Made by a program: the position numbers and the translations under genes | Shown: positions 1-64,000 of the stretch, piece after piece | Layout: the number at the start of each line of letters is the position of its first letter | Numbering within the stretch: the first letter of the stretch is position 1 | Notes under the pieces: generated by a model | The model's input: only the letters and a program-made list of their open reading frames with translations | What the model was told of the DNA's origin: nothing | Database searches by the model: none | NCBI GenBank assembly: GCA_007375725.1 | Contig: VMEV01000004.1 | Location: 5,021-69,020, forward strand | Direction of reading: 5' to 3' | DNA length: 64,000 bases | Origin: Parcubacteria group bacterium Greene0416_36 | GTDB lineage: Bacteria; Patescibacteriota; Patescibacteriia; VMEV01

Positions 1-147
1 ACAATACCATTTTTTAGAACTTTGTCAAGACCTCATCCAAAAAAATAAAAACACCTGCTGTATATTTTGATACAACAAGTGTTTTTTATATTTCGATTAG
101 CTATCTTCCGGCTATCATTCATGAAAACAATAGCGGGATGAAGAAGG

Positions 148-927
148 CTATTTTGCCTTCAGAGTCACCGCAACTCCGTCAGTCGCATGAAATCCGTAAA
201 TATCTTCCGATATAACAATCATGATTTTTGGTTCGACCCCAGATTCGATCAGAGTGAGGGTCTTACATTGCCCCTTTTCACCCACCAGCATGACTTTACG
301 CAATAAACCTTTCTCTTTCTGATCATTCTGTTGAACAATAAACACATATTTACCGGGAGAATAAACATCCTTTTTGTTTTCCCCATCAAAACCTGTTTTT
401 ATATCGGTCCACCGCGCGCAGAAAGGAGCCCATTTATTGGCTTCCGGAGCGATCTTAGGGTTTTTGGGATTGACGTAACAATTGATCGCATCCCATGCTG
501 TCATTTTTGTGACCACATAACTCGGTTTATTGAGCCAATCGAATAAAACCTTCCCATCCGCACAATCAGATATCTCAATGCTTTTATCATAAGGTTTGGA
601 CCAATTTTTATCTATTTCATAAAATAAAACACCATCGCTGACAACATACGCCAAAACGACGTTGCCTTGGTCGAAAGTTCCGGTCATCGATACAACAGCA
701 TAAAAAGAAACCTTCCGTGTTCCAATTGACGCACAATTAAGTGTACCTTGGTCAAACGTAATCGTATCTGTTTTGGGGTTGTATTTATCACCAAAAAATG
801 TCTTCAATTTACTGACTTGATAAGGGGGACAAATGGACGATTTATCGTCGGCTTTGTCTTCCGCCATGATCCCAGAAAAAAAGGCAATAATAACAAAAGA
901 CAATAGACAAAAAAATAATTTATTCAT
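148..927 (-). CDS. hypothetical secreted protein
   Basis: 259-aa ORF with N-terminal signal-like hydrophobic segment MNKLFFCLLSFVIIAFFSGIMA; no catalytic motif recognised. Confidence 0.5.
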   Translation of the reverse strand: MNKLFFCLLSFVIIAFFSGIMAEDKADDKSSICPPYQVSKLKTFFGDKYNPKTDTITFDQGTLNCASIGTRKVSFYAVVSMTGTFDQGNVVLAYVVSDGVLFYEIDKNWSKPYDKSIEISDCADGKVLFDWLNKPSYVVTKMTAWDAINCYVNPKNPKIAPEANKWAPFCARWTDIKTGFDGENKKDVYSPGKYVFIVQQNDQKEKGLLRKVMLVGEKGQCKTLTLIESGVEPKIMIVISEDIYGFHATDGVAVTLKAK

Positions 928-1033
928 GACAAAGAACCTTTCTAAAACGACTTGCTCTATCCAAAATCACCGTGATTTTTTCAAGAGCTCAATAATCTAG
1001 CGAATTTCCATTATTTTGTCAACTCAAATGCGA

Positions 1034-2538
1034 GTAACTGCTCACTGACCCCCTAATTTGCTGGGGATAAAGCAGATTGATAGCTGGAAAAGAAAGTTTC
1101 TTTAGAACGATGCCAAAGAGACATAACCACGGAATAAAGCACGCTAAAAACTTCAGCTCCCTTGTGAGTTTTAGACCCGAAAGACTTTTTTCTTTTAATA
1201 ATCAAATGCCTCAAAGCTCTTTCCGCTTTATTATTATCCGGAGGAATATTGGGCTCGGTTATACAGATAAAATAACAGTGTTTTTGTACTTTCAACCCAT
1301 TTTTTATTTGTTTCAATTTGATCGGATCATTCAAATGGAGTTCCGTGATTTGATCGAATTCTCTTTCCAATTCTGTCGATTTTTCCAAACGATTTTCTCG
1401 GTTAAATTCTTGCTGGTTTGTCTCTCTGACCTTTCGATATAACTCAGCAAATTCCCGATACGTGTTTTTCGCATTTTCTTTTTTTTCTTCTGATAGCCCA
1501 TCAGAATCTTTTAAATCCCTCAATTTCCTATGCGGATGTGCCCAGCAAAGCGCGTGTTTTCCTTTTAAAAAAGCATTTTTGTAGGCTCCGTAATTATCGC
1601 TGATTCCTATCCCCTCATATTGCTCGCCTGCCATTTCTGCAATATTTCCTTTGCCTCGACTTTTTCCAAAAAGATACAGGACATCCTTATTTTCTATTCC
1701 ACACATAGCCCACACAAAATCTCCCAGTCCCCCTCTTGATGTTTTCCATCCTGTCTCATCAAAATGAGCTCCTTTTTGATTCCGAATATTCTTTTTTAAA
1801 TCTTCAAATGCTGGCTTTAATCGATTTGCCTGATTCTTTAAAATATTGGCGATTTCTCCATCCGAAATGTTGATCCTCAAGCACACATTGGCAAATTCTT
1901 TTATTTGGCTGTAGCTCAATTGTTGAATGGTTGATTGGAAAACGATTAATTCTCGAATATTTTCTCCCAAAGTGACTCTTTGTTTGGGGATAGGCACTTG
2001 GCTGACTTTTTTTTTACAATTTGGACAAAATCCTATTGAAATTTGTTTTCGAATCACTTTTTTTAAAATTTTGAACCATTCGTCTGGTGAAAGAATATCT
2101 TCTTGGAAAAATTCTACTATTTTTATTCGTCTTAATTCATTCTGACAATCCGGACAATTATCAGCATGATGAATTTCTGTATCCGTTATATCTTCCGGTT
2201 TTGGCACTGCTCGACGATAAGATTCGGCTGAACGGTTACCACCACCTCCTTTTTGTCCTTGATTTAAAGGATCATCATCTTTTCCCTTCTGTTTATGTTT
2301 TTTTCTGAAAACCACCCTCTGCAATTCCTCAATGTATAGCATCGCTTTTTCTAACTTTTCCTTCAAAAATTTGTTTTCTGCTTCCAATATCACCACACGT
2401 TCCCTCAGCTTCCGATTTTCATTCGTCAGCCTTATTATTACCTGCCTTTGCCTTTGTTCGATTGTTTGTATCCCTCTTTTTCCTGTCTCCATATGCTCCC
2501 ATATTACCACATCCTTTCAGGGGTCAGTGAGCAGTTAC
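1034..2538 (-). mobile_element. IS66-family insertion sequence (single-ORF ISBst12-like type), apparently intact
   Basis: Perfect 19-bp terminal inverted repeats GTAACTGCTCACTGACCCC (1034-1052) and GGGGTCAGTGAGCAGTTAC (2520-2538), starting 5'-GTAA as in IS66-family ends. Flanked by 8-bp direct repeat AAATGCGA (1026-1033 and 2539-2546), the target-duplication size typical of IS66. Encloses a single transposase ORF. Confidence 0.8.
1053..2510 (-). CDS. IS66-family transposase
   Basis: 485 aa. Coiled-coil/leucine-zipper-like N-terminus, CxxC..CxxC zinc finger (CPDCQ, CPNCKK), and DDE region with HFDETGWK and CWAHPHRKL motifs (IS66 TnpC hallmarks ADET and CWAH.RRKF). Confidence 0.85.
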   Translation of the reverse strand: MVIWEHMETGKRGIQTIEQRQRQVIIRLTNENRKLRERVVILEAENKFLKEKLEKAMLYIEELQRVVFRKKHKQKGKDDDPLNQGQKGGGGNRSAESYRRAVPKPEDITDTEIHHADNCPDCQNELRRIKIVEFFQEDILSPDEWFKILKKVIRKQISIGFCPNCKKKVSQVPIPKQRVTLGENIRELIVFQSTIQQLSYSQIKEFANVCLRINISDGEIANILKNQANRLKPAFEDLKKNIRNQKGAHFDETGWKTSRGGLGDFVWAMCGIENKDVLYLFGKSRGKGNIAEMAGEQYEGIGISDNYGAYKNAFLKGKHALCWAHPHRKLRDLKDSDGLSEEKKENAKNTYREFAELYRKVRETNQQEFNRENRLEKSTELEREFDQITELHLNDPIKLKQIKNGLKVQKHCYFICITEPNIPPDNNKAERALRHLIIKRKKSFGSKTHKGAEVFSVLYSVVMSLWHRSKETFFSSYQSALSPAN

Positions 2539-2545
2539 AAATGCG

Positions 2546-2571
2546 AAAACGACATTTAGAAATGTCGTTTT
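2546..2571 (-). terminator. hairpin AAAACGACATTT-AGA-AATGTCGTTTT downstream of the 2610..3359 gene
   Basis: 11-bp perfect inverted repeat with A/T runs. Lies between the stop of the minus-strand gene and the IS66 right end. Confidence 0.4.
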
Positions 2572-2609
2572 CAGAAAAATCCGTAATCAAAAGATTTCAA
2601 TAAATCCTC

Positions 2610-3359
2610 CTACACCACCGGTATCACCGGCTTCTCCTCCGCCCCGCGCGCGGGCATAACCTTCGCTACGGCCATAGGATGAGTGAAGGCTCCGCCCATG
2701 GACATGTTTGACGATCCGGGCCCATTAGTTCCAGAAGAAGGCTTAGGGACGGAACCAAACATCGATCCGCCCTCCTCGCCAAAGACATATACTAGCCCCA
2801 CGCCCGCCATCAGACCCAGTATGGCGCCAATGGCCAAGTTAAGCCATACATTAGGATATACGGGCGCCGTAGAGGTCAAAGGAGCATCAATAAGACTCAC
2901 GCGGGTGGATTCGAGGCCAAAACCCAGTGGCTCAGCAGTGAGCAAAACCTTGGCCACTCCATTGGCCCACTGGTCCGCCTGTACTTGATTGGGATGAAAC
3001 ACGGAAATTTCGAGTATTCCGGTATTGGGGAAAATCGTGGTGCGGATCATTTTTTTCCATTCCATGTCTCTCTTGAGAGGATCATCGTTGAAATCCGCCT
3101 CCAGAGCGAAACCCGATTTCTGAACCTTATCCAAAAATGAGGAAGAATAAATAAGTTTGCTGATAATCCCGCTCGCATAATCATTGAACCGCGCGGCGCT
3201 ATAAGCATCCGGCGCGCCCTCTTTCTGATAAACCAATACACGGATACGGCTCTCATATTTGGATTCCTGCACCAAGCTCAAAACCAAAGAAATACCCACG
3301 AACAGAAGGATCATGGACAGAATCGTCTTGAATGTTTGGCCGCGAAGGAAGGAAAACAT
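2610..3359 (-). CDS. bitopic membrane protein, Wzz/chain-length-determinant-like (tentative)
   Basis: 249 aa. N-terminal TM (ILSMILLFVGISLVLSLV), large soluble middle, C-terminal TM (LNLAIGAILGLMAGVGLVYVF), Gly/Ser-rich tail. Topology resembles polysaccharide co-polymerase proteins; no sequence motif confirmed. Confidence 0.35.
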   Translation of the reverse strand: MFSFLRGQTFKTILSMILLFVGISLVLSLVQESKYESRIRVLVYQKEGAPDAYSAARFNDYASGIISKLIYSSSFLDKVQKSGFALEADFNDDPLKRDMEWKKMIRTTIFPNTGILEISVFHPNQVQADQWANGVAKVLLTAEPLGFGLESTRVSLIDAPLTSTAPVYPNVWLNLAIGAILGLMAGVGLVYVFGEEGGSMFGSVPKPSSGTNGPGSSNMSMGGAFTHPMAVAKVMPARGAEEKPVIPVV

Positions 3360-3682
3360 ATAAAATTAGGGTTCAGGAATAAGGAGCTAGGATTCAGGGA
3401 ACAACAAAAAATCCAAGCTTAATTAAATAATTGTAACAAAAATACAGGAAAAAGGGAATTTGTGACCCAAAAAATAGTAGGGGCGCACCTGTGTGTGCGC
3501 CCTACCCTGTTTCCGTGCCCGACCCATAAATCCATCCCCGTTTTCCCCACCCTATCCCCACTCTGCACTTGATCGATTTTTTTATCTCGTGTATTATTGA
3601 TTTTAGGAGGACAGGGAAATTATTTCCGGCCTTCTTTGTTTTTTAGAAAAACAAGACAAAAAATCAATATTCGACACCGGTA

Positions 3683-3710
3683 TTGACATTTTTTTTATGG
3701 ATGGTATAAT
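3683..3710 (+). promoter_or_regulatory. near-consensus sigma70-type promoter TTGACA-16-TGgTATAAT
   Basis: TTGACA at 3683-3688, 16-nt spacer, extended -10 TGGTATAAT at 3702-3710. No protein gene follows for about 430 bp (clpP starts at 4140). Confidence 0.4.
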
Positions 3711-3906
3711 ACTTTGTCTTCATTAACAAATTGCTTTCCACTGGTTCATCAACCACTTAGAATTCTGCAGTCACGACAAGCATGGAAATTTATTGTTAGG
3801 CAGGGCGGTACTTGTACTTCCCGGCTCTATCGATTGATTTTCTTGACTGCAGAATTTTGGGTGGTTTTTAGTTGGGGAGGGGAAAATAGACGCATAGAAA
3901 CTATCA

Positions 3907-3995
3907 AACAACAAATCCCTCCCCAACCCTCCCTTTGACAAGGGAAGGCGCAGTTACCTCCCCCTTGTCAAAGGGGGACTGAGGGGGATTTGTTG
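3907..3995 (+). repeat. composite double-hairpin palindromic repeat (TTGACAAGGG family), copy 1
   Basis: CAACAAATCCCTCCCCAA-CCCTCCCTTTGACAAGGGAAGG-spacer-CCCCCTTGTCAAAGGGGGA-CTGAGGGGGATTTGTTG. An outer stem encloses two hairpins. Confidence 0.8.
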
Positions 3996-4139
3996 TTTGC
4001 ATTCCACCCCATCCATAAAGTACGATGGTATTGAAATTAACATAATTAGCACTAAGATGAGATTGCTTCGTCTTCGCTAAGACGTGAACCCTCACAATGA
4101 CAAGCACTAAAAAAACTATTTTCTAAAAACTCTAACCCT

Positions 4140-4724
4140 ATGAATTTAATCCCCACCGTCATCGAAAAAACCGCCAATGGCGAACGCGCGTACGACATCT
4201 ATTCGCGCCTCCTTAAGGACCGCATTATTTTCTTGGGCGGACAGGTCAATGACGCGGTGGCAAACACCATCGTGGCACAGTTCCTGTTTCTCGAAAGCCA
4301 GGACAAAGACAAAGATATCAAGCTCTACATCAACAGCCCCGGAGGATCGGTATCCGCGGGACTGGCGATCTATGACACCATGAATTATCTCAAATGCGAT
4401 GTCTCCACCATCTGCGTGGGACTCGCCGCTTCGATGGGAGCATTCTTGCTCTCCGCGGGTGCCAAGGGCAAACGATTTGCGCTTCCGCATGCCAAAGTCA
4501 TGATCCACCAAGTCATGGGCGGCGCCGAAGGCCAGGCCTCGGACATCAAGATCCAGGCTGAGGAAATCCTCCGCGTCAAAGCAGTGCTGAGTGATATCAT
4601 GGCCAAAAACACCGGCAAACCCCTCCGACAAATCGAAAAAGATACGGATCGTGATTATTATATGACGGCCGAGGACGCTCTGGCGTATGGCCTGATCGAT
4701 AAAGTGATTTCGAAGCAGACGTAA
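4140..4724 (+). CDS. clpP: ATP-dependent Clp protease proteolytic subunit
   Basis: 194 aa. Full-length ClpP signature region ([18 protein letters not shown], catalytic Ser context [17 protein letters not shown]). Confidence 0.95.
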
Positions 4725-4740
4725 ACACATCGCACCCGCA

Positions 4741-4785
4741 AAAAGCAGTAAGGGCGTATTGCAATACGCCCTTACTGCTTTTTGC
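4741..4785 (+). terminator. intrinsic terminator after clpP (GTAAGGGC palindrome family)
   Basis: AAAAGCAGTAAGGGCGTATTGCAATACGCCCTTACTGCTTTTTG: perfect palindrome flanked by an A-run and a T-run. Confidence 0.75.
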
Positions 4786-5039
4786 CCCCATATTTTAGCT
4801 ACTAGTAGCCAAAAGCTATTTATGTTATAGTCGATTTAGGATATTTCTATTGTAATATTGGCAACAAACTTCTCCCCTGTTAAGGGGAGACCGAGAGGGG
4901 TTCGGCTGTTCTCCATATCCTGTTTAATCAACCGTTAATGCTTGTTTTGGCACTATCAAAAAATACAAAAATATTTTATGATTCGATAATTTTCATATGA
5001 TTATTTTTTGAAACAAAAAGCCGGAACACGGATCTTAAT

Positions 5040-6557
5040 ATGGAACCATGGATTGCTATCGCTCTCACTTTGATTATCTCTCTTCCAGCAGGCTACTATA
5101 TCCGCAAAAAACAGGGAGAACAAGAACTGGAGTCCGCGGAAAACAAAGCGCAGAAAATCATAGACCAAGCAAGGACAGAAGAAAAAGAAATCACTCATGA
5201 GGCTAAAGAAAAGACTTTCCGAATGATCGAAGAAGCCAAAAAAGACGAAACCGCCAGACGCCAAGAAGTGAGACATATGCAGGAACGCCTCGAAAAACGC
5301 GAGTCTCTTTTTGATAAAAAAATCAGTGACCTTGAAATAAAGCAGCAGCAGCTCGCTGAAAAAACACAGAAGCTGGAAGTCGCCAAACAGGAAATACTGG
5401 ATATCAAGGCCCAGCAGCACGAAAAACTACAAAAAATCGCGGGGCTCTCCAGAGATCAGGCCAAAACGATTTTGATGGAATCGACCGAAACGGAAATGAG
5501 GGGAGAATTGCTCACCCGAATCAAAAAAATACAGGAAGAATCCTCCGAAACGCTCGAACGCGAGGCTAAAAAATTGCTCACGGACGTGATTCTCCGATAC
5601 TCCAATTCTCAAGTGGTCGAAGTGTCAACCAGCACCGTAGCGCTTCCCAATGACGAGATGAAGGGCCGCATCATCGGCAAAGAAGGCCGCAATATCAAGA
5701 CGATAGAACAGCTGACCGGAGTCGAGATACTCATTGACGATACCCCCGAGGCCATCACCATTTCCGGATTCAATCCCCTGCGCCGCCAGGTGGCCAAAAA
5801 ATCCATCGAGGCCCTCATGAAAGACGGGCGCATCCATCCAGGACGCATCGAGGAAGCCGTGGAGCAGGCCAAAAAAGAAATCGCCATCGATGTCAAAAAA
5901 GCGGGTGAAGCCGCGGCCTACGAAGCTGGAGTGGCCGGGCTGGATCCAAAGCTCTTGCAGATCTTAGGGCGGCTCAAATACCGCACCAGCTACGCCCAAA
6001 ATGTGCTCAACCATTCCGTAGAAGTGGCGCATCTTTCCGCCATGCTTGCTTCCGAACTGGGGGCCGACCCTCATATCGCCCGAAAAGGCGGACTGCTTCA
6101 CGATATCGGAAAAGCCCTTGACCATGAAGTCCCGGGCACGCACACGGAAATCGGACGAGATATCGCCAAAAAATTCAATCTGCCGCCGGAGATCATCGCT
6201 CCTATTTACGAGCATCATGACGATCATCCCTCCACTCCGGAAGCTCTTATTGTCAAAATTGCTGACGCCATTTCAGCTTCACGGCCCGGAGCACGCAATA
6301 TTTCCCATGATTTCTATATTCAGAGACTCAAAGAGCTCGAAGATTTGGCCACCTCATTCCCGGGAGTCGATAAGGCCTACGCGATTGCCGCCGGACGAGA
6401 AATCCGAGTATTCATCAATCCCGACAGCCAAGACGATCTGGCCACTCTCAAAACCGCCAAAGATATTGCCGGCAAAATCCAAGAAGAGCTCGTTTACCCC
6501 GGAGAAATCAAAGTCAGCGTGATTCGGGAGAAGAGGGTGATTGAGTACGCGAGATAG
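5040..6557 (+). CDS. rny: ribonuclease Y
   Basis: 505 aa. N-terminal TM, long coiled coil, KH domain (GRIIGKEGRNIKTIEQLTGVEILIDD), HD domain (HSVEVAHLSAMLASELG...LLHDIGK). Confidence 0.9.
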   Translation: MEPWIAIALTLIISLPAGYYIRKKQGEQELESAENKAQKIIDQARTEEKEITHEAKEKTFRMIEEAKKDETARRQEVRHMQERLEKRESLFDKKISDLEIKQQQLAEKTQKLEVAKQEILDIKAQQHEKLQKIAGLSRDQAKTILMESTETEMRGELLTRIKKIQEESSETLEREAKKLLTDVILRYSNSQVVEVSTSTVALPNDEMKGRIIGKEGRNIKTIEQLTGVEILIDDTPEAITISGFNPLRRQVAKKSIEALMKDGRIHPGRIEEAVEQAKKEIAIDVKKAGEAAAYEAGVAGLDPKLLQILGRLKYRTSYAQNVLNHSVEVAHLSAMLASELGADPHIARKGGLLHDIGKALDHEVPGTHTEIGRDIAKKFNLPPEIIAPIYEHHDDHPSTPEALIVKIADAISASRPGARNISHDFYIQRLKELEDLATSFPGVDKAYAIAAGREIRVFINPDSQDDLATLKTAKDIAGKIQEELVYPGEIKVSVIREKRVIEYAR

Positions 6558-6577
6558 GAAGTAGGAGTCTCTAAAAA

Positions 6578-6657
6578 AAATCCCCCTTAATCCCCCTTTG
6601 ACAAGGGGGAGACTGCTCCCTCCCTTGTCAAAGGGAGGGTTGGGGAGGGATTTGTTG
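6578..6657 (-). repeat. composite double-hairpin palindromic repeat, copy 2 (inverted orientation)
   Basis: AAATCCCCCTTAATCCCCCTTTGACAAGGGGGAG-spacer-CTCCCTCCCTTGTCAAAGGGAGGGTTGGGGAGGGATTTGTTG. Lies immediately after the rny stop. Confidence 0.8.
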
Positions 6658-6768
6658 CTTGCATTACATCAAAACAATAATACATCCAACATTAACTAGG
6701 ACATAAGGAGAAAATGGAAGGGAAATTTTTCCTGAATCCTAGATCCTGAATCCTAAAGCCTAAAAAAT

Positions 6769-7113
6769 ATGAACAAAGCCTCTCTCATCGAATCCATCGC
6801 TCAAAAAACGGGATTGCCGATGGATCAAGTAGAAAAAACAGTTGAAGTGATGGTCGATTTAATTATCGAATCACTCAAACAAAAAGAAGAAGTCACCATC
6901 ACCAGCTTCGGCACATTCTCGGCGCGGGTACGTTCCGCAAGAATGGGCGTCAATCCGCAAAAACCCACAGAAAGAATCACCATTCCCGAAGTCGTAGTCC
7001 CCAAATTCAAAGCGGGCAAAAGACTCAAGCAGGAATTGAAGAAGAAAGAAGAGCCTCCGGCGACGCAGACACCGGTGGCCGCACCCATTATGCCGACGAA
7101 TCCGCAGATTTAA
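6769..7113 (+). CDS. hup: HU-family DNA-binding protein with C-terminal Pro/Lys-rich extension
   Basis: 114 aa; MNKASLIESIAQKTGL...FGTFSARVRSARMGVNPQKPTERITIPEVVVPKFKAGKRLK matches HU/IHF fold signature. Confidence 0.85.
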   Translation: MNKASLIESIAQKTGLPMDQVEKTVEVMVDLIIESLKQKEEVTITSFGTFSARVRSARMGVNPQKPTERITIPEVVVPKFKAGKRLKQELKKKEEPPATQTPVAAPIMPTNPQI

Positions 7114-7122
7114 ATGAAACAT

Positions 7123-7166
7123 AAAACAAAAACTACAGTATTTCGAAATACTGTAGTTTTTGTTTT
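7123..7166 (+). terminator. intrinsic terminator after hup
   Basis: AAAACAAAAACTACAGTATTTCGAAATACTGTAGTTTTTGTTTT: 15-bp perfect stem with a T-run. Confidence 0.75.
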
Positions 7167-7188
7167 GCGTCTTGATCAGTCGAATAAA

Positions 7189-7275
7189 AACAACAAATCC
7201 CTCCCCACCCCTCCCTTTGACAAGGGAGGGCGCTTATGTCCCCCTTGTCAAAGGGGGATTAAGGGGGATTTGTTG
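7189..7275 (+). repeat. composite double-hairpin palindromic repeat, copy 3
   Basis: CAACAAATCCCTCCCCACCCCTCCCTTTGACAAGGGAGGG-CGCTTATGT-CCCCCTTGTCAAAGGGGGATTAAGGGGGATTTGTTG. Lies between the convergent gene ends of hup and the SpoIID-like gene. Confidence 0.8.
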
Positions 7276-7279
7276 CCCC

Positions 7280-8662
7280 CTAATAAAACCTCTCTATCTC
7301 CACCCCCGTATAAAAATGTTTGAGTATCTCCACATACGTTTTTTTGTCGTTCTTGGCAAGCAGATAGGCGCCTTGGACGGACATGCCGACGCCGTGTCCC
7401 AGCATAGGCTTGCCTTTGTTGTGGACATCGGCCACGGGGACGCACCAAGGTTTGGGTTTACCACCCCACACGGATTCCCAGGATCGTGTCTTGCCGTCGC
7501 TTTGAGTGAAATACGGAGTGATGGCGATATCTCCCGAATAGGTCACAATCATACCGCGAGTCTCGTCCACGGCCTGACCCATCCTGGGCAAATAGCTCTC
7601 AGCCTGATACCCTTTGTAGACCTGATCATAGTAGGCATCGATATGATATCCCCGTTTGGAATGTTTAGTCTTATCTGAAAAATGATAGTACGCATAGGTA
7701 CGGGCGGCAATCGCCATGGATTTGAGATATTCAATAGGGACATTATTACTCACCTCCACCAGGCCCTTGAGATAGCGCTCCATGCCTATTTCATTGATGA
7801 TCCATAGTTCAGCCTTTTTCTCGTCCCAGAGTAGATCGAGGACTCCGATATACATATTATAATTAACCTTCAAATTCCATTTGGGACGATCTTCCTTGGA
7901 CAAAATCACCAAGGTGCTCTCAGGTGAATCCGGCACCAAACGGACAGAAAAAGGAGTCTCCACATGAGCCGCGGGGCCTGAAACGATATATAATTTTCTG
8001 GCCGCGTCATAGAAAATCGAAAATTTATCGCCTCCATTGGCCAGAGCGAGCACCACGCCATCACGATCCTTGACCGAAAATGACGCATCGGATCCGATAA
8101 TGACAGGCTCTGGAGAACGAAAAAGCCCTACTCGTAGCAATGGTTCCTGGGCTAAAATTCTAGAAGAGACTACGCTTTGGGACAAAGAAGTGTTTTTTAG
8201 AAATTTTGATTGTTCTAAAGTGGTCACCTGAATGGGAATATCGATATTCATGCCGTCCACCCAAGCCGTTTTAGTAGCCACACCGCGGAAAGATTCGCGA
8301 TAATCCCCTTCCGTGTCAGGCGCCAGGAAAGCAAAACGAAAAGTACCGGTCTCTCCTTTTTTGACGCTTTTTTCGAGCAAAGTGGCAGGAGAAAAAATAC
8401 GGGGCCAAAACGTATGACGAAACACACTGGCCCGTTTATCAGGTCCAGCTGTAATCAACTGCAAAAATGGCTGTCCGCTATTGACCCATGTTTGATTTCC
8501 AGTATTCTTAAAGCGCAGCTCTACAGTAACCGCGGCTTTCGGCTTCATTCGGAGCGTCCCCTGGAAATTCTTGCCGACTAATTCCGCGGAATAACCGTCT
8601 TCGGCATGGAGGATGGAGAGAGGGAGGAGGAGTAGGGATAAAAATAGAAAAATACGAAACAT
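7280..8662 (-). CDS. SpoIID/LytB-domain secreted protein
   Basis: 460 aa. Signal peptide. C-terminal SpoIID-like region (IAARTYAYYHF...DQVYKGYQAE...YFTQSDGKTRSWESVWGG...GHGVGMSVQGA). Confidence 0.7.
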   Translation of the reverse strand: MFRIFLFLSLLLLPLSILHAEDGYSAELVGKNFQGTLRMKPKAAVTVELRFKNTGNQTWVNSGQPFLQLITAGPDKRASVFRHTFWPRIFSPATLLEKSVKKGETGTFRFAFLAPDTEGDYRESFRGVATKTAWVDGMNIDIPIQVTTLEQSKFLKNTSLSQSVVSSRILAQEPLLRVGLFRSPEPVIIGSDASFSVKDRDGVVLALANGGDKFSIFYDAARKLYIVSGPAAHVETPFSVRLVPDSPESTLVILSKEDRPKWNLKVNYNMYIGVLDLLWDEKKAELWIINEIGMERYLKGLVEVSNNVPIEYLKSMAIAARTYAYYHFSDKTKHSKRGYHIDAYYDQVYKGYQAESYLPRMGQAVDETRGMIVTYSGDIAITPYFTQSDGKTRSWESVWGGKPKPWCVPVADVHNKGKPMLGHGVGMSVQGAYLLAKNDKKTYVEILKHFYTGVEIERFY

Positions 8663-8767
8663 AAGTTTTTGGGCTTTAGGCTATTAGGCATTAGCTTTTT
8701 AGGTAACAGCCACAAATCTGATGTTATTTTCTAATAAGCTAACAGCCTAATGCCTAATAACCTAATT

Positions 8768-10219
8768 ATGTCAGCCGATCTCGCCAAACAAATCGCCCAC
8801 AATACGTTCTTCCAGGTAGGCTCCAAGCTTATCGGGACGATGTTGGGCGTGGTCACGATCGCCGTGATGACCCGACACCTAGGCACCGAGGGCTTTGGTC
8901 AATATACCACGATCATGGGATATCTGCAGATATTCGGAATCATGGCTGATTTTGGACTCTCTATCACCGCCACGCAAATGCTTTCCCACCCCCATTTGCC
9001 GACACTCAAAATCATGAATAATTTATTTTCTCTCAGAATTATTTCCTCGATTATCTTCTTCCTCCCCGCGCCATTGCTCCTAGCTTTTTTTCCCTACAGC
9101 CCGGAAGTGAAGATGGGGATACTCATCAATACCCTCTCTTTTCTCTGCCTGACCATCTTCCCAATATTCTTAAGCGTATTCCAAAAATACCTAGCTACTT
9201 TTCGCTTTGCCATATCCGAAATCACCAATAGGGTCATCCTTCTAACCCTAGTACTCGCCAGTATTTTCTATGGCTGGGGAATTCTGGGAATTGTCTGGGC
9301 CATGGTCGCGGGGAACGCGGTGCAGATGATTTTGGCCTATCGCTGGAGCCGAAAATATATCCCCTTCACCTGGGAAATCGATTGGAATGTCTGGAAACAA
9401 ATACTCTCCCAAAGCTGGCCCGTAGGAGTCTCCATTTTCTTCAATCTTCTCTATTTCAAAGCAGATACGCTGATTTTATCCGTAGTGGCTGACCCGCATG
9501 ATGTGGGAATATATGGAGCGAGTTACAAAGTTTTGGAGGTATTAGTCGCCCTCCCCTATCTCTTCTCCGGCCTAATTTTGCCGATCCTGACTCAAAATTG
9601 GGCGAGTGGAAACCATGCTTTTTTCCGGACCGTGTTTCAAAAATCCTTCGATGCAATGACCTTGGTTACCCTGCCTATGGTTGCGGGAGGAATTCTCTTG
9701 GCCAAGCCGATTATAGGGGTTGTCGCGGGACCTGAATTCGAAGAGTCCGCTTTCATTTTACAAATACTGCTTGTGGCCGCGGGTGTGATTTATATGTGCA
9801 ACCTTTTCTCGCACGCCATCGTGGCTATCGGAGAACAAAAAAGCGTGATCACCAGCTATATCGTCACCTCGATTTTCGCCCTGGTCACCTATACCTATTT
9901 CATCCCCCGCTACACCACCCTCGCCGCAGCCATACTCACCATCGCCAGTGAATTGATGATCTCCTATCTCGTCATTCGGATCGTGTACAAAAAAACGAAT
10001 TTTTTCCCAAATCTGCATATGTGGCTTCCCTCTATTTTGGGCTCGCTTGGCATGTGCGGCGCCATTTTATCCTGGCAATATTTTATCAGTTCAGAGCTCG
10101 GACTTCTCAATCTCCTGGTCCAATTGGGCCTAGGCATATCCGTATATTTCACCTTACTTCTCTATCAAGGAATGATGTCGAAAAAGATGATTGTGGATTT
10201 GATCCGAGTAAAAAAATAA
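8768..10219 (+). CDS. polysaccharide-biosynthesis flippase-like membrane protein (MOP/Wzx superfamily)
   Basis: About 483 aa polytopic membrane protein with a typical MOP flippase N-terminus (FFQVGSKLIGTMLGVVTIAVMTRHLGTEGFGQY). The ORF track starts at 8750. I place the start at the second ATG (8768) because the CCTAA-rich leader seen at other starts abuts it. Confidence 0.6.
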   Translation: MSADLAKQIAHNTFFQVGSKLIGTMLGVVTIAVMTRHLGTEGFGQYTTIMGYLQIFGIMADFGLSITATQMLSHPHLPTLKIMNNLFSLRIISSIIFFLPAPLLLAFFPYSPEVKMGILINTLSFLCLTIFPIFLSVFQKYLATFRFAISEITNRVILLTLVLASIFYGWGILGIVWAMVAGNAVQMILAYRWSRKYIPFTWEIDWNVWKQILSQSWPVGVSIFFNLLYFKADTLILSVVADPHDVGIYGASYKVLEVLVALPYLFSGLILPILTQNWASGNHAFFRTVFQKSFDAMTLVTLPMVAGGILLAKPIIGVVAGPEFEESAFILQILLVAAGVIYMCNLFSHAIVAIGEQKSVITSYIVTSIFALVTYTYFIPRYTTLAAAILTIASELMISYLVIRIVYKKTNFFPNLHMWLPSILGSLGMCGAILSWQYFISSELGLLNLLVQLGLGISVYFTLLLYQGMMSKKMIVDLIRVKK

Positions 10220-10223
10220 TTCC

Positions 10224-10266
10224 AAAAATGTAGGGGCAGGTGTGAAACCTGCTCCTACATTTTTTA
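10224..10266 (+). terminator. hairpin terminator after flippase gene (GTAGGGGC palindrome family)
   Basis: AAAAATGTAGGGGCAGGTGTGAAACCTGCTCCTACATTTTTT. Confidence 0.6.
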
Positions 10267-10446
10267 AAAAAAAGAACATCTCCCGCGAGAAAACCCGCAA
10301 AAGATGCCCCTTTTTGTGTACCGGATTTACAAAACCTTTATTTAAAGACTTTCTAAATCCAAATACAAATTTTAGAGAAAAAGAACAAGTACAAAAGGAT
10401 TATATAAAATTTGGATTTTCTGTCAATAAAGAATGGACATAGTCGC

Positions 10447-10488
10447 AAAAAGTGTAGGGGCACAGCGCGCTGTGCCCCTACACTTTTT
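10447..10488. terminator. palindromic hairpin AAAAGTGTAGGGGCACAGCGCGCTGTGCCCCTACACTTTT (bidirectional terminator-like)
   Basis: 40-bp perfect palindrome flanked by A and T runs. An identical 40-mer recurs at 52307-52346 inside an ORF. Confidence 0.55.
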
Positions 10489-10635
10489 ACATACCTGTAG
10501 CCCTTCACAAAACCCTACTTTTCGTATATATTGAAACAATATCTTCTAGGCTTTTGGCCATTGGGTCTTAGCTTATTAGTAAACAACCCATTTTTTCTAA
10601 AAAGCTAATGGCCTAAAGGCCTAACGCCTAATCTT

Positions 10636-11178
10636 ATGATCCTAAGCATCATCGTTCTCGTTATTTTATTCTGGAGCGTACTCTCCTACAACGGCCTAGT
10701 CCGCCTAGTCACACAAAGTGATGAAGCGTGGTCGGATATTGATGTTCAGCTCAAGCGCCGATATGACCTTGTTCCCAATCTCGTAGAAACCGTGAAAGGA
10801 TACGCAAAACATGAAAGCCAGACCCTCGAGAATGTCATTGCCGCCCGAAATTCTGCGATGAACGCGCACGGTATGCAAGACAAGGCCAGTGCGGAAAATG
10901 CGCTTTCTGCCGGACTCAAGAGCATCATCGCCTTATCCGAAAATTATCCGGATTTGAAAGCCTCCGGAAACTTTCTCAAACTCCAAGATGAATTGTCGGA
11001 CACTGAGAATAAAATCCAGGCCGCGCGCCGATTCTACAATGGCAATGTGCGCGATCTCAATATCAAACTCCAAGTATTCCCCGACAATATCATCGCCCGC
11101 ATGTTCGCCTTCACCCAAAAAGAATTTTTCGAATTGACCGAACCCGCGGCGAAGGAAGTGGTGAAAGTGCAGTTTTAG
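10636..11178 (+). CDS. lemA: LemA family membrane protein
   Basis: 180 aa; N-terminal TM then LemA signature (YNGLVRLVTQSDEAWSDIDVQLKRRYDLVPNLVETVKGYAKHE). Confidence 0.85.
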   Translation: MILSIIVLVILFWSVLSYNGLVRLVTQSDEAWSDIDVQLKRRYDLVPNLVETVKGYAKHESQTLENVIAARNSAMNAHGMQDKASAENALSAGLKSIIALSENYPDLKASGNFLKLQDELSDTENKIQAARRFYNGNVRDLNIKLQVFPDNIIARMFAFTQKEFFELTEPAAKEVVKVQF

Positions 11179-11180
11179 GT

Positions 11181-12056
11181 ATGTATTCCCAAATCGCCTC
11201 CAATCAGCGAAAAACCTATTTGCTCATGGGGATTTTCATCTCCTTCGTTTTGGCTGTGGGGTATTTTTTAGGAGCCAGCCAGGGAAACGGATATCTGGGA
11301 CTAGGTTTTGCGGCAATACTTTCCGCGGTCATGACCCTCGGGTCTTATTATCAAGGAGATAAAATGGCACTCTGGAGCGCGGGCGCCGTCAGGATCAAAA
11401 AGGAAGACAACCCCTATGTCTGGAGAATGGTCGAAAATCTCTCTATCACCGCGGGACTTCCCATGCCGGCCGTCCACATCATTCCCTCCAACGCGCTCAA
11501 TGCTTTTGCCACCGGCCGAGACCCCCAGCACGCGTCCATTGCGGTCACAATCGGACTGATCAATACCCTAGAGAATGAAGAGCTGGAAGGAGTCCTTGCC
11601 CACGAACTCTCGCATGTCCAAAACTACGATATCCGCATCATGACTATAGTATTGGTGCTCGTGGGAATCGTGGGAATCCTGTCCGATTTTTTCACTCACC
11701 GATTATTCTGGTCCAGCCGCGATGACCGAGAAAACATGAACCCATTTTTTATGATCGCGGGAATTATTTTGGCCATTCTCTCTCCCATCATCGCCATGCT
11801 GATCCAGCTGGCCATCTCACGAAAACGCGAATTTCTGGCCGATGCCAGCGCCGCGCTGCTCACCCGCTATCCGGACGGACTCGCCAGCGCTCTCCGGAAA
11901 ATCTCCGGCAGTGATATCCCCCTCGAAACCGCCAACTCCTCCACCGCGCATCTCTTCATTTCAAACCCCTTCGGCAAAAAATTCTCCATATCCTCTCTCT
12001 TTTCCACTCACCCGCCGATTGAAGAGAGGATTAAAGAGTTAGAAAAGATGTTATGA
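11181..12056 (+). CDS. htpX: M48-family zinc metalloprotease HtpX
   Basis: 291 aa; TM segments plus HEXXH (AHELSHVQNYD). Downstream of lemA as in the common lemA-htpX pair. Confidence 0.85.
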   Translation: MYSQIASNQRKTYLLMGIFISFVLAVGYFLGASQGNGYLGLGFAAILSAVMTLGSYYQGDKMALWSAGAVRIKKEDNPYVWRMVENLSITAGLPMPAVHIIPSNALNAFATGRDPQHASIAVTIGLINTLENEELEGVLAHELSHVQNYDIRIMTIVLVLVGIVGILSDFFTHRLFWSSRDDRENMNPFFMIAGIILAILSPIIAMLIQLAISRKREFLADASAALLTRYPDGLASALRKISGSDIPLETANSSTAHLFISNPFGKKFSISSLFSTHPPIEERIKELEKML

Positions 12057-14566
12057 TTGTCGATAAATTCACACGCCATCTCAAAGAAAGCCTCAGGCTG
12101 GCTTACAAAACAGCATGGACATCCAGACATCCTCAAATTTCTCTGGAGCATTTATTATACGGATTATCCAGCCAAAAAGGGTCCATCGCGAGCCGAATTT
12201 TGGAAAAAAACAATTTTGTCTCTGACTTTTTTCTGACAAAAATACAAGAAATCAATCATAAACTGGCAGTCAACCTTCCTGAGAATGCCATATTACTACC
12301 TTTGCCATCCGAACTGACAAAAAAAATACTCAAAAAAACTATTCTATTGGCCCATAAATACACTCACTCCTATATCAGCACCGAACATGTTCTATCGGTC
12401 ATTTGGGATGAAAAAGCGTGGATCCTAGAGGCGCAAATAGTCGCCGGGGATCAGCAATACGACCTGATAAAAAATCAAATCAAATCCATACTCGACACAA
12501 CCACCAAATTTCCTGAAATAACCGAAAATTTCGTCACGGCGGATGATGAGGGAGAAGCCGAAAGCGACGGAGAAACTGACCCGGCATGGGAAATTTATGA
12601 CAATAACCGAGCCTTATCGCTTTTCGGCACCGATCTCACCTCAGAAAAAACTCAAAAACATATCGACCCGGTTATTGGCCGCGAAAAAGAAATTGAGCGT
12701 ATCACGGAAATATTATCAAGGCGAACCAAAAACAACCCGCTCCTGGTCGGTGAACCCGGAGTCGGCAAAACCGCCATCGTGGAAGGATTAGCCAAAAAGA
12801 TCCAAGAAGGAAAGGTTCCTCCCGTGCTTTGGGGCAGAAAAATAATCTCGATCGATATGGCGGCCGTGCTCAGCGGTACGATTTATCGAGGAGAATTCGA
12901 GGCGAGGCTCAAACAAATCATCGAGGAGGCGCAAAGAGACCCTGAAATTATTTTATTTATCGACGAACTCCATATGATCGTAGGAGCCGGCTCCTCTTCC
13001 GGATCCATGGACGCGGCCAATATCCTCAAACCCGCTCTGGCTCGAGGCGAGATCCACTGCATCGGATCCACCACCTTTGGCGAATACCAAAAACATATTC
13101 AGAGCGATCCCGCGCTATCCCGACGCTTCCAAACTTTGATCATCGAAGAACCCACGGAAGAAGCGACCCTCTCCATATTAAAAGGACTCCGCGCCCAATA
13201 CGAGCAGTTCCACCGAGCCTTATTACCTGATGAAATACTCGCCTCCACGGTTCAATGGGCCTCAAAATACTTGCCGGCGCGATTATTTCCAGACAAGGCA
13301 ATCGACATCATGGACGAAGCCGCGGCCAAAAGCCAAATACGGAGAGAAATCACCCCGCTCGAACAAAAACTCGAGGCCGTTTATCAAAAACAGGAGAAAA
13401 TTCAGAGACAAAAACATAAGGCGGTCCTAGAAGAGAAATATGAAGCCGCGGTTTTGCTACGCGATCAAGAAGCCATTCTGAATAAAAATATCAAAAAACT
13501 GGAGGACCTCTATGACCGCGAGCAAAAAAACATCACCGACCAAGTCACGGAGCAGGATATAGCCCAAGCGATCTCGTCGCAGTCCGGCATTCCAGTTTCA
13601 AAAATCCTCCAAGAAGACAATGAGTCACTCATATCTTTGGAAAGAATCCTCCGCGCGGAAATTTTAGGACAAGAAACCGCTATCACGGCCATCACTGACG
13701 CCATCCGGCGGTTCTTGGCTCTGGGAAATACAAAAGGAGGACTCTTATCCCTCTTGCTCGCAGGCCCTTCCGGAGTGGGCAAAACGGAGTCCGCGAAGAT
13801 AATCGCCCGAGAACTATTTGGAAGCGACAAAAAACTGATTCGCTTGGACATGTCAGAATATTCCGACAAGTTCAATTTATCAAAATTACTGGGGGCACCT
13901 CCCGGCTATGTTGGATATGGGGAGGGAAGCATTTTATCGACCAAGCTCCTCCAAAATCCGCATTCCGTAATCTTGTTCGATGAGATGGAAAAAGCGCATC
14001 CGGATATCACCAGCATACTCTTAGGAATGCTGGAAAATGGAGAGATTATAGATTCCTCCGGCCGAAAAATCTCCCTTAAAAACAATATTATCATTCTCGC
14101 CGCCAATACGAACTCGGCTTCTTTTGGGCAGAGCGGCATTGGTTTTGGCATGGGAGAAAAATCCAAAAACGCGGATGCCTCGCAACGAGTGCATGAGAAT
14201 TTGAAAGAAATATTCAAGCCTGAATTATTAGGCCGAATCAATGCCAAAATCATTTTCCAAACTCTAACCCAAGAAACACTTGCCCAAATCGCGTGGAATG
14301 CGGCGCAAAATTTCTGCCGAGGGATACAAAAAGAAAAAAATATCCAAATCATGCTCACTCAAAAAGAGCTGCTCGATTTAATCGGCCCCATGGCAGAAGA
14401 AAAAAATGCCCGAGATATTCTCCACAAAATAGATGCCAAGCTGGGCAATATATTGACAGATTATTTACGAAATCAAAAGACTACAAAAAGTGGTATAATA
14501 AAACTGGACAAGAAAAAAGATCAATGGTTTTTTCTCGATCACGGAGGAAAAATTCCAAAAGTATAA
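12053..14566 (+). CDS. clpC: ClpC-like AAA+ ATPase (Clp protease ATP-binding subunit)
   Basis: 837 aa. Clp_N-like N-terminus, two AAA+ modules (Walker A GEPGVGKT and GPSGVGKT), UVR-like linker (YEAAVLLRDQEA), IGF loop (GIGFGMG) for ClpP docking. Start overlaps htpX stop (ATGA). Confidence 0.85.
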   Translation: MIVDKFTRHLKESLRLAYKTAWTSRHPQISLEHLLYGLSSQKGSIASRILEKNNFVSDFFLTKIQEINHKLAVNLPENAILLPLPSELTKKILKKTILLAHKYTHSYISTEHVLSVIWDEKAWILEAQIVAGDQQYDLIKNQIKSILDTTTKFPEITENFVTADDEGEAESDGETDPAWEIYDNNRALSLFGTDLTSEKTQKHIDPVIGREKEIERITEILSRRTKNNPLLVGEPGVGKTAIVEGLAKKIQEGKVPPVLWGRKIISIDMAAVLSGTIYRGEFEARLKQIIEEAQRDPEIILFIDELHMIVGAGSSSGSMDAANILKPALARGEIHCIGSTTFGEYQKHIQSDPALSRRFQTLIIEEPTEEATLSILKGLRAQYEQFHRALLPDEILASTVQWASKYLPARLFPDKAIDIMDEAAAKSQIRREITPLEQKLEAVYQKQEKIQRQKHKAVLEEKYEAAVLLRDQEAILNKNIKKLEDLYDREQKNITDQVTEQDIAQAISSQSGIPVSKILQEDNESLISLERILRAEILGQETAITAITDAIRRFLALGNTKGGLLSLLLAGPSGVGKTESAKIIARELFGSDKKLIRLDMSEYSDKFNLSKLLGAPPGYVGYGEGSILSTKLLQNPHSVILFDEMEKAHPDITSILLGMLENGEIIDSSGRKISLKNNIIILAANTNSASFGQSGIGFGMGEKSKNADASQRVHENLKEIFKPELLGRINAKIIFQTLTQETLAQIAWNAAQNFCRGIQKEKNIQIMLTQKELLDLIGPMAEEKNARDILHKIDAKLGNILTDYLRNQKTTKSGIIKLDKKKDQWFFLDHGGKIPKV

Positions 14567-14572
14567 AGATTT

Positions 14573-15223
14573 ATGGCGGAAATCACTCCAAGTCAGGATT
14601 CGGAAATACAGCCCCAAATGAACCCAAAATCGTACCAGGCAAATCCCCTGCCCCAAACTTCGATATTCGAAAATGAAAATCCCTCCGCGCCTGCTGATTC
14701 CGAATACCCCAACCCCGCCAAAATTCCTGATCGGAATATTTCAAAAAGAAAGACGCTCCAAGATAAAAAGCAAGGCGATGGAACGATTCCGGGCGCCGAA
14801 AAAAACCAAACCCCTTACGCGAAAAAACAGGCACAGCTCGCGGAACAAGAGGGAGAGATGGATACAGACGCAAAAAAATCAAAAGGAATGGGTGGAATTG
14901 CGGCAAAAATGATAGGCAAAAACGTTGGACAGAGCCTGCTACGAATCACGGTTTCGGCGGTTGTCGCTTCATGGCCAATCTTAGCAGGACTATTTTTTGG
15001 CTTCATGGTGATCATTATTGTCACGCAAATTACCGCACCGATTTCCGACGTTGTCCAAACCGTTGCCAATACTCCACGCGATCTCAAACAAGGAGCTGGC
15101 CAAGTCGGATCCACCCTCCAAAAAGGAACCAGTCGCGCCATTTCTGACATCCAGACCGGCAAAGTCTTTTCCGACCTTGAGCAAGATATTGGAGCTGTCG
15201 TTTCCGGTGCCCTTGGCGACTAA
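14573..15223 (+). CDS. hypothetical membrane protein with disordered Gln/Pro/Lys-rich N-terminus
   Basis: 216 aa; low-complexity N-terminal 110 aa, single TM (VVASWPILAGLFFGFMVIIIV), short C-terminal domain. Confidence 0.45.
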   Translation: MAEITPSQDSEIQPQMNPKSYQANPLPQTSIFENENPSAPADSEYPNPAKIPDRNISKRKTLQDKKQGDGTIPGAEKNQTPYAKKQAQLAEQEGEMDTDAKKSKGMGGIAAKMIGKNVGQSLLRITVSAVVASWPILAGLFFGFMVIIIVTQITAPISDVVQTVANTPRDLKQGAGQVGSTLQKGTSRAISDIQTGKVFSDLEQDIGAVVSGALGD

Positions 15224-15285
15224 AATCATAAGAAATCCACGCCAAAGGCAAATCCGCCTCTGGTGAAGAAACAAAGACAAATAAT

Positions 15286-16557
15286 ATGAATTTTACAAAA
15301 AAACAAATAGCCTGGGCCCTCGGATTTATCACTCTCATCATCCTCATGGGCTGGGCGATTTATGCGGTATTCCTCCGACCCCTTCTACCTGTCGAGCCAA
15401 TACTTCCCGAAGAAGTGCCGATTGTAGGAGAGGGACTGCCGGGCGCAGGAGTTGGCGGACCCAAACCGCTGCTTGGTATTCCAGGAGAAACACCCGGATT
15501 GGCTTTGGCTCCCGACTTACCGGAGCCCGCCGCAAAACAGGATCAGGAAAGTTATGTGTCCGATGTCGCGGTCGGCGGCCCGACTCGAACAAAAGCCCTA
15601 ACTGACAAACCCTCCTATTCCGTCACTCTCTCCGGAGACAAACGATCTCTCAATTTTTACGACCGCGAAAGCGCGCAGTTTTATCGCGTCAATGATCAGG
15701 GGCAGTCCATCAAACTTTCCGATAAACAATTCTACGAAGTACAGGAAGCCAACTGGGCTCCCAATAAAAATGAAACCATCATGGAATTTCCCGATGGCAA
15801 TAAACTTTATTATAATTTTCAGACAGACAAACAAGTGACCCTCCCCTCCCACTGGGATGACTTCAGCTTCGCGCCGTCCAGCGGAGAAATGGCGTTCAAA
15901 AGCATCACCGATTCCGTAGAAGACAACTGGATGGCCATCTCATCCCCCGACGGCTCGTCTCCTGAAGCCATACAGCCTCTGGGAGCCAATGGAAATCAAG
16001 TAACTCTCTCTTGGTCGCCCAACAATCAAGTCATCGGCATGTTCACCAAACCTATTTCCAATAATAAACAAGAGGTGTATTTTCTAGGCCGAAATGACGA
16101 AAATTTCAAGCTTGCCGTGGTGGAAGGCCGAGATTTTCGTCCCAACTGGTTCCCCGACGGATCCAAAATGCTCTATAGCGTGTACAATAGCAATGACAAT
16201 TTCAATCCCTCGCTCTGGGTCGTGGACGCGGTCGGCGACACCATCGGCGAGAATCGCGTGCCCCTCGAGGTCAATACTTGGGCAGACCGCTGTACTTTCA
16301 ACCGCGATGGCTCCTCGCTCTACTGTTCCCGTCCTAAAGATATCCCCGCAGGAGCCGGCCTTTTCCCCGATCTCCTCACGCGCCGCAATGTCCCCTCCGA
16401 ACTCATCAAGGTCAATACCGTCTCCGGAGGCATCACTATCCTCGGCGAACCCGAAACCAGCATGGATATCGCCCAAGTCTTCGTCAATGACGCCGAAGAC
16501 AAACTCTTTTTCCAAAACAGCCAAGACCTGACCATCCAGTCGATGAGGATTAAATAG
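15286..16557 (+). CDS. membrane-anchored PD40/TolB-like beta-propeller repeat protein
   Basis: 423 aa. N-terminal TM, Pro/Gly-rich linker, repeated W-x-P-D/N-G-S blades (WAPNKNETIM, FAPSSGEMAF, WSPNNQVIG, WFPDGSKMLY). Confidence 0.5.
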   Translation: MNFTKKQIAWALGFITLIILMGWAIYAVFLRPLLPVEPILPEEVPIVGEGLPGAGVGGPKPLLGIPGETPGLALAPDLPEPAAKQDQESYVSDVAVGGPTRTKALTDKPSYSVTLSGDKRSLNFYDRESAQFYRVNDQGQSIKLSDKQFYEVQEANWAPNKNETIMEFPDGNKLYYNFQTDKQVTLPSHWDDFSFAPSSGEMAFKSITDSVEDNWMAISSPDGSSPEAIQPLGANGNQVTLSWSPNNQVIGMFTKPISNNKQEVYFLGRNDENFKLAVVEGRDFRPNWFPDGSKMLYSVYNSNDNFNPSLWVVDAVGDTIGENRVPLEVNTWADRCTFNRDGSSLYCSRPKDIPAGAGLFPDLLTRRNVPSELIKVNTVSGGITILGEPETSMDIAQVFVNDAEDKLFFQNSQDLTIQSMRIK

Positions 16558-16748
16558 TCGTCATCCCCGACGACCCTGACCCTATTCTTGCCATAAACAT
16601 ATACGATCGGGGATCCAGACAAATCAAATATGTAAGAAGGACATCAATACCAAAAACCCTTTAAATAGTTAGAGGGTAATAAAAAATTTAAATACTTTAA
16701 TTTATTATTCGGCCTGGATCCCCGACTCGCCCTACGGGGCTCTCGGGG

Positions 16749-17618
16749 ATGACAAAACATCCTATGAAACGTCTTCTCTATTCCCTACTCATCTGTTTAT
16801 TTTTCCTCCCCTTCAGCCTCCTCGCCGCGGACACCAATATCACCCCTCAGATGAATGTCCCGATACCGTTTATAAATATAACGGACAATGTCGCGCAGGG
16901 CTCGCCGATTCCTTGGATTTCTGACTATATCACCGGCCTCTACACCCTCAGCTACACCGTTGCGGGACTCTTGGCCATCATTATGATCCTCCTCGGCGGC
17001 TTTCTCTGGGCCTCCTCCGCCGGCAACCAGAACCAAGTCGGCAAAGGCAAAGAAATGATCACCTCCGCCATCGCTGGAATCGTGGTCATTCTGTGCAGTT
17101 ATTTGATTTTGTATTTAATCGGAGGGGCAAGATTGACGACGATTACGGAGTTGACTGCAACCAAAATTTACACTACCGAAGAACGCAATAAAGCCTACGA
17201 AAAAACTATAGCTGAACGCACTCCAATATTAACAAAACTCCGCGAGACTAAGAATCAAACTCTTTTGGCATCGGTGAAAGCCTACGATGCCAGTGCAAAA
17301 ACTTATGAAGACTTAAAAACAGCCAAATTAACATTCGATGAAGTTTATGCAAAATACTCAAAAATAGCCCTAGAATACATCGAAAACCCAGACGATATCC
17401 CCACAAAACAAGCATATGAACAAGCCAAACTAGCTAACAAACAAGCAGCTAGTGATCTTACTGCAGCCGAAAATGCCAATAGGCAAGCTTATGATGCATA
17501 TCTCAAAGCCGCAGCAATTTATAAACAAGCTTATGATGCATATCCCGAAACAGCTGCCAGTGAACAGGCCGAAGCTGAAGCTTTTGACGAAGCATTCAAC
17601 AGAAATTTAGCACAATAA
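16749..17618 (+). CDS. TrbC/VirB2-like pilin paralog with long Ala/Tyr/Lys-rich coiled-coil C-terminal extension
   Basis: 289 aa. Signal peptide, then the family core (PQMNVPIPFI...GLLAIIMILLGGFLWASSAGNQNQVGKGKEMITSAIAGIVVILCSYLILYLIGG), then about 170 aa with repeated QAYDAY motifs. Confidence 0.6.
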   Translation: MTKHPMKRLLYSLLICLFFLPFSLLAADTNITPQMNVPIPFINITDNVAQGSPIPWISDYITGLYTLSYTVAGLLAIIMILLGGFLWASSAGNQNQVGKGKEMITSAIAGIVVILCSYLILYLIGGARLTTITELTATKIYTTEERNKAYEKTIAERTPILTKLRETKNQTLLASVKAYDASAKTYEDLKTAKLTFDEVYAKYSKIALEYIENPDDIPTKQAYEQAKLANKQAASDLTAAENANRQAYDAYLKAAAIYKQAYDAYPETAASEQAEAEAFDEAFNRNLAQ

Positions 17619-17752
17619 AGTCGCTCAAAAGTGATCTGCTTCAAAGTCCGTAATGATCATGGCTTCTTTTTGGTCATTTCCAGATGCTCTATTGATCAAA
17701 ATCCATGAATTTTGTTCAGTGGGCATGTTTCTATTGGACAAAATTAGAATCC

Positions 17753-18952
17753 CTAAATCAATCCGCTCAAAAACTTATCAGCGCTGATCAGGCGAACAGT
17801 GCCTTTGAGCAAATCCACTCCGGATTCGCCCACCACTTGATAGGCAAAAGGAACCTTGTCTCCTTTGGCAGATAATCGCTCCTGAAAATATAATAAATGG
17901 CTCGAAATGGACTGGTCTGTGGATTTCACTTCCACCATAAACCAAGGTTTATTATCAATCGTCACCAAAAAGTCTACTTCACGGCCCTGCTTCTCTCGGA
18001 GAAAAAATAACTCCGCCTTATATCCCTGATTATCATAAAGATAATGCACCATTTTCAATAATCCGGAAGCTACCATATTCTCCAATCGATTTGCGCGATC
18101 CTCAATTTGCGACCAATCCCATAAATAGAGCTTCGGTTCTTTTTTTAAAGCCCGAAACAATTTGCTCTGAAATGGATAAATACGAAAATGATAGTAAAAA
18201 CGATCAAGTGTCTCCACCCAATTGGCAATAGTATTGTGATTAACTGATAAATCCAATGCAATCGAATTAAGAGATAATAAAGAACCGACTTTATGGGGCA
18301 GCATTTGTGCCATTATCTGCAAAGAAGAAAGGTCTCGAATTGAAGACAAATCCCGAATATCTTCACGAACCAAACGATCCAATCGCTGGAGGTGAAAACG
18401 ACGCAAAGCGACCTTATCTTTATTCACAAATGCTTCAGGAAATCCACCAAAATCAAATAAATCAGAATAAAACTTACGGATGGATTCAGGCTCCAAGGAT
18501 TGTGAAAATTTCAGCTTCTCAAATGGATTGGTATTAAAAGAATGACCTAAAAGTTCGGCCACGGACAAAGGGTGCAAACGATAATAATGATAACGTCCCA
18601 TCATGGAGTCGCCCCCCCTTCTATAAATATCCAACCGAGCACTTCCTGTCACCAATATCTTCAAATAATCTTTGTGAATATCGTAAAGTCCTTTGATAAA
18701 ATTTTTCCATCGGGCATATTTGTGGATCTCATCAAAAATAAGCAGCTCCGCCTCAGGATCAAACGACTGACTCAAAATTCGTTTACGGTGCAAAAGATCA
18801 TCCCAATTCAAATAAACAATTTTTTTAAACTTGTCAGCACTCAAACGATGGACTAAAGTAGTCTTGCCCACTTGTCTGGGTCCTCCCAAAAACACCATTT
18901 TATTTTTCAGATCCTTTTGGATAGCATTATTTAAATATCGATCTATCAACAT
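17753..18952 (-). CDS. AAA+ ATPase (AAA_14 / DUF4143-type)
   Basis: 399 aa; Walker A GGPRQVGKTTL, Walker B LLIFDEIH, C-terminal DUF4143-like region. Confidence 0.7.
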   Translation of the reverse strand: MLIDRYLNNAIQKDLKNKMVFLGGPRQVGKTTLVHRLSADKFKKIVYLNWDDLLHRKRILSQSFDPEAELLIFDEIHKYARWKNFIKGLYDIHKDYLKILVTGSARLDIYRRGGDSMMGRYHYYRLHPLSVAELLGHSFNTNPFEKLKFSQSLEPESIRKFYSDLFDFGGFPEAFVNKDKVALRRFHLQRLDRLVREDIRDLSSIRDLSSLQIMAQMLPHKVGSLLSLNSIALDLSVNHNTIANWVETLDRFYYHFRIYPFQSKLFRALKKEPKLYLWDWSQIEDRANRLENMVASGLLKMVHYLYDNQGYKAELFFLREKQGREVDFLVTIDNKPWFMVEVKSTDQSISSHLLYFQERLSAKGDKVPFAYQVVGESGVDLLKGTVRLISADKFLSGLI

Positions 18953-19052
18953 AAATTTATCCTATTTTATTAGATGACCAGATTATACCATACTATCAAA
19001 AAGTTGCAACCTTTTGTTAGTACGGTATAAAAAAGTACTAATCAATTTTCTT

Positions 19053-20477
19053 ATGTTCCTCTGCTCTTCCTGCAACAAAATATCCCAAAAATGGTCGGGA
19101 AGATGTCTCCTTTGCCAGGCTTGGGGAACTCTCGAGGCAAGGCCGGATATGGAAGAAAATGTCCATGGACGAAGGTCAAAAACAATGACATTTGAAAACA
19201 CGCCCAAACCCTTTCTGCTCTCAAGCGTCGAATCAACCGCAAATCAAAAACATAAAACCGGATTTGGAGAACTCGACGCAATACTAGGAGGGGGCCTGGC
19301 TATGGGCTCTCTTCTGCTTTTGGGCGGAGAGCCGGGAATCGGAAAGTCGACAATCGCCCTGCAGTTGGCGGACAGTATGGTGAAGACCAGAGATCCCCGC
19401 CTCCGAGGGGATGACGTTTATAAAATTCTCTACGTCTCCGGCGAAGAAAATCCGCATCAAATCAAAAATCGGGCGGAGCGATTAGGCGTGGACACAAACA
19501 GAATTCAAATTCTCGCCACCACTTGCATTGAAGAAATACTCGAAGTCGCGAAAATGGAAAAACCCATAATGGTGATACTGGATTCCATCCAAACCCTCTA
19601 CAGCCTAGATATTCCGTCCGAAATCGGATCGCCCAATCAAATCCGCGGAGTCGCGCAAAAAATCCTGGATACACTCAAACCGCTGGGCATCAGCGCCCTG
19701 ATCTTGGGACAAATCACCAAGGAGGGCAATTTGGCCGGACCCAAAATGCTCGAGCATTTGGTCGACGCGGTTCTGTATCTCGAGGGCGAAAAAGACTCGG
19801 CCATCCGCATTTTGCGCGTGCCCAAAAATCGCTTTGGGACCACCAGTGAGATACTGCTATTCAAGATGGACGAAAAAGGACTGCGGCCCATCAGTAATAT
19901 CAATGAAGAAGCGATATCCAATCTGGAAACCCAGGCCATCTCTGGATCCGCTTTCACCTTTATCTCAGACAGCGGGAAGAATTTTCTATTAGAGGTGCAG
20001 TCGCTGGTGACCAAAACTCTCTTCGGATACCCCCAGAGAAAAGCAATTGGCATTGATCCCAATCGCCTCCAAATTCTCTCGGCCGTGATGTCCAAATATA
20101 CCCGAACCCAGCTGCAGGGAGCCGATATCCACCTCTCGACCGCGGGAGCCATCAAATCCTATGACACAGCCTCGGATCTTGCCATTGCCGCGGCGATTCT
20201 CTCGTCGGCGCACAATATCCCATTGGACCGAAAAACACTGTTTATAGGGGAAATCGGGCTCGGAGGCGAGCTCAAAAACACGCGCAATCTGCAGTCAAAA
20301 CTCAAAGAAGCCGAAAAACTTGGATTCAATCAAGCTTGGATTCCCGAAACAGGAAAGCATACTCTCTCCGATAAATCACAACTAAAAATATACCCAATCC
20401 GAACAATCGCCGAGCTAGAAGCTCATCATTTTAAAAATAACAAAATACAAAGGGCCGTGGAGAATGGATTGGATTAA
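19053..20477 (+). CDS. radA: DNA repair protein RadA/Sms
   Basis: C4 zinc finger (CSSCNKIS...CLLCQAW), RecA-like ATPase (LLLLGGEPGIGKSTIALQ), KNRFG motif, C-terminal Lon-protease-like domain. ORF track starts at 19014; start chosen at the Met preceding the zinc finger. Confidence 0.85.
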   Translation: MFLCSSCNKISQKWSGRCLLCQAWGTLEARPDMEENVHGRRSKTMTFENTPKPFLLSSVESTANQKHKTGFGELDAILGGGLAMGSLLLLGGEPGIGKSTIALQLADSMVKTRDPRLRGDDVYKILYVSGEENPHQIKNRAERLGVDTNRIQILATTCIEEILEVAKMEKPIMVILDSIQTLYSLDIPSEIGSPNQIRGVAQKILDTLKPLGISALILGQITKEGNLAGPKMLEHLVDAVLYLEGEKDSAIRILRVPKNRFGTTSEILLFKMDEKGLRPISNINEEAISNLETQAISGSAFTFISDSGKNFLLEVQSLVTKTLFGYPQRKAIGIDPNRLQILSAVMSKYTRTQLQGADIHLSTAGAIKSYDTASDLAIAAAILSSAHNIPLDRKTLFIGEIGLGGELKNTRNLQSKLKEAEKLGFNQAWIPETGKHTLSDKSQLKIYPIRTIAELEAHHFKNNKIQRAVENGLD

Positions 20478-20563
20478 CAACAAATCCCCCTCAATCCCCC
20501 TTTGACAAGGGGGAAGTGGCTGTTGCTCCCTCCCTTGTCAAAGGGAGGGTTGGGGAGGGATTT
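20477..20563 (-). repeat. composite double-hairpin palindromic repeat, copy 4 (inverted orientation)
   Basis: CAACAAATCCCCCTCAATCCCCCTTTGACAAGGGGGAAG-spacer-CTCCCTCCCTTGTCAAAGGGAGGGTTGGGGAGGGATTT directly after the radA stop. Confidence 0.8.
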
Positions 20564-20589
20564 ACTTTACAAAACAGATCGAATCTGAT

Positions 20590-21534
20590 ATGATTTTTTA
20601 TCTAAAAAACTGGCTTAATTATCTGTTTTTTCGTATGAAAAGATATCTAATATCAGCTTTTTTCGCACTAGTAGCCATCAGCATGGCTCTACTTCCTGTT
20701 GCAACAAAGGCCGAATTAACCGTGATAGTACCACAAATGAATGTCCCCCTTCCATTTATTGGTCCCTTCTCAGCTCCAGATGAAAAAGGAGAAGTGCTTC
20801 AATTCGCCTGGATTGCGGAATATATTATTGGTCTCTACAAAATCATCATCGCGATCTCAGGGTTCTTGGCGATCATCATTATTCTTGTCGCCGGATTTCT
20901 CTGGGTCTCAAGCATGGGAAATCATAGCCAAATCGCTCAGGCCCACAGCATGATACAGGGCGCCCTAGCTGGAATCGTCGTGATTATGAGCTCGTACCTG
21001 CTCTTGTCTCTCATCAATCCAGCACTCTTGAAGCCAGGTACCCTCACGATTTCCAAAGCATTAGCCAAGAATACCCCTTTTGACGATAATGGCAGTAAGG
21101 CCCGCATCGAAGAAACCGAAGCTCAATTCATTCGAGCATTTGCGGATTGCGCCAATAAGCCAAATCCTGAACTCTGCCGAAATATTGCCAGAGAAATACT
21201 CGTGGATACTTTAATCGTAATGGCGGACGAAAAAAAATTACCTTTCCCTGCTGGAACCATTCAAGTCTCAAAAAACGCCCCCCAAAGAGTCAATGACCTG
21301 CTCAAAGCAAACCCGACAATGACCACGAAAGAAGCAATTGACATTGCCATCAAATGCCAAGAATATGATATGGATATGGTCTATCTACGACTCAATCACC
21401 TCTACAATGCCGACGAGACTTTCAATACGACAGTAAACCCAAATCTTTACCCTCATAAAAGTTACCGCGAACAAAGCCCTCACGATGCCTTTGTTTACGT
21501 CTTCCAAGAAGCACAAAAAAAGGGATGTTACTAA
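20590..21534 (+). CDS. TrbC/VirB2-like pilin paralog with C-terminal globular extension
   Basis: 314 aa. Shares the PQMNVPLPFI motif and core (GFLAIIIILVAGFLWVSSMGNHSQIAQAHSMIQGALAGIVVIMSSYLLLSLINP) with the 16749 gene and the 40.5-48 kb array. Alternative start at Met16 (20635). Confidence 0.55.
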   Translation: MIFYLKNWLNYLFFRMKRYLISAFFALVAISMALLPVATKAELTVIVPQMNVPLPFIGPFSAPDEKGEVLQFAWIAEYIIGLYKIIIAISGFLAIIIILVAGFLWVSSMGNHSQIAQAHSMIQGALAGIVVIMSSYLLLSLINPALLKPGTLTISKALAKNTPFDDNGSKARIEETEAQFIRAFADCANKPNPELCRNIAREILVDTLIVMADEKKLPFPAGTIQVSKNAPQRVNDLLKANPTMTTKEAIDIAIKCQEYDMDMVYLRLNHLYNADETFNTTVNPNLYPHKSYREQSPHDAFVYVFQEAQKKGCY

Positions 21535-21538
21535 AAAT

Positions 21539-23647
21539 TTACTCAAAAAATATCCCCTTTGCCTCACTCTCAAAATGGGCAACGATATCTCCATATCGCC
21601 CCGTTTTTTGATTCTCGGCAAAAATACTCTCCACATCCGCCCGCACACCCTCCACCCACTCTGAACGTTCCAGCACGCTGTAATCATTATTCCCGTCTCC
21701 GAACACCGCCTCGAAATCACCGGACTGTCGGGTACCGTAGACATCTCCGGCTCCACGAAGCTCCAAATCTTGCTGAGCTAATTCCAAGCCATTGTGAGTA
21801 TTTTCCATGATCAGAAGGCGTGCGTAATCACGCGAGGAATCCGTGGGAAATAAAAAACAATACGACTGATCCTCCGCCCGCCCTACACGGCCGCGAAACT
21901 GGTGCAGTTGGGAGAGGCCAAACCGCTCGGCCCCCTCAATCATCATGATCGTCGCATTGGGAATATCCACGCCCACTTCGACTACCGAGGTTGAAACCAG
22001 AATTGGAAATTTATTCTGTTTAAAATCAGACATAATCACGTCCTTTTCTTTGGCTTTCAATTTTCCATGAAGCGAGCGGATATCCAGATCCGGAAAAGCG
22101 TCTTTTTTGAGATGTTCGAGAGATTCCTCCACAGACAAAACCCCTAATTTATCCGAGGGTGAAATGAGAGGACAAATCACAAATATTTGTTTGCTCTTCG
22201 CTATCTGGGATCGGATAAAATCATAAGTTTTCTCGCGATCCTCATCCCCAACGACATGAGTGGCGACCGGCTTCCGGCCCGGAGGCAGTTCACCAATCAT
22301 CGACACATCCAAATCCCCATACAGAAATAGGGCCAAAGACCGCGGAATCGGCGTGGCCGTCATGGAAATATAATGCGGATATAGTCCGCCTTTGGCAAAT
22401 CGGCTACGCAAAATTCCCCGCTGACGTACGCCGAAACGGTGCTGTTCGTCGACAATAATTAAATTCAAATTTAAAAACCTCACCTTCTCTTCCAAAATAG
22501 TATGCGTGCCAATGACTAATAGGTTTGGAGTCTCTTTAATGAGAAACAAAGCCTCTTTTTCCGATATTTTTTGATCTGCCGACTCTTTCGGATCAAAAAA
22601 AATTTTATCCGATCTGGTTAACAGCAAAATCGGCATTTCCAAACCGCCCAGTATGTTCTTGGCCGAGCTGAAATGCTGTTTGGCCAAAATTTCAGTCGGA
22701 GCCAAGAGGACGCTCTCGAATCCTCCCCAAAAGGCATTGGCAATAGCCATAAACGCCACCACGGTCTTGCCACTGCCCACATCTCCCTGCACAAGACGAT
22801 TGGCCGGAATCGCGCGCCCGAGATCCTGCAAAATCCGCCAAGACACCTTTTTCTGCGCATCGGTCAGAGTAAAAGGCAAGGTCCCCACCCATTTTTTGGT
22901 ATTTTCCTCATGAAATGGAATCGGCATGGCACCTAAAGTCTCCAAATTCTTTTTAAGATACGCCACGCGGCCTTGTATCCAAAACCATTTTTCATATTCG
23001 ATTCGCTCTCGGCCACGCGCAATTTCTTCGTCATTCTCGGGGAAATGCACCGCGCGAATCGCATCAGCTAGGGGCAGAAAATGACGATCCTTCTGAATAA
23101 ATTCAGGCAAGCCTTCTTCCAGATTTCCGACACTTTTAAGCGCCAGGCTCACCAGAAAACGAATCTGTTTGGGAGAAATCCCCTCGGTAGCCGGATAAAT
23201 GGGAATTTTCCCGCCAGTATGAATCGATTCGTGCCCCTCTTTCGCAGGCTCAAAAACAGGCTTCATGAAGGTTTTATTGTAATATTTATGCTCAACAGTC
23301 CCAGAAAAATAAAATTTCCCGCCAATGGGCAGAGAATTTTTGAGGAACGGCTGATTGAACCAAATAGCCTTGATTTGTCCGCTGTCATCGGACAGAACGG
23401 CTTCAGTCAGGGTCATTCTCTTCCCCCGAACTCGTATCGTGCGAAGCAATTCGACCATGGCTAGCACCGTCGCCGTGTCCCCCACATTCAAATCCGCAAT
23501 TTGCTTCTCACTGGAAAAATCATCATATCGAAAAGGCAAATAAAAAAGCAGATCCCGAACCGTCCGGATTTCTAATTTTTGCATCCTAGTCCCCAGCGCC
23601 TTTGCCATGCGATGGAGTTGGGTGATGGGTGTTGAGAGAGGAAGCAT
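21539..23647 (-). CDS. recG: ATP-dependent DNA helicase RecG
   Basis: 702 aa. N-terminal wedge/OB region, helicase motifs (GDVGSGKTVVA, DEQHRFGV, TATPIPRS, HQFRGRVGR). Confidence 0.9.
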   Translation of the reverse strand: MLPLSTPITQLHRMAKALGTRMQKLEIRTVRDLLFYLPFRYDDFSSEKQIADLNVGDTATVLAMVELLRTIRVRGKRMTLTEAVLSDDSGQIKAIWFNQPFLKNSLPIGGKFYFSGTVEHKYYNKTFMKPVFEPAKEGHESIHTGGKIPIYPATEGISPKQIRFLVSLALKSVGNLEEGLPEFIQKDRHFLPLADAIRAVHFPENDEEIARGRERIEYEKWFWIQGRVAYLKKNLETLGAMPIPFHEENTKKWVGTLPFTLTDAQKKVSWRILQDLGRAIPANRLVQGDVGSGKTVVAFMAIANAFWGGFESVLLAPTEILAKQHFSSAKNILGGLEMPILLLTRSDKIFFDPKESADQKISEKEALFLIKETPNLLVIGTHTILEEKVRFLNLNLIIVDEQHRFGVRQRGILRSRFAKGGLYPHYISMTATPIPRSLALFLYGDLDVSMIGELPPGRKPVATHVVGDEDREKTYDFIRSQIAKSKQIFVICPLISPSDKLGVLSVEESLEHLKKDAFPDLDIRSLHGKLKAKEKDVIMSDFKQNKFPILVSTSVVEVGVDIPNATIMMIEGAERFGLSQLHQFRGRVGRAEDQSYCFLFPTDSSRDYARLLIMENTHNGLELAQQDLELRGAGDVYGTRQSGDFEAVFGDGNNDYSVLERSEWVEGVRADVESIFAENQKTGRYGDIVAHFESEAKGIFFE

Positions 23648-23711
23648 AAAAATAAAAAAACACCCCTAAAATGAAGCGCCTGTTGCTCATTCTTAATTCT
23701 TAATTTTGAAG

Positions 23712-24194
23712 TTATAATTTCATCCATCTCGCCAGCGCTTCCGCCACCGTCTCATTGTCTGTACCTAAATCTTCCGCGACAAAAGGGAGGAGTGCCTCGC
23801 GGATCTCCACGGGATCGTTATCTTCCATGGGAACAATCAAAAGCCCGTTCATCAGGGCATCTTTTTCAAAATAAATTTTGCTCACATGCGGAGGGTCATA
23901 CACCATCCAGAAACGCTTGAGATTCTGGTGAGGAATAAAGTCTCGATCCAGCAGAATCCCGCGATCCGTGACAGAAAATTGCAAATTCTTAGGCTCTTTA
24001 TTGTACCGCAAAAATAAAATAAAAAGCACGAGTACTATAATCAAGGCAAATAAAAAATTAGTGTTCCAGAGCGCATACACCATGAGGAGTCCTGAAATAA
24101 TGCCCAAAATCAAAAACCACCGGCCCGTCCGCTCCTGGCGAACATGCTCTCTAAAATTCCACTGAGCCAATAAGTTTCCGTAAAACGAGTCCAT
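23712..24194 (-). CDS. hypothetical membrane protein
   Basis: 160 aa; two TM segments (WFLILGIISGLLMVYALW, FLFALIIVLVLFILFL). Confidence 0.4.
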   Translation of the reverse strand: MDSFYGNLLAQWNFREHVRQERTGRWFLILGIISGLLMVYALWNTNFLFALIIVLVLFILFLRYNKEPKNLQFSVTDRGILLDRDFIPHQNLKRFWMVYDPPHVSKIYFEKDALMNGLLIVPMEDNDPVEIREALLPFVAEDLGTDNETVAEALARWMKL

Positions 24195-24273
24195 ATAAGT
24201 TTATTCTACCACCTCCGACAAAAAACGAAAACCGGTCCGACGTAAAGTCGGACCGGTTTTTCTCACTGAAAAC

Positions 24274-25854
24274 TCAATTGAATCCTCCAAAATGATCCTT
24301 GCGGCGATTATCTCCCTTAAAATTACCAAATGATTTGGGCTTAGAGAATCCCGTTTTTTTGGCACCATCAGAACTGGAGGCTCCGTATTTCGAATCTCGT
24401 TTATCCTTGGTGAAAAAACGCTTTTTCGGAAAAACACTGGCCTTATGCTGACCGCCCTCACTTTTGAAAAAAGTTTTATCACTGGAAAAAGGATCTTCTT
24501 GCCGGGTTGAATCTGGTTTATATCCTCCATTATCTTTTGGCGTTGAAAATCTACTTCTCGGCGCAAATTTATCAGTCGAAAAGCCGCCTCCGTAGGATTT
24601 ATGTCCTCCGTAAGACTTGCCGCCGCCAAAGGATCGGCCGCCGCGGGAAGGGTAACTCCCTCCAGCAGGCCTCTGCCCTCGAGGAGAGAACTCTCTGGTA
24701 TCTGCAGGCATGGGTCGAGGAGCGGGCAATACTGGGGGGAGCCCCACAATGGGAATAGGCTTTCGCATCAAACGCTCGATCTGCCGCAGATCAGATTTTT
24801 CATGATGCGAAGCAAAAGAAATAGCTTTGCCGAAACTGCCCGCGCGGCCCGTTCGGCCGATACGATGCACATAATCATCATTATTATCCGGCAAATCAAA
24901 GTTGATCACCAAAGAAATATCTTTGACGTCAATTCCCCTAGAAGCAATATCCGTGCATACTAGCACTCGATATTTTCCGGATTTAAACCCAGCCAAGGAG
25001 TCACGGCGCTGAGCCAGCGATCGGTTGGAATGGAGTTCCGTCACCCAGTGGCCCATGGAACGGATGGCCGTGGTGATTCGTTTGGCCGAATGCTTGGTGC
25101 GCACGAAAACGAGAACCGTTCCCTTATGTTCACCCAGCATATGATCCAAGAGCTGCATTTTTTTCTCGCGGTCAATCATGTAAGCACTTTGATGGATGAG
25201 ATCTACCGTAGAGCCCTGCGGAGCCACTTCCACGCGAACGGGAGCCCGAAGATACCTTGAAGCCACGGCCGACAAATCCGCGGACAAAGTCGCGGAAAAG
25301 AGCAAGGTCTGGCGTTCTTTCGGACAAGCGTCCAAAATGCGCTTGATTTCCGGACCAAAGCCGATATCAAACATGCGGTCCGCTTCATCGAGCACCACGA
25401 TTTTGAGCGGATTCAAACTATAAGTTCTCTGCTTCAAATGATCCGCTAATCGGCCAGGAGTAGCAATCACAATCGTAGCTCCGGCTTTCAAAGCCTTGAT
25501 CTGATTGTAAATGGGCATGCCGCCGATGAGCACCGCGGTTTTGAAACCCACCGCGCGAGCCAGGCGATTAATCATTTCTTCTACCTGAATGGCCAACTCT
25601 CGAGTGGGAACCAAAATCAGAGCCTGTCCTTTTTCCAAAAACAAACGCTGAATCATGGGGATTCCAAAGGCTAAAGTCTTACCTGTACCCGTCTGGGCAA
25701 TGCCCACCACGTCCTTGCCGCCAAAAGCAATCGGAATAACCTTCTCCTGAATAGGCGTCGGCGTCACAAAACGGCTCCCCAGAGCCGATAAAATCTCGGG
25801 CAAAATGCCCAATTCACTAAAAAGCTTAGGGCTTTTGGGTTCATTATTCATCAT
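24274..25854 (-). CDS. DEAD-box ATP-dependent RNA helicase with Gly/Ser/Arg-rich C-terminal tail
   Basis: 526 aa. Q-motif, AQTGTGKT, PTRELA, DEAD, SAT, HRIGRTGRAG. About 150-aa low-complexity RGG/SYGG tail. Confidence 0.9.
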   Translation of the reverse strand: MMNNEPKSPKLFSELGILPEILSALGSRFVTPTPIQEKVIPIAFGGKDVVGIAQTGTGKTLAFGIPMIQRLFLEKGQALILVPTRELAIQVEEMINRLARAVGFKTAVLIGGMPIYNQIKALKAGATIVIATPGRLADHLKQRTYSLNPLKIVVLDEADRMFDIGFGPEIKRILDACPKERQTLLFSATLSADLSAVASRYLRAPVRVEVAPQGSTVDLIHQSAYMIDREKKMQLLDHMLGEHKGTVLVFVRTKHSAKRITTAIRSMGHWVTELHSNRSLAQRRDSLAGFKSGKYRVLVCTDIASRGIDVKDISLVINFDLPDNNDDYVHRIGRTGRAGSFGKAISFASHHEKSDLRQIERLMRKPIPIVGLPPVLPAPRPMPADTREFSPRGQRPAGGSYPSRGGRSFGGGKSYGGHKSYGGGFSTDKFAPRSRFSTPKDNGGYKPDSTRQEDPFSSDKTFFKSEGGQHKASVFPKKRFFTKDKRDSKYGASSSDGAKKTGFSKPKSFGNFKGDNRRKDHFGGFN

Positions 25855-26076
25855 AAATCACGCTATTTCTTCCTTTTTCAGCCCCAATACTTACTCAAAA
25901 AGCCTATAATTGGCCTTAAAATTGAAGCTAGATTGAAAAGTTATATTTAAATTAATAAAAAAGTCCTATAATAATACACTAAAATAAGCAAAAAAGCAAA
26001 CTGTCAGGGAGGAACAATCCCTGCTATTATAGAAAGAGTTTCCAGTTGAAGAAAAAATATTTAGAACAAAACACTT

Positions 26077-26463
26077 ATGTTGATTCTGTTGTATTTTGTA
26101 ATATTCGGCATCCTTGGATGGTTTCTGGATATGCTGTATCGGAGTCTCGTGATCCAAAAATGGAATTCGGGCACACATATTCCCGGTTTTTCCGTTATTC
26201 ATGCCATGGGCGCCTTATGGCTTTATTTCTTTATTCCATTTATATCCGATTTTTCTCTGATTGGGCGTTTCTTATTATATGCGGGAACCTTGACCTTGGT
26301 CGAATTTTTAGGGGCTCTTTTCAGCATTTATGTCATGAAAAAACGTTTCTGGAATTATTCGAATAATTTCCTCAATTTCCGAGGACATATCGATTTCGTA
26401 CATACTTTTTATTGGGGAATTCTAGCCTTGATTTTCGAACAAATCATTTATCCTCTCTTGTAA
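26077..26463 (+). CDS. hypothetical 4-TM membrane protein
   Basis: 128 aa; four hydrophobic helices; no motif recognised. Confidence 0.4.
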   Translation: MLILLYFVIFGILGWFLDMLYRSLVIQKWNSGTHIPGFSVIHAMGALWLYFFIPFISDFSLIGRFLLYAGTLTLVEFLGALFSIYVMKKRFWNYSNNFLNFRGHIDFVHTFYWGILALIFEQIIYPLL

Positions 26464-26526
26464 CCAAATAAATTCCAACCCGGCAAAAAAAGGCTATTTG
26501 ATAATAGCCTCTTTTTTTAAAAACAA

Positions 26527-26772
26527 TTATTTCACGAATAATCGTTTTTTCTGATCTCGCGACAATCGCTTAATTTCAGCTTCTCTGGAAAGCGCCGTCC
26601 CCCAAGTCGCACAATTCTCGGAGTAAACCAATTCGACCGGCCTGCGATTTTTGGTATATCGGGCCGCCTTTGGAGAATGATTATGTTCCTCAATTCGACG
26701 ATCTAAATCATGGGTCGACCCGGTATACAAAGACCCATCACAACAACACACGATATAAACCCAGTACGACAT
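26527..26772 (-). CDS. GIY-YIG nuclease-family protein
   Basis: 81 aa. WVYIVCCCDGSLYTGSTHDLDRRIEEHN ... RGTALSREAEIKRLSRDQK matches the GIY-YIG core (GIY...YTG...R...E...N). Confidence 0.8.
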   Translation of the reverse strand: MSYWVYIVCCCDGSLYTGSTHDLDRRIEEHNHSPKAARYTKNRRPVELVYSENCATWGTALSREAEIKRLSRDQKKRLFVK

Positions 26773-26831
26773 ATTTTGCGAATTTAGTCATAACCGAAAG
26801 TTCGCCTACGCAAAGCTACGGCGAACGAAGG

Positions 26832-26920
26832 CGGAGAGGGCGAGATTCGAACTCGCGAGGGTTTTTTAGACCCTGCCACGTTAGCAGTGTGGTGCCTTAG
26901 ACCAGCTCGGCCACCTCTCC
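26832..26920 (-). tRNA. tRNA-Ser (anticodon GCU), long variable arm
   Basis: Reverse complement reads GGAGAGGTGGCCGAGCTGGTCTAAGGCACCACACTGCTAACGTGGCAGGGTCTAAAAAACCCTCGCGAGTTCGAATCTCGCCCTCTCCG. 7-bp acceptor stem, anticodon loop CTGCTAA, T-loop TTCGAAT, long extra arm typical of Ser. CCA not encoded. Confidence 0.75.
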
Positions 26921-27032
26921 AAAGAATAGTTTTTTCAAATAAATATTAGATTTTATGGTATGTATTGTCAATTATTCATTGACTTTTTGCTTCAAAAAGC
27001 CTATTATACCTAATACTTTTTGCACAATCCTT

Positions 27033-27596
27033 ATGCACCCAAAAGCCAAAATCCTTCTTTATTCCAGCAATCTCTGGAATTTCGCGGACGGAATGCTCGG
27101 TCCGCTTTTTGCCGTGTTCGCGGAAAAAATAGGCGGAGATATACTGGACGTGACATGGGCATGGGCGATTTATCTGATTATCACCGGAGTTTTTGTCATT
27201 TTGGTCGGCAAATATTCCGATTATTACAGCAAAGAAAAAATCATGATCGCGGGTTACGCCCTCACCGCTCTGTGCACATTCAGCTATATATTCGTAGAAA
27301 CGCCCCTGCACCTCTTTATTGTCCAAGCAATTCTGGGGCTTGCGGTCGCTTTGTGCAACCCCACTTGGTACGCACTCTACTCCAAATACTCACCTAAAGA
27401 CTCGGGGTTCACATGGGGACTGGCTGACGGCCAAGCCAAGATTTTAATCGGACTGGCAATACTCGCGGGCGGTTTTATTGTTGAAAACTATTCTTTCGAC
27501 ACTCTTTTCATCATCATGGGCACTCTACAAGTCGCCGCGACACTCTATCAGATAAAAATTTTAAATAACCCAGGGGACCCAGGCATGGTTCGATGA
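27033..27596 (+). CDS. six-TM MFS-like membrane protein (half-size; possibly truncated)
   Basis: Start chosen at Met27 of the track ORF (MHPKAK...). Six hydrophobic helices. Loop VGKYSDYYSKEK resembles MFS motif A. At about 187 aa it is only half a canonical 12-TM MFS. Confidence 0.35.
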   Translation: MHPKAKILLYSSNLWNFADGMLGPLFAVFAEKIGGDILDVTWAWAIYLIITGVFVILVGKYSDYYSKEKIMIAGYALTALCTFSYIFVETPLHLFIVQAILGLAVALCNPTWYALYSKYSPKDSGFTWGLADGQAKILIGLAILAGGFIVENYSFDTLFIIMGTLQVAATLYQIKILNNPGDPGMVR

Positions 27597-27674
27597 CACA
27601 TACGGTGTGGCCCCAGCGATTTTTGCATTATTGAAAAATCCACACAAATAATCTATTCTGATATCGTTCAAAAC

Positions 27675-28130
27675 TTGAAATTGTTCTTAACAAGAAAGAG
27701 AATCCAAATGGAAGCTCAAGTATATGTTTCTGGAGCACTCACCAATATCCAAGAAGAAACCAAATTATTTTATGAAAAAATAGGCGCACTTTTTACCAAA
27801 AACGGACGATTTGCCTATATTCCTCACAAAAAATCCGATCCGATAGAATTCGCGAGCCTAGATCCGGGGGCCGTATATCAAATGGATTCTATGGCCATAT
27901 TGAATTCCAAACTCATAGTGGTCTATCTGGGACAGCCTTCCACAGGCGTGGGGATTGAAATGGAAATTGCCAAAAGCCGCGACATCCCCATGGTTTTACT
28001 ATACGAACAAACCAAAACCGTCTCCAGAATGGCTTTGGGCATGCCCAATATCAAAAAAATCATCAAATTCACAAATTTTGATGATGCTCTCGAGCAACTG
28101 GAACAAGGACTGCAGCAAAGACTTTTTTAG
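27675..28130 (+). CDS. nucleoside 2-deoxyribosyltransferase-like protein
   Basis: 151 aa. VYVSGALT N-terminal motif and DSMAIL..VVYLGQPSTGVGIEMEIAKSRDIPMVLLYE resemble the NDT/DUF4406 Rossmann-like family. The likely start is the internal Met11 (MEAQ, position 27705), about 141 aa. Confidence 0.4.
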   Translation: MKLFLTRKRIQMEAQVYVSGALTNIQEETKLFYEKIGALFTKNGRFAYIPHKKSDPIEFASLDPGAVYQMDSMAILNSKLIVVYLGQPSTGVGIEMEIAKSRDIPMVLLYEQTKTVSRMALGMPNIKKIIKFTNFDDALEQLEQGLQQRLF

Positions 28131-28171
28131 ATTTTTCTTTTAAAAAAAATTACTCAAAAAAAAATTTGAGG

Positions 28172-28200
28172 CCAGATATAATTATCTGGTTTTTATTTTT
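28172..28200 (+). terminator. intrinsic terminator after the 27675 gene
   Basis: CCAGATATAATTATCTGG hairpin followed by TTTTTATTTTT. Confidence 0.65.
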
Positions 28201-28228
28201 CCAACTAAAAAATCATCCCGACCAATGA

Positions 28229-28660
28229 TTGAAAGCCTCATTTCACTTCCAACTCTCATATTCCCGAAAGTCCAGCTTTATTATTATCGACAATAAACCG
28301 CATTTAAACGAAACAGGTGTAGATTATTTTTTGAGACGTAGCAAAAAACTTTTTTTGGTGACCACGAATAAAAACCACCCCGCTTTTTCGAGAAAAAATA
28401 CAGACAATCTCGAAATTATTTTTTACGAAAAAGAAATCGATTTCACGGATCTATTTTCCATTTTAAAAGAAAAATATCACGTGGATCGCATGACCATCCA
28501 AACCGGAGGAACGCTCAATGCCATTTTACTGCGAAAAAATTTGATTGATCATCTCTCTCTAGTGGTAGCGCCTGCACTGATCGGCGGTAAAAAAACCTCA
28601 TCATTAGTCGATGGAGAATCTCTGCACTCGATCGCTGGACTAAATCCATTTTTCCCATAA
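28229..28660 (+). pseudogene. RibD C-terminal (dihydrofolate-reductase-like) domain remnant, apparently N-terminally truncated
   Basis: 143-aa ORF whose C-terminal half (DRMTIQTGGTLNAILLRKNLIDHLSLVVAPALIGGKK) matches the second half of the RibD_C reductase domain. The expected N-terminal NADPH-binding half is absent and upstream frames are closed. Confidence 0.35.
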
Positions 28661-28677
28661 AAAACAAGCTTTAAAAG

Positions 28678-29280
28678 TTATGCTTTTATTTTTTTCATCA
28701 TCTCCAATAGTTTTCCCGCGTCGATCCCCTCTTTCTTCCCCCCTTCGGTAAAATCAATCAAAGTTTTCCATTTTTCTTTTTTTATAACGGGTTGTTTTTT
28801 GATTTTTTCGTTCAATAAAACAGGCGTCGTCTCAAAAATGGCCTCATGCCTCACCAGCCACTCCTTCTTCTCCAATCCCCCCGCATACCCAATCATCGAC
28901 CCATTTTTTCCAATAACCCGATGACATGGAACAATAATGCCGATGGGATTGCGGTTATTCGCCATACCCACGGCGCGGGAGGCGTTTTTGTTTCCAATAG
29001 AATCGGCTAATTCACCATAACTACGAGTCTCGCCATACGGAATTTTGCGAAGTTCGGCCCACACTTTTTTTTGGAAATCCGTGCCATCGAGATCCAATGG
29101 CAGATCGAAATCACGGCGATGGCCATGAAAATATTCGTCGATTTGCCCGAGCGCCAACTCCAAAACCGGACACGGTTGATTTTCTCCAGCTTTTTCGACA
29201 AAATTAAGGCCAATTACAGATCGTCCGTCTGATTTTATTTCTAATATACCGATAGGAGAATGGTAATAGACATGATACAT
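28678..29280 (-). CDS. ogt: methylated-DNA--protein-cysteine methyltransferase with C-terminal Lys-rich extension
   Basis: 200 aa; active site IIVPCHRVIG, upstream RAVGMANNRNP helix-turn-helix region. Confidence 0.85.
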   Translation of the reverse strand: MYHVYYHSPIGILEIKSDGRSVIGLNFVEKAGENQPCPVLELALGQIDEYFHGHRRDFDLPLDLDGTDFQKKVWAELRKIPYGETRSYGELADSIGNKNASRAVGMANNRNPIGIIVPCHRVIGKNGSMIGYAGGLEKKEWLVRHEAIFETTPVLLNEKIKKQPVIKKEKWKTLIDFTEGGKKEGIDAGKLLEMMKKIKA

Positions 29281-29392
29281 ATTTTTTGATCCACAATACT
29301 CTTTTTTATGACATTACAAGAAACCATGCAAAAACTCGAGAGTTTAGGCTAAAAAACCATTGAAATAGCCGATCGTTTGATTTACGATGAAC

Positions 29393-29469
29393 ATGAGATT
29401 GCCACGCTTTTCTCTGCAAATTTATTTAACAAAAACAAAGATATTAGTTCAAAATCGCTCGCAATGACA
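29393..29469 (+). promoter_or_regulatory. conserved UTR element ATGAGATTGCCACG...CTCGCAATGACA (copy with long insert) about 50 nt upstream of pgi/pmi
   Basis: Same conserved flanks as the elements at 43354-43398 and 46993-47035 (both on the minus strand upstream of pilin genes). The flanks can pair (TG..ATTGC with GCAAT..CA). Confidence 0.3.
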
Positions 29470-29521
29470 TCCAAACCACGGCTCCATTCTTAATTCCTAA
29501 TTCTTCATTCTTAATTCATCT

Positions 29522-30490
29522 ATGAAATCCTCTATTCTCAACTTCCCCAAACAATTCGAGTACGAGCCAAAAATCGAAAATCCGAAAAAAAATCATCCCA
29601 AGTATGAGCATTTTATTGTCTCCGGAATGGGGGGATCCCATTTGGCGGCGGATTTGCTCTCGCTGGCCAAACCGGAATATAAACTGACTATTCATTCAGA
29701 CTACGGCATTCCCGAATGGATCCAAAAATCCGACAAAAGCCTCCTCTGGATAGCCAGTTCTTATTCAGGCAATACGGAAGAAGTACTGGATTCTCTCTCA
29801 CTGGCCCGCGCCAAAAATATCGACTGTGTGGCCATCGCAGTAGCAGGGCAACTGATTGAATATGCCAAACAGAATGGCATCCCTTACATCCAAATGCCCA
29901 ATACCGGGATTCAGCCCCGCTCGGCCATCGGATACAGTCTCCGCTCATTACTCCGTCTCTTGGAAGAAGAAAAAGGACTATCTGAAAGCGCCTTATTATC
30001 TTCATCCCTCAAATCGGAATCTTTGGAATCATCAGGGGAAAATTTAGCCGGAATTCTGGCAAATAAAATCCCCGTCATCTATTCGTCCAACAATAATCGC
30101 GCCATTGCCTATAATTGGAAAATAAAATTCAACGAGAACACAAAAATCCCCGCATTCTACAATGTCCTGCCCGAACTGAATCACAATGAAATGAACGGCT
30201 TTGATGTCGTTAACGCCACAAAAATACTCTCGGACAAATTTCATTTTATATTTTTGGAAGATTCCAGCGACCACCCGCAAAACCAAAAGCGCATGCGGGT
30301 TTTAAAGGATCTTTACGCCAAACGAAATCTCCCCGTCACTTCAATCGCTCTCTCTGGCAAAAATATCTGGGAGAAAATTTTCGCCAATCTTCTCGTCGCT
30401 GACTGGACCTCATACCATCTCGCCCTCTCCTACGGAATAGAACCGGAACCCGTGCCGATGGTGGAAGAGTTTAAAGAGTTGATAAAATAA
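29522..30490 (+). CDS. bifunctional phosphoglucose/phosphomannose isomerase (SIS-domain, archaeal-type PGI/PMI)
   Basis: 322 aa; SIS motif HFIVSGMGGSHLAADLL, second SIS-like half, size and layout of the PGI/PMI family. Confidence 0.7.
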   Translation: MKSSILNFPKQFEYEPKIENPKKNHPKYEHFIVSGMGGSHLAADLLSLAKPEYKLTIHSDYGIPEWIQKSDKSLLWIASSYSGNTEEVLDSLSLARAKNIDCVAIAVAGQLIEYAKQNGIPYIQMPNTGIQPRSAIGYSLRSLLRLLEEEKGLSESALLSSSLKSESLESSGENLAGILANKIPVIYSSNNNRAIAYNWKIKFNENTKIPAFYNVLPELNHNEMNGFDVVNATKILSDKFHFIFLEDSSDHPQNQKRMRVLKDLYAKRNLPVTSIALSGKNIWEKIFANLLVADWTSYHLALSYGIEPEPVPMVEEFKELIK

Positions 30491-30542
30491 TAGAAGCAAC
30501 AAACACCCTCATCTGACGGTGTTTGTTTGTTCTTATAAATAA

Positions 30543-31466
30543 TTATTCTTTCTTATTTTTCGACCCCACCGCATTCCCCGTGATCACCGCATTCCTCATC
30601 TGTTCGGCGAGTTCCCCCATGTGGCCCGGAGAATGAGGGATCATAATCGTATTGTTGTGAGCTCCGGACCCGAGATCTTTGAGCGTATCGAAGTATTGAG
30701 TCATGAGCACCAAATTCATCACGTCCTGCGACGTAGTACCCTCCACCGAGCGCTTAAAATCATCGACAGACTCTCGAAGCCCCTCGATAATGGCCTTACG
30801 CTGATTGGCGATGCCTTGTCCCTGCAGAGCCTTGCTTTCAGCCTCGGCTTGAGCGGCTTTGACCTTCATGATGCGGTCAGCTTCTCCCTTCTCCGCCGCG
30901 GCAATACGCTGGCGCTGAGCCGCGTTGATATCGTTCATGGCCTCTTTGACCCGGGCATCGGGTTCAATGTCCGTTACCAAGGCTTTGAGGATGCCGAGAC
31001 CAAACTCATCCATGGTCGCGTCCAGTTCGCTTTTGACCGCATCCGCGATCTCATCTTTTTTCTCGAACAAATGATCGAGCGTGATTTTCGGAACGCGCGC
31101 GCGGACGACATCGAACACGAAAGACGTAATCTGCCCCTGAGGATCCTGAAGCTTATAAAACGCATCGTAGATTTTGGTGGGCTGAACAAAATACTGCACG
31201 GAAATGACCAAATGAACGAACACATTATCCTCGGTCTTGGTCTCGACTTTGACCGACAATTGCTGAACGCGCACATTCACGCGCCCCACCACCCATTCGA
31301 TCCAAGGGATTTTGATTCCCAACCCGGGCCCCACCACTCGGACAAACTTCCCAAAACGCTGAATGACTCCGTACGTCTGCTGTTCGATGGTAAAAAATAA
31401 CGCGAACAAAGAAAAAAACAGAAATATCCCTCCCAGCCAATATAGAAATAACATAATAGGATCCAT
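30543..31466 (-). CDS. SPFH/Band-7 (stomatin/prohibitin-like) membrane protein
   Basis: 307 aa; N-terminal TM, SPFH core (YGVIQRFGKFVRVVGPGLGIKIPWIEWV...VFVHLVISVQYFV), C-terminal coiled coil. Confidence 0.85.
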   Translation of the reverse strand: MDPIMLFLYWLGGIFLFFSLFALFFTIEQQTYGVIQRFGKFVRVVGPGLGIKIPWIEWVVGRVNVRVQQLSVKVETKTEDNVFVHLVISVQYFVQPTKIYDAFYKLQDPQGQITSFVFDVVRARVPKITLDHLFEKKDEIADAVKSELDATMDEFGLGILKALVTDIEPDARVKEAMNDINAAQRQRIAAAEKGEADRIMKVKAAQAEAESKALQGQGIANQRKAIIEGLRESVDDFKRSVEGTTSQDVMNLVLMTQYFDTLKDLGSGAHNNTIMIPHSPGHMGELAEQMRNAVITGNAVGSKNKKE

Positions 31467-31614
31467 AAATAATTACTTAAATAGATAAAATTCTCCCTAG
31501 AACTTACAATACTTAAATTACAAATTAAATGAAATCGGGTCCGTCATTTTAGCCGTACCCGATCAATCCTTTCAAAATAGACAAAAACTCACACAAATCA
31601 TCCCTCAACAGTAA

Positions 31615-32061
31615 TCAGTCCTTAAAATACTGTTTTCGCAGTTCATAACCCATAATCGTAGGGATATAAAAAATCAAATCTGCGGCTAATTTTCCAACAA
31701 AGATTCCAAGTAAAAATGGACTGATCATCAGAGGGAAAAAATACAAGCAAAACGGACGCACAAAAAAACTATCGAGGATTTCCGCCGAGCTGAACTCTAA
31801 AAAGATATTTCGAATATCCTTCAAAAAATCCCACCGATTGATTGTCCGATGATCAGCACGAACAAGAACCTGTCTCGCGCGGATATCTCTCCATGCAATC
31901 GTTCCATAATAAAAAATAGATTCCCCAAAAGCCCCCACAAAAGCAGCCAAAACCCGATTATCCGTGGCAAAAAACACCAATCCCGCCGCCGCCATTGCGC
32001 CCGCGGTTCCCATGATTTCTGCAGGCAGATACCGGCTGACCCACTCCTTCATTTTAGACAT
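31615..32061 (-). CDS. hypothetical membrane protein
   Basis: 148 aa with at least three hydrophobic helices. Confidence 0.4.
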   Translation of the reverse strand: MSKMKEWVSRYLPAEIMGTAGAMAAAGLVFFATDNRVLAAFVGAFGESIFYYGTIAWRDIRARQVLVRADHRTINRWDFLKDIRNIFLEFSSAEILDSFFVRPFCLYFFPLMISPFLLGIFVGKLAADLIFYIPTIMGYELRKQYFKD

Positions 32062-32257
32062 AGAAACGAACTCCTATATCAACAATAAACTCCTACCTCA
32101 AAAAGAACCGAATCTCTATAAAGTACGTCAAAAACGATACTATTGCAATAAGGAACACGTCAAAAAAACTCCCTCTTAAAACTATGCATTTATATTCCCA
32201 TTTTTTTGTGAGAAAAACAAAAAATATCGGCCGATTCGATCCTGGCGATATTTTGTC

Positions 32258-32653
32258 CTACAAAATTCCAGAATATTCAGGGTAATTGTCTCTAACCAGA
32301 TTTTTCCAGCTTGCCGTTTCATTACTGCCAGTCAAATCATTTTTATGATACACAAGCAAAACAGACACTCTATTTATATTTTTATGGATAGCGACAATGC
32401 ACCTATTGCCAGAACCATGACGAGATTCTTGGGTACCCGAAATCTTGAATTCTGTTTTACAAATTTTTATATCAGCAGAATCAATAATCGTCTGGGCCAT
32501 GTTTTTATTAAACAAAACATCAAAAACACCGAACTCTTCTACCAAAAAGGAATATGTCAGATCCCAAGCACTTTTATATTTTCTGGCAAATGTTTTGATA
32601 AAATGCCTTTCCGTAAAAGACTCAAAGACAACTTCATATTTAGTAATATTCAT
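32258..32653 (-). CDS. RelE/ParE-superfamily-like toxin (putative Panacea-associated toxin)
   Basis: 131 aa. C-terminal EFKISGTQESRHGSGNRCIVAIHKNINRVSVLLVYHKNDL parallels the RelE pattern YKIKLRSSGYRLVYQVIDEKVVVFVISVGKREDVY. The gene overlaps the upstream antitoxin gene by 14 nt. Confidence 0.45.
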   Translation of the reverse strand: MNITKYEVVFESFTERHFIKTFARKYKSAWDLTYSFLVEEFGVFDVLFNKNMAQTIIDSADIKICKTEFKISGTQESRHGSGNRCIVAIHKNINRVSVLLVYHKNDLTGSNETASWKNLVRDNYPEYSGIL

Positions 32654-33314
32654 GAGGATCTTCTTGAGTTATCAAACCCAAAGAAATAATATCATTATCA
32701 TCAGCACACAAATATGGAAGCTGATTGTGCGTGAATTCGACAATCTCTTTTGTTTTTTTGCCTTTCCATTTTTTCTCAATATTCTTGATAAGTTCCAATT
32801 CTTCCCTTTTCATTTCAGATAAATCTTTTTTTGATCCTGCCCGAGTTTGTGATATGAGCATCGCACCCTCTTTTGTCTGATTTATTCCAATTTGACCATT
32901 TTCATAGAGCTCATCTATCACTCTGAAATAAGGATCCGCTACTGGACCATATTGGATTTTTCTATATTGCACTCCACTCATACTATGCAGGTGGTAATAA
33001 AACCAACCCGCATCAGCAAGATACACAAGCTTAGCCAGTTTCGTTTTTGGAATTTTGTCTCCTCCTCGCAAAAAAGCCAAGATCATTTGTTTATATTTTT
33101 CGTAATTGGGAGATTCTCCGCCTCCAAGCTCTTCAAATGACACGCCCAAAATACTAGAAAGCTTTTCAAACTCTCCCATGGTCAACTCTCTCTTCCCCTG
33201 TTCGATGCCAATATAAGAAGATCTAGAAATACCCAACTTCTCCGCTATAAAAGCCTGAGAAAACCCGCGAGCCACCCGAAAAGCACGGACAGATTGTGTA
33301 TATTTATTATTCAT
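32640..33314 (-). CDS. HTH (XRE) - Panacea/DUF4065 domain antitoxin (PanA-like)
   Basis: 224 aa. N-terminal XRE HTH (RGFSQAFIAEKLGISRSSYIGIEQGKRELT). C-terminal DUF4065 signature (KTKLAKLVYLADAGWFYY...YRKIQYGPVADPYF). Confidence 0.7.
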   Translation of the reverse strand: MNNKYTQSVRAFRVARGFSQAFIAEKLGISRSSYIGIEQGKRELTMGEFEKLSSILGVSFEELGGGESPNYEKYKQMILAFLRGGDKIPKTKLAKLVYLADAGWFYYHLHSMSGVQYRKIQYGPVADPYFRVIDELYENGQIGINQTKEGAMLISQTRAGSKKDLSEMKREELELIKNIEKKWKGKKTKEIVEFTHNQLPYLCADDNDIISLGLITQEDPHEYY

Positions 33315-33433
33315 ATGACCAGATCATATCAAATAATGTCGAAAAATCAAACATATTGTGTCAAAAGTTATGACACTCGGCATTATATTGATTTTTAATC
33401 ATTTTTATATATACTAACCCTAGCATAAAATTC

Positions 33434-33518
33434 GGAGAGGTGGCCGAGTGGTTTAAGGCACCAGTCTTGAAAACTGGCACCCCGCAAGGGGTCGTGGGTT
33501 CAAATCCCACCTTCTCCG
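33434..33518 (+). tRNA. tRNA-Ser (anticodon UGA), long variable arm
   Basis: GGAGAGGTGGCCGAGTGGTTTAAGGCACCAGTCTTGAAAACTGGCACCCCGCAAGGGGTCGTGGGTTCAAATCCCACCTTCTCCG. Anticodon loop CTTGAAA, T-loop TTCAAAT. Confidence 0.8.
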
Positions 33519-33559
33519 CCTATACAAAACAGACGCAATAACTAAAAGTTTTCCCAACA

Positions 33560-33598
33560 AAAATGTAAGGGCACAGAATTCTGTGCCCTTACATTTTT
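33560..33598. terminator. palindromic terminator AAAAATGTAAGGGCACAGAATTCTGTGCCCTTACATTTTT serving tRNA-Ser (+) and the convergent helicase gene (-)
   Basis: Perfect palindrome with A/T-run flanks; overlaps the last codons and stop of the minus-strand helicase ORF. Confidence 0.65.
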
Positions 33599-35238
33599 GG
33601 CACCCCCTTCATCTCCAAAATCCTATCCACCCTAAACGCCCGATCTTCTTTGCGCTCCATGCAATACGCCTGCATGCCGATATATTTCTTGCCGAGATAG
33701 ACCATTTCGCCCACGCGGTGGGGGATGATTTCGCGGCAGGATTTTTCGTCCGAGCCTTTTAAATAGACAATTTTGAGACTTTTTTCATTATCAATCGCTT
33801 CCTGAATCATCCGGACTTTATCTTCCAAACTTAACAATTTCTCCGATTTTCCATATTGAAACTGTGTGACAAATTTCACCACATTCCAGTCGAGCCAGAT
33901 ATGTCGCTTGGCAACCGGCTTTTTGAGCACGAGGCCTTCAATCGAAGTGCACCGCGAGAGGGCCACGTACAGCTGGCCATGAGCGAAAGTGCCTCGGCCG
34001 ATATCCACTATCACGCGGTCGAAAGTTTTTCCCTGGCTTTTGTGAATGGTGACAGCCCACGCAAGTTTGAGCGGGTATTGATTGAATGATCCGATTTTCC
34101 GCGAATCCACATGTCCTTTTTCGAAAACATATTCGAACATGTCCCAGGTATGACGTCCCACAACCACTTCCTCCCCGCTGTTCAATTTCACGATAATGGC
34201 CGTATCTTTTTCACCCGCGTCATTTTCTTCGTCCACGAAATTGATGATCTGGCCGATGGTTCCATTGACCCAGCGGCCCATGATTTCATTGTTGAGCATC
34301 ATGATCTGCGAACCGATTTTAAGTTCGAGATTTTCGGTAGTGGGCAAAGCATTTCTCTCGAATTTACCGGAAACCCGGCTCGAAAAGGAATAATTTTTTC
34401 CAGCTAAACGTAACAATGCCGCCGCATTGATCTCATCCGCCGCGGCGTTAGTCGTGGTGAGATAGATATAAAATTCCTTTTTCGGAGGGACGAAATCAGG
34501 CTCGTATCTCTCGTTGAGTATTTGGAGATCCGCAGGCGTCGCCGAATTATTGCGAATCGAGTTCAGCAGTCTGACAAAGTCCGCGTCTTTCTGGCGATAG
34601 ACTTTGGACAGTTCCAGAAATTCCATATCCAAAGATTCAAACACTTTCGCACTGAAAAAATAAGGCGTCAGATAGGTGAGCGCGAAAATTTTCTTTTCCT
34701 CGGCACTCACTACCGGAGGCAATTGATAGAGGTCGCCGATAAAAACCATCTGCACCCCGCCAAACGGCAGCTTCCGTGTTTTCCCGTTGAGACGCAAAAA
34801 TTTATCCACGCAGTCGAGCAAATCCGCACGGACCATCGATATTTCATCGATCACGATCAAATCCAATTTCTCGTACATCTCCGGATCCGACACTTTTTTT
34901 ACCTTTGAAACCAAAATATTGGGCTTGAAATGAAAAAAGGAGTGAATGGTTTGCCCAGAAATATTAACCGCCGCCACCCCCGTGGGAGCCAGCACGACCA
35001 TCTCTTTTTTCGAATGCTCACGAAAATATTTGAGAAACGTCGATTTTCCGGTTCCCGCCTTCCCTGTCAAAAACAAATTCTTTCCCAACTCGACCATCCC
35101 GATCGCTTTCTTAAAATCGTCATTGAGCTCAATAGAATCTTTCGCTTGTATTTTAGCTTTCCTCGCCTTCTTCTCTTTCTTCATTTTTTTCGCCAGAGTC
35201 ATAAAAATTATGTAAACAAATACTCCATCTCTCCCCAA
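33589..35238 (-). CDS. Pif1/RecD-family ATP-dependent DNA helicase
   Basis: 549 aa. Walker A LTGKAGTGKST, Walker B LIVIDEISMV, motifs GDLYQLPPV and C-terminal AVTIHKSQG..VALSR (SF1B Pif1/RecD pattern). Likely true start at Met (MTLAKK) 13 codons inside. Confidence 0.7.
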   Translation of the reverse strand: MGRDGVFVYIIFMTLAKKMKKEKKARKAKIQAKDSIELNDDFKKAIGMVELGKNLFLTGKAGTGKSTFLKYFREHSKKEMVVLAPTGVAAVNISGQTIHSFFHFKPNILVSKVKKVSDPEMYEKLDLIVIDEISMVRADLLDCVDKFLRLNGKTRKLPFGGVQMVFIGDLYQLPPVVSAEEKKIFALTYLTPYFFSAKVFESLDMEFLELSKVYRQKDADFVRLLNSIRNNSATPADLQILNERYEPDFVPPKKEFYIYLTTTNAAADEINAAALLRLAGKNYSFSSRVSGKFERNALPTTENLELKIGSQIMMLNNEIMGRWVNGTIGQIINFVDEENDAGEKDTAIIVKLNSGEEVVVGRHTWDMFEYVFEKGHVDSRKIGSFNQYPLKLAWAVTIHKSQGKTFDRVIVDIGRGTFAHGQLYVALSRCTSIEGLVLKKPVAKRHIWLDWNVVKFVTQFQYGKSEKLLSLEDKVRMIQEAIDNEKSLKIVYLKGSDEKSCREIIPHRVGEMVYLGKKYIGMQAYCMERKEDRAFRVDRILEMKGVPKM

Positions 35239-37961
35239 TTCTTGCCTGATTTGATGTCCACAAGAATCGGAACTGAGAGCGAGATCCGGCCTGTATCTTC
35301 CATGGCAGGCTTTATTTTTTTGGAAAACTCCAAAACCGAATCCTCTTTCACCTCAAAAACCAATTCATCATGCACCTGGAGAAGCATTCTCACTTCTTCT
35401 TTTTTATAAATCTCTCGAATCATTGAGTCCACTCGAATCATGGCCATTTTCACGAGATCTGCGGCCGTACCCTGCACGGGCATATTGATGGCCATGCGCT
35501 CGGCCTGGGCGCGGAGCATGGGGACATTTGAGTGAATATCGGGGAGATATCGGATGCGCCCATACAATGTCTCCACATATCCCTGCTTTTTGGCGAGTTC
35601 TCTCGTCTCGTTCAAATATTCTCGAACACGCGGACGCACTTTGAAATATTTTTCGATGAATTCTTTGGCTTCGGCGAAGGTCATGCCCGTCGCTCGTCCC
35701 AGAGCATAGGCCCCCTGGCCATATAAAATGCCAAAATTGATGGTTTTCGCGGCCGAACGCATGGACGGGGTCACTTCTTCAAGGCCGATCCCATGAATTT
35801 CCGCGGCCGTGCGGCGGTGAATATCCTCGCCTCGTTTGAAAGCCTCGATCATGGCCTCATCCTCGGCCATCGCCGCCACAAGCCGCAGCTCGATCTGCGA
35901 ATAATCGGCGGACACCAGCACATATCCTTTCTCCGCCACAAAAGCCTTGCGGATCTCCCGCCCCCAGTCGGTCCTTGTCGGAATATTCTGCAAATTCGGA
36001 TCCATCGACGAAAGCCGGCCGGTCGCCGCAATAGTCTGATTAAAATTGGTGTGAATTCTCCCCGTCGTCGGCGACACCAGTTCCGGAAGCGATTTGATAT
36101 AGGTCGAAAGCAATTTTGAAAATTCGCGATACTCGACAATGAGGGGAATCATCGGACTGCGATCCTCGATTTTTTCAAGTTCTCCTGCGGCCAGGGACAA
36201 TCCCGTTTTGATTTTCTTGATTCCCTCTTTCGAAACCTTCAACTTTTCAAACAAAATAAAAGCCAATTGCTGACTGGATAAAATATTAAACGGCTCGCCC
36301 GAATAGTCGTAAATTTTTTTCTCGAGTCTGGCCATCTCCTTCTCGACCTGCCCTTCCAAGACCTTGAGAATATCTGTATCCAAAGCAATGCCATAACGCT
36401 CCATTCTCCCTAAAACCGGAACGAGAGGCAGTTCCATTTCCGCAAATAATCGCGATAATTCTTTTTCATCTAATCTTTTACGAAAAATCTCCACCAACGA
36501 AAAACACAAATCCGCGTCTCCGGCCGCGTACGGCGCGATTTCCTCGGCCGACAATTCTGACATAGATTTCTGGTCCTTTCCGGAACCAATGAGGGTCTCT
36601 ATTTCCTGCTTCTGGCGCCCCAATTCCGAAAAAGCCACAGCCCCGAGGCTATGCGCGCGGCTCCCAGGATTGCACAGATACGAAGCGATCATGGTATCGA
36701 AAGACAGAGGATATAAATGAACTCCCAACGTTTGTAAAACATGCCAGTCAAACTTAATATTATGCCCGTATTTGAAGATATTTGGATTCTCCAATAATTT
36801 TTTCAGCTTTTCCAAGTGGCCATATCCCGGATTCTTCGAGTCCCAGTGAATATAATAGCCCTCATGACTTTTCCAAGAAAAACTCATGCCCACGCATTTG
36901 GAGTCAATCGGGTGTAAAGACGATGTCTCCGTGTCAAAAGCAAAGGCCGTTTGTTTCTCCGCCAAAGCTAAAAATCGCGCCATTTTCTCCGGAGAGTCCA
37001 CCAAATAATAGGTTGAAACGACTTTTGCGGCAGAAACCGGAACCTCTCCGCCGCTTTCTCCGGCCAAAGCATTAAATTTTGGAAGCAAAGACTTAAATTC
37101 GTATTTTGAAAATACCGAAAATACGGCCGACTGGTCCCAGAGTCCCAACTTGCACTTTTCCAAGTCGAATTCAATCGGGACATCCCGCGCAATCGTGACC
37201 AATTTTTTAGACAAAATCGCGTCCTCTTTTCCCGCCCCGAGCATTTTCCGAATCCTCGGCGAAAAAGCCAAAATCTTGGAAGGCGGAACATCGGCCTCGA
37301 GTGCCTCGTAAATTTTCTCGACCGATCCAAAAGCCTTCACCAATCCGGTAGCAGTCTTCTCGCCAATGCCCTTGATTCCTTTGATATTATCTGAAGCGTC
37401 GCCGGAAAAGGCCTTCATATCGAGAAGCTGTAAGGGTTCCAATCCATATTTTTCCATGACGGCGACCGAATCAAAAATCGTTGTATCGCTGATTCCTTTT
37501 TTGAAGGTGTACACTTTCACGCGGTCATCCACCAGCTGCAGCGCATCGCGGTCGCCGGTCACAATCACTGCCTCGATCTTTTTTTCTATAAGGGCCGGAT
37601 GATGACTCAAAGTCCCGATAATGTCATCCGCCTCAAAGCCTTCTTTCTCAAAAAAAACCATTCCCAATGAACCCAGAACTTCCTTGATCATCGGAATTTG
37701 ATCATATAATTCCTGCGGCTGTTGGGTGCGCGTGGCCTTGTATTCCTTGTACATCTTGTGCCGGAATGTAGGCCCTCTCAAATCAAAAGCCACTGCCAAA
37801 TAATCCGGCTTTAAATCCTTGATCGCTTTGAGTAAAATGCTCGTGAATCCATACGCTGCATTCACCATCTTGCCATCCTTTGTCTGTAAACTCGGTATCG
37901 CATGCCACGCGCGGTGAAGCAGCGCATTTCCATCCACCAACATAAATTTTGGGTGTTTCAT
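35208..37961 (-). CDS. polA: DNA polymerase I
   Basis: 917 aa. 5'-3' exonuclease N-terminus, 3'-5' exo region, polymerase motifs (DYSQIELRLVAAMA, RRTAAEIHGI..., KTINFGILYG, LLQVHDELVFE). Confidence 0.9.
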   Translation of the reverse strand: MKHPKFMLVDGNALLHRAWHAIPSLQTKDGKMVNAAYGFTSILLKAIKDLKPDYLAVAFDLRGPTFRHKMYKEYKATRTQQPQELYDQIPMIKEVLGSLGMVFFEKEGFEADDIIGTLSHHPALIEKKIEAVIVTGDRDALQLVDDRVKVYTFKKGISDTTIFDSVAVMEKYGLEPLQLLDMKAFSGDASDNIKGIKGIGEKTATGLVKAFGSVEKIYEALEADVPPSKILAFSPRIRKMLGAGKEDAILSKKLVTIARDVPIEFDLEKCKLGLWDQSAVFSVFSKYEFKSLLPKFNALAGESGGEVPVSAAKVVSTYYLVDSPEKMARFLALAEKQTAFAFDTETSSLHPIDSKCVGMSFSWKSHEGYYIHWDSKNPGYGHLEKLKKLLENPNIFKYGHNIKFDWHVLQTLGVHLYPLSFDTMIASYLCNPGSRAHSLGAVAFSELGRQKQEIETLIGSGKDQKSMSELSAEEIAPYAAGDADLCFSLVEIFRKRLDEKELSRLFAEMELPLVPVLGRMERYGIALDTDILKVLEGQVEKEMARLEKKIYDYSGEPFNILSSQQLAFILFEKLKVSKEGIKKIKTGLSLAAGELEKIEDRSPMIPLIVEYREFSKLLSTYIKSLPELVSPTTGRIHTNFNQTIAATGRLSSMDPNLQNIPTRTDWGREIRKAFVAEKGYVLVSADYSQIELRLVAAMAEDEAMIEAFKRGEDIHRRTAAEIHGIGLEEVTPSMRSAAKTINFGILYGQGAYALGRATGMTFAEAKEFIEKYFKVRPRVREYLNETRELAKKQGYVETLYGRIRYLPDIHSNVPMLRAQAERMAINMPVQGTAADLVKMAMIRVDSMIREIYKKEEVRMLLQVHDELVFEVKEDSVLEFSKKIKPAMEDTGRISLSVPILVDIKSGKNWGEMEYLFT

Positions 37962-38028
37962 AAAATATATTATTTCACTGCGATTCTTTCTTTAACACTA
38001 GCCAAAAACCAAGCAAATATCAAAAGAA

Positions 38029-38106
38029 ATCCCTCCCAAACCCTCCCTTTGACAAGGGAGGGAGTTATCTCCCCCTTGTCAAAGGGGGACTAAGGGGGAT
38101 TTGTTG
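38029..38106 (+). repeat. composite double-hairpin palindromic repeat, copy 5
   Basis: AAATCCCTCCCAAACCCTCCCTTTGACAAGGGAGGGAGTTATCTCCCCCTTGTCAAAGGGGGACTAAGGGGGATTTGTTG in the divergent region between polA and the 38145 gene. Confidence 0.8.
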
Positions 38107-38144
38107 CTTTCACTCCACTCATTAAAATTTATAACTTCTAATTT

Positions 38145-39527
38145 GTGACTTGTAACTTTCTTTTTTACATTTTTATACTCCTAACCTTCCTCCTTCCCCT
38201 CGAACGCCTGGGTTCTTTTGAATTCTGGGGTATCACTATACGATTTTCACAACTCATATTATTGGTAATCTTAGCATTACTGCCCTTCTGCATCCCTTTT
38301 TCAAAAATCAAAAACCTCTACTTTTCCAATAAAAAACTTTATTTTTCACTCATTTTATTTATCACTATTGCCGCTTTCTCAATCATCCAGAGCATAAATG
38401 TTGCTCGCTCATTATTTATTTTTTTCGCCACCCTTTTCACCGCCTCCCTCGCCTTCGTTATCCCCCTCGTCATCGACACCGAAGCCAAACTCCGCCAAAC
38501 TATCGGCGCGTTATTCATCACCACGACTCTCGCCTGTCTCTTCGGCCTCTACCAATTCACCGCCGACATGCTCGGCGCGCCCACTTCATGGACCGGCCTC
38601 CTCCCTCGCTACGCCCACGAAATCCTCGGCTTCTCCCGCATCCAGTCCACCTTCGCCGAACCCCTCTACTTCGCCAATTTTTTATTCCTCCCATTTTTTC
38701 TAGCCCTCGCTTATTTTCTAAACCAACCCCGTCATCCTCGAGAGCCCGGAGGGCTCATCGGGGATCCAGACCCTCAACTACTAAAAAAAAATACATCCCC
38801 TTTCACCGATCCACACCTATTGATGGGTTTGTTGCTCACCTCCCTCCTCCTCACCACCTCCCGCGGCGCTTATCTCGGCCTCCTCGCCGGATGCGCCTTC
38901 TTCCTCATTTTCGCCTACCGCAAAATCTTCTCAAAACATTATTTCTTCTCTCTATTCAAAATCGGCTTGGCCTCAATCATCCTCTCTTTCTCACTTCTCC
39001 AAATAGGATCCTCCACTCAAACAAAATCATTCTTCGAACACACCCAAATCCCCACCGACTCCGGATCGTTCCTCGAGCGCAAAGAGACCTTCACCAAGGC
39101 TTGGCAATTATTTCTCCAAAAACCTCTCCTTGGCCACGGCATCGGATCTTTCGGGCCTCATCTGTCCGCAGATCCTCAAATTCCGCCGGCAGGAGGCTTT
39201 AAAATCGTAAACAATCAATATCTGGAACTAATGGCCGAAGTGGGAATATTAGGAATCGTGCCCATCACCGTCTTTTTTATTCTGCTCATCACCCAAGCAA
39301 TTTCTCTTTTAAAAACACAAACTCAAATTTCTTCCCATAGCCCCTTAAATCCTTCCACAAACGACCGGCGCAGATTACTTCTTCTTGGACTAACCAGCGC
39401 CATTATCGCGATCCTTGCTCAATACATGACCCTTAGCACACTTTATATGATGCAGATGTGGTTCGCGATAGGACTTCTCATCGCCGCCATACGGATATTG
39501 TCATCCAAAACAAATGTGTTAGGTTGA
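38145..39527 (+). CDS. O-antigen ligase (Wzy_C)-family polytopic membrane protein
   Basis: 460 aa, at least 10 TM helices. Wzy_C-like loop (LLTTSRGAYLGLLAGCAFFL) followed by a large periplasmic loop. Locally C-rich composition (38.4-39.2 kb) compared with the rest of the window. Confidence 0.55.
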   Translation: MTCNFLFYIFILLTFLLPLERLGSFEFWGITIRFSQLILLVILALLPFCIPFSKIKNLYFSNKKLYFSLILFITIAAFSIIQSINVARSLFIFFATLFTASLAFVIPLVIDTEAKLRQTIGALFITTTLACLFGLYQFTADMLGAPTSWTGLLPRYAHEILGFSRIQSTFAEPLYFANFLFLPFFLALAYFLNQPRHPREPGGLIGDPDPQLLKKNTSPFTDPHLLMGLLLTSLLLTTSRGAYLGLLAGCAFFLIFAYRKIFSKHYFFSLFKIGLASIILSFSLLQIGSSTQTKSFFEHTQIPTDSGSFLERKETFTKAWQLFLQKPLLGHGIGSFGPHLSADPQIPPAGGFKIVNNQYLELMAEVGILGIVPITVFFILLITQAISLLKTQTQISSHSPLNPSTNDRRRLLLLGLTSAIIAILAQYMTLSTLYMMQMWFAIGLLIAAIRILSSKTNVLG

Positions 39528-39584
39528 AAATAGTGTTTCTTATTTCGTTCTTTTTTATATTTATACAAAAAAAGAGAGTTAAAA

Positions 39585-40334
39585 ATGACTAATTCTGAAA
39601 GAGAACAGAAACTAAATTTCTGGGATCTCATTGCCTCCATATTCTGGCTCCTGATGGAGTCTTTCTGGATGATGCAGTGGAATACGATGGCCCAATGGAT
39701 GATTCCATTTGCCATCATCACCGGACTATACACGTTCCGATACATCCAAAGAACCATCGCCGCTTTCTTCTCGAGTCTGACCATGTTCTTATGGGTCACA
39801 AGAGCTGCTTTTTGGGTGGTCTCCGACATCAACAAAATCATGCCCCTAGAAATAGTAGCCAAAGTACTATTCGGGATAGGAACCATCACGCTCGTGGTCC
39901 TTATCCTTACAAATTCCTTAGAGCATTTCTCCCGCTTCAAAGGAACCAGCCACAATGATCAATCGCATAAACTTAATCTCGCCGAGCAAAGCGGTTCCGT
40001 GGTGTGGTTTCTAATGGATGGACTCTGGCTCATGAAATTGACATTCTGGGCGTACATCCTAATCATCCCCGCACTCGTCCTTAATTTGACCATCTTTCGT
40101 TATACCGAAAGAAAAGCCTCTGGCATGATAGTAACCACAATCATCAACTTGTGGCTGCTCTTCGCCATCAGCTGGATGATTTCTGACCTGGGAGGCATCA
40201 CGGTATTTTACACAGTCTCTCAAGTTTGTTTCGGATGTATGGGTGTGTCTATTATCGCTCTAATCATCAGCCTCAAACCCGCCACACAAAGCAATCAAAT
40301 TTCCAACCCCGAAATAGCCAAAGGTTTTATTTAG
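39585..40334 (+). CDS. hypothetical polytopic membrane protein
   Basis: 249 aa, about 7 TM helices, Trp-rich; no motif recognised. Confidence 0.4.
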   Translation: MTNSEREQKLNFWDLIASIFWLLMESFWMMQWNTMAQWMIPFAIITGLYTFRYIQRTIAAFFSSLTMFLWVTRAAFWVVSDINKIMPLEIVAKVLFGIGTITLVVLILTNSLEHFSRFKGTSHNDQSHKLNLAEQSGSVVWFLMDGLWLMKLTFWAYILIIPALVLNLTIFRYTERKASGMIVTTIINLWLLFAISWMISDLGGITVFYTVSQVCFGCMGVSIIALIISLKPATQSNQISNPEIAKGFI

Positions 40335-40400
40335 CTATTCGAGAAAGGATAAAACAAAAAGCAGGCCAAGAAAAAAATTTCCGACCTGCTTTTATAATAA

Positions 40401-40488
40401 ACAACAAATCCCCCTCAGTCCCCCTTTGACAAGGGGGAGGTAACAGCCCCCTCCCTTGTCAAAGGGAGGGTTGGGGAGGGATTTGTTG
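40401..40488 (-). repeat. composite double-hairpin palindromic repeat, copy 6 (inverted orientation)
   Basis: CAACAAATCCCCCTCAGTCCCCCTTTGACAAGGGGGAGG-TAACAGCC-CCCTCCCTTGTCAAAGGGAGGGTTGGGGAGGGATTTGTTG at convergent gene ends. Confidence 0.8.
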
Positions 40489-40497
40489 TTATTTCCC

Positions 40498-40902
40498 CTA
40501 TACCAATTCCCCCGCCCCCGCTGCCAGGGCCAAGGCCACGATCAGATACGAAATAGACACCACGATAATACCGATAACCGCGTTCTTGATAATTTCCTTC
40601 GCCTCATCCACCTGCGACGAATTCCCAGCCGCCGTGATCCAACGGAAGCCGCCATATACTGAGTAGAGCACCGCCAAGGTGCCGATCACCCCCAAACACA
40701 ATTTCACAATGGCACCCACTCTGGTCGATAAAGTGGAAGTATCTCCTTTTGTACGCAAACCCGCTTGCTCTGAAGAAGCATCAAGCGTTTTCCCAATCGC
40801 TTGAATTCCGGTTTTGGGTTGGGCATAGGCAAACCCCATTGGCATCAAAAATACAGATGCCATCAAGATGAAACTCAAGAATATTTTTTTTAAAAAAGTC
40901 AT
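40498..40902 (-). CDS. TrbC/VirB2-like pilin paralog 1 (signal peptide + two-TM core)
   Basis: 134 aa. Signal peptide ending AYA-QP. Core LCLGVIGTLAVLYSVYGGFRWITAAGNSSQVDEAKEIIKNAVIGIIVVSISYLIV. Confidence 0.65.
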   Translation of the reverse strand: MTFLKKIFLSFILMASVFLMPMGFAYAQPKTGIQAIGKTLDASSEQAGLRTKGDTSTLSTRVGAIVKLCLGVIGTLAVLYSVYGGFRWITAAGNSSQVDEAKEIIKNAVIGIIVVSISYLIVALALAAGAGELV

Positions 40903-40911
40903 ATAATTTGA

Positions 40912-41331
40912 TTATTTACCGCCACTCGATAGCTGAATCGCCACCGCAATAATAATATAGGCAAATGTAACTATTGCCAAGCCAATGCAGGCATTTGTCA
41001 CGGTCTGTTTGGCCGCATCCACCTTCCCCGAATCCCCCCCCGCCGTAACCCACTGAAACCCGCCGTAGATGATGAAAATGACCGTCACCGTACCGATGAG
41101 CATGATGAAAAATTGGATGACTTCACCAAAACGAGAAGTGATATCTATGATAGTTTGACTGCGTCCACCCTGAGAGGTGACTTGAGACCCTTCAGTCATG
41201 CCACTCGAAGTTGTAGTCTCTAACAATTCCCCTGAGGCTTTTTGGAAACCCTTCTTTTCTTCCGCCAATACAAAAAGCGGACTGAGTAAAGCCATCAAAG
41301 AAAATAGAATTGGGAGAAGTGATCGAAACAT
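40912..41331 (-). CDS. TrbC/VirB2-like pilin paralog 2
   Basis: 139 aa. Signal peptide. Core IGTVTVIFIIYGGFQWVTAGGDSGKVDAAKQTVTNACIGLAIVTFAYIII. Confidence 0.65.
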   Translation of the reverse strand: MFRSLLPILFSLMALLSPLFVLAEEKKGFQKASGELLETTTSSGMTEGSQVTSQGGRSQTIIDITSRFGEVIQFFIMLIGTVTVIFIIYGGFQWVTAGGDSGKVDAAKQTVTNACIGLAIVTFAYIIIAVAIQLSSGGK

Positions 41332-41424
41332 AGGGGAAAAAGTTGGATAAAAAGACAGGAGATCCCCGATCCGCCTGACGGCTCTCGGGGATGATTTAAA
41401 TTTCGCTTGGGGGCTAAATTTAAA

Positions 41425-41853
41425 TCATTTGAATACCGTATCAATCGCACTCTTGAGCGCGAACGAGCTGATCGAATAGGCGGAAATCACGATAATAAGG
41501 CCGATCACGGCATTCTTAAGCCAAGCCTTAGCTTCGTCAATCTGAGCAGAATCACCTCCGGCAGTCATGTATTTCCATCCGGCCCAGAGGATGATCAAAG
41601 TCAGAACCGTCCCCAAAAAGGTAAGGATGATCTTGATGATATTGACCACCGTATCAATGAGATCCGCCTGGGTCTGGTCCTCACTAGTGGCGGCATATCC
41701 CGCCCCCGTCGCCACCTTCTCCGCGTCCAACACCGCCTGATCCAGAAAACGCTGAGCAGACACGGGAGCCAGAGGCAAAGCGACTAAGCCGAGACTGACT
41801 AGAAATAGAGATATTTTTCGAAACATAACAAAATAAATTAAATATACAGCCAA
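41425..41853 (-). CDS. TrbC/VirB2-like pilin paralog 3
   Basis: 142 aa. Core LGTVLTLIILWAGWKYMTAGGDSAQIDEAKAWLKNAVIGLIIVISAYSI. Confidence 0.65.
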   Translation of the reverse strand: MAVYLIYFVMFRKISLFLVSLGLVALPLAPVSAQRFLDQAVLDAEKVATGAGYAATSEDQTQADLIDTVVNIIKIILTFLGTVLTLIILWAGWKYMTAGGDSAQIDEAKAWLKNAVIGLIIVISAYSISSFALKSAIDTVFK

Positions 41854-41857
41854 ACAA

Positions 41858-41947
41858 CAAACCCATCCCCAACCCTTCCCTTAACAAGGAAGGGAGAACT
41901 CGCAAATGCCTCCCCTGTTAAAGGGAGGTTAGGTGGAGTTTGTTGCT
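41858..41947 (+). repeat. variant copy of the composite repeat (TTAACAAGGAAGGG subtype) inside the pilin array
   Basis: CAACAAACCCATCCCCAACCCTTCCCTTAACAAGGAAGGGAG...CCTCCCCTGTTAAAGGGAGGTTAGGTGGAGTTTGTTG. Same architecture with diverged hairpin sequences. A second copy of this subtype is at 61688-61790. Confidence 0.7.
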
Positions 41948-42450
41948 TACCCATTCAAAAACTCACTCGTCCTAAGCGAATTGAGCACAAAACTGGTAAT
42001 CAGCCAAGCAAATGAGACAATCAGGACTCCCATGACGGCATTGAAAATTAGGGCCTTTGCCTTGGAAACATCTTCCTCATTTCCTCCGGCCAAAAACCAA
42101 GTATAACCCGCATAGATCACAACTAGAAGCAAGACTGTACCGAGTGCGCTGAGCAAAGTCTGGAGTATCTGCCCGATATAAATATAAATATTGACCCTGC
42201 CGGTATTTTCTTTGTATCGAGGATCAATCGCGGGACCCAAATTTCCTAAGGCCTCACGAGTTCCTGCCAATCCAGGACGGTGTTGGCCGCTGGGTCCCAC
42301 AACCGGGTTCAAAGCACCTCCCATATCAAACAATCCAGGATCTTCCGCTTTGCCTATAGGAGCAAAAGACAATACCAACGAAAAAACAATCATACAAACT
42401 GCCACTATTCTTTTTACTAGCATTCCGGTTTTATTCATATTCGTATTCAA
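41947..42450 (-). CDS. TrbC/VirB2-like pilin paralog 4
   Basis: 167 aa. Core LSALGTVLLLVVIYAGYTWFLAGGNEEDVSKAKALIFNAVMGVLIVSFAWLI. Track start overlaps the upstream paralog by 20 nt, so the true start may be an internal Met (MNKTGML or MLVKRIV). Confidence 0.6.
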   Translation of the reverse strand: MNTNMNKTGMLVKRIVAVCMIVFSLVLSFAPIGKAEDPGLFDMGGALNPVVGPSGQHRPGLAGTREALGNLGPAIDPRYKENTGRVNIYIYIGQILQTLLSALGTVLLLVVIYAGYTWFLAGGNEEDVSKAKALIFNAVMGVLIVSFAWLITSFVLNSLRTSEFLNG

Positions 42451-42910
42451 TAGTGGATTGCTTGATCGAACTCAACACAAAGGCCGTAATGCCCCAAGAC
42501 AACATAATGATCATAAGGCCGATAAATCCATTGATCAGCCATTTTTTTGCGGTCTCTACCTGATCCGCATTGCCCCCAGCCATAGCCCAGAGATAACCGG
42601 CGTAGAGAGTCATGGATAAAAATATAATTCCCAGAAACCCCAAAGCAATGCGCACGATCTGCACGATCAATTCAGTGAGGCCCGCTTTTCCTTCCTTCCG
42701 AATATCATACGACCCTCCGGCGATAAACTTCATGCGGCTGCGCGATAATTCATTTGACCCCGCCCTGCCTTCCGGATTTTGGGTGATGGATTCAGCATCG
42801 CCTGGGGTGACCGTTTTACCTGTTCCCGACGGCTGAGCCATAGCTGGAGTAGAAAAACCACCCCAACCCATAGCGACCGCCAAGAATAATAAAACTATTT
42901 TCCGAATCAT
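42431..42910 (-). CDS. TrbC/VirB2-like pilin paralog 5
   Basis: 159 aa. Core LGFLGIIFLSMTLYAGYLWAMAGGNADQVETAKKWLINGFIGLMIIMLSWGI. Confidence 0.65.
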   Translation of the reverse strand: MIRKIVLLFLAVAMGWGGFSTPAMAQPSGTGKTVTPGDAESITQNPEGRAGSNELSRSRMKFIAGGSYDIRKEGKAGLTELIVQIVRIALGFLGIIFLSMTLYAGYLWAMAGGNADQVETAKKWLINGFIGLMIIMLSWGITAFVLSSIKQSTIEYEYE

Positions 42911-42915
42911 AAAAA

Positions 42916-43341
42916 TTAATCAAACAAACTCGTAGGGATATCCACGGGATTGAGAGAGGCCACAATGAAATCAGTGATGAAATACGCGGCGGTAATAAGA
43001 ATCATACCGATGATGCCATTGGCAATCCATTTTCTCGCTTGATCTACCTGATCCGTATTGCCTCCAGCAGTCAGCCATAGAAACCCCGCGTAAATCACCA
43101 CGGCAAGCAAAATAAAACCCACAAAGGAGAGAATCGTCTTGATGATAAAACCCAAGGTCAGGTTCAGCTGGCGTTCCGATTCCGCTGCATCTGCCACCTT
43201 TTTTCCATAGCCTACCTGGGTCACGACTTGTACCCCGCCAAAGGGATCCGGCTTATCTTCCGCGAGCACAGGAATCGCAAAAAATCCGGCAAACAAAACC
43301 GCGGTAAACCCCATCAATAACATTTTCCTAAAAAAAATCAT
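42916..43341 (-). CDS. TrbC/VirB2-like pilin paralog 6
   Basis: 141 aa. Core LSFVGFILLAVVIYAGFLWLTAGGNTDQVDQARKWIANGIIGMILITAAYFI. Confidence 0.65.
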   Translation of the reverse strand: MIFFRKMLLMGFTAVLFAGFFAIPVLAEDKPDPFGGVQVVTQVGYGKKVADAAESERQLNLTLGFIIKTILSFVGFILLAVVIYAGFLWLTAGGNTDQVDQARKWIANGIIGMILITAAYFITDFIVASLNPVDIPTSLFD

Positions 43342-43353
43342 AAATTTCTACCT

Positions 43354-43398
43354 GTCATTGCGAGCCACCGCATTCTAGCGGTGGCGTGGCAATCTCAT
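43354..43398 (-). promoter_or_regulatory. conserved leader hairpin element (minus strand: ATGAGATTGCCACG-[GCCACCGC..GCGGTGGC]-TCGCAATGACA) directly upstream of pilin paralog 6
   Basis: Shares its flanks with the 46993-47035 element. The inner stem differs there but remains complementary (compensatory change). Confidence 0.4.
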
Positions 43399-43408
43399 GA
43401 ATAAACCC

Positions 43409-43840
43409 CTACCCCCTTTGCAAAAAAGCTCCGATCAAAAATCCCACAATCAAATAAGCTGTGGCGATAATAAAAATACCGATAGTCCCATTGGTCACCC
43501 ATTTCTTCGCCTGATCCACCTGATCGGAATTCCCTCCGGCCGTGAGCCACAGGAACCCTGCGTAAATGATCACCAAAAGCAAAATCACGCCCACCACTCG
43601 CAATATCCAAAATACCACCACACCCACAATGAAAAAAAAAGTGAATTCTTCCCTCCCCGCCTGATAATCCGTATCACCAAATCCCTCTCGAGCGATATCT
43701 TGTAGATATCCAGCTCCAGTAGCCCCAGGATCATTTCTACCTCCAGTTCCAGGTTCTACCGCAAAAACTATTACAGGAATAAATAACAAAAAAAAGCAGA
43801 TAAGTAATAAATTCAATTGATATATAATTTTTTTCCACAT
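43409..43840 (-). CDS. TrbC/VirB2-like pilin paralog 7
   Basis: 143 aa. Core VVGVILLLVIIYAGFLWLTAGGNSDQVDQAKKWVTNGTIGIFIIATAYLI. Confidence 0.65.
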   Translation of the reverse strand: MWKKIIYQLNLLLICFFLLFIPVIVFAVEPGTGGRNDPGATGAGYLQDIAREGFGDTDYQAGREEFTFFFIVGVVVFWILRVVGVILLLVIIYAGFLWLTAGGNSDQVDQAKKWVTNGTIGIFIIATAYLIVGFLIGAFLQRG

Positions 43841-43845
43841 AAAAA

Positions 43846-44271
43846 TTATGAAGCAATACGAGTCAGAGACTCAATAAACCCAGCTATAACATAGGAGGCC
43901 CCGACAATAATCGCGCCAATAGTACAATTAGTGATGATCGTTTTTGCTTTCTCCACTTGATCAGAATTACCTCCAGCAGTAAGCCACAGAATACCTGAGT
44001 AGATAATAAGAATCAACAATATTACTCCAACTAAAGACAAAAGTATTTTTACATAGCGAATAATTGTGCTGACCAAAATTAAATTGACAACTCCTCGAGT
44101 CTGCAATCCTTCTGTTGTTACTTTTATACCGCTAGTATTAACACTAGTATTGCTTAAAGCCGCATCCAACAACTTCCCTCCGCGTACTTTATCTTTCGTT
44201 GTATCTTGAGCAAAAACAAAACTAGGAACCAACAAAATCGACAGTAATAATGCAATCAAAATCTTTCTCAT
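43846..44271 (-). CDS. TrbC/VirB2-like pilin paralog 8
   Basis: 141 aa. Core LVGVILLILIIYSGILWLTAGGNSDQVEKAKTIITNCTIGAIIVGASYVI. Confidence 0.65.
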   Translation of the reverse strand: MRKILIALLLSILLVPSFVFAQDTTKDKVRGGKLLDAALSNTSVNTSGIKVTTEGLQTRGVVNLILVSTIIRYVKILLSLVGVILLILIIYSGILWLTAGGNSDQVEKAKTIITNCTIGAIIVGASYVIAGFIESLTRIAS

Positions 44272-44278
44272 ACGATTT

Positions 44279-44692
44279 TTAACTTGTAGTTTGAGTCGCG
44301 AGCAAGATAAAGGCCGTTATCGCATAGGCCGTGCCAATAATCAGGGCACCCATAAAGGCATTGAATATAAGCGTCCGCGCCTCGGCGGCCTTGTCCGTAT
44401 TGCCCCCAGCCGTGAGCCACAAAAATCCGCCGTAGATAATGATGATCAAAATCACGAGACCTAGAAACTGCAGGGCCTGCTCAATCAATTTACCAATACG
44501 CTGGGCTAACCCAGTGGCAGTGGCATCATCTTTTTTTTCTGACAAAGAAGCTTTTTCCATGGTTGTACTAAAAAAACCATCTCCCTTCATAATAGTCTCC
44601 GAAACCGAAGCCGATACAAAACCAACATTGACCCCGAATAACATCACCAGAGCCATGGAACTTAAAAATAATTTTTTGAAAAATGAAGGCAT
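44279..44692 (-). CDS. TrbC/VirB2-like pilin paralog 9
   Basis: 137 aa. Core LGLVILIIIIYGGFLWLTAGGNTDKAAEARTLIFNAFMGALIIGTAYAI. Confidence 0.65.
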   Translation of the reverse strand: MPSFFKKLFLSSMALVMLFGVNVGFVSASVSETIMKGDGFFSTTMEKASLSEKKDDATATGLAQRIGKLIEQALQFLGLVILIIIIYGGFLWLTAGGNTDKAAEARTLIFNAFMGALIIGTAYAITAFILLATQTTS

Positions 44693-44697
44693 AAAGT

Positions 44698-44934
44698 TTA
44701 AAATTTTCCTAAAGCTTTTAGAAATTCTTCAACCGAGATTTTCGATTGTTTCAATACACCCATCAACATTCCCCTTTTTAAATCCTTGCTATGATAAGGC
44801 AAAATAACTCTCCTCGTGGCATCTAACGAATGTATCAATTTAATATGGCTTCCCTTCTGCGAAATCACTTTAAATCCCAAACTGAGGAGCAATTGTAACA
44901 CTTCCTTTGCCTTCAAAATCGGAATAATACTCAT
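44698..44934 (-). CDS. hicA: HicA-family toxin (mRNA interferase)
   Basis: 78 aa. KAKEVLQLLLSLGFKVISQKGSHIKLIH matches the HicA/YcfA K..L...GF....KGSH..H core. Immediately downstream of hicB. Confidence 0.65.
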   Translation of the reverse strand: MSIIPILKAKEVLQLLLSLGFKVISQKGSHIKLIHSLDATRRVILPYHSKDLKRGMLMGVLKQSKISVEEFLKALGKF

Positions 44935-44937
44935 ACA

Positions 44938-45138
44938 TTACCTTGAGGTCTCCAAAGCAAATTCTATTGCCTCTCTTGCCATATACTTTGCCTCTACCAG
45001 ACTATCTCCCCCAGTCACAATTTCAGGAATTTTCATCACTCGAACAATATAGCCTTTTTCATCATTGTTCCTTTCAAAACGAGTATCAAAAACCCCTTTT
45101 TTCGTCTTCAATCTGAATTTTTTTATTTTTCTTAACAT
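44938..45138 (-). CDS. hicB: HicB-family antitoxin (UPF0150/HicB N-terminal-domain-like)
   Basis: Start chosen at internal Met (MLRKIKK...), giving 66 aa. GYIVRVMKIPEIVTGGDSLVEAKYMAREAIEFALE is a typical HicB RNase-H-fold antitoxin segment. The longer track ORF (to 45294) would overlap the upstream pilin gene on the same strand. Confidence 0.55.
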   Translation of the reverse strand: MLRKIKKFRLKTKKGVFDTRFERNNDEKGYIVRVMKIPEIVTGGDSLVEAKYMAREAIEFALETSR

Positions 45139-45140
45139 AT

Positions 45141-45587
45141 TTATAAAGGTGTAATCAAAGCCGTGGTAAGACCCTTTGTGATGAAGCTTATCAAGACATA
45201 CGAACTGCCGCAAATCACAATCGCAATCACCGAGTTCACCAATATCCTCTTCCCTTCCCCCGCCTGATCCGAATTCCCCGCCGCCGTAGTCCACAAATAC
45301 CCTCCGTAGACCACATATCCCAATGCCACGGTACCAATGATGGACAGGGCAATGCCCATGTAGCGGCCGATTTGATTGACTACCACTAAACGAGCATCGG
45401 AGAGAACGTCTGTTCCTTCTTCTCTTGATATAGTCTCATCTAAATTTGTCTGCGATAAACCACCACCTTCATTGTCTGCTCCTAACATTTTATTGACAAG
45501 TGTAGGATTAAGTTGTGCATACAATAAAATAGGAAGACAAAATACTAAACTTACAGAAACAGATAAAATCGAAACAATTCGCTTCAT
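45141..45587 (-). CDS. TrbC/VirB2-like pilin paralog 10
   Basis: 148 aa. Core IALSIIGTVALGYVVYGGYLWTTAAGNSDQAGEGKRILVNSVIAIVICGSSYVLI. Confidence 0.65.
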   Translation of the reverse strand: MKRIVSILSVSVSLVFCLPILLYAQLNPTLVNKMLGADNEGGGLSQTNLDETISREEGTDVLSDARLVVVNQIGRYMGIALSIIGTVALGYVVYGGYLWTTAAGNSDQAGEGKRILVNSVIAIVICGSSYVLISFITKGLTTALITPL

Positions 45588-45593
45588 AAATTT

Positions 45594-45983
45594 CTATCCA
45601 GCTAAAGCCAATACTACAAAATTAGTCAGTGTATACGCACCCATTAAAATCACCATCCCAATCACCGCGCTGGAGATAATTTCCTTGGACTCATCTATTT
45701 TCGCCTGATCGCCTTTTGCCGTGAGCCACAGAAATCCAGCATATACTACATAACCAAGAGCAATCACACCCAAAAACCCATAGATAACAGACAAAACCTG
45801 GCCGATATAGACGGCGGGGCTTTTGGCACCTTCTGCGGTTATCTCATATCCGGATTTCTCAGCAAATATGTTCAGTTTCCCAACAGGATCTGGGTTTTCG
45901 GCGGCCAATACCCAAAAAGGCAACATTAAAAATATTACACTCGATAAAAAAATAAAAGTTTTTTGAAAAAATGAGTGTCTCAT
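45594..45983 (-). CDS. TrbC/VirB2-like pilin paralog 11
   Basis: 129 aa. Core GFLGVIALGYVVYAGFLWLTAKGDQAKIDESKEIISSAVIGMVILMGAYTL. Confidence 0.65.
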   Translation of the reverse strand: MRHSFFQKTFIFLSSVIFLMLPFWVLAAENPDPVGKLNIFAEKSGYEITAEGAKSPAVYIGQVLSVIYGFLGVIALGYVVYAGFLWLTAKGDQAKIDESKEIISSAVIGMVILMGAYTLTNFVVLALAG

Positions 45984-45986
45984 AAT

Positions 45987-46409
45987 TTATTTAACTTCTA
46001 CACCCGTAATCACATTGGTACCCAGCTGACTGATCGCGAAATTGGCTAGGGAATAAGCCCCAAAAATAATCACAAGGCCGATACCCCCATACAATAAAAT
46101 CTTCTTGGCAGTATCAACCTTCGAGGAATCTCCCGCGGCCGTGAGATACAAAAATCCGGCATAAATGATAATAAGCAATGCAAAAATACCTAGGATACCA
46201 AGGATAGATTGGATAATACCTCCGGAATATTGAATGAAGGCTTCTTGTTCCACCTTGCCTCCTCCTTCAAAGGCTTGCGAAGCCTTTCCTGTTTCCATTA
46301 GCCCCGTTGACAATGGATCAGCAGCCAAAATATTCGAACCCAAACCAAAAGACAGGACTCCGACTAGGATTCCCGACAATAAAATTTTATTTCGGAGAAA
46401 ATTTCGCAT
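45987..46409 (-). CDS. TrbC/VirB2-like pilin paralog 12
   Basis: 140 aa. Core LGILGIFALLIIIYAGFLYLTAAGDSSKVDTAKKILLYGGIGLVIIFGAYSL. Confidence 0.65.
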   Translation of the reverse strand: MRNFLRNKILLSGILVGVLSFGLGSNILAADPLSTGLMETGKASQAFEGGGKVEQEAFIQYSGGIIQSILGILGIFALLIIIYAGFLYLTAAGDSSKVDTAKKILLYGGIGLVIIFGAYSLANFAISQLGTNVITGVEVK

Positions 46410-46453
46410 ATAAAATCTTCGTTTGAAGAAGTAGAAAAAAGATATCCCTATTT

Positions 46454-46487
46454 GTCTGTAGGGGCGCAGCGCGCTGCGCCCCTACAG
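46454..46487. repeat. GTAGGGGC-family palindrome TCTGTAGGGGCGCAGCGCGCTGCGCCCCTACAGA in an intergenic gap of the pilin array
   Basis: Perfect 34-bp palindrome. Unlike other family members it lacks flanking A/T runs. Confidence 0.6.
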
Positions 46488-46583
46488 ACAACATGTCCTT
46501 TTTCTGCTTCTTCCTCCGAGCCCTTCAGCTCGGAGAGAAGAAAAGATTATAGATATAACAATTAGCTAGCTTATTGCTATCTC

Positions 46584-46982
46584 CTATCCTTGTAAACCTG
46601 TAGCAACGGTGAGTTGCTGGAGCACGAAAGTCGTGATCGCAAACGCGGACAAAATGATCACCAAACCGATAATACCGGCCTGAATGAGCTTTTTAGCTTC
46701 GTCTGTCTTATCGCTGGAACCTCCGGCAGTCATCCATTTGAAACCACCCATGAGGATGATCACCACGGCGACAGTACCCAAAAATCCCATGATAATGCGG
46801 ATCAAAGCGGCAATCGTTTCACGTGGATCGCGCTGTCCGAGTCCGGTATTTTTCTGAAAATTGATGCCGAATACGTCCTCAGCTGCGCCCACAGCCACGG
46901 GGACCGCCAGCATATTGAGAGACATAATCACCGACATGATTCCTACACCTAATTTTTTCATCATAATATCACCCCCTTTCAT
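46584..46982 (-). CDS. TrbC/VirB2-like pilin paralog 13
   Basis: 132 aa. Core MGFLGTVAVVIILMGGFKWMTAGGSSDKTDEAKKLIQAGIIGLVIILSAFAI. Confidence 0.65.
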   Translation of the reverse strand: MKGGDIMMKKLGVGIMSVIMSLNMLAVPVAVGAAEDVFGINFQKNTGLGQRDPRETIAALIRIIMGFLGTVAVVIILMGGFKWMTAGGSSDKTDEAKKLIQAGIIGLVIILSAFAITTFVLQQLTVATGLQG

Positions 46983-46992
46983 TTTTTATAGT

Positions 46993-47035
46993 GTCATTGA
47001 GAGTCCTGCGTTTTAGCAGGACGTGGCAATCTCAT
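46993..47035 (-). promoter_or_regulatory. conserved leader hairpin element (minus strand: ATGAGATTGCCACG-[TCCTGC..GCAGGA]-CTCTCAATGACA) upstream of pilin paralog 13
   Basis: Second copy of the 43354 element. The inner stem sequence differs but remains complementary. Confidence 0.4.
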
Positions 47036-47097
47036 ATAAAACATCAATACATTATTAGCCTAAGTATAGAAAAAAGACGAATTTTTGCAAATCTTTC

Positions 47098-47466
47098 TTA
47101 CTTGGCACCGATGCTGGCAAGCACATAACTGAGAATCGCGTAACTGCCAAACGCCACGATAATCCCGATCACGGCCCATACCAAGGTATCTATCCCCTTC
47201 TTCACCTTCTCCGAATTACCCCCCGAAGTCAAAAAATAAAACCCTCCGATGATAAAAAACACGAGCGACAATATACCCACAAGCCCCAGCATAGCCTGCA
47301 CTACTTGACCAACCAATTGGGGAACAGATGTTATACCCTCGAGAGGATTTGGCAATTGATTTTTTGGATCTGGTTTAGCTGTCATCAAAAGAGGCAATGA
47401 CCAGACAATCAAAGATGAATATAATATTCTAAAAAACGATTTCATATTTATAAATATCTTAATCAT
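47098..47466 (-). CDS. TrbC/VirB2-like pilin paralog 14
   Basis: 122 aa. Core LGLVGILSLVFFIIGGFYFLTSGGNSEKVKKGIDTLVWAVIGIIVAFGSYAI. Confidence 0.6.
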   Translation of the reverse strand: MIKIFINMKSFFRILYSSLIVWSLPLLMTAKPDPKNQLPNPLEGITSVPQLVGQVVQAMLGLVGILSLVFFIIGGFYFLTSGGNSEKVKKGIDTLVWAVIGIIVAFGSYAILSYVLASIGAK

Positions 47467-48029
47467 TATTTAGTGAAATCCCCTGCCTTGCCTTCCTGAA
47501 TCGTACCATCCGTAGGGTGTTTATAAGGTTCGACGATAGGACACTTGCACTTATCAAAAATAGGCTTAAAATTCCAGACCCCGTTTTCCCAAACACCTTC
47601 AAATTTAAGAGCTTCTGTCTTTTCCTCACTAACGGACCCCAAAAGCAAACTCGCAAATACAAATCCTACTATCTGATAGGCGGCTAACATGATGAATAAA
47701 CCAATAAAAGCTGATTTTATGATCTCTTTTCCTTTTTCTACTTGGCTTGAATTTCCAGCGGAAGTCACCCAGAAAAATGCCCCCACCACAATCATGAAAA
47801 CAACAATTCCTCCAACCAAAGTCCAGAGAACATTAGCAAGGCTAATGCCCACTTTAAAAAAATCACAAAAACCATATTCAGTATTTGGCACTGATCTACC
47901 ACCAACATAACTGGGACATGACGGAGTGGGAATAATCTGAGCTTTGACAGGCATAGGAGCCACACATAATCCCACAGAGATCAAAATCGAAAATACCGTA
48001 AATATAATTTGTATCAATTTTTTACGCAT
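47466..48029 (-). CDS. TrbC/VirB2-like pilin paralog 15 with Cys-rich N-terminal insert and C-terminal extension
   Basis: 187 aa. Core LWTLVGGIVVFMIVVGAFFWVTSAGNSSQVEKGKEIIKSAFIGLFIMLAAYQIV. Extra 60-aa tail with a CKCP motif. Confidence 0.6.
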   Translation of the reverse strand: MRKKLIQIIFTVFSILISVGLCVAPMPVKAQIIPTPSCPSYVGGRSVPNTEYGFCDFFKVGISLANVLWTLVGGIVVFMIVVGAFFWVTSAGNSSQVEKGKEIIKSAFIGLFIMLAAYQIVGFVFASLLLGSVSEEKTEALKFEGVWENGVWNFKPIFDKCKCPIVEPYKHPTDGTIQEGKAGDFTK

Positions 48030-48031
48030 AA

Positions 48032-49435
48032 TTATTCGACAATTCTCGATACCGTAGTCTGTTCCACCTTATCCGCGGCATTTCCGATGATATCTTTCAG
48101 TTTATACTCCCCTTTATTCGCTTGGTCAATCATATCACGGAAAATGGATTCCACGGCGAGAGGCTCGTAGCCCTTGTACCAGCTTTTCGCGGTCAGAATT
48201 TGCTCGGCAAAGGGCCCCATTTCGACATCTTCGATCTGAGAGAGAACCAAGGATCGCAGAGCCGTGGGCTTTTTGGCTTTTGCGAGATAGCCTTTGGCGG
48301 CATCCGCGGAACTGATGAATTTGAGGAGATCCCAGGCTTCATTTTGAAAACGCGATTTTTTTGATACCACTTCTACGAAATAATTCGCGAAATTGACTTC
48401 TGGATTGCCGGGAATCTGGGGGACCTTGCCGATAGCGTAGTTGAGCTTCGGCGCGCGCTGTTTGACGACAGGTATATGATAGGAATACCCAAAGAAAAAT
48501 GCCAGCCGGCCGGAGATAAAGGCGTCCAGAGAGTTCGGCATGTCCGGAGTCCAGGTGTACACCTCTTTGACCGGAGAAGAAAAATCGGTATAAAAACGCA
48601 CGGCCTCTTCGCCGGGGGCGATCACGCGCTTCTCGGCCAGTTCCTGAGGCATCTCATGAAATTTGATGTCGCGGTCCAGGGTTTCCATCACCGCGCCGTT
48701 TTGCATCATCAGAAGCGACAAAATATCGCTGGAACGCTCGACATTTGAAGCTGTCCCCAAGGCGGCGCCCGAGAGAATTATACGGCCACTATCATCCACA
48801 CGGACGATTTTTTTGACCGCCTGCTGGAACTCGCTCCAGGTGGCGGGCGGAGTCGGGATACCCGCATTGTTGAGAATATCTTTATTATAAAACATGACCA
48901 GGGTATCGAAGCCCAAGGGCGCGCCAAAAATCTTCTGAGCCCCGGTCGTCCTATCTTCCCATATCACGTCATAGGCGACCTGATCCACAAAATTATTGAG
49001 AATATGAGGAACCGTAATGCCTCGACTGGTCTGGAGTTCAATCACCTGTTCTTTTTTTATCGTGCCTCGCATCACGGGAATGGGGAGCGTGGTAGTCTCC
49101 GGAGCCGTTGCCAGCTTCGGAATATATTCACCCACCCAGGTATTGTGCAGCGTGAACATATCCGGCCCGCGATCCTCAGCAAAAGCATTAAGCAGTTCAT
49201 CCCGATACTCTTCGAAACGAAACTTTTTATATTCCACACTGATATTGGGATGCATTTGCTTATAGGCGGCAAATGCGTCCGTGAGCATATCCTCATCCTC
49301 AAAGACTCTCCAATACTTAAGCGTCACAGGAGTAAAAGCCTGCTTGGCCTCTTCCGACCCACCCTTGCAGCCAATCCCTGTAGTGACGAGGAGTGCAAGT
49401 ATTAAAAATAATGGAAGTAGTCGAGCGAATGGCAT
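48032..49435 (-). CDS. extracellular solute-binding lipoprotein (ABC-transporter SBP family 1-like), orphan
   Basis: 467 aa. Lipobox LVTTGIGC. SBP-like core (TLKYWRVFEDEDMLTDAFAAYKQMHPNISVEY...GAPLGFDTLVMFYNKDILNNAGI..PPATWSEF). No permease or ATPase genes adjacent. Ends 2 bp before the first pilin paralog. Confidence 0.65.
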   Translation of the reverse strand: MPFARLLPLFLILALLVTTGIGCKGGSEEAKQAFTPVTLKYWRVFEDEDMLTDAFAAYKQMHPNISVEYKKFRFEEYRDELLNAFAEDRGPDMFTLHNTWVGEYIPKLATAPETTTLPIPVMRGTIKKEQVIELQTSRGITVPHILNNFVDQVAYDVIWEDRTTGAQKIFGAPLGFDTLVMFYNKDILNNAGIPTPPATWSEFQQAVKKIVRVDDSGRIILSGAALGTASNVERSSDILSLLMMQNGAVMETLDRDIKFHEMPQELAEKRVIAPGEEAVRFYTDFSSPVKEVYTWTPDMPNSLDAFISGRLAFFFGYSYHIPVVKQRAPKLNYAIGKVPQIPGNPEVNFANYFVEVVSKKSRFQNEAWDLLKFISSADAAKGYLAKAKKPTALRSLVLSQIEDVEMGPFAEQILTAKSWYKGYEPLAVESIFRDMIDQANKGEYKLKDIIGNAADKVEQTTVSRIVE

Positions 49436-49443
49436 AAATAAAG

Positions 49444-49524
49444 CAACAAATCCCCCTTAGTCCCCCTTTGACAAGGGGGAAACAACGCCCTCCCTTGTCA
49501 AAGGGAGGGTTGGGGAGGGATTTA
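49444..49524 (-). repeat. composite double-hairpin palindromic repeat, copy 8 (inverted orientation)
   Basis: CAACAAATCCCCCTTAGTCCCCCTTTGACAAGGGGGAAACAACGCCCTCCCTTGTCAAAGGGAGGGTTGGGGAGGGATTT between galU and the SBP gene. Confidence 0.8.
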
Positions 49525-49528
49525 GTAG

Positions 49529-50401
49529 TTATAACTTCAACCCCTTCAAATACTCTCGGAGACCCTTCGCCACTTCCGGATGCTTAAGCCCGTAATCCAC
49601 CGTAGCCTTTACATATCCCAACTTATCTCCGCAATCATAACGCACTCCTTCAAATTCACATCCATAGAGAGGCTTGGTTTTGATCCATTCATTGAAAGCT
49701 CCGGCCAGGCGAATCTCGCCGCCGCTATCAGGTTCAATATCCTCCAGCATGGACAATACCCCAGGAGTCAGAATATATTTGCCCACCACAATCAAATTGC
49801 TGGGAGCTTCTTCGACTTTTGGCTTTTCGGCAAACTGTTGAATTTCATGAACCCGGCCCCCTAATTCAACTGACCCCACCACCCCGTAACGAGACACCTC
49901 TTCTTTCGGGACTCGCATAAGGGCCACCACTGGATCTCCATATTTTTCATATACTTCCATCAATTGGCCAATGCATGGAACCTTCGAATCCACCACATCA
50001 TCGCCAAACAAAACAGCCACCGCTTCATTTTTTCCGACCAGATTGCGAGCCATCAAAACCGCGTGCCCGTCTCCCAGAGGCTGAGGCTGGCGCACATACG
50101 CAAACGCAGCCAAAGATGACACATGCCTGACTATTTCCATCAAATCTTTTTTGCCTTTTGCCTCCAGCTTCTGCATGAGTTCATACGAATAATCAAAGTG
50201 ATCCTCAATCGCACGTTTGCCGATGCTGGTGATAAAAATAATTTCCTCAATGCCGGACGCCACAGCTTCCTCCACCAGATACTGGATCACCGGTTTATCA
50301 ACAATCGGAAGCATTTCTTTTGGCTGGGCCTTTGTCGCGGGCAGAAATCGCGTTCCCATCCCCGCCACCGGAATAATCGCTTTTTTAATTTTCATAGTCA
50401 T
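49529..50401 (-). CDS. galU: UTP--glucose-1-phosphate uridylyltransferase
   Basis: 290 aa; KAIIPVAGMGTRFLPATKAQPKEMLPIVDKPVIQY N-terminal signature and overall GalU layout. Confidence 0.9.
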   Translation of the reverse strand: MTMKIKKAIIPVAGMGTRFLPATKAQPKEMLPIVDKPVIQYLVEEAVASGIEEIIFITSIGKRAIEDHFDYSYELMQKLEAKGKKDLMEIVRHVSSLAAFAYVRQPQPLGDGHAVLMARNLVGKNEAVAVLFGDDVVDSKVPCIGQLMEVYEKYGDPVVALMRVPKEEVSRYGVVGSVELGGRVHEIQQFAEKPKVEEAPSNLIVVGKYILTPGVLSMLEDIEPDSGGEIRLAGAFNEWIKTKPLYGCEFEGVRYDCGDKLGYVKATVDYGLKHPEVAKGLREYLKGLKL

Positions 50402-50502
50402 AGATATTGTACCCTCCCTATTTGCCTGTTTAAAAAAAATAAAATGACAAGCATTGATAAAATATTAGCATAGAAGCCCCTAAAAATTCAAAGAAAATTC
50501 CC

Positions 50503-50542
50503 AAAAACGTAAGGGCACGGTGCACCGTGCCCTTACGTTTTT
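50503..50542. terminator. palindromic terminator AAAAACGTAAGGGCACGGTGCACCGTGCCCTTACGTTTTT at the 3' end of the 50533..51762 gene
   Basis: Perfect palindrome flanked by A and T runs. Identical core to the dnaN terminator at 62590-62631. The gene's TAA stop lies inside the GTAAGG arm. Confidence 0.65.
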
Positions 50543-51762
50543 GAGGTCATGCCCAATCCATACACCACCCAAAACAAAACCGCCAAATCATTTTTGAAAT
50601 ACGCCACATCGACCATCCCGTGGGCCAATAAAACAAGCATCATGATAAAAACAGGGAGGATAAATGGACTCTTTTCGGCACGAATAGATGGCCAGCAAAA
50701 AACACAAAAAAAGACGACCAGCAAAATAAAAGAAACCATGCCCAAGAGGCCCATCTCAATCCAAAAATTAAAAAATAACTGATGGGGGTAGAGTAAAATT
50801 TCTGTATGCTCGGGGAGTTTGTATTTTTCATAATTACGGGAAAAGCCTCCGAGACCAAAACCCTCAATCGGATGATCGGCAATCATCTTCCAAGAGCCGA
50901 TCCACAATTTATGACGCACATCCGTGGACGGATCCACCGATATCCGCGCTCCCGCAAAAACAAGAAACACAATCAAAGCCGGAATGAATAGAAAATAATT
51001 TTTTGAAAAACGATTTTTTTCACGCATCAAAATAAATGCACCCAGAGAACACATCCCCGCCATCAAGGCCAATGCTCCGCCGTCAGAACCCGATAAAAAA
51101 AGAGCAGCCGAAGTAAACGCAAGCACGGTTATTTTCCAGAAGCGATCCAAAAAAAACGAAGAAAACAAAGGGATGTTCCGGGCAAATAAAACAAGATAGG
51201 CTCCGAGAATCGGGGTGACGACGAGAGACAGAGCATTGGGATAGGGATAGAACGAAGTGATTCGCAGGTCTCCCTGATTCCACGGAGCGGGAATCCAGCT
51301 AAAGGCGTATTGCAAGAGTCCATACAGAGCCAAATAAAAAGACAAAATTCCGAGTGTAATAAACACTCCGCGAATATTTTTTTCGGTTCGAATCGTTTTT
51401 ATAAAAACCCAGAAAAACAAAATAGGCTCTATAAAATAGGCTTTCCATTGACCCAGGGCCGCGCGCAAATCCGGACTCAAAATCACAGCCACAGTTGCGG
51501 AAAGTAAAAATAGCAGGACCGGAAAGGTAAGGGCGTATTGCGATACGCCCTTACCTTTCCGGTCAAGTAGAAATCTTTCCCGAATCAAAAACACACAAAA
51601 TAAAACCAGAATCATCGACTCCAGGAGCGTCATGGGGATATTAAACATCGAGAAACGAATTTGGTATGCGGGCAAAAACAAGAGAATCAAATAAATGCCC
51701 CAGGAAATTTTTCGGGAGGAAAGATAAGCGAATAAAGATAGAAATAGGATGAGAATAAACAT
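50533..51762 (-). CDS. O-antigen-ligase-like polytopic membrane protein carrying an in-frame palindromic insertion
   Basis: 409 aa, at least 10 TM helices. Wzy_C-like segment (SGSDGGALALMAGMCSLGAFIL). Residues KGKGVSQYALTFP are encoded by the palindrome at 51521-51560. Confidence 0.5.
   Translation of the reverse strand: MFILILFLSLFAYLSSRKISWGIYLILLFLPAYQIRFSMFNIPMTLLESMILVLFCVFLIRERFLLDRKGKGVSQYALTFPVLLFLLSATVAVILSPDLRAALGQWKAYFIEPILFFWVFIKTIRTEKNIRGVFITLGILSFYLALYGLLQYAFSWIPAPWNQGDLRITSFYPYPNALSLVVTPILGAYLVLFARNIPLFSSFFLDRFWKITVLAFTSAALFLSGSDGGALALMAGMCSLGAFILMREKNRFSKNYFLFIPALIVFLVFAGARISVDPSTDVRHKLWIGSWKMIADHPIEGFGLGGFSRNYEKYKLPEHTEILLYPHQLFFNFWIEMGLLGMVSFILLVVFFCVFCWPSIRAEKSPFILPVFIMMLVLLAHGMVDVAYFKNDLAVLFWVVYGLGMTSKT
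51521..51560. repeat. GTAAGGGC-family palindrome inside the 50533..51762 ORF
   Basis: GGAAAGGTAAGGGCGTATTGCGATACGCCCTTACCTTTCC. Read in frame as KGKGVSQYALTFP without interrupting the ORF. Confidence 0.7.
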
Positions 51763-51842
51763 AAATCCCCCTCAATCCCCCTTTGACAAGGGGGAGGTCG
51801 CTACGCCCTCCCTTGTCAAAGGGAGGGTTGGGGAGGGATTTA
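51762..51842 (-). repeat. composite double-hairpin palindromic repeat, copy 9 (inverted orientation)
   Basis: AAATCCCCCTCAATCCCCCTTTGACAAGGGGGAGGTCGCTACGCCCTCCCTTGTCAAAGGGAGGGTTGGGGAGGGATTT. Provides the last codons and stop of the upstream ORF 51772..53208 and abuts the start codon of the 50533..51762 gene. Confidence 0.8.
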
Positions 51843-53208
51843 TTCGCCACACCCACCCCACTCCAAATAAAACCACCCCCGCCGGCACAAAATATGTCAG
51901 CAAAAATAGAGCCGACATAATCAAATAGGCCCCGAGATACTTTTCCTCCAAAAGCAAAAAAGGCAGAATAATCAAAGCGTACCAAGGTTGGACCCAGGTG
52001 GCCACCAGAAACAAAAAGAAAAAGAAAAATGCGGAGCCGAATAAATACGGATCTATTTTCCCGCGAATCATTCGAACAAAAATAACGATGGAAACGACAA
52101 TCCATAACCCCAAACACAAAACTCTCCATAGGTTAAAAGTCTCTGGAACCAGCCAAAATCCGATCAAAGATCCGGACCCAAAATAAAAAGGATAGTCCAT
52201 ACGACCAGCTTGAATCAAAACACTGGAGAGAAGAGCGGGCCAGTGATCCCAATCCCAGAATGGGGCCCAGGCCACGAGCGTTACAATGATTCCAGCTACC
52301 AGCGCCAAAAGTGTAGGGGCACAGCGCGCTGTGCCCCTACACTTTTGGCCCTCCCGCCACCACAAAAAAAACCAAGCCGGAATAAAAAATACGGCCCAAT
52401 ATTTTATCCAGAAAGCGATAGCCAAGAACACAAAAGAAAAAACAGTAAGGGCGTATTGCGATACGCCCTTACTGTTTTTTCTGGACAAAAAATAAAACGA
52501 AGCCAGGAGAAAAAATAAAAGAGCGGCTTCATTGTGACCACTAGAAATTCCTTCCAGGAGAATCAGAGGATTCCACAGAAACAAAACCAATGAACGGGAG
52601 GCTAATCCCGCTTTCTTTTCCAAAATCCGAAACAAAATCAATCCCGATCCCGCGATAAAAAAAATATTGGCCAGGCGAAATAAAAATAAATTAAGAGGCA
52701 GATCGGTTCCGGCAAGACGAGTAATCATCATCGAGAACGAAGTCCAAACCGGACCATATGGAGTGACTTGATCCCTCCAATTAGCAATCGTAGTCTCCAA
52801 AAAGGGATCGGATCTAAAAAAATTAAAATGATAAAGATATGGATTAAGCTCATATCCATTGCCAATCCGCGCGCTAAAAATATAATTATATAGATCTTGC
52901 GACAGAACCGGAGGAATCAAAATGAGAATAAAAGAAAACAAAAAAAATCCCGCCCAAATTATTTTTAAAAAAGCAGGAGCTTGATTTAAATTAGGATGAG
53001 CATTACCCAGCAGAGATTTCGCGAAAAAAATAAAACTAATACCAGCCAAAATCATCCAAAATAATAAAAGCCAGTAAGCAAGGCCTGATGAAGGAGGCGT
53101 GGTTCCCCCGGAAGTGAAGTTTAATAAGCCAATCAAAAAAAACGCTGAATACAAAACACAAAGATAAAACAGATACGGTTTAACTTTTAACAAAGAGTCA
53201 GTAAACAT
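51772..53208 (-). CDS. large polytopic membrane protein (GT-C-like glycosyltransferase fold, tentative) with two in-frame palindromic insertions
   Basis: 478 aa, about 13 TM helices. Insertion-derived peptides GQKCRGTARCAPTLL (52307-52346) and KNSKGVSQYALTV (52437-52480). C-terminal 24 codons are read from the composite repeat. Confidence 0.45.
   Translation of the reverse strand: MFTDSLLKVKPYLFYLCVLYSAFFLIGLLNFTSGGTTPPSSGLAYWLLLFWMILAGISFIFFAKSLLGNAHPNLNQAPAFLKIIWAGFFLFSFILILIPPVLSQDLYNYIFSARIGNGYELNPYLYHFNFFRSDPFLETTIANWRDQVTPYGPVWTSFSMMITRLAGTDLPLNLFLFRLANIFFIAGSGLILFRILEKKAGLASRSLVLFLWNPLILLEGISSGHNEAALLFFLLASFYFLSRKNSKGVSQYALTVFSFVFLAIAFWIKYWAVFFIPAWFFLWWREGQKCRGTARCAPTLLALVAGIIVTLVAWAPFWDWDHWPALLSSVLIQAGRMDYPFYFGSGSLIGFWLVPETFNLWRVLCLGLWIVVSIVIFVRMIRGKIDPYLFGSAFFFFFLFLVATWVQPWYALIILPFLLLEEKYLGAYLIMSALFLLTYFVPAGVVLFGVGWVWRINPSPTLPLTREGVATSPLSKGD
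52307..52346. repeat. GTAGGGGC-family palindrome inside ORF 51772..53208 (identical to the intergenic copy at 10447-10488)
   Basis: AAAAGTGTAGGGGCACAGCGCGCTGTGCCCCTACACTTTT, translated in frame as KCRGTARCAPTLL. Confidence 0.7.
52437..52480. repeat. GTAAGGGC-family palindrome inside ORF 51772..53208
   Basis: AAAACAGTAAGGGCGTATTGCGATACGCCCTTACTGTTTTTT, translated in frame as KGVSQYALT. Same core as the 51521-51560 copy and the clpP terminator. Confidence 0.7.
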
Positions 53209-53216
53209 AACTGCTG

Positions 53217-54776
53217 TTATTCCAAAATATAAATACTCGCCTCACTGTCCTGATATCCCACTTTCGCTCTAGGATCTTTGGCCAAATTCTCGTCCAGCAA
53301 TTTTTGATCCGTTCGGTCGACAAAAACGGTGTGGGAGCCGAGCTTACCAACAATATCTCTGGAAATATCAGAAGTCTGTTCACCCGATGAAATCTTTCGC
53401 CAAACTTCATATTTCTCGGAACTGTAGCGATACATGAAGGTCGGATCGAGGCCCGTCATGTAGTAAAAATCTTTGCCTCGGTAATAAAGAATCGGAAAAT
53501 CATCCCAGTCGCTGTTGAAAACAAGCGAACCTTTCGGAATATTCTCGCTGATCCACAACGACGCATGGCTATAGCGGTCCCATCGAAACCCTCCAACCGC
53601 ATCTTTCAAAAAAAGAAATTGATACAAGGCCCAGAGAATGGAAAAACATAAGATATACAAAACAATTTTTTTATTGATGGCGCGGCGGACATCGTTCCAG
53701 GTAAAATTCCAATCGCGAAAAACAAAGGCGCCAAAGAGAACACCAAACGGCACAGCATATTCGATATAGCGGCGCGACTTGAGAGTTAGAATAAAAAACA
53801 GCGCCGAGACTAAAAAGAAAAACAAAGACTCCTTCGACATCTTTTTGATTCCCATCGCCAAAAGAGGCACAAAAACAAAAAGCAAGAAAAAGTAAAAAAT
53901 ATTGCCATTGAATAAAGTGCTAAAAGTATAGGGATACCACTCCGCGCCCACCCCAATAGCCTCGGAATAGTTAAACAAAGCGATTTCAACAGTCTGGATC
54001 CAATAAAAATAGAGATTATCTGGGAAAAATGGGTTAATCACTAGCCCCAAAGACATTCCCAAAAAAATCAAAATTCCCGAACCCAAAACCGAAGAATCCA
54101 TCCAATTTTTTTTATCAGAAACTAGATGGGCCGCTCTCTCTCGAAAAGATCCTGGTTCCTGAATTATTTTATAGATCATACGAGAGACCCAATATAAAAA
54201 CCATACGGCCGGCATGATCAAGAATCCGCCATACAGCCACACATATAAGAATGAAAGAAAAAACAAAGCCCATTTTTTGTCACGGATAAGCAGATAACAA
54301 AAAATAAGCAGGAATAAAATCGACAAGCCAACCGCTTTGACCAAATGAATTCTAAAAACAAAAGCAGGCATTAAAAACAAAAAGAGGGTCCAAATAAGCG
54401 GATAGCGCACATTGAAAAAACGGAGAAATAAATAAAAAAAAGCCGGAAATAAAGCAGCAAAAAATATAGCGGAGAGGCGCGCTCCTTCAAAATCTCCAAA
54501 TAAAAAAATAAAAGGCCAGAGCAGAATATGATAGAGAAAATGATGGTCCGTGAATGCGCCGGCAAGATGGGTGTAGAGGAGTGAGGGAAAAGTATCCGGA
54601 ATTCCGAGGGAGGCCAAATTTCGGGTTATAGCGATGTGATAAAAACTGTCAGGATCCGAAAAAGAACCAAACGGAGCCAGGATCCAAAAAAAAGCAAAAG
54701 ACAATAAGAAAACCAAGAAAGCCACCCCAAAAGGATGGCTGAATACAGTGCGAATAAAAATAAAAATTCTATTCAT
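53217..54776 (-). CDS. large polytopic membrane protein (GT-C/ArnT-PMT-like glycosyltransferase fold, tentative)
   Basis: 519 aa, at least 12 TM helices. First periplasmic loop motif SDPDSFYHIA resembles the Asp-rich loop of GT-C enzymes. Large C-terminal soluble domain. Confidence 0.4.
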   Translation of the reverse strand: MNRIFIFIRTVFSHPFGVAFLVFLLSFAFFWILAPFGSFSDPDSFYHIAITRNLASLGIPDTFPSLLYTHLAGAFTDHHFLYHILLWPFIFLFGDFEGARLSAIFFAALFPAFFYLFLRFFNVRYPLIWTLFLFLMPAFVFRIHLVKAVGLSILFLLIFCYLLIRDKKWALFFLSFLYVWLYGGFLIMPAVWFLYWVSRMIYKIIQEPGSFRERAAHLVSDKKNWMDSSVLGSGILIFLGMSLGLVINPFFPDNLYFYWIQTVEIALFNYSEAIGVGAEWYPYTFSTLFNGNIFYFFLLFVFVPLLAMGIKKMSKESLFFFLVSALFFILTLKSRRYIEYAVPFGVLFGAFVFRDWNFTWNDVRRAINKKIVLYILCFSILWALYQFLFLKDAVGGFRWDRYSHASLWISENIPKGSLVFNSDWDDFPILYYRGKDFYYMTGLDPTFMYRYSSEKYEVWRKISSGEQTSDISRDIVGKLGSHTVFVDRTDQKLLDENLAKDPRAKVGYQDSEASIYILE

Positions 54777-54779
54777 ATA

Positions 54780-57728
54780 TTACTCCACCACCACACTCAC
54801 CGATGGCCCATCAAGGATGGTTTTGTCCTTCATTTGAAGTTTGGTTGTCAGCGTGTACTTCCCTTTTTCAGCAAAGTGCCAGTCGAGAGCCATGAGCGCT
54901 CCTGTTGGGGATGTGATAATGCCTAGGATTTTCTGTCCGCCGAAATCGCGCTCGCCAAATACCTCAACCTTGTCGATTTCCACAAAACGATTGGAAAGCA
55001 AGGTGATTTTGTAGGGAAAAGCAGAGAGCGAAATCAAATCACCAGCTAAAGGCCGCATCCACTGTGCGAGTCCAAAAGCCTTAGTTCTGGATACCTGAAA
55101 AAAAATCGAAGATTTCGCGCTATTTCCAATATCATCCTTAGCTACGGCTTTGGCAGTATAAAAACCATTCGGCAATTCGCCAAGCTGATAAAGGAAATCA
55201 AAGGGGGAAGACTTTACCGTTCCCACTAAATTATCACCGATATAATATTCGACCGACGCAATGGCACGCGATCCTCCGGCTCCAGCGCGGAAAAAAATTT
55301 CATCTTGAGTGATCACGCTTCCCTGCCCTGGAGATAAAATCGAAACAATCGGAAAATTCTCCACGACATGAATATTATCATATTCCGTGGGAATATCTCC
55401 CCACAAAATCTCGAGATCGCGGCAAGATTCCACGACCGTTCCATCCTCGGCCGGAAGGGAAGAACATATTTTCTCCGTCTTGGGCAAAGTCGATGCTTTC
55501 TTGGGATCCGTTACTGGCTCTTTCAATTTGGCTTTTTCCCGTTCCACCCAGCGAGCAATCCCCTGTTCCCACCCAAGATACGCAGAATCTGCTTTAGCTG
55601 GATCCGCAGGCGCTTCGCCTCGAGGATCGTCTTTTTTGAGATAATGCAAAATGGAATGGTGAGTACGGTAAATTTTTTGAATCACCAGTTCCGGCGGAGT
55701 CAGAGGGGTGGCCAATAACCCGCTGACCGAGTCGATATCGATCAATTTATAATCCGGCAGGATTCCACGAAGGATGGGTTTCAATGTTAAAGAAGAAGAT
55801 TTTTCAGAAACTTTGGGGAACTCGCTTGTTTTTTTCCCGGACAAAACACTTTCCATAAACGACTGCCAAATCGGAGCGGCGATCACGCTTCCATCTGCGC
55901 CTTGTTTCATCTTGTCATTGTTATTATTGCCAACCCACACTCCGGCCGCCAATTCCGGAACAAAACCAACGGTCCAAGCATCCCGATTATCATTGGTGGT
56001 TCCCGTTTTAGCGGCGACCACTCGATTTTTGAGGGTCAGGCGGTTATTCATTCCAAACACAAATGATCGGGCCTCGTTGTCAGACATCACGCTGACGAGG
56101 ACACGGACCGGCTCCGGATCCATAGCCTTTTTCTTGACCACGGCAAATTCCTCCAGAAGCTTTCCATTATTGTCTTCCACAGACAAAATCGACCGAGGAA
56201 TAGACCTCACCCCGTCCTGAGCGAAGGCCGTATAAGCTCCTACATGCTCGAGCAAGGTCACTTCGCCGCCGCCCAAAACCAAGGACAAACCAAAACGGCT
56301 TCGGTCTCCCAAGGTTGTATAACCCAGCCTCTCGGCAAAATCCAAAACATTAGAGACGCCCGTCAAATACAGTACTTTCACCGCCGCAATATTGAGCGAC
56401 CCCGCCAAAGCCCGCCGCAGAGTGACCGGACCATATTCTCGGAGATTATAGTTTTTGGGAATATAATCCTTGGTATCGGTTTCAAAAATCGTTTCCACGT
56501 CATATACAATGGTCTCCGGAGTGTAGCCCTTCGAAAAAGCACCCGCATATACAATCGGCTTAAAAGAAGAGCCGGGCTGGCGCGGACGAGTGGACACATT
56601 CACATTTCCATCATGCTCGAGATCAAAATAATCACGGGACCCAACCATGGCTAGGATATCACCAGTGACAGGATCGATGGAGACTAAGGCCGCATTGGTC
56701 GCTCCAAATGAAGAGGCTTTTCCAAAATTTTTTTCAATGGACTCCTCCGCTTTTTTCTGGATATCATAATCCAAAGTAGTCCGAACGCGAAGTCCGCCCT
56801 CTTCCACTAATTTTTCTCCATATTTGTCCGTGAGAAACTCGCGGACAAAAAATACAAAATGAGGCGCTTCGATTTTCTCGATTTTATTTTTAAATTTAAG
56901 TCCATAATCGCGGGCCTCAGAATATTCCAAATCGTCAATATATCCCTGCTCTTTCATCAGGCCAAGTACCAAATTTTTTCTGGCCAGCAGTTCGTCCAAA
57001 TGAGATCCATAAGGCGAAAAATAAGTAGGCCGCTGAATAATAGCAGCGAGTAGCGCGCTCTCAGCCAAAACAAGATCCTTGGCAGGTTTTCCAAAATAAT
57101 AAAGCGATGCGGACTCAATGCCATAAGCCGTGCCGCCATAAGGAATTTCGTTGAAATACATCTGTAATATTTCATCCTTATTGAATTTTCGCTCGATTTG
57201 GACCGTGAGAATCCACTCCCTGATTTTTCGAGAAATTGTTTTTTCCGGACCTAAAATAGCATTCTTGATCAGTTGTTGAGTGAGTCCCGATCCGCCGGCA
57301 CCTCCGCCGCCGCGTCCGGTTATCTTTCCGAATCCATATTGAAATACCGCAAATACCGTTCGGCCAAAAGAAAGCCCCAATTTCTTCTCCAAAAAATCTT
57401 TATCCTCTAGGGCAATCACGGACCAGACAACATGCTTGGGCACCTCTTCCAGCTTGACTATGGTTCTGGAGCGGTCACCATGAATTTCGTAGAGCAAATG
57501 CTCGCCAGTTCGGTCATAAATCTTAGTACTTTCCACCACGCGGCGATCCGCCAGACGGTTAGGATCGGGCAGATCACGGCCAAAATAAATAAACAATCCC
57601 ACTAGAGCAAAAATTCCCAGCGATACAGCAAAAATAATCCCGTAAACGAATACGGACCAAAAATTCGAAGAAAAGGCTAATTTATATTTAGATCCTCTCC
57701 ATTTATTGGGAGAACGTAAAACGGACAT
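54780..57728 (-). CDS. class A penicillin-binding protein (PBP1A-type transglycosylase/transpeptidase) with about 250-aa C-terminal extension
   Basis: 982 aa. N-terminal TM, GT51 motifs (ALEDKDF, RKIRE), transpeptidase SxxK (GSSFKP), SxN (GSLN), KTG (AAKTGTTND). Confidence 0.9.
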   Translation of the reverse strand: MSVLRSPNKWRGSKYKLAFSSNFWSVFVYGIIFAVSLGIFALVGLFIYFGRDLPDPNRLADRRVVESTKIYDRTGEHLLYEIHGDRSRTIVKLEEVPKHVVWSVIALEDKDFLEKKLGLSFGRTVFAVFQYGFGKITGRGGGGAGGSGLTQQLIKNAILGPEKTISRKIREWILTVQIERKFNKDEILQMYFNEIPYGGTAYGIESASLYYFGKPAKDLVLAESALLAAIIQRPTYFSPYGSHLDELLARKNLVLGLMKEQGYIDDLEYSEARDYGLKFKNKIEKIEAPHFVFFVREFLTDKYGEKLVEEGGLRVRTTLDYDIQKKAEESIEKNFGKASSFGATNAALVSIDPVTGDILAMVGSRDYFDLEHDGNVNVSTRPRQPGSSFKPIVYAGAFSKGYTPETIVYDVETIFETDTKDYIPKNYNLREYGPVTLRRALAGSLNIAAVKVLYLTGVSNVLDFAERLGYTTLGDRSRFGLSLVLGGGEVTLLEHVGAYTAFAQDGVRSIPRSILSVEDNNGKLLEEFAVVKKKAMDPEPVRVLVSVMSDNEARSFVFGMNNRLTLKNRVVAAKTGTTNDNRDAWTVGFVPELAAGVWVGNNNNDKMKQGADGSVIAAPIWQSFMESVLSGKKTSEFPKVSEKSSSLTLKPILRGILPDYKLIDIDSVSGLLATPLTPPELVIQKIYRTHHSILHYLKKDDPRGEAPADPAKADSAYLGWEQGIARWVEREKAKLKEPVTDPKKASTLPKTEKICSSLPAEDGTVVESCRDLEILWGDIPTEYDNIHVVENFPIVSILSPGQGSVITQDEIFFRAGAGGSRAIASVEYYIGDNLVGTVKSSPFDFLYQLGELPNGFYTAKAVAKDDIGNSAKSSIFFQVSRTKAFGLAQWMRPLAGDLISLSAFPYKITLLSNRFVEIDKVEVFGERDFGGQKILGIITSPTGALMALDWHFAEKGKYTLTTKLQMKDKTILDGPSVSVVVE

Positions 57729-57731
57729 AAT

Positions 57732-58886
57732 TTATTTTTTTCCAAATTCCTCCCAATGCCTCTGCCAAAGGAGCATCTTGAGAGTATGGTAGCTCTTTTC
57801 GTGGCGGATTTTAACAGATGAAGGGAGGGTTCCCAGAGAACGGGACACTTTGACTAACTCCAAAAGTCCCTTCTCTATTTCATCGGGGTTCCAAGTAATC
57901 GGACAAAAGGGACTGGGCCGCTTGGCCGAACACCACCAAAAGGCACAGCTGGCCAGCCCGCGGTCCAAATGAAATTGGGCCGAATCCAAGTTCGGGTCTT
58001 GGGGATACTTATCCAAAATTTTACACATGACTTGTGCAAAACTCCACAGCTTTTGGTGAAAAATATTTTTCGGATCTTTCCATAATGGAAAAGAATTTTT
58101 TTCTTTGAAATCTTCCGGGGTGGTTTCCCAGCTAGACGGCTGAATTTTTATCTCTCGAGTTTGAAAAGGCGCGCACAAATAACGACCAATAGTCCAGGTG
58201 GATACCCGATCCGAGGATAAAACTTTTTCTAATAAATCTTCATGATCGCGGTGATGGTGGCCGTAAAGCTCGGCATCCGTCGCGCTGATGATATACGGCG
58301 CGATATTATTTTTTTTTAAATCGCCAAGAATGGTAAACGGCACATATGTTTTTGACACCTGACGATTCCGAAAAACGAGAGATAACCCGCTTTTGTGTTT
58401 ATAAAACAAAGCAGGCGATACGGGAGAAGCGGCTGAATATTCATCCAGAATCGCCCATTTATATCCCTTCCGAGCAATGAGATCCAAAACCGTATCATCA
58501 ACCGCCATCTCGGGACAAAAAAATCCCTTGGGGGAATACGAGGCCCCCAAAATACGCCGGTTGATCTCATCATTCAAATCGATTTGGCGAAGGGCTTGCT
58601 TGGCGGGAATCAATGGCAAAATTGGATGATACATGGCCGAAGAAACCCATTCAATCTGTCCTCTCTCGGCTAAAAACCGTAAGCCATCAATAATATCTCC
58701 AAATCCATTTTGGAACAATAGCTCGGTCAAAACTCCGGAGATATTAAACGTAAAATTCCAAGACGGATATTTTTTTGCCAAAGCGATAAGCGGCCGATAA
58801 CATTCATCGGCTACCTTGGCCAAAACCTCCGCATCCTGCGAGGGGGGCTGATAGGCGTGTAAAAAATTGATCCAAATGGTTTTCAT
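57732..58886 (-). CDS. glycoside hydrolase family 57-like protein
   Basis: 384 aa; N-terminal FLHAYQP and internal AMYHPILPLIP segments resemble GH57 hallmark motifs (HQP, YYHPILPL); adjacent to the glycogen synthase gene. Confidence 0.55.
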   Translation of the reverse strand: MKTIWINFLHAYQPPSQDAEVLAKVADECYRPLIALAKKYPSWNFTFNISGVLTELLFQNGFGDIIDGLRFLAERGQIEWVSSAMYHPILPLIPAKQALRQIDLNDEINRRILGASYSPKGFFCPEMAVDDTVLDLIARKGYKWAILDEYSAASPVSPALFYKHKSGLSLVFRNRQVSKTYVPFTILGDLKKNNIAPYIISATDAELYGHHHRDHEDLLEKVLSSDRVSTWTIGRYLCAPFQTREIKIQPSSWETTPEDFKEKNSFPLWKDPKNIFHQKLWSFAQVMCKILDKYPQDPNLDSAQFHLDRGLASCAFWWCSAKRPSPFCPITWNPDEIEKGLLELVKVSRSLGTLPSSVKIRHEKSYHTLKMLLWQRHWEEFGKK

Positions 58887-58889
58887 AAT

Positions 58890-60362
58890 TTATTTTCCAA
58901 TCTTATGATATTCAATGGCTGAATAAAATAATTTCTCATATTTTTTGGCCGGAATCTGCCATGAAAAAGATTCCCTCATGCCGCGGCCCACCAAAGAATT
59001 CCACAGGCTTTTGTCGCCATAAGCCACTAGAGCTCTTCGGATGCTGGAGAGAAAATCCGCCGAATCATAATTATAAAACACAAAACCATTCCCGCTTTGA
59101 TCCTCAGCCCCCATCTCAATGACCGTATCGGCAATGCCTCCCGTGGCTCGGGCGATGGGAACAGAACCATATCGGAGACTGATGAGTTGCCCCAGCCCGC
59201 AGGGCTCAAAACGGGAAGGCATCAAAAACATATCCGAACCCGCGTAGACCTTGGTGACATTGAGGGAATCAAATGCCAGATTCGCCGCCATTTTGGTGGA
59301 GAATTTTTTCATGGCTGAGCGAAGCATTTTCTCATAACGCTCTTCTCCGGCTCCAAAAACCACCAGCTGCAAATTTTCCGAGAGCAATTCTCCTAAAATT
59401 TCAAACAAAAGATCAAATCCCTTTTGTTCGGTTATGCGCGTGGCCATTGCCAAAAGCGGAATATCTCCCGAAACGGGAAGATTCATCATCTTTTGCAATT
59501 CAGCCTTATTTACGGCCTTGCTGCTCCAGTCACTGGAATTATATCGGGCAAAAAGGCCAGGGTCAGTGGCGGGATTATAATGTTCATAATCAATCCCGTT
59601 GAGAATTCCGGACAGACGGTTGCGGCGCCTCGACAGCATGCGGCTCAGTCCTTCTCCGGACTCCTCGGTCAGGATTTCATTGGCATAGGTTTCCGAAACC
59701 GTCGAGAGCGCATCGGCCCAAACAATCGCACGCCGTGCGAAATTAATCCGTTCCACCGCTCTTTTGTCCCCAAAACGTGGAAGTGGAGTGCGGCCCGCAT
59801 CCCGATTTTTTTTGTGAATATTCCACCAATTTTTTCCCATTTGAAAAGTAAGATTATGTATAGTAAAAACCGAGGCGATGGATCGTAATTTGTCGTCACT
59901 CTGTCCCTGGCCATGCAATAAGTAAGGGAGCAGTCCACAATGCCAGTCATTGCAGTGGACAATATCCACGCTCTCTTCCAAAAGCCGAATGAGTTCCAAG
60001 ACCGCGACATCAAAAACAAAAAAACGCTGACTATTATCCGAAGCGTTATAAATCGTGGGCCGAGTGGAAAAAAATTTAGGAACATCAATAAAATAAATCG
60101 TGACTCCCTCAAATTCCGAGACATAATAATCTACAAAAATTTGCTTGTTGCCAGGCAAGATACAAGGATGCTGGAGTTTCCACGAGGTAATAGAAGACGA
60201 TTCTTTATTGATCACGCCATATAAAGGGGTAATAGCAAACGCGCGGTGACCCAAAGCCTGCATGGCCCTAGGAAAGGAACGCCCGAAATCGCCCAGTCCT
60301 CCTGCTTTTGAAAAGGGGTCTATTTCAGGAAAAACACAGGCAATAGTAAGAATCTTTTTCAT
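58890..60362 (-). CDS. glgA: glycogen/starch synthase (GT5, GlgA-like)
   Basis: 490 aa; N-terminal KILTIACVFPEIDPFSKAGGLGDF matches the GlgA KxGGL ADP-glucose-binding signature; C-terminal GT-B domain. Confidence 0.8.
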   Translation of the reverse strand: MKKILTIACVFPEIDPFSKAGGLGDFGRSFPRAMQALGHRAFAITPLYGVINKESSSITSWKLQHPCILPGNKQIFVDYYVSEFEGVTIYFIDVPKFFSTRPTIYNASDNSQRFFVFDVAVLELIRLLEESVDIVHCNDWHCGLLPYLLHGQGQSDDKLRSIASVFTIHNLTFQMGKNWWNIHKKNRDAGRTPLPRFGDKRAVERINFARRAIVWADALSTVSETYANEILTEESGEGLSRMLSRRRNRLSGILNGIDYEHYNPATDPGLFARYNSSDWSSKAVNKAELQKMMNLPVSGDIPLLAMATRITEQKGFDLLFEILGELLSENLQLVVFGAGEERYEKMLRSAMKKFSTKMAANLAFDSLNVTKVYAGSDMFLMPSRFEPCGLGQLISLRYGSVPIARATGGIADTVIEMGAEDQSGNGFVFYNYDSADFLSSIRRALVAYGDKSLWNSLVGRGMRESFSWQIPAKKYEKLFYSAIEYHKIGK

Positions 60363-60862
60363 AAGTGACCTAGAGTTGAATCATTAGCGCAACAAATGGC
60401 CGCAGCTAAGGCGTCGGCAGCGTGATTGGGCGAAGGTATCTCCTTAGCCCCGAGCAAAATCTTCACCATAGCCCCTACCTGATCCTTTGACCCCCTTCCA
60501 TACCCGCAGACCGATTGTTTGATCTCGAGGGGAGTATATTCAAAAACCGGCACACTCTGCAAGGAGGCAGACAAAATACACACCCCTCTCGCCTGGCCGA
60601 CCAAAATTGCAGATTTGACATTTTTGCAAAAAAATAAATCTTCGACCGACACACGATCAGGCTGCCATTTTGCGAGACACAGGTTGAGTCCCGTATGGAT
60701 CTCTGAGAGGCGAAGACTAAAATCCTGCCGAGGATCCGTCTCGATACAGCCATACTCCAAAAGAGTATATTGATTGCCGGTATATTCAATCACTCCAAAT
60801 CCCGTATTGGCGAGTCCCGGATCTATCCCCATGACTTTTATTGCCCCTTTTGTATTCAGCAT
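60359..60862 (-). CDS. ruvC: crossover junction endodeoxyribonuclease RuvC
   Basis: 167 aa; VMGIDPGLANTGFGVIE start, catalytic acidic residues in the RNase-H-like fold, C-terminal PNHAADALAAAIC. Confidence 0.9.
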   Translation of the reverse strand: MLNTKGAIKVMGIDPGLANTGFGVIEYTGNQYTLLEYGCIETDPRQDFSLRLSEIHTGLNLCLAKWQPDRVSVEDLFFCKNVKSAILVGQARGVCILSASLQSVPVFEYTPLEIKQSVCGYGRGSKDQVGAMVKILLGAKEIPSPNHAADALAAAICCANDSTLGHL

Positions 60863-60871
60863 GTAAAAGAA

Positions 60872-61618
60872 TCAAGAAAAATCAACATTGATATACAAAT
60901 TGTCGACATCGTCCTCATTGTCCAAAGCCTCCAGCAATGCGCCGAGAGACTGCATCGCCGAAGGAGAAATCGTGATTTTCTCTTTGGCGATATATTCGAT
61001 ATTGAACTCTTTGATCGCGATTTTCTTTCCTTCCAGCGCCGCACGAAAGGAATTCATATCCTCAACCAGAACCGTAATTTTGACATGCGCCGCGCCGTCG
61101 ATCTCTAGGTATTCAATATTTTCCGCTCCGGCACCGATCAAAAACAACTCGCGGTCATCGGCGGACATGGAATCAAAAGCCGAAGTGAGCACCAAAGCAA
61201 CTCCTCGGCGCACAAACATCCATGATACGCTATTGGCCGCCGCCAAATTTCCGCTATTTTTACTCATGATGACCTTGAGATTAGTGAGAGTCCGATTGCG
61301 ATTATCGGTAATGGTCTCGACCAAAATCGCACTGCCTTCGGGTCCAAAAACTTCGTACATGACCCCTTCCATGACCGTTCCGTCATTCAGTTCTCCAGTT
61401 CCCTTCTTGATAGCCTTCTCGATCGTATCTTTGGGCATGCTCATGGCTTTTGCCTTATCGACCGCCATCCTCAATTTGAAATTAGTATCCAAATCTTTGC
61501 CCAATTCTTTGGCGGCCATAGTAATATTGCGGCTGAGTTTGGTGAAGAGCGAACTGCGCTTGGCATCCGCCGCGCCTTTTTTGACTTGTATATTGTGCCA
61601 TTTGGAATGTCCAGACAT
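60872..61618 (-). CDS. yebC: YebC/PmpR-family transcriptional regulator
   Basis: Start chosen at MSGHSKWHNIQVKKGAADAKR (canonical YebC N-terminus); track ORF extends 16 codons further upstream. Confidence 0.9.
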   Translation of the reverse strand: MSGHSKWHNIQVKKGAADAKRSSLFTKLSRNITMAAKELGKDLDTNFKLRMAVDKAKAMSMPKDTIEKAIKKGTGELNDGTVMEGVMYEVFGPEGSAILVETITDNRNRTLTNLKVIMSKNSGNLAAANSVSWMFVRRGVALVLTSAFDSMSADDRELFLIGAGAENIEYLEIDGAAHVKITVLVEDMNSFRAALEGKKIAIKEFNIEYIAKEKITISPSAMQSLGALLEALDNEDDVDNLYINVDFS

Positions 61619-61687
61619 ACAATTGAATCGCTTAATGAATACAAATGAACATACCAAAATTATCAAATTTAGCGTTTTTTTTCAATG

Positions 61688-61790
61688 GTAGAAAGCAACA
61701 AACCCATCCCCAGCCCTTCCCTTAACAAGGAAGGGGGAAACAGCCTCCCACCCCTGATCACAGGAAAGGTTAGAAAAAGATTTGTTGCTT
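61688..61790 (+). repeat. variant copy of the composite repeat (TTAACAAGGAAGGG subtype)
   Basis: GCAACAAACCCATCCCCAGCCCTTCCCTTAACAAGGAAGGGGGAAACAGCCTCCCACCCCTGATCACAGGAAAGGTTAGAAAAAGATTTGTTGC; related to the 41858 copy. Confidence 0.65.
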
Positions 61791-61798
61791 TCTAAAAA

Positions 61799-61825
61799 TA
61801 AAAAAGCAGGTATATTACCTGCTTT
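61799..61825 (-). terminator. intrinsic terminator (minus strand) downstream of the small 61830..62021 ORF
   Basis: Minus strand reads GAAAGCAGGTAATATACCTGCTTTTTTATTTTT: hairpin with a strong T-run. Confidence 0.6.
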
Positions 61826-61829
61826 CACA

Positions 61830-62021
61830 TCATAAAGCCAAAATTATGAAGTATAACTCTATGATATGCTCGAGAAGAAAAAAAATGCCCGCTGTAAAAA
61901 GCCAGCGGGCAAGGCGGGCACGAATATCATCGCCGTCAAATACTTCGCTGGCAAGTATGACGGCGACAAAAATTAATCTGACCGGAATAGCCAGAAGAAT
62001 TTTCAAAAATTCTATTTTCAT
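61830..62021 (-). CDS. small hydrophobic protein (63 aa, two predicted TM helices)
   Basis: ORF MKIEFLKILLAIPVRLIFVAVILASEVF... ends immediately upstream of a good minus-strand terminator; otherwise unsupported. Confidence 0.3.
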   Translation of the reverse strand: MKIEFLKILLAIPVRLIFVAVILASEVFDGDDIRARLARWLFTAGIFFLLEHIIELYFIILAL

Positions 62022-62589
62022 CGGATCTTCCCTTCCCTAAAAATAGAATTTAAAAATCAAAATCCAAGTCAAAGACAGTCTAGAGCAGAAGCCCTAGTAC
62101 CGTCTCTGACTTAGAACCTGATTCCTGGAAATAACGACCACCCTACGCCCCGCCAAAAGGCGGGGCTGCGATCTGGCACGGCAAGCTTTTTATTGTAGAG
62201 AAAACACAAGGTTTTTCAACCGGAGAATAATCCCCATTGTCCCCAAGTTATCCATCACAAAAAATACAGAGCGATCTAACATAAAAAAATCCTATCCACT
62301 TTGGGAGAGAGAAAAAAAAGCATGTCTTTCCGAAGAAAGTGCTATTGGCATCCCTAGAATTGGAAATTTCTTAGCGCGAAGCCAAAAAATATCACGATTC
62401 ATAAGGATGTATTGGAACCCGAAAGTCCCAATAAAAAATCTCTCTCCTCCAAACTAAACAGGATTATGAATAATGTCAACAAAACACTAAGTACTTAAGG
62501 ATCTTATAAGGATATCAGTTCCAATTGTATTTGTCAATAGTACACATACTCTAGGTATTTTGGCCTCATTATTTTATCGAGCTCCATGA

Positions 62590-62631
62590 CAAAACAAGTA
62601 AGGGCACGGTGCACCGTGCCCTTACTTGTTT
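62590..62631. terminator. palindromic terminator AAAACAAGTAAGGGCACGGTGCACCGTGCCCTTACTTGTTTT after dnaN
   Basis: Perfect palindrome with A/T-run flanks; core identical to the 50503 copy. Confidence 0.7.
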
Positions 62632-62651
62632 TGCGCCTGTTTTTATGGATG

Positions 62652-63761
62652 TTATTCCTTAATCGGCATGATCAAGTAAGAGTAATCGAGTGAATTTTCC
62701 GGCCGGAAGATGCCGGCATTTTGACTGTCGATAATCAAAATTTGCACGGACCCAGAGTCCATGACACTTAAGCCATCCAAAAGATAACGGTAGTTGAAAA
62801 TAATTTTATTGGGCTCTCCTTCCACGGGGGTATCAATACTCGAGACATTTTCCCCGATCTGCGAATGAGTGGAGGCAACGGTGATCTTATTTGTCTCTTT
62901 TTCAAAAGTTAGCTCCACATCATTCATTCCTAAACGGCAAAATAAAGACGCGCTTTTGGTGATATTAGCCAATTCAGAAACTGAAACCGTGCTTCGAGTC
63001 CTGAAAGACTGCGGGATAATCTGACGATAATCTGGAAACTGCCCCTCGATCAAACGAGAGACAATTTCAGTTCCCGAAAAAGAAAATAAAATCTGGCTAT
63101 CCCCCATCACGATATCTAAAGTATCGGACTCCAGATTATCCCCCACAGCTCTGACTAGTTCCGTAATGGTTTTAAAAGGCACAATTAAATTCCGTTCAGA
63201 CTCTACATTTTTTTCCAGATGAATGATCTTCTCGGCCAGCCGAAACCCGTCAGTAGCAGCCAAAGTAAGACGATTGGAGGCGAAATCAAAATAAACACCC
63301 GAAATTTCCGGACGAGTATCATCATTGGCCGAAGCAAACAAAACCTGCATCAAGGCTTTTTTGAAACCCAATGCCGCGACCGAGACTACCGACTTTTTTT
63401 CCAACTGAGGGATGAGCGGAAAATCTTCCGCACTCTGCCCGTTGATTTTTGTTTTCTGATTCTTGCATTGAATATGAAGAACATTGTCAATTACTTCCAA
63501 AAAAACCTGATCGGACGGAAGCAAATGAACATAATCGCTGAGCAATTTCGCGTTCACAGTAAAGGCCCCTTCCATTTCGATCCTTCCCCGAACCAAAGAA
63601 TGCATGCCGATTTCCAAGTTAGTGCTGGAAAGTTTTAGAATCCCATTTTCTGTTTTGAGCTGAACGTTATTGAGGATTGGAAGGGTTGTATGTTTAGAAG
63701 CTATATGGGATACGATTCCGAGTGCTTTGGCTAAATTTTCTTGAGTACAGATGAATTTCAT
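62652..63761 (-). CDS. dnaN: DNA polymerase III beta sliding clamp
   Basis: 369 aa. MKFICTQENLAKALGIVSHIASKHTTLPILNNVQLKTENGILKLSSTNLEIGM is a canonical DnaN N-terminus. Three-domain length. Confidence 0.9.
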   Translation of the reverse strand: MKFICTQENLAKALGIVSHIASKHTTLPILNNVQLKTENGILKLSSTNLEIGMHSLVRGRIEMEGAFTVNAKLLSDYVHLLPSDQVFLEVIDNVLHIQCKNQKTKINGQSAEDFPLIPQLEKKSVVSVAALGFKKALMQVLFASANDDTRPEISGVYFDFASNRLTLAATDGFRLAEKIIHLEKNVESERNLIVPFKTITELVRAVGDNLESDTLDIVMGDSQILFSFSGTEIVSRLIEGQFPDYRQIIPQSFRTRSTVSVSELANITKSASLFCRLGMNDVELTFEKETNKITVASTHSQIGENVSSIDTPVEGEPNKIIFNYRYLLDGLSVMDSGSVQILIIDSQNAGIFRPENSLDYSYLIMPIKE

Positions 63762-64000
63762 ATACTTTGTTTATTATGTTTTGTATTTCTATATATAGAC
63801 AAATTAACAATATAGAATAATAAGCGTTGTGGAAAAGCGGAAAAGCGATTTTGAGATTGTTTCTATTTGGGTATTTCAAATCGTTCATTGCGGATAAAAG
63901 GTAAGGTATCTTCTGTATGAGTTGGGACAGAGTGGGGACAAAAAAAGAGAGAAGTTTTTGGGTGTCGATAAGTCCGGTTGTTATTCAGATTTTTTCTGGA

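Follow-up and report, generated by a model that had tools for sequence, protein, structure and literature searches.

Inverted pairs of triplex-type hairpin arms at gene boundaries of a Patescibacteria genome and their link to DUF559 nuclease genes

What is the repeat of about 85 bp that recurs at gene boundaries in this Patescibacteria DNA, and which protein could be associated with it? The initial annotation of the stretch analyzed here (64 kb in full, termed the window) described a structured dispersed family of REP- or MITE-like appearance, and this description is supported. The window carries eight canonical, two diverged and one truncated copies (Table 1), against approximately zero expected by chance. 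A scan with the CCCTCCCTT-N4-AAGGGAGGG hairpin pattern (up to 3 mismatches) gave 11 matches vs. 0.04 expected, and the CAACAAATCCC pattern gave 12 vs. 3.2 expected. A covariance-model census without filters recovered 16 strong arms (E 1e-7 to 1e-5), which form eight elements, and one solitary arm (E 0.02), listed earlier as a fragment; the TTAACA-type variants (c7 and c10) were recognized by eye and in the alignment. Copies c2 and c5 are present in two independent Logan assemblies, the contigs of which stop inside the repeat; the copies are therefore not an assembly artefact. The 9-bp and 7-8-bp hairpins, the TTGACA loop and the gene contexts (rny, radA, hup, polA and a Wzy-like gene) were found as originally described. 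The CAACAA extension is absent at one end in 5 of 10 aligned copies, and the spacers, considered different in every copy, do vary, being related via indels rather than unrelated in sequence. GTAG-type REP-like palindromes also occur in the window as a separate family at separate positions.

Table 1. Copies of the repeat in the window (arm strands in brackets)
Copy	Positions	Strand	Arms	Context
c1	3907..3997	+	type-1 3914-3947 (+), spacer, type-2 3959-3990 (-); one mismatch in hairpin 1 (GGGAAGG)	between divergent Wzz-like gene (2610..3359, -) and clpP (4140..4724, +)
truncated	4867..4912	-	single TTAACA-type arm (AACCCCTC-..-TCTCCCCTTAACAGGGGAGA; 4871-4902, E 0.021) adjoining a leftover CAACAAAC end	downstream of clpP
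c2	6575..6660	-	type-2 6579-6610 (+), type-1 6619-6652 (-)	starts 18 nt past rny stop codon; upstream of hup
c3	7189..7277	+	type-1 7196-7229 (+), type-2 7239-7270 (-)	between convergent hup and SpoIID-domain gene
c4	20477..20566	-	type-2 20483-20514 (+), type-1 20529-20562 (-)	abuts radA stop codon
c5	38024..38108	+	type-1 38028-38061 (+), type-2 38070-38101 (-)	between divergent polA and Wzy_C gene
c6	40401..40490	-	type-2 40407-40438 (+), type-1 40450-40483 (-)	between convergent genes 39585..40334 (+) and pilin gene 40498..40902 (-)
c7	41852..41945	+	diverged variant, TTAACA/TGTTAA loop subtype	between two T4SS_pilin genes
c8	49444..49526	-	type-2 49449-49480 (+), type-1 49489-49522 (-)	between solute-binding-protein and nucleotidyl-transferase genes, both on - strand
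c9	51762..51844	-	type-2 51764-51795 (+), type-1 51807-51840 (-)	overlaps stop and last ~24 codons of ORF 51772..53208 (-); GAGGGGGATTT end abuts ATG of Wzy_C gene 50533..51762 (-)
c10	61693..61788	+	diverged variant; left arm TTAACA-type, right arm decayed	between yebC-like and dnaN genes

Each copy consists of two non-identical arms in inverted orientation, both of them intrastrand-triplex/hairpin motifs of the BoxC/PIT/TM kind. In an arm, a C-rich strand is followed, across a 4-nt loop (TGAC or GTCA), by its G-rich complement; after another loop, of 3 nt, comes a further G-rich block that mirrors the preceding one. The opposite strand of the arm reads AATCCCYCC.., followed by the hairpin. 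Every canonical copy combines one arm of type 1 (AAATCCCTCCCCAA-CCCTCCC..) with one of type 2 (AAATCCCCCTYART-CCCCC..). All eight type-1 arms match CCCYCCCTT-GTCA-AAGGGRGGG-NNN-GGGRGGGAT, a perfect 9-position mirror, and the type-2 arm reads TCCCCCTT-GTCA-AAGGGGGA-CTR-AGGGGGAT. The segments previously read as an outer stem are third strands, one belonging to each arm. The outer segment of a window arm tracks its own hairpin rather than the partner arm, despite the T:G or C:A mismatch that results in the supposed stem, and this explains the T/C asymmetry of the arms. The T/C and A/G substitutions, attributed before to G-U wobble pairing, thus have another cause, and the cloverleaf closed by the outer stem is at best one among several competing folds. 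Outside this phylum arms also occur single, oppositely paired (tail-to-tail) or in tandem.

Both hairpins and the third strand are supported by covariation, which is almost purely Watson-Crick. In the hairpins 95.1% of cells are paired (45-64% in slid controls), compensatory cells number 223 vs. 66.7 ± 5.6 in shuffles, and hardly any G-U pairs or one-sided changes occur (~1300 base-pair cells, 100 distinct arms). Among 84 distinct arms pulled by regular expression without model fitting, 54 have C.C-G and 24 have T.T-A as triad 1 of the third strand, with only 6 exceptions. The third-strand column pair 8/81 of the model alignment shows 78 U-A and 16 C-G cases, with 20 two-sided changes vs. 3.2 ± 1.5 in shuffles. 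The 28-nt core was detected in 34 DNA stretches, from MAGs of at least six phyla with GC from 0.32 to 0.67; arms were seen in Patescibacteria, Firmicutes, Proteobacteria, Margulisbacteria, Spirochaetes and Deinococcus.

The sole specific recurrent neighbor of the arms, at 6 of the 34 loci, is a protein of ~120 aa identified as DUF559 (E 1e-24 to 1e-29); the remaining recurrent neighbors are ordinary transporters and kinases. In a reverse search covering 80 metagenome loci, selected only for coding a DUF559 relative, an arm lies at most 300 nt away (E ≤ 0.01) in 51, and in most of the others diverged arms are visible by eye. Arm density amounts to 124 matches in 72 kb near the DUF559 gene vs. 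8 in 202 kb elsewhere (43-fold enrichment), and no recurrent transposase was found near arms in the 34 + 80 loci. The evidence of the same unit with different flanks is weakened by possible chimerism of metagenome contigs at repeats.

This association has a fixed geometry. The end of the right arm lies 4-5 nt ahead of the ATG, so that GGAGGGATT acts as a Shine-Dalgarno sequence, and the final codons of the gene overlap with the left arm. In Margulisbacteria (L014) and CPR Shapirobacteria (L116) the DUF559 gene occupies exactly the variable spacer slot between the hairpins, and on a Deinococcus plasmid it is likewise bracketed by arms. The C-terminus of E. coli ycjD (..RRSPSP*, cf. ..RRSPSL* in L016) is coded by a decayed arm, and TMECO #9 is situated 168 nt downstream of this gene. 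E. coli O157 lacks ycjD and yet keeps 11 TMECO copies, which means that arms persist without the gene. At gut Firmicute loci arms cluster at the DUF559 gene and are rare elsewhere; in these lineages they may chiefly serve the gene cassette as regulatory or structural components. The earlier guess that the repeat is the target of a nucleic-acid-binding system fits this specific linkage to nuclease genes. No DUF559 gene is present within the window, hence the copies it contains resemble gene-less, REPIN-like derivatives.

We consider it somewhat probable that the repeat is a selfish REP/REPIN-like, DNA-level family of triplex/hairpin arm pairs with the DUF559 nuclease as its cognate protein. The data establish the repeat itself, covariation of both the triplex type and the hairpins, an occurrence in many phyla and a tight linkage to DUF559 genes that is orientation-specific. 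We infer that DUF559 mobilizes or processes the arms, possibly cutting or binding them when folded and thereby driving their copying. The arms could fold on either strand when DNA is single-stranded or supercoiled, and the cognate protein would be a small DUF559 (Vsr-like PD-(D/E)xK) nuclease, whose gene would be bracketed by two arms in gene-carrying versions. The window copies would be gene-less derivatives that built up between genes, presumably through processing or copying in trans by a DUF559 enzyme coded elsewhere in the genome; alternatively, they may have been left over after DUF559 gene loss. Copying could be realized, for example, via break-induced repair or template switching. For the window copies neither presence/absence polymorphism nor target-site duplication at any fixed offset was found, so that mobility in the window is deduced only from copy number and varied context. 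To our knowledge, stand-alone DUF559 proteins have no known biochemical activity on such structures. The one studied member, Caulobacter VsrA, has been proposed to act on T:G mismatches. An independent hint in favor of the reading is a 14-fold enrichment of the designation 'DUF559 domain-containing protein' in predicted programmed-inversion targets.

The initial annotation suggested an RNA function in one orientation and, as another option, a terminator or insulator. Copies with unambiguous one-sided transcription are two in each orientation, and the copies all share one replichore, on which their orientations split 3:5 (5:5 with variants); copy orientation is unbiased with respect to both transcription and replication. 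Given this and the near absence of G-U pairs, a one-orientation RNA is not supported. A symmetric form of the idea assumes host-retained cis-acting RNA elements, namely mRNA-stabilizing 3' structures, bidirectional terminators or translational controllers (e.g., Shine-Dalgarno-like GGAGGGAUU pairing with AAUCCCUCC). Copies directly past stop codons or directly ahead of start codons, very stable predicted folds (-43 to -58 kcal/mol), the A-rich and T-rich runs flanking the elements and the possibility of pyrimidine-type triplexes in RNA (PMC4666352) agree with it. We nevertheless regard it as distinctly improbable: the missing orientation bias and the scarcity of G-U pairs and one-sided changes weigh against this form too, two copies lie between divergent genes, and an Rfam search with the repeat gave no match. 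A consensus terminator scan did not flag the canonical copies, and in the related E. coli PIT elements no promoter or terminator activity was seen (work cited in PMC4666352), which also disfavors the terminator/insulator proposal.

The arms could also be passive non-B-DNA repeats with no dedicated enzyme, spreading and decaying via replication slippage, recombination and repair, as proposed by Holder et al. for TMECO. DUF559 would then merely lie in or near arms that serve, for instance, as expression or stability signals of the cassette, or the gene would hitch-hike. Such an explanation, to which we assign a rather low probability, accords with the published view of BoxC/TM repeats (linked to genome instability, with no associated mobility gene), with the contribution of arms to the Shine-Dalgarno sequence and C-terminal codons of the DUF559 gene, with tandem arm amplifications resembling slippage products and with the retention of TMECO in O157. 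However, slippage leaves unexplained the near-identical two-arm units at no fewer than eight unrelated intergenic sites in 64 kb, the 28-nt core kept across phyla and the reciprocal, orientation-specific tie to one protein family among all genes. A classical MITE, i.e., an internally deleted IS derivative with long terminal inverted repeats and a DDE-type transposase elsewhere, would account for intergenic, multi-copy units of ~85 bp with long imperfect terminal inverted repeats. It is very improbable, as no target-site duplication at any fixed offset was found for the window copies, no transposase recurs near arms in the 34 + 80 loci, arms occur single, head-to-head, tail-to-tail and in tandem, and the conserved part is the internal structure and not the end sequence alone. 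An ordinary REP/REPIN family moved by RAYT (Y1 HUH transposase) is scarcely credible, even though two inverted palindromic units with a spacer constitute the REPIN architecture (PMC3116915) and the window does contain the GTAG-type palindromes: these form their own family, the arms have no GTAG/CGTC head, no recurrent Y1 transposase lies nearby, and the flanked gene is DUF559.

The favored DUF559-associated family nonetheless resembles the REPIN-RAYT system (Bertels & Rainey 2011, PMC3116915; Nunvar 2010; Ton-Hoang 2012) in its short palindromic unit arranged as inverted doublets with a spacer, in dozens of gene-less intergenic copies and in a cognate nuclease gene itself flanked by inverted units. 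It differs in that the flanked gene codes for a PD-(D/E)xK Vsr-like nuclease instead of a Y1 HUH transposase, the GTAG/CGTC tag is missing, the arms carry a mirror (triplex) segment, and their core is common to several phyla, whereas REPINs are lineage-specific. IS200/IS605 elements and their gene-less derivatives (PATE) are likewise small, with ends recognized as folded single-stranded-DNA hairpins, but they rely on a Y1 transposase, have left and right ends that do not form inverted repeats, and strongly favor the lagging strand in their orientation, a bias that is absent from the window repeat.

Vsr-like (PD-(D/E)xK) homing endonucleases such as I-Bth0305I (Dassa 2009, PMC2677866; Taylor 2011, PMC3239194) belong with DUF559 to one nuclease clade, VSR/DUF559/DUF2726 (PMC3424549). 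A selfish gene inside its associated sequence is common to both, as in L014 and L116, where the gene lies in the element spacer. Homing endonucleases, however, have ~266 aa with an extra DNA-binding domain and reside in introns or inteins of conserved genes, unlike the ~120-aa DUF559 protein between structured repeats, and homing gives no explanation for dispersed gene-less copies.

BoxC/PIT/TM-ECO are intrastrand-triplex repeats of E. coli and other bacteria (Bachellier 1990s; Hoyne & Maher 2000; Holder 2015, PMC4666352). TM repeats form intergenic inverted pairs, always of type A with type B, without strand bias; their single strand forms a triplex in vitro, and neither in double-stranded DNA nor in vivo was a stable one observed (Holder et al., PMC4666352). 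TM-ECO shares with the window arms the order C-stem, loop, G-stem, 3-nt loop and mirror G-stem. Both repeats are G/C-rich, multi-copy, intergenic and unbiased by strand, always combine two subtypes in inverted pairs and have stems more conserved than loops; moreover, TMECO #9 adjoins ycjD, the E. coli DUF559 gene. In sequence they differ, since the TMECO pattern has no match in the window, the arms of which have CCCTCCCTT/TCCCCCTT stems with conserved TGAC/GTCA loops, and arms in other phyla contain an additional covarying hairpin within triplex loop 2, unlike TM-ECO. TMECO was reported from 262 proteobacterial genomes (PMC4666352), while the hosts here include CPR/Patescibacteria and Firmicutes. 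No mobility gene was found for TM repeats (PMC4666352), and the published TM-ECO work names no associated gene, whereas the arms described here bracket DUF559. This protein partner of BoxC/PIT-type repeats is what is new here, and the bracketing provides a testable lead on the origin of long-unexplained repeats.

In the window, 11 matches to the 9-bp hairpin pattern were found compared with 0.04 expected from shuffles, and 12 matches to the outer motif CAACAAATCCC compared with 3.2 expected. Site reading, the repeat census and an unfiltered covariance-model scan were combined for the classification of the copies into eight canonical, two diverged and one truncated, and the repeat family described in the initial annotation is therefore real. 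It is not an artefact of one assembly, since the same copies occur in two independent Logan assemblies, the contigs of which break inside them. Logan assemblies that match the window are those of SRR8438314 and SRR8863435. Exact-protein look-ups revealed no presence/absence polymorphism of the window copies: for RNase Y and PolA, the contigs retrieved were all short Logan contigs ending inside repeats, and those with HU and ClpP returned no record. All copies are located at gene boundaries, at a density of approximately one per 6 kb. The window has a GC content of 44.5% and carries the genes of RNase Y, RadA, HU, PolA and DnaN, besides many small T4SS_pilin paralogues in a long array. This array comprises at least ten small tandem genes (~120–190 aa), three tested members of which are T4SS_pilin (PF18895) paralogues, and copies c6 and c7 are situated within it. 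A 20-bp perfect palindrome lying just past hup, 23 nt ahead of copy c3, looks like a bidirectional terminator. Copy c9 is shared by two genes: one of its ends, GAGGGGGATTT, abuts the start codon of a Wzy_C gene, where its placement suggests that it could act like a Shine-Dalgarno sequence, and its other half forms the end of an ORF.

Positions of the repeat copies and associated features in the window and in the loci compared with it
Feature	Sequence	Position	Remark
Canonical copies (n = 8)	window	3907, 6575, 7189, 20477, 38024, 40401, 49444, 51762	
Diverged copies (n = 2)	window	41852, 61693	TTAACA-loop variants
Truncated copy	window	4867-4912	single arm
Copy c9, end at Wzy_C gene	window	51760-51795	abuts ATG of gene 50533..51762 (-)
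Copy c9, other half	window	51772-51846	last ~24 codons and stop of ORF 51772..53208 (-)
T4SS_pilin array	window	40498-47466 (-)	
Palindrome past hup	window	7123-7166	AAAACAAAAACTACAGTATT-TCGA-AATACTGTAGTTTTTGTTTT
GTAG-type palindromes	window	3477-3502, 4748-4775, 10454-10481, 33565-33592, 46458-46485, 50509-50536, 51527-51554, 52313-52340, 52445-52472, 62598-62625	
Extra hairpin of type-2 arms	Firmicute loci, for example L008, L025, L035	L008 6278-6326; L025 2550-2598; L035 5423-5473	conserved T.C mismatch
Tandem amplifications	other loci	L034 3717-4101; L019 4191-4550; L043/L046/L048; L025 5700-6250	period ~50 in L043/L046/L048
Palindrome GAGCAGCATGCTGCTC	beta-proteobacterial MAGs	L005 3040-3060; L028 950-970 and neighbours	
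ycjD region of E. coli K-12 (L129)	MG1655, NC_000913.3	1350200-1352400	

In the oriented alignment of the copies, similarity spans approximately from AAA(C/G)CAACAAATCCC to GGGATTTGTTG(Y)TT, and a CAACAA extension is often absent from one side of a copy. The arms belong to two subtypes, type 1 (AAATCCCTCCCCAA-CCCTCCCTT-TGAC-AAGGGAGGG) and type 2 (AAATCCCCCTYART-CCCCCTT-TGAC-AAGGGGG(A)). Type 1 is paired with type 2 in 8 of 8 canonical copies, the arms being inverted about a spacer of 7–13 nt; the spacers differ among copies, yet are related through indels. Read on the G-rich strand, the eight type-1 arms have the form CCCTCCCTT-GTCA-AAGGGAGGG-TTG-GGGAGGGAT, in which the second G block, GGGAGGGAT, is an exact mirror of the first, AAGGGAGGG, in every copy; the eight type-2 arms have the form TCCCCCTT-GTCA-AAGGGGGA-CTR-AGGGGGAT. 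The outer segment tracks the hairpin of its own arm, TCCCTCCC occurring with CCCTCCC and TCCCCC with CCCCC. Because each outer segment matches its own arm's hairpin, the two segments are imperfectly complementary to each other. The T/C asymmetry of the arms, read earlier as a sign of wobble pairing in one RNA strand, has its source in the mirroring of the arm's own hairpin by the outer segment. A long arm-to-arm hairpin, which is preferred by RNAfold, was rejected as the conserved structure, since the hairpins stay self-complementary where the arms differ.

An exact search for two 14-nt hairpin cores, with one genome per species, yielded 34 DNA stretches with GC contents from 0.32 to 0.67. Their host MAGs were assigned to Patescibacteria (several classes), Clostridia/Oscillospiraceae, beta- and gamma-proteobacteria, Margulisbacteria and Spirochaetales. 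The order AATCCCYC, hairpin, spacer, hairpin, GRGGGATT is found in all 34, and the closest foreign copy of the window repeat belongs to a Patescibacteria MAG (L023). With the gene content of the window, this makes a CPR/Patescibacteria source most likely. In most non-CPR copies the outer segment is separated from the main hairpin by an extra hairpin (inside triplex loop 2), which varies in sequence by lineage and retains its pairing. Arms also occur singly, tail-to-tail or in tandem arrays. Single arms or whole elements are tandemly amplified at several loci. One such array consists of eight head-to-tail copies of hairpin 1 with a conserved 30-nt spacer and one hairpin 2 as a cap; in another, elements alternate with a conserved 60-nt linker. 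These arrays superficially resemble a repeat-spacer array; their 'spacers', however, are conserved. The palindrome GAGCAGCATGCTGCTC, which recurs adjoining triplex-hairpin elements in beta-proteobacterial MAGs, may be a further repeat family or a piece of the local element variant. A search of viral contigs for the double-hairpin core gave 0 matches, and so no sign of a phage vehicle.

Among 35 arms collected by hand, pairing of the main hairpin is complete (100%), and three of its positions show compensatory changes. With a covariance model, 148 arms, 100 of them distinct, were recovered across the window plus 80 further loci. In this alignment, which is fitted to the model, 95.1% of the cells are paired (45–64% in slid controls), 11 of the 14 pairs show compensatory changes, and compensatory cells number 223 compared with 66.7 ± 5.6 in shuffles. 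The 32 'unpaired' cells at one alignment position are due to a T.C mismatch in the type-2 extra hairpin. In Firmicute loci this conserved mismatch forms the second pair of the extra hairpin (GTCA...TGCC), and type-1 arms have a T-A pair at the same position (GTCA...TGAC). There are hardly any G-U pairs or one-sided changes, a pattern to be expected of a structure that must fold on both strands or that forms in DNA, and an unusual one for a functional RNA read off one strand.

The third strand was followed in 84 distinct arms that a regular expression, and no fitted model, had picked out. Of these, 54 have C.C-G and 24 have T.T-A at triad 1, leaving 6 exceptions (78 of 84 canonical); at triad 2, 76 of the 84 are canonical. 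In the model alignment, the parallel 'pair' of columns 8 and 81 is U-A in 78 arms and C-G in 16, and the observed covariation was reached in none of 500 shuffles. An inverted base pair (G-C) goes with A as the third-strand base in 42–43 arms. The arms are related to one another, and their independent switches are few, at least three by inspection. Changes in the third strand accompany those in the duplex as isomorphic triads (T.A-T to C.G-C and back), and the comparative data show that both hairpins and the mirror segment are under selection. As far as could be found, this three-way covariation is the first comparative evidence of selection on a triplex-type mirror relation.

The suggestion that the element functions as RNA in one orientation was not supported. 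Among the unambiguous copies two are transcribed each way, two more lie between divergent genes, and G-U pairs are, as noted, scarce. Copy orientations in the window are 3:5, or 5:5 once the variants are counted; the GC skew is negative throughout, so the whole window belongs to one replichore. At the gathering and E-value thresholds, Rfam detected only two tRNAs in the window, the weak matches being to generic or chance hairpin and miRNA-like models. Neither an Rfam match nor strand-specific conservation nor G-U tolerance, by which a structured non-coding RNA could be recognized, is displayed by the element. An RNA-level role (Shine-Dalgarno or anti-Shine-Dalgarno pairing, formation of mRNA ends) may exist as a secondary use. 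A promoter formed by TTGACA in the loops was rejected: both boxes face inward, and promoter-like sites (34 compared with 27.8 ± 5.1 expected) are not enriched. The terminator reading was likewise rejected, as a consensus scan leaves the canonical copies unflagged.

Clustering of ORFs from the 34 stretches revealed one specific recurrent neighbour, a protein of ~120 aa present at 6 loci (Clostridia, Oscillospiraceae, Margulisbacteria and others). This protein is DUF559 (PF04480; E 1e-24 to 1e-29). Residues D53, E64, D66 and H70 are invariant (D...ExDG..H catalytic core), and the profile matches PDB 3hrl (E 1e-20). PADLOC and NCBIfam offered no informative protein name beyond DUF559. TctC, ABC transporters, histidine kinases and acyl-CoA dehydrogenase were dismissed as partners, being ordinary abundant paralogues. 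DUF559 is a large and widespread nuclease family still named as a 'domain of unknown function', with a member in E. coli K-12. It has been placed in the Vsr-like PD-(D/E)xK clade, of which the homing endonuclease I-Bth0305I is another member (PMC3424549).

In the reverse test, 80 metagenome loci were chosen solely for encoding a DUF559 relative. An arm lies within 300 nt of the DUF559 gene (E ≤ 0.01) at 51 of the 80 loci, and diverged arms can be recognized by eye at most of the others. Close to the gene there are 1.72 arms per kb, compared with 0.04 per kb in the remainder of these loci, which is a 43-fold enrichment. The exact TTGACAA core was found near the gene at 5 of the 80 loci only, because the loops have diverged there and the covariance model is needed for detection.

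The linkage is also oriented. In Firmicutes, hairpin 2, the extra hairpin and GGAGGGATT follow one another in fixed order 5' of the DUF559 gene, with the ATG 4–5 nt further on, so that the outer segment is the Shine-Dalgarno sequence of these units; the end of c9 at the Wzy_C start codon is the same segment. On the 3' side, AATCCCTC overlaps the last DUF559 codons, after which come the extra hairpin and hairpin 1. At the end of hairpin 1 the homology of the units is abruptly lost, for which repeat-induced chimeras in metagenome assemblies are a possible cause. In Margulisbacteria (L014) and CPR Shapirobacteria (L116), the DUF559 gene takes the place of the 'variable spacer', with hairpin 1 on one side and hairpin 2 on the other, a layout identical to that of the gene-less copies in the window, and on a Deinococcus plasmid the gene is bracketed likewise. 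'DUF559 domain-containing protein' has been described as 14-fold enriched among predicted programmed-inversion targets, which is the outcome that flanking inverted arms would give. No paper tying DUF559 or YcjD to these repeats was found in the literature, and the link appears to be undescribed so far.

In E. coli K-12 the DUF559 gene ycjD ends (..NRRSPSP*) inside a decayed arm; the DUF559 protein of locus L016 ends similarly (..LRRSPSL*), with the TGA of the loop serving as the stop codon. TMECO #9, one of the E. coli triplex repeats, is located 168 nt downstream of ycjD, and a partial duplicate of the ycjD 3' end lies between them. The gene is accessory: of 5426 complete E. coli genomes, 3378 carry it, the eefRABCD efflux operon being found at the fabI-sapF site in the rest; the loci compared were those of MG1655 and O157:H7 SS17. 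Published TMECO counts are 19–30 in ycjD-positive A/B1 strains, 1–2 in ycjD-negative B2 strains and 11 in O157, a suggestive contrast that is confounded by phylogeny and is not counted here as evidence.

Taken together, the repeat is a two-arm element of the triplex/hairpin type with a tight and oriented linkage to DUF559, one design across phyla, and scattered gene-less copies in the window. The reading judged most likely is that the DUF559 nuclease recognizes the folded arm and that its action yields new copies, for example when a nick or cut is mended by repair or template switching, in a relation analogous to that of RAYTs and REPINs. It is tentatively proposed that repeats of the BoxC/PIT/TM type and DUF559 form a previously unrecognized nuclease-repeat system of many phyla, in which the enzyme recognizes hairpin-plus-third-strand DNA and creates, moves or resolves the repeats; we would sooner doubt this proposal than assert it. 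The main competing reading takes the arms to be passive non-B-DNA sequences, which the DUF559 gene merely uses or with which it hitch-hikes. Several observations count against a nuclease-driven origin: the 64-kb window contains no DUF559 gene; no consistent direct repeat that could be a target-site duplication is found at the borders of its eight copies; the arms of gut Firmicutes cluster at the DUF559 gene and are not dispersed; and E. coli O157, which has no ycjD, keeps 11 TMECO copies.

If the nuclease-repeat system exists, it would account for the origin of repeats that have gone unexplained for ~30 years as well as for what a very large protein family, including E. coli YcjD, does. The link itself makes two old questions, the nature of the repeats and the role of DUF559/YcjD, testable in a model organism. 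The elements are also dense in very small CPR/Patescibacteria genomes, with an effect on gene ends, Shine-Dalgarno sequences and the points where assemblies break. To our knowledge, neither function nor origin nor an associated gene is known for the BoxC/PIT/TM repeats, catalogues of which go back to the 1990s.

When the literature was searched for the literal sequence, irrelevant primer matches alone were returned. As in REPINs, an inverted palindromic doublet with a spacer is present in many intergenic copies. REP and REPIN units, however, flank a RAYT (Y1 HUH transposase, PF01797), whereas DUF559 is the only specific recurrent neighbour at the 34 loci, and the window arms start with AATCCC instead of the GTAG or CGTC head of REPs. 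A second, unrelated family in the window comprises ten perfect palindromes, GTA(G/A)GGGC-N8-14-GCCC(C/T)TAC, with covarying inner stems and usually flanked by an A-run and a T-run (19 strand matches compared with 0.06 expected; GTAG/GTAA heads); they resemble the GTAG-tagged REPs that accompany RAYT transposases (PMC3733652). MITEs of DDE transposons share the inverted ends, but their fixed-length target-site duplication is absent at the eight copies. Integron attC sites carry R''/R' boxes (RYYYAAC ... GTTRRRY), and the arm ends ..GGGATTTGTTGC/T.. do not, by inspection, fit GTTRRRY; attC cassettes form arrays beside intI, whereas the window copies are dispersed, and no integrase was detected among the recurrent arm neighbours or the window ORFs scanned against Pfam.

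The closest likeness is to the intrastrand-triplex repeats BoxC, PIT and TM, for which the criterion is stems of 6–15 nt and loops of 1–6 nt. The E. coli pattern (TMECO), CCCTCNCCC-N3-6-GGGNGAGGG-N3-GGGNGAGGG, is represented by 23 copies in MG1655 and 3610 in 262 proteobacterial genomes; its copies are always intergenic, show no strand bias, have loops conserved less than stems, include five inverted pairs each with a type-A and a type-B motif, and are associated with local genome variability (Holder et al. 2015, PMC4666352). Single strands of TMECO form a stable triplex in vitro, none being seen in duplex DNA or in vivo; earlier work found no promoter or terminator activity of the E. coli elements, and, according to the most detailed study, no mobility function was ever found near repeats of this kind (PMC4666352). 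The exact TMECO consensus has no match in the window. The three-block plan of a pyrimidine stem, a complementary purine stem and a mirror purine block is common to these repeats and the window arms, and the window copies share their intergenic location, multiple copies, lack of strand bias and two-subtype inverted pairs. The window repeat is a new sequence family of the known BoxC/PIT/TM-pair kind in an unexpected host group.

Follow-up and report, generated by a model that had tools for sequence, protein, structure and literature searches.

Conserved inverted boxes lie just upstream of pgi and two pilin genes in a Parcubacteria genome, which raises the question of whether they act as leaders of these genes, as a sequence-only reading had suggested (an RNA stability element, translational regulator or attenuator), or whether they belong to something that is not specific to these genes. 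We addressed this question in a 64-kb window, meaning the whole stretch of DNA that was analysed, and in copies of the same element from other genomes.

Copies of the element in the window

The three sites proposed at the outset, at 29393-29469 on the plus strand and at 43353-43398 and 46992-47035 on the minus strand, were verified by sequence together with the flanks, inner stems and insert described for them. Their flank boxes are ATGAGATTGCCACG and CTC(G/T)CAATGACA, and the inner stems are GCCACCGC/GCGGTGGC in copy 3 and (G)TCCTGC/GCAGGA(C) in copy 4, while the 12-mer GAGATTGCCACG occurs exactly 3 times in the window compared to about 0.01 occurrences expected (exact 12-mer, 128 kb). We found that the pattern ATGAGATTGC-YNCG-[variable]-CTCNCAATGACA describes these three sites and also a fourth, at 4057-4102 before clpP, which had been missed.

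Copy 1 (4057-4102, plus strand) reads ATGAGATTGC TTCG TCTTCGCTAAGACGTGAACC CTCACAATGACA, or ATGAGATTGCTTCG-TCTTCGCTAAGACGTGAACC-CTCACAATGACA when written in three parts, and lies in a divergent intergenic region 37 nt 5' of clpP (4140-4724, identified by Pfam). In copy 2 (29393-29469, plus strand) both boxes, L and R, are intact (ATGAGATTGCCACG ... CTCGCAATGACA), but 56 nt of AT-rich, non-palindromic sequence are inserted where the loop would be; the copy sits 52 nt 5' of a bacterial-type PGI gene (29522-30490), which diverges from an ogt-like gene (28678-29280), and it recurs, identical, in a second sample (L201). Copy 3 (43353-43398, minus strand) is the best formed, with a basal stem ATTGC/GCAAT, an internal loop CAC/TC and the distal stem given above, and is located between co-directional pilin paralogues, 11 nt 5' of the ATG at 43341. 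Copy 4 (46992-47035, minus strand), with the distal stem GTCCTGC/GCAGGAC and the R box CTCTCAATGACA, lies 9-27 nt 5' of the pilin paralogue at 46584-46982, depending on whether the start is at 46982 or 46964. These pilins are of the T4SS VirB2/TrbC type (PF18895, Pfam) and not type IV pilins. All four copies are singletons, and the strand that starts with the tag, which is the one that Ssn nucleases recognise, is the minus strand for copies 1 and 2 and the plus strand for copies 3 and 4.

The flanks had been proposed to pair with each other, and this pairing (ATTGC/GCAAT) is complete in copies 2 and 3, but the fifth pair is broken in copy 1, where C is opposite A, and in copy 4, which has a T in the R box. 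Copy 3 folds at -24 kcal/mol (z = -4.5 compared to shuffles) and copy 4 has a z of -4.6; copy 1 gives only a weak fold, and the z of +1.8 for copy 2 indicates that it has no stable inner hairpin. A covariance model made from the copies of other genomes matches copies 1 (E = 8.8e-7), 3 (E = 6e-12) and 4 (E = 1.1e-5) but not copy 2, whose long insert prevents a match. With two broken basal pairs and one 56-nt insert among them, some of the window copies may have decayed.

A generalised arm search, for which 0.8 chance matches are expected under its looser criterion, yielded a variant of a different subfamily at 19389-19416 (plus strand), in frame in a gene assigned to radA by Pfam. The variant reads AGAGATCCCCGCCTCCGAGGGGATGACG on the plus strand and CGTC-ATCCCC-...-GGGGAT-CTC on the minus strand and encodes RDPRLRGDD, and alignment with S. 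pneumoniae RadA (5LKM) places a 10-residue insertion exactly where it sits. Its in-frame position in radA shows that insertion took place at the DNA level. With the variant included, the five copies of the window all point the same way with respect to the local gene (p only about 0.03-0.06), and promoter-like hexamer pairs end 0-28 nt 5' of copies 1, 2 and 4; neither feature is predicted by a purely neutral repeat.

Covariation, distribution and association with SsnA-like nucleases

The compensatory changes first seen between two inner stems hold across the family, and pairing is kept in further copies. In a 27-sequence alignment of one length class, 5 of 6 inner-stem pairs are changed on both sides, and the 41 doubly changed cells compare to 22.3 +/- 3.2 in shuffles (0 of 500 shuffles reach 41), while slid controls of the test collapse. 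A perfect stem of at least 5 bp is present in 95 of 273 distinct interiors, and these stems, all in one fixed register, comprise 68 different sequences. The basal triplet covaries as well, since ATTGC/GCAAT is replaced in other subfamilies by ATTCT/AGAAT, ATCCT/AGGAT, ATCTC/GAGAT or ATCGC/GCGAT, and 37 of 174 non-TGC pairs of L and R boxes are complementary compared to about 2.7 expected. The element is a selected hairpin with a covarying inner stem.

On the strand opposite to the one used in the sequence-only reading, the element is TGTC-ATTGC-...-GCAAT-C. The unit then consists of an unpaired TGTC tag, a basal stem starting with AT (ATTGC/GCAAT) and a small internal loop, after which a distal stem of any sequence and length may follow; a C comes immediately 3' of the palindrome, and then a short tail. 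We propose that the flanks are conserved because a protein reads them, and that the inner stem keeps only its self-pairing because it occupies a free loop position.

An exact-pattern scan of 185,579 species genomes gave at least 120 loci compared to about 8 expected by chance. Among the matches listed, the element is present in more than 15 phyla, including Bacteroidota, Chloroflexota, Desulfobacterota, Elusimicrobiota, Omnitrophota, Bacillota, Planctomycetota, Nitrospirota, CPR and others; the 106 neighbouring ORFs have no family in common and are unrelated housekeeping genes, and the orientation relative to genes is unbiased (84 same and 96 opposite). Solitary copies show no such bias either (14 same and 11 opposite). 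The proposed relation to start codons exists in the window, at distances of 9-52 nt, but no position preference relative to start codons was found outside it among the at least 120 loci. Most of the element is found in inverted dimers, predominantly with tags outward (68, compared to 16 tandem and 9 tags-inward).

We found the element at most 250 nt away in 77 of 80 metagenomic loci that encode a 95-aa SsnA-like GIY-YIG protein, typically on both sides. A tag-first copy ends 0-40 nt 5' of the nuclease start in 47 of the 80 loci and an inverted copy starts at the nuclease stop codon in 49, with about 2 expected from background density in each case, and 39 loci have both flanking copies. The element-linked protein shares 49% identity with N. 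gonorrhoeae SsnA (E = 1e-32), and other subfamilies, built in the same way, flank the SsnA-like genes of Planktothrix, Spirosoma, Rhizobium and Neisseria.

The window itself contains no SsnA-type gene. A stand-alone GIY-YIG ORF of 81 aa at 26527-26772 on the minus strand (PF01541 in Pfam, E = 4e-18), which adjoins tRNA-Ser, was rejected as the cognate nuclease: it is UPF0213/YhbQ-like rather than SsnA-like, matches PDB 1ZG2 and 1YWL (UPF0213, E = 1e-13), shares only 32% identity with Neisseria SsnA and lacks flanking repeats, and it is probably outside the repeat system.

Together, these findings suggest, with a probability of about 0.82, that the four copies and the radA variant are members of a widespread family of hairpin DNA repeats (CGTC/TGTC-tagged REPs, NTS/SRM) and putative Ssn-type substrates, with no gene-specific leaders among them; the element is regarded as a new subfamily of a repeat type already known, not as an RNA regulator of particular genes. 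Of this, the family identity, the covariation and the close linkage of the subfamily to SsnA-like genes of other organisms are shown by the data. The window copies may be present or past substrates of an SsnA-like nuclease encoded elsewhere in the Parcubacteria genome, and they would have arrived by REP-like dispersal rather than by selection as leaders of clpP, pgi and the pilin genes. Their consequence, if any, would lie at the DNA level, for example in ssDNA cutting during recombination or DNA uptake, as in Neisseria. Since the nuclease-recognised strand is the complement of the one first considered, a downstream mRNA would carry the non-recognised strand.

Alternative explanations

It is possible, if rather unlikely, that the repeats are selfish or decaying remnants of a mobile repeat-ssn-repeat unit (compare REPIN/RAYT and MITE/IS), without function here and with the nuclease possibly lost. 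The nuclease gene lies between inverted copies as a transposase does between its ends, an IS-like architecture remarked on by the authors of PMC11893778, and gene-less inverted dimers are common; however, a GIY-YIG nuclease is not known to transpose. Near-identical composite copies at two loci of one MAG (L045/L058 and L105/L106) argue for mobile remnants, while orthologous copies kept between species of Chryseobacterium (L003/L009) and Dehalococcoidia (L014/L033) argue against them. The damaged singletons of the window and its lack of an ssn gene would fit decay, but all 4 copies retain the tag, the C after the palindrome and, bar the fifth pair of copies 1 and 4, the basal stem, and the Neisseria system affects transformation (PMC11893778). 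This explanation and the preferred one agree on sequence identity and differ only on present function.

We consider it improbable that the copies serve, as a primary or secondary use, as 5' UTR RNA hairpins of clpP, pgi and the two pilin genes that act in mRNA protection or translation start. Each of the four intergenic copies has the orientation of the downstream gene and lies close to its start, but the genome loci show no such preference and have unrelated neighbours. The promoter-like hexamer pairs are not above shuffles; the one at copy 4 (TTGCAA-16-TATACT, 47090-47063) is a consensus match only, and the putative -10 hexamer of copy 1 overlaps the element, so that its transcript would be without the 5' arm. 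The folds of copies 3 and 4 are far more stable than those of shuffles, but copy 2 forms no stable structure and copy 1 only a weak one. Arms of other subfamilies are present just 5' of pgi in two distant CPR relatives (L204 and L206), but the pgi orthologue loci L202 and L208 are without the element, and one copy is inside the radA coding sequence. Effects of REP-type repeats on mRNA stability are known, which would favour a role in RNA. These effects are discussed in PMC3733652; on the other hand, no Rfam family was found for the element, and SsnA is inactive on RNA (PMC11893778). The initial proposal of an RNA leader, stability element or attenuator is unsupported because of the dispersal over many phyla, the lack of orientation bias, the inverted dimers, the radA copy, the flanking of nuclease genes, the ssDNA-only biochemistry and the opposite recognised strand. 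The hairpin may nonetheless affect the local transcripts in a secondary way.

Two conserved inverted boxes with a variable centre superficially resemble attC with its conserved R boxes, but dsDNA sites for a regulator or recombinase (operator, integron attC or Xer-type) are very improbable, since a fixed dimeric operator could not accommodate a spacing between boxes of 7 to more than 60 nt, the element lacks the attC core GTTRRRY/RYYYAAC, integrases and recombinases are not enriched among neighbours, distal-stem covariation indicates intrastrand pairing and the associated nuclease type ignores dsDNA (PMC11893778).

Comparison with known repeat systems

The CGTC-tagged REP superfamily, which includes Neisseria dRS3 and Rickettsia RPE-4 and RPE-6, has a CGTC or TGTC tag, stems beginning with AT, one predominant dimer type and intragenic copies in repair genes, and is without a known transposase; its four published families are found mainly in Alphaproteobacteria, and the associated enzyme was not yet known in 2013 (Di Nocera et al., BMC Genomics 2013, PMC3733652). 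Our element shares the CGTC/TGTC terminal tag, the AT stem start, a 3-nt tail, the predominance of one inverted dimer type, a location mostly between co-directional or convergent genes, and in-frame copies within DNA-repair genes (here radA). On the other hand, stems of 8-9 bp, loops of 4-5 nt and a tail of the CCA type characterise the four published families, whereas the stem of the element is bipartite with a distal hairpin that varies, its tail is CTC, and it is present in many more phyla.

GTAG-tagged REPs and REPINs with RAYT (IS200/IS605-like Y1) are also short imperfect hairpins with an unpaired tag recognised as ssDNA, inverted dimers and a single small nuclease gene between repeats, but their tag is GTAG and their enzyme has an HUH/Y1 fold, not GIY-YIG, and no Y1 transposase was found among the ORFs neighbouring our element. 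Integron attC is similar in being recognised as a folded single strand with conserved basal boxes, unpaired bases and a variable terminal structure, whereas the element is without the attC boxes, an integrase or a cassette array, and its copies are dispersed rather than arrayed.

In Neisseria, the NTS is CGTCATTCCCGCGMAVGCGGGAATCYRG (Chenal et al., Nat Commun 2025, PMC11893778), and SsnA, a single-domain GIY-YIG nuclease of 94 residues (cd10448), binds and cuts ssDNA only, with no activity on RNA or dsDNA. According to the same paper (PMC11893778), binding requires the stem and the C after it, cutting requires the GTC tag and occurs a few nt 5' of the tag, and the loop of NTS/SRM is irrelevant in sequence, dispensable and tolerant of extensions; the gene architecture is NTS-ssnA-NTS, and an effect of the Neisseria Ssn system on transformation has been measured. 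Among our copies, 0 of 4 in the window and 0 of 380 of the subfamily fit the published degenerate SRM motif. Our element shares with NTS/SRM an oriented hairpin in which a palindrome with ATT at its start follows a 5' (C/T)GTC tag and is itself followed immediately by a C, tens to hundreds of intergenic copies, a loop free in sequence and length, and the flanking on both sides of a single-domain GIY-YIG gene of about 95 aa, here with the identity to Neisseria SsnA given above. It differs in having a basal stem of only 5 bp (ATTGC), then an internal loop and, optionally, a second stem (0-11 bp), compared to one stem of 8-9 bp in NTS/SRM, and a CTCA rather than a CYRG tail, and its host range (CPR, Chloroflexota, Bacteroidota, Desulfobacterota, Bacillota and others) exceeds the four biochemically tested species.

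Copies of the element in the window

Four copies of one element lie in the window, at 4057-4102 (+), 29393-29469 (+), 43353-43398 (-) and 46992-47035 (-), before clpP, pgi and two pilin genes, respectively (copies 1 to 4). The sequence-only reading had noted the last three, and on re-reading the sequence we confirmed that each carries ATGAGATTGCCACG on one side and CTC(G/T)CAATGACA on the other. Likewise, the pilin-proximal copies do enclose perfect GC-rich hairpins that are unrelated to each other in sequence, and the non-palindromic insert reported for the pgi-proximal copy proved to be an AT-rich stretch of 56 nt without a fold in a folding test. Mismatch searches and a regular-expression scan of the window added copy 1, which lies 37 nt before clpP. 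All four copies are intergenic singletons, not dimers, that point toward the next gene, and an exact 12-mer is present three times in the 64 kb, far above chance. When the window was searched with a covariance model built solely from other organisms' copies, copies 1, 3 and 4 were recovered at E = 9e-7, 6e-12 and 1e-5, while the folding z was about -4.5 for copies 3 and 4. A weak match of the model at 33108-33142 (E = 0.28) was set aside since its boxes are not complementary.

On the tag-first strand, which is the strand recognized by the Ssn nuclease and the complement of the one written in the sequence-only reading, all four copies read TGTC-ATTG..., with an unpaired tag directly 5' of the palindrome that orients the repeat. 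Each has TGTC followed by AT...AT, so that the first two stem pairs are A-T and T-A. A generalized search identified a fifth repeat from another subfamily at 19389-19416 (+), inside radA (19014-20477), which reads CGTC-ATCCCC...GGGGAT-CTC on the minus strand. In all five copies, a cytosine lies directly 3' of the palindrome (GCAAT-C in copies 1-4 and GGGGAT-C in the radA copy). The radA copy is in frame, encoding RDPRLRGDD in the RecA-like ATPase domain of RadA, and sits at an insertion of 10 residues compared with S. pneumoniae RadA (about 10 residues are added); this in-frame copy shows insertion at the DNA level. Our findings confirm the original observation and enlarge it from three window copies to five.

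Two of the four TGC-type repeats (copies 1-4) sit inside an array of 15 tandem small ORFs of 122-187 aa at 40498-48029 (-), all of which match PF18895 T4SS_pilin (VirB2/TrbC-like). Their description as pilin genes stands, as T4SS pilins of the VirB2/TrbC type (PF18895) and not as type IV pilins. An array of 15 T4SS_pilin paralogues is unusually large for a CPR genome. The gap between two of the paralogues contains a perfect 40-nt loopless palindrome at 46452-46491 (TTGTCTGTAGGGGCGCAGCG/CGCTGCGCCCCTACAGACAA), which is unrelated in sequence to the studied repeat. Another palindrome, a 95-nt composite at 3905-3999, lies 58 nt upstream of copy 1; with outer arms CAAACAACAAATCCC/GGGATTTGTTGTTTG and inner units CCCTTTGACAAGGG / CCCTTGTCAAAGGG, it resembles a further REP-like dimer, and similar G/C-run hairpins adjoin repeats in one locus from outside the window (L067, around 2095-2127).

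Distribution, stem anatomy and covariation

A scan of one genome per species with the pattern ATGAGATTGC-N(5-35)-CTCNCAATGACA, whose 21 specified bases would give about 8 chance matches by our own arithmetic, returned at least 120 loci. This search for the flanks across genomes shows an element tied neither to the genes beside which it was first noted nor to this organism. Hosts of the listed loci belong to Bacteroidota, Chloroflexota, Desulfobacterota, Elusimicrobiota, Omnitrophota, Bacillota, Planctomycetota, Nitrospirota, Pseudomonadota and several CPR lineages, together with one Thermoplasmata MAG, and more than 250 repeat copies are found within the 120 genome loci listed. Among the matches listed, the central part of the element ranges from 7 nt, where a hairpin is impossible, to more than 35 nt, and copies are arranged as singletons, inverted pairs about 20 nt apart, tandem copies or arrays of the right-hand module only; dimers among these matches comprise 68 tags-outward, 9 tags-inward and 16 tandem. 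The 106 flanking ORFs had no Pfam family in common and no enriched transposase family, and all-against-all BLAST of the ORFs in the 120 loci listed gave no enriched neighbor gene.

Some loci have unusual layouts. In L093 (1-190 and 680-870) and L210 (around 1780-1990), the tag-side module (GTCATTGCGAG... or GTCATTCTGAG...) is repeated alone three or four times with a period of 22-25 nt, followed by one complete unit, and these half-unit arrays suggest slippage or stepwise half-unit duplication. An inverted dimer of the bacterial-type repeat in L078, a 2.5-kb contig binned as a Thermoplasmata archaeon MAG, could be a real transfer or a binning error.

On the tag-first strand, the unit runs in the order (C/T)GTC, AT-XYZ, ..., Z'Y'X'-AT, C and tail. 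In the TGC (or ATTGC-core) subfamily, which consists of repeats like copies 1-4, a 3x2 internal loop separates a basal stem of 5 bp from a distal stem whose length is 0-11 bp and whose register is fixed; the distal stem almost always starts 3 nt past the left box and ends 2 nt before the right one. The interiors of this subfamily span 10 to 69 nt, and a perfect stem of 5 bp or more is present in 95 of 273 distinct interiors, compared to about 8% of shuffles, with 68 different sequences among the 95 stems. For non-TGC triplets, XYZ was complementary to its partner in 37 of the 174 candidate pairs across all loci, whereas about 2.7 would be expected, and TCT, CGC, CCT, TCC, CTC and TAC define recurring subfamilies.

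In a formal covariation count, for which 27 sequences from a single length class were used, both sides change in five of the six distal pairs. Doubly changed cells numbered 41, compared to 22.3 +/- 3.2 in shuffled data (0 of 500 shuffles reached 41), and when partners were slid in the same 27 sequences, paired cells dropped from 85% to 22-50%. Since the distal stems covary, keep their register and differ in sequence, the hairpin is selected while its sequence is free. The sequence-only reading had proposed as much from two stems, correctly as judged by the 27-sequence count and the 273 interiors. Together, these findings demonstrate that the copies form one family of repeats whose stems covary.

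Gene orientation and linkage to SsnA-like nucleases

The element had been read as a leader of the genes downstream, with a possible regulatory role as RNA. We found no support for a functional leader, since the matches listed represent a dispersed repeat with unrelated neighbors and no constant orientation or position. Nor does the family as a whole keep a fixed relation to start codons: among the matches listed, the next gene shares the strand in 84 cases and is opposite in 96, and solitary copies between co-directional genes are split 14 same to 11 opposite, both counts resting on crude gene calls. Recognizing a dispersed DNA repeat in the apparent riboregulator shared by the pilin, pgi and clpP genes removes a false lead.

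Within the window, the strand on which the leader was read is the coding strand of the local gene in all five copies (p about 0.03-0.06), and the tag-first, nuclease-recognized strand is correspondingly the template strand of the following or containing gene. This bias, together with promoter-like hexamers just upstream of copies 1, 2 and 4, would fit a local RNA-level side effect of the repeats, which does not define the element. However, the bias is absent from the other genomes (120 loci listed), promoter-like matches are no commoner than in shuffles, and the -10 hexamer of copy 1 overlaps the element, and we consider such a side effect quite unlikely. A replication-strand bias was rejected since GC skew is uniformly negative across the window, yet copies lie in both orientations; a promoter made of the two boxes was rejected for its variable spacing, and a leader peptide, which the 29-nt form would encode as ATG...TGA in frame, was rejected since the lengths of the other classes are not divisible by three.

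In a comparison of four loci with distant pgi orthologues (56-58% identical as proteins), arms of other subfamilies lie upstream of the gene in L204 and L206, with none in L202 and L208. In L204 (9891-9967) and L206 (9927-9989), from distant CPR relatives, inverted dimers (ATCTC; ATTCT plus ATCCT) are located directly upstream of pgi (58% identical). This recurrence at pgi may be due to chance. No close relatives were found for a presence/absence comparison, the next pgi homologue being 60% identical.

On inspection by eye, three of the 120 loci listed have a 95-aa GIY-YIG ORF enclosed by repeats. The reverse association was examined by a metagenome scan using an alignment of these GIY-YIG proteins, which gave 80 loci, and in 77 of them a repeat lies 250 nt or less from the SsnA-like gene. 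A copy TGTCATTGCGAG...GCAATCTC ends 0-40 nt before the SsnA-like start codon in 47 of the 80 loci, at 49 the stop codon marks the start of an inverted copy, and both of these stereotyped flanking copies are present in 39, whereas the local repeat density predicts about 2 of each. The GIY-YIG protein that accompanies the TGC subfamily shares 49% identity with the SsnA homologue of N. gonorrhoeae (E = 1e-32), and SsnA-like homologues on annotated replicons of Planktothrix, Spirosoma, Rhizobium and Neisseria have flanking repeats with the same anatomy and another core sequence. Altogether, these findings demonstrate that the repeats are linked to SsnA-like genes.

The spacing at the metagenome loci (L121-L200) is tight. 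In many of them (e.g., L124, L137 and L145), the ssn-like stop codon is the TGA of the repeat's 'aTGAGATTGC', so that gene and downstream repeat overlap, and 10-16 nt separate the end of the upstream repeat from the ssn-like start, just enough room for a ribosome-binding site.

The 64-kb window contains no SsnA-like ORF. A stand-alone GIY-YIG ORF of the UPF0213/YhbQ type at 26527-26772 (-) matches UPF0213 structures at E = 1e-13 and is 32% identical to SsnA; it was rejected as the cognate nuclease since it is UPF0213-like and has no repeats alongside. This ORF lies directly downstream of tRNA-Ser(GCT), with a hairpin of 7-bp stem (GTTCGCC...GGCGAAC) in between (26527-26920, minus strand). We infer that the window copies would be substrates of a nuclease in this organism, with a possible consequence for the cell.

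Relation to known repeat classes

Rfam gave no family for the element, whether the whole window was searched at the gathering threshold or eight repeat-rich loci and positions 3300-4200 at permissive E-values, and the matches seen were tRNAs and chance microRNA-like matches on an unrelated palindrome only. A full-text literature search with the literal repeat sequences returned primers and unrelated matches only. Resemblances to hammerhead, kink-turn and integron attC sites were rejected on inspection, since core motifs are missing; for attC, the R''/R' boxes RYYYAAC and GTTRRRY are absent from the window copies, and no integrase was found among the neighbors. The GTAG REPs of the REPIN-RAYT type carry a GTAG tag where the window tag is TGTC, and no Y1 (RAYT) transposase family is enriched among the 106 flanking ORFs.

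CGTC-tagged REPs have a terminal CGTC, often TGTC, an 8-9 bp stem that almost always starts A-T, T-A, a 4-5 nt loop and a 3-nt tail; one kind of inverted dimer predominates, intragenic copies often lie in repair genes, and no transposase is associated (PMC3733652). The superfamily takes in Neisseria dRS3 as well as Rickettsia RPE-4 and RPE-6 (PMC3733652; Di Nocera et al. 2013). NTS is the oriented form of dRS3, CGTCATTCCCGCGMAVGCGGGAATCYRG (PMC11893778; Chenal et al. 2025), and ssnA, which codes for a 94-aa protein with a single GIY-YIG domain (cd10448), is flanked in many bacteria by NTS or the related SRM (PMC11893778). SsnA binds the hairpin as ssDNA only, cuts a few nt upstream of it, and ignores dsDNA, RNA and the complementary strand (PMC11893778). 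In NTS, the GTC 5' of the palindrome governs cutting and the 3' C, the most critical base, governs binding, while the identity of the loop does not matter and the loop can give way to extensions, among them an additional paired stem (PMC11893778). In N. meningitidis, the Ssn system lowers transformation by NTS-bearing DNA (PMC11893778).

The published SRM motif, HGTCWYN(0-2)YYVSBRHN(0-5)WNVSBRGN(0-2)RNCYNB, is a search heuristic and not a biological definition. As the same regular expression, it does match Neisseria and Rhizobium repeats and matches none of the four window copies and none of 380 TGC-subfamily copies, and the main text of PMC11893778 names no CPR, Chloroflexota or Bacteroidota host. 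As far as the published motif and the main text of that paper go, the TGC subfamily lies outside the catalogued SRM set; it is not a new kind of system.

The ATTGC-core subfamily (bipartite stem and free distal hairpin) escapes the published SRM motif and is present in more than 15 phyla including CPR, and Ssn/SRM would on this reading be a considerably broader system than published. The Parcubacteria repeats may in addition serve a use: the tag-first strand is the template strand in five of five copies, and two copies lie inside the pilin array, an echo of the clustering of Neisseria NTS around surface-protein genes that suggests control of recombination or of DNA uptake where an episymbiont's surface genes vary. 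We assign this combined reading a probability of about 0.15. The partnership of Ssn nuclease and hairpin repeat extends to a large subfamily that the motif misses and whose hosts range from Bacteroidota and Chloroflexota to CPR. Any Ssn-repeat pair could serve as a tool for cutting ssDNA at specific sequences, and with a conserved 5-bp stem and a freely replaceable distal hairpin, the subfamily is a natural candidate for probing the minimal needs of the nuclease. The repeats also create many spurious small ORFs and apparent "conserved motifs," and recognizing them betters annotation.

Judged by its sequence, the element represents a new subfamily within a known class of ssDNA hairpin repeats, the CGTC-REPs and Ssn-related motifs. 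We file it in this superfamily because of its tag, its AT-initial stem, the C after the palindrome and the hairpin at the loop position. The TGC subfamily shares with CGTC-tagged REPs the predominance of one inverted dimer kind (tags-outward, among the matches listed), and the radA copy agrees with their intragenic copies in repair genes (2013), but the subfamily departs from their 8-9 bp stem and 4-5 nt loop. It resembles SRM and NTS, which are mostly intergenic hairpin repeats about 20-50 nt long with many copies, in its tag, its AT-initial stem and the C that follows the palindrome, and its variable hairpin lies exactly at the loop position, while it differs in having a conserved stem of 5 bp, a 3x2 internal loop, an optional distal stem and a CTCA tail.

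Follow-up and report, generated by a model that had tools for sequence, protein, structure and literature searches.

Arrays of 2–11 VirB2-like genes with a mean identity of 25% have been described in 383 Patescibacteria assemblies, and 1135 of 1948 assemblies have PF18895 family members near virB4 (PMC12102498). The six-gene pilin array of Southlakia epibionticum lies inside a T4SS cluster and is essential (PMC10633639, PMC12857230). The archaeal protein TedC is a VirB2-like pilin that is cleaved by signal peptidase I and has a disordered N-terminus; genes for components of its T4SS sometimes lie in distal loci, which provides a monoderm precedent (PMC9905601). As arrays in Patescibacteria have already been published (PMC12102498, PMC10633639, PMC12857230), the operon analyzed here, which consists of one solute-binding protein (SBP) lipoprotein gene and 15 diverged copies of a T4SS pilin-like membrane-protein gene, is a large new example rather than a new kind of system. 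It lies within a 64-kb stretch of DNA (the window), near the origin of the chromosome of an ultra-small groundwater bacterium of the Patescibacteria/CPR, class ABY1. Our preferred explanation, held with moderate confidence, is that the array products assemble together as subunits of a surface filament that depends on a T4SS.

The ORF listing and alignment placed the 15 paralogs at 40498–48029 on the minus strand. From pil01 to pil15 they encode 134, 139, 142, 167, 159, 141, 143, 141, 137, 148, 129, 140, 132, 122 and 187 aa. The preliminary description had called these genes consecutive; their number and strand hold, whereas a HicB/HicA toxin–antitoxin pair between operon genes 6 and 7 splits the array 6+9. 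HicA (44698–44934, minus strand, 78 aa) matched PF07927 with 57.8 bits (E 1e-15), and the HicB-like antitoxin (44938–45138, minus strand, 66 aa) gave a weak HicB_lk_antitox match of only 17 bits. The pair fits seamlessly into the operon, with junctions of 2, 3 and 5 bp, and no counterpart was present in the related arrays examined. The small gaps reported earlier were found at most junctions (≤9 bp) but not at five wider ones of 67, 93, 93, 115 and 174 bp. Because the array genes are complete, on one strand and mostly 2–9 bp apart, they are probably co-transcribed. The likely true start is later than that of the longest ORF in three genes, at 46964 in pil13, 41826 in pil03 and 42423 in pil04.

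All 15 paralogs start with a hydrophobic, signal-peptide-like segment that ends in A-x-A-type sites. A variable, hydrophilic spacer comes next, then two hydrophobic segments, and the turn ...Y/GGFxW(L/M)TAGGNxxxVxxAK... is common to all. A profile built from the 15 and searched against the six-frame window recovered exactly 17 members (E 1e-25 to 5e-32), the other two being the longer paralogs that had been noted elsewhere in the window. One of these (16749–17618, plus strand, 289 aa; PF18895 30.0 bits; core HMM E 9e-26) carries the signal peptide and hairpin module and, C-terminal to it, a helical extension of ~160 aa. The other (20590–21534, plus strand, 314 aa; core HMM E 2e-25) lies between radA and recG, gave zero matches in a Pfam search, and has 52% core identity to the first. 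A signal peptide and two-helix hairpin are present in 17 of 17 paralogs. Alignment, hydrophobicity and an AF2 model (pLDDT 79.6; helices 47–91 and 96–130, residues 23–46 disordered) bore out the proposed Sec-type signal peptide and two-helix hairpin, as opposed to a type IV (class III) prepilin.

Membership in the CPR-enriched T4SS_pilin family, suggested earlier, was confirmed for 14 of the 15 array proteins, which passed PF18895 with 28.2–44.5 bits (cutoff 26.6); pil09 falls short. In public data, 86,133 representatives match. We considered whether the likeness merely reflects hydrophobic composition, with unrelated small membrane proteins or annotation artefacts that form no functional set. 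Two-helix hydrophobic proteins do easily yield spurious profile matches, and the fold search described below is non-specific. However, the non-hydrophobic motif W-x-T-A-G-G-N-x-x-x-V-x-x-A-K aligns in all 17 paralogs, the profile E-values span the order of 1e-25 to 1e-32 with nothing else matched in the window, and synteny is kept in >20 genomes. Together with the public matches, these results refute an artefact, which we regard as extremely improbable.

Likeness to classical pilins was weaker. The most TrbC-like protein, pil14, scored 26.5 bits against PF04956 (E 7.5e-6), below the cutoff of 27.9. With NF045849, the 'Mbov_0395 family pilin-like conjugal transfer protein', pil12 passed the cutoff of 40 (43.7 bits), and pil14 (38.6 bits) and pil13 (30.4 bits) fell under it. 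Of the family assignments proposed at the outset, PF18895 is supported, and homology to classical VirB2/TrbC is marginal at the sequence level, with scores below family thresholds. None of the solved pilins matched in sequence. The helical hairpin itself was supported by the AF2 model, but a pilin-specific fold match was not obtained; the fold search was non-discriminating because ESCRT-III, chemoreceptor and ATP-synthase-c hairpins matched as well as anything else. Our literature search found no experimental report, in any organism, of a filament made of PF18895 proteins.

The operon is led by an SBP gene (48032–49435, minus strand, 467 aa; SBP_bac_1 90.4 bits, SBP_bac_8 83 bits). As its product combines a signal peptide with an invariant Cys (..TTGIGC|KGG), it is probably a lipoprotein; the motif ..G(F/L/P)(G/I)C K was kept in 13 of 13 homologs inspected. 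The protein is a carbohydrate-type SBP, whose closest solved structures are all sugar/oligosaccharide ABC SBPs. Its stop codon lies 2 bp before the start of pil15, confirming the reported junction and making the two genes translationally adjacent. In related genomes, SBP orthologs (36–68% identity) immediately precede the array at 18 loci ascertained through their pilins and 3 further loci, two reached via SBP homologs and one via a fused polypilin. The SBP gene, initially considered an orphan, is instead a conserved operon leader in >20 genomes. Upstream of it is a gene for a GalU-like UTP-glucose-1-phosphate uridylyltransferase (49529–50401, minus strand; NTP_transferase 109 bits), as in 11 of the 18 loci plus L032, L033 and L036. 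The order GalU, sugar-type SBP, array is kept in >20 related genomes, although the loci compared are not phylogenetically independent. We found no literature description of this conservation away from T4SS machinery.

As reported earlier for VirB4, VirB6 and VirD4, the large ORFs of the window contain none of their domains. The other 5 kb of the contig, past dnaN, likewise lacked T4SS machinery, and none was found within 10 kb of the related SBP-led arrays examined. These absences argue against a filament. The envelope-glycan genes around the array (GalU, two Wzy_C genes, an MptB-like GT-C gene and PBP1) also count against a filament.

These data raise the alternative of a T4SS-independent envelope assembly, in which the hairpins would form a membrane-embedded or surface hetero-oligomer (ring, pore or scaffold) that works with the SBP and the neighboring genes for glycan synthesis; it might act as an uptake conduit fed by the SBP or as a platform for glycan anchoring or adhesion. 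'T4SS pilin' would then be a misnomer for the ABY1 subtype. The conserved GalU and SBP link fits this explanation, as Wzy_C/Polysacc_synt genes are often nearby and T4SS genes never within 10 kb; in the window itself the two Wzy_C genes and the MptB-like gene lie around the array. The weakness of the fold and sequence evidence for VirB2 homology is likewise consistent with it, as are two kinds of protein in relatives: fused forms with 8–16 transmembrane segments, which resemble polytopic membrane proteins, and proteins of 1300–3100 aa in which the module is an N-terminal anchor. On the other hand, PF18895 proteins are essential in the S. epibionticum T4SS cluster (PMC10633639) and often near virB4 (PMC12102498, counts above), matches to conjugation-associated pilin-like models are significant or near threshold, and the SBP has no ABC permease or ATPase gene adjacent to it. 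Moreover, GCA_007376335.1 (MAG 'Parcubacteria group bacterium Gr01-1014_18'), taken as the genome of the array, is VirB4-positive in Table S1 of PMC12102498, and at least one relative with an array is also VirB4-positive. We therefore consider an envelope assembly of this kind possible but rather unlikely.

In relatives, the array opens with a conserved order of pil15-, pil14- and pil13-like genes (the head) and continues as a variable tail of 2–12 genes; we found no literature description of this arrangement. The first head position, pil15 (47466–48029, minus strand; PF18895 30.4 bits), has a C-terminal extracytoplasmic extension of ~60 aa with Cys residues, and relatives usually have a long gene (138–242 aa) as the first to follow the SBP, with pil15 or pil14 mostly its best match in the window. 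The second, pil14 (47098–47466, minus strand; 41.2 bits), shares 1 nt with the pil15 stop, and many relatives have a pil14-like second gene of 111–139 aa. The tail, also on the minus strand, begins with pil12 (45987–46409; 37.0 bits), pil11 (45594–45983; 32.7 bits) and pil10 (45141–45587; 30.9 bits), which are 3–6 bp apart. Beyond HicB/HicA it continues with pil09 (44279–44692; 22.2 bits, below the cutoff), pil08 (43846–44271; 34.0 bits), pil07 (43409–43840; 34.5 bits), pil06 (42916–43341; 31.6 bits), which the last gene of many related arrays resembles, pil05 (42431–42910; 33.4 bits) and pil04 (41947–42450; 29.1 bits), and ends with the distal genes pil03 (41425–41853; 44.5 bits), pil02 (40912–41331; 28.2 bits) and pil01 (40498–40902; 35.8 bits).

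The third head gene, pil13 (46584–46982, minus strand; 37.2 bits; from the probable start, MMKKLG..., 126 aa), is the best-conserved orthogroup. Orthologs with 44–70% identity, mostly one per array, were found in 19 of 23 loci, and their mature N-terminus is conserved too. The nearest paralog within the array is pil03 (45% core identity). The 115-bp spacer preceding pil13 (46983–47097) contains a promoter-like TTTGCA-17-TATACT (47091–47063). Just downstream of this site is a strong Shine-Dalgarno sequence, AAAGGGGGTGAT, which lies within the opening codons of the longest pil13 ORF and precedes the ATG at 46964. This motif was present in 9 of 21 pil13 orthologs vs 6 of 139 other paralogs (Fisher 6e-6). 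The 174-nt spacer following pil13 (46410–46583) forms two hairpins (MFE −81.6 kcal/mol, z = −10.0 vs shuffles), including a perfect 20+20 GC-rich palindrome (46452–46491) followed by a T-run, a terminator-like match. Per 100 nt, the median was −37 kcal for spacers after pil13 orthologs and −10 kcal for other spacers (Mann-Whitney 8e-7). No Rfam family matched the spacer, which is likely to be a terminator, attenuator or mRNA stabilizer. A strong ribosome-binding site and a stable hairpin are expected of a major subunit, and on these sequence features pil13 is a candidate for that role. The combination of the two signals in one orthogroup has no literature description that we could find.

Identity among the paralogs averaged 29% (41% for the top full-length pair), and paralogs were often nearer to genes of other genomes than to one another. 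Conservation was uneven: N-terminal identity averaged 23% and core identity 35%, with a near-invariant TAGGN turn. Pilins are expected to combine a conserved turn with a variable exposed N-terminus, as seen here. That the paralogs differ mainly in this exposed segment, and that tail size varies from 2 to 12 between genomes, would also suit an antigenic, phase or host-range repertoire in which one or few paralogs serve as the pilin at a time, an idea raised in PMC12102498 and one that has also been put forward for Bartonella and Anaplasma, with their multiple VirB2 copies. We consider such a repertoire, which includes the antigenic variation first suggested, improbable. All 15 genes are complete, with signal peptides, in the compact single-strand arrangement described above, and no invertible promoter was seen. 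Long identical DNA tracts for gene conversion are absent (the best is 82% over 49 nt), the low full-length identities indicate that the paralogs are ancient, and the head positions are orthologous across candidate phyla.

Fused forms also argue against a repertoire, as they force joint expression of several units. These 'polypilins' of relatives are single ORFs with one signal peptide and 4–8 hairpin units, and one of them sits within an SBP-led 16-gene array. Giant proteins of 1300–3100 aa carry the pilin-like module at the N-terminus, and the two that were scanned contain Ig-like (Big_5) repeats. Neither the polypilins nor giant Ig-repeat proteins with this module had a literature description that we could find. 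Because the polypilins fuse hairpin units, one of them inside an array, we infer that the array products co-assemble.

In the T4SS-dependent filament that we favor, cleavage by signal peptidase I would leave membrane-embedded hairpins, their two termini facing outward and their turn inward. A single shared assembly would then incorporate the hairpins; it would most likely be a VirB2-like filament or conduit and the product of the genome's VirB4-type T4SS, which is encoded elsewhere. The abundant major subunit would be pil13, as suggested by its own promoter-like site, ribosome-binding site and downstream hairpin, and by its conservation across candidate phyla. Translationally coupled to the SBP, pil15 and pil14 could be conserved specialized subunits. 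The 12 tail paralogs could serve as minor or alternative subunits, diversifying the surface through their variable, outward-facing N-termini. Most speculatively, the SBP may give the structure glycan recognition. The overall function would probably be contact with a host cell or uptake from it, which has also been proposed for the essential S. epibionticum array.

The operon is bounded by a composite palindromic intergenic repeat of about 85–110 nt with two hairpins. One copy (49444–49526) lies between GalU and the SBP gene at the upstream boundary. The second (40405–40490), directly after the pil01 stop at the downstream boundary, is likely a bidirectional terminator. A degenerate copy (41853–41894), which is inverted repeat I1, lies upstream of pil03.

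Fifteen minus-strand ORFs encoding proteins of 122–187 aa span positions 40498–48029 of the window. We designate these paralogs pil15 to pil01 in order of transcription; pil15, pil14 and pil13 constitute the head of the array and the others its tail. The ORF map placed a 467-aa ORF for a sugar-type solute-binding protein, probably a lipoprotein (SBP; 48032–49435, minus strand), directly ahead of the array, stopping 2 bp before the first paralog as the preliminary description had stated. MAFFT alignment revealed one common architecture for the 15 array ORFs and the plus-strand ORFs 16749–17618 and 20590–21534: a hydrophobic N-terminal leader with an A-x-A-like site, a hydrophilic spacer differing in length and sequence among paralogs, helix 1, a turn, and helix 2. 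The motif of the turn between these two hydrophobic helices is (Y/W)-x-G-(F/Y)-x-W-x-T-A-G-G-(N/D/S)-x-x-x-(V/I)-x-x-A-K. From all six translated reading frames of the window, a profile of the core region retrieved exactly these 17 ORFs and none besides (E 2e-25 to 5e-32), confirming that two further, longer paralogs exist outside the array. A leader and two membrane segments were apparent in the hydropathy profiles of all 17 paralogs. A confident AF2 model of pil06 (42916–43341, minus strand) computed with the 17 paralogs as alignment (pLDDT 79.6) contained a leader helix, a disordered segment at residues 23–46, and a long helical hairpin (47–91 and 96–130) with the AGGN turn at its tip. The signal peptide and two TM helices proposed previously are thus supported by alignment, hydropathy and model alike. 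Full-length identity within the array averages 29% (maximum 41%), while that of the core averages 35% (maximum 53%) and that of leader plus spacer 23%; the mature N-terminal extensions are 25–60 aa and variable. By these sequence comparisons the array members are old paralogs in which a conserved turn contrasts with a variable exposed N-terminus.

Fourteen of the 15 array genes matched the Pfam family T4SS_pilin (PF18895) at 28.2–44.5 bits, the gathering threshold being 26.6 bits; pil09 (44279–44692, minus strand) fell just below it at 22.2 bits. The long paralog at 16749 scored 30.0 bits and the one at 20590 gave no match. The array proteins also have the architecture of this family, i.e. a signal peptide, a two-TM hairpin and a conserved inter-helix turn, and their suggested membership in the CPR 'T4SS pilin' family is thereby established. 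The label TrbC/VirB2-like fared less well, as the array proteins are less closely linked to classical conjugative pilins than it implied. Two array proteins matched the TrbC family (PF04956, threshold 27.9 bits) below threshold and in the correct register, pil14 at 26.5 bits (E 7.5e-6) and pil12 (45987–46409, minus strand) at 22.0 bits; the other 13 had no match. HHalign against VirB2 of A. tumefaciens brought helix 1 and the Trp into register but with P=0.027, and F TraA was not matched (both sequences were from plasmid records). A search of all PDB sequences with the 17-paralog profile produced chance matches to Nad3 alone (E about 1), and tblastn of pil14 against 72,556 plasmids produced none. 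The array proteins resemble the VirB2, TrbC and TraA subunits of T-, F-, RP4- and R388-pili in their predicted cleaved leader, two-helix hydrophobic hairpin, predicted outer termini and short conserved loop. They differ in that VirB4, B6 and B5 are not encoded adjacently, many paralogs take the place of one gene, the host is monoderm, and the N-terminal extension of the mature protein is far longer and varies among paralogs.

Type IV pilins, which carry a class III signal peptide, begin with a short basic leader whose last residue is G; F/M-x-x-x-E and one N-terminal hydrophobic helix come next. The N-termini of the array proteins are of the Sec type (n-h-c with A-x-A-like sites), the mature proteins have two hydrophobic helices, and no N_methyl Pfam match was obtained. 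We therefore rejected PilD-processed type IV pilins, as had the preliminary description.

A further match came from NCBIfam NF045849 (Mbov_0395 family pilin-like conjugal transfer protein), an 'equivalog' model for Mycoplasma ICE proteins with a curated cutoff of 40 bits. pil12 passed at 43.7 bits, and pil14, pil13 and pil06 scored below the cutoff (38.6, 30.4 and 19.9 bits); the matches of pil12, pil14 and pil13 cover nearly the whole 80-residue model. As the model is an equivalog for the Mycoplasma proteins, the match indicates relatedness rather than membership. At the level of sequence, it unexpectedly connects the array proteins with a small hairpin protein from an MPF-FATA-type conjugation system of monoderms. 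This Mbov_0395 family has in common with the array a two-TM hairpin of ~80 residues matched nearly end to end. It, too, comes from a lineage that is monoderm or wall-less, and its T4SS is of the MPF-FATA type; the VirB4 of Patescibacteria is related to the MPF-FATA class (PMC12102498). The Mycoplasma protein is encoded by a single gene on a mobile ICE beside conjugation genes, whereas the window array is chromosomal, SBP-led and free of mobile-element context, with one paralog only passing the cutoff. The relationship is relevant to the question of whether VirB2-like subunits are truly missing from MPF-FATA-type systems of monoderms. We found nothing relevant in the literature on either the 'Mbov_0395' link or the SBP–array link.

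The pilin genes had been described as consecutive. Instead, the array is interrupted between its sixth and seventh genes (in transcription order) by a short HicB-like antitoxin gene (44938–45138, minus strand; a weak match of 17 bits) and a HicA toxin gene (44698–44934, minus strand; PF07927, E 1e-15). The junctions of this pair within the operon are 2, 3 and 5 bp, so that it is embedded seamlessly. No counterpart was seen in the related arrays examined. HicBA looks like a lineage-specific toxin–antitoxin insertion, which is presumably co-transcribed with the array. The reported intergenic gaps of mostly 3–8 bp held for the greater part, most junctions being ≤9 bp, but five are bigger (67, 93, 93, 115 and 174 bp). 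Three start codons probably lie later than the longest-ORF start.

Related loci were collected by scanning a single genome from each species for the motif. The query consisted of the four closest paralogs, and the resulting set of 30 loci is consequently biased to the 'IYAGFLWLTAGGN' subtype. Every locus with an informative title belongs to Patescibacteria (Uhrbacteria, Falkowbacteria, Buchananbacteria and Kerfeldbacteria), and same-strand arrays of 5–10 members are the rule. In 18 loci, the gene immediately ahead of the array, on the same strand, encodes an SBP ortholog (36–49% identity), with GalU upstream of SBP in 11 and Wzy_C further upstream in 5. An operon conserved in the sampled members of these four groups couples a sugar-binding protein to pilin-like genes. 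The converse search, starting from SBP homologs, gave at least 120 clusters at ≥49% identity. All those bearing an organism name were Patescibacteria or unclassified 'bacterium', and both sampled contexts read GalU, SBP and then 8–9 PF18895 genes, T4SS genes being absent from the 20 kb. Many TPA MAGs with typical Patescibacteria SBP–pilin arrays are titled 'uncultured Gammaproteobacteria bacterium' (loci L003, L004, L007–L011, L013, L014, L016, L017, L019, L021, L024, L026, L028 and L030); this title looks like a placeholder or mislabel.

The leader SBP is a bona fide SBP_bac_1-fold protein whose nearest relatives are sugar/oligosaccharide binders. It has this fold in common with MalE-type SBP-dependent ABC importers, but the array loci differ from these in having no permease or ATPase gene. 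Such an importer was considered and rejected: no BPD_transp or ABC_tran gene is present in the operon here or at the related loci L032, L033 and L036. At the loci examined, permease/ATPase genes were absent from the SBP-led operons, and two-TM hairpin proteins come after SBP.

Best-hit and distance analyses showed that the order of the head is kept across loci: SBP, a long pil15-like gene with a C-terminal extension, a short pil14-like gene, and a pil13-like gene. A tail of 2–12 paralogs without one-to-one orthology follows. The clearest orthogroup is that of pil13 (44–70% identity), which is present in 19 of 23 loci, mostly once per array. Expression signals differ between this group and the other members. 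A strong Shine-Dalgarno sequence precedes 9 of 21 pil13 orthologs compared to 6 of 139 other members (Fisher 6e-6), and the spacers downstream of pil13 orthologs have a median folding energy of −37 compared to −10 kcal/mol per 100 nt (Mann–Whitney 8e-7), although for both statistics the loci are not independent samples. The pil13 gene of the window has a promoter-like site, and AAAGGGGGTGAT stands ahead of its likely ATG. The 174-nt spacer on its 3′ side has a folding energy of −81.6 kcal/mol (z = −10) and includes a perfect GC-rich palindrome of 40 nt followed by a T-run. An Rfam scan of 39.5–51 kb returned nothing credible. We infer that these signals are the classical signature of the gene for the major structural subunit of a pilus or fimbrial operon, which would make the pil13 orthogroup the candidate major subunit for purification, antibodies and cryo-EM.

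The profile matched 86,133 representatives among 1.84 billion (E ≤1e-3), many with 2–8 units. Four protein representatives that we term polypilins (P0123, P0125, P0126 and P0127) are single ORFs with one signal peptide and 4–8 hairpin units (8–16 TM segments). Each unit consists of spacer, helix, turn and helix, and internal leaders were absent from the ORFs inspected. A 4-unit polypilin occupies positions 8001–9284 of L036, in the tail of a GalU–SBP-led array that also holds the closest pil13 ortholog (70% identity); with its 16 genes, it exceeds the array of the window, which at 15 genes is still a large one. By Rosetta-stone logic, natural fusions imply that the separate paralogs would sit side by side in one assembly, and speak against one-at-a-time use. 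The fusions favour co-assembly of the paralogs over substitution of one for another. As both termini of a hairpin would be extracytoplasmic, fusion fits either a filament wall or a membrane ring. For P0127, a polypilin of four units, AF2 prediction without an alignment (pLDDT 57, pTM 0.34) gave four hairpins whose packing is not interpretable. We found no mention of polypilins in PMC12102498. Other relatives encode giant proteins of 1300–3100 aa with the hairpin module at the N-terminus (L016, 9821–15328; L017, 10007–19282; L018, 7374–14018; also L023, L026, L030 and L031). The two scanned by Pfam, those of L016 and L018, match PF18895 at 29.9–37.8 bits and continue with Big_5 Ig-like repeats. 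In several genomes the giant genes adjoin ftsA and ftsZ.

Antigenic variation had been offered as one possible role of the array. In pilE/pilS-type variation, silent partial copies with long identical flanking tracts recombine into one expression site. All copies in the array are complete ORFs with signal peptides, DNA-level repetition is recognisable in the turn region alone (60–82% over the longest shared stretches of 49–70 nt), and a search for invertible elements and gene-conversion tracts found none. Gene-conversion cassettes of this type were accordingly rejected. With old paralogs, orthology of the head and the existence of fused units added to these observations, antigenic variation by the array paralogs is disfavoured.

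VirB4, VirD4 and VirB6 were not found when Pfam was applied to every large ORF of the window, in agreement with the preliminary description, nor in the contig end beyond dnaN (62652–63761, minus strand, at the end of the window). Nor does the 64-kb window encode any of VirB3, B4, B5 and B6, which are co-encoded with classical VirB2. T4SS machinery was also absent within 10 kb of the related arrays examined, and none of 10 flanking ORFs around array loci (the largest conserved clusters and ATPase-sized singletons) was assigned to it by Pfam. A protein identical to the SBP is encoded in the MAG 'Parcubacteria group bacterium Gr01-1014_18' (GCA_007376335.1, GTDB class ABY1, 1.04 Mb), an assembly scored VirB4 'Yes' in a published survey (Table S1, PMC12102498). 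The main alternative to a T4SS pilin is that the array proteins undergo a T4SS-independent envelope assembly acting with SBP and the glycan genes. The complete absence of T4SS genes near the SBP-led arrays examined and the weak VirB2 evidence leave room for this alternative, which we nonetheless regard as unlikely; were it correct, the Pfam name and current models would need revision. A further reading, which we hold to be quite improbable, is that the ABY1 SBP-led hairpin operon encodes a self-contained T4SS-independent machine. One major and many minor two-helix subunits, sometimes fused, would form a hetero-oligomeric filament or pore bearing a glycan-binding lipoprotein, and the machine would take up or capture saccharides or other molecules from the host. 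Organisms with few conventional transporters would then possess an SBP-dependent apparatus for uptake or adhesion of a type not recognised before.

Under the reading that we prefer, the hairpin proteins would be exported by Sec, cut by signal peptidase I and held in a membrane pool, from which a distally encoded VirB4 system would extract and polymerise them into a heteromeric filament or conduit. pil13 would supply the bulk subunit, pil15, pil14 and SBP a specialised and possibly glycan-recognising part, and the tail paralogs minor or surface-diversifying subunits. The archaeal Ted and Ced pili are a precedent for chromosomal, signal-peptidase-I-processed VirB2-like pilins of monoderms with distal machinery (PMC9905601). 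TedC is processed by signal peptidase I and its N-terminus is disordered, and its machinery genes are sometimes in distal loci (Beltran et al. 2023, PMC9905601). CedA1 and TedC resemble the array proteins as 'domesticated' chromosomal VirB2-like pilins in a monoderm, and CedA, in which a VirB2-like hairpin is the N-terminal part of a larger membrane protein (PMC9905601), parallels the fused and giant versions in Patescibacteria. They differ in showing no detectable sequence similarity and in being single pilin genes with no SBP; the DNA-import role is that of the archaeal systems.

Patescibacteria account for a large part of bacterial diversity and live at the expense of other cells. The window array is a real, well-defined and large example of a kind published in 2023–2025, as arrays of this kind have been reported (PMC12102498, PMC10633639). 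The survey of Quinonero-Coronel et al. (2025, PMC12102498) described 441 'VirB2 arrays' of 2–11 genes in 383 Patescibacteria assemblies. In Ca. Southlakia epibionticum ML1, the subject of the one genetic study, a series of VirB2-like pilins inside the T4SS cluster is essential, as is its T4SS (Wang et al. 2023, PMC10633639), a finding highlighted in a 2025 review (PMC12857230). PF18895, the phylum, and tandem same-strand paralogs of low identity (mean 25% and maximum 54% in the survey compared to 29% and 41% here) are common to the published arrays and ours. The window array differs in having 15 genes (6 + HicBA + 9), in lying away from a T4SS cluster, in being led by a conserved sugar-type SBP and GalU, and in its conserved three-gene head with a major-subunit-like member. 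The survey probably counted it as 9+6 because of the HicBA insertion. We did not find the T4SS-distant siting, the SBP/GalU lead or the three-gene head mentioned in PMC12102498 or PMC10633639. Four details appear to be undescribed: the conservation of the operon with its SBP lead, the candidate major subunit, the fusion of units into polypilins, and the link to the Mycoplasma ICE family. The locus provides concrete handles on a known system rather than a new kind of system.

The remaining window genes are mainly housekeeping genes (by Pfam ClpP, RNase Y, ClpB/C, RadA, RecG, DEAD helicase, Pol I, PBP1, glycogen synthase, RuvC, YebC and DnaN). The 73.9-kb contig runs 5 kb past the window through dnaA, rnpA and yidC, placing the array ~15 kb from the replication origin region; origin proximity has been linked with high dosage of T4SS genes (PMC12102498). 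The two long paralogs, which share 52% core identity, sit around radA (19014–20477) and recG (21539–23647), where virB4 is absent; ABY1 T4SS loci often include radA, recG and comF (PMC12102498). Envelope-glycan genes flank the array: GalU (49529–50401, minus strand), two Wzy_C (O-antigen-ligase/PglL-like) genes identified by Pfam (50533–51762, minus strand; 38145–39527, plus strand), and a gene for an MptB-like GT-C mannosyltransferase (51772–53208, minus strand; NF038066, 41.9 bits). A second polytopic protein with at least 9 TM segments is encoded at 53217–54776 (minus strand). The Wzy_C, GT-C and GalU genes raise the possibility that the Ser/Thr/Gly-rich exposed N-termini of the array proteins may be glycosylated.

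A composite palindromic intergenic repeat of about 85–110 nt consists of two hairpins, tcccccTTTGACAAggggga and CCCTCCCTTGTCAAAGGGAGGG, with outer arms pairing caacaaatcccc with ggggagggatttgttg. Eight near-exact copies occur in the 64 kb, where 0 are expected, with core hairpins at 3927–3948, 6618–6639, 7209–7230, 20528–20549, 38041–38062, 40449–40470, 49488–49509 and 51806–51827; a degenerate copy lies at 41873–41894. Copies bracket the SBP-to-pil01 operon. The repeat is similar to REP or MITE-like elements, or to a bidirectional terminator. A 42-nt inverted repeat flanking pil01–pil03 was considered as an invertible element and rejected, since it represents two copies of this genome-wide repeat. 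The window also contains an IS66-family transposase gene (1053–2510, minus strand; PF03050, 131 bits), which is unusual for a streamlined CPR genome. Adjoining genes for an HTH protein with a SocA/Panacea antitoxin domain (32640–33314, minus strand) and a PIF1-like helicase with a C-terminal WYL domain (33589–35238, minus strand) may be a defence or toxin–antitoxin-related pair.
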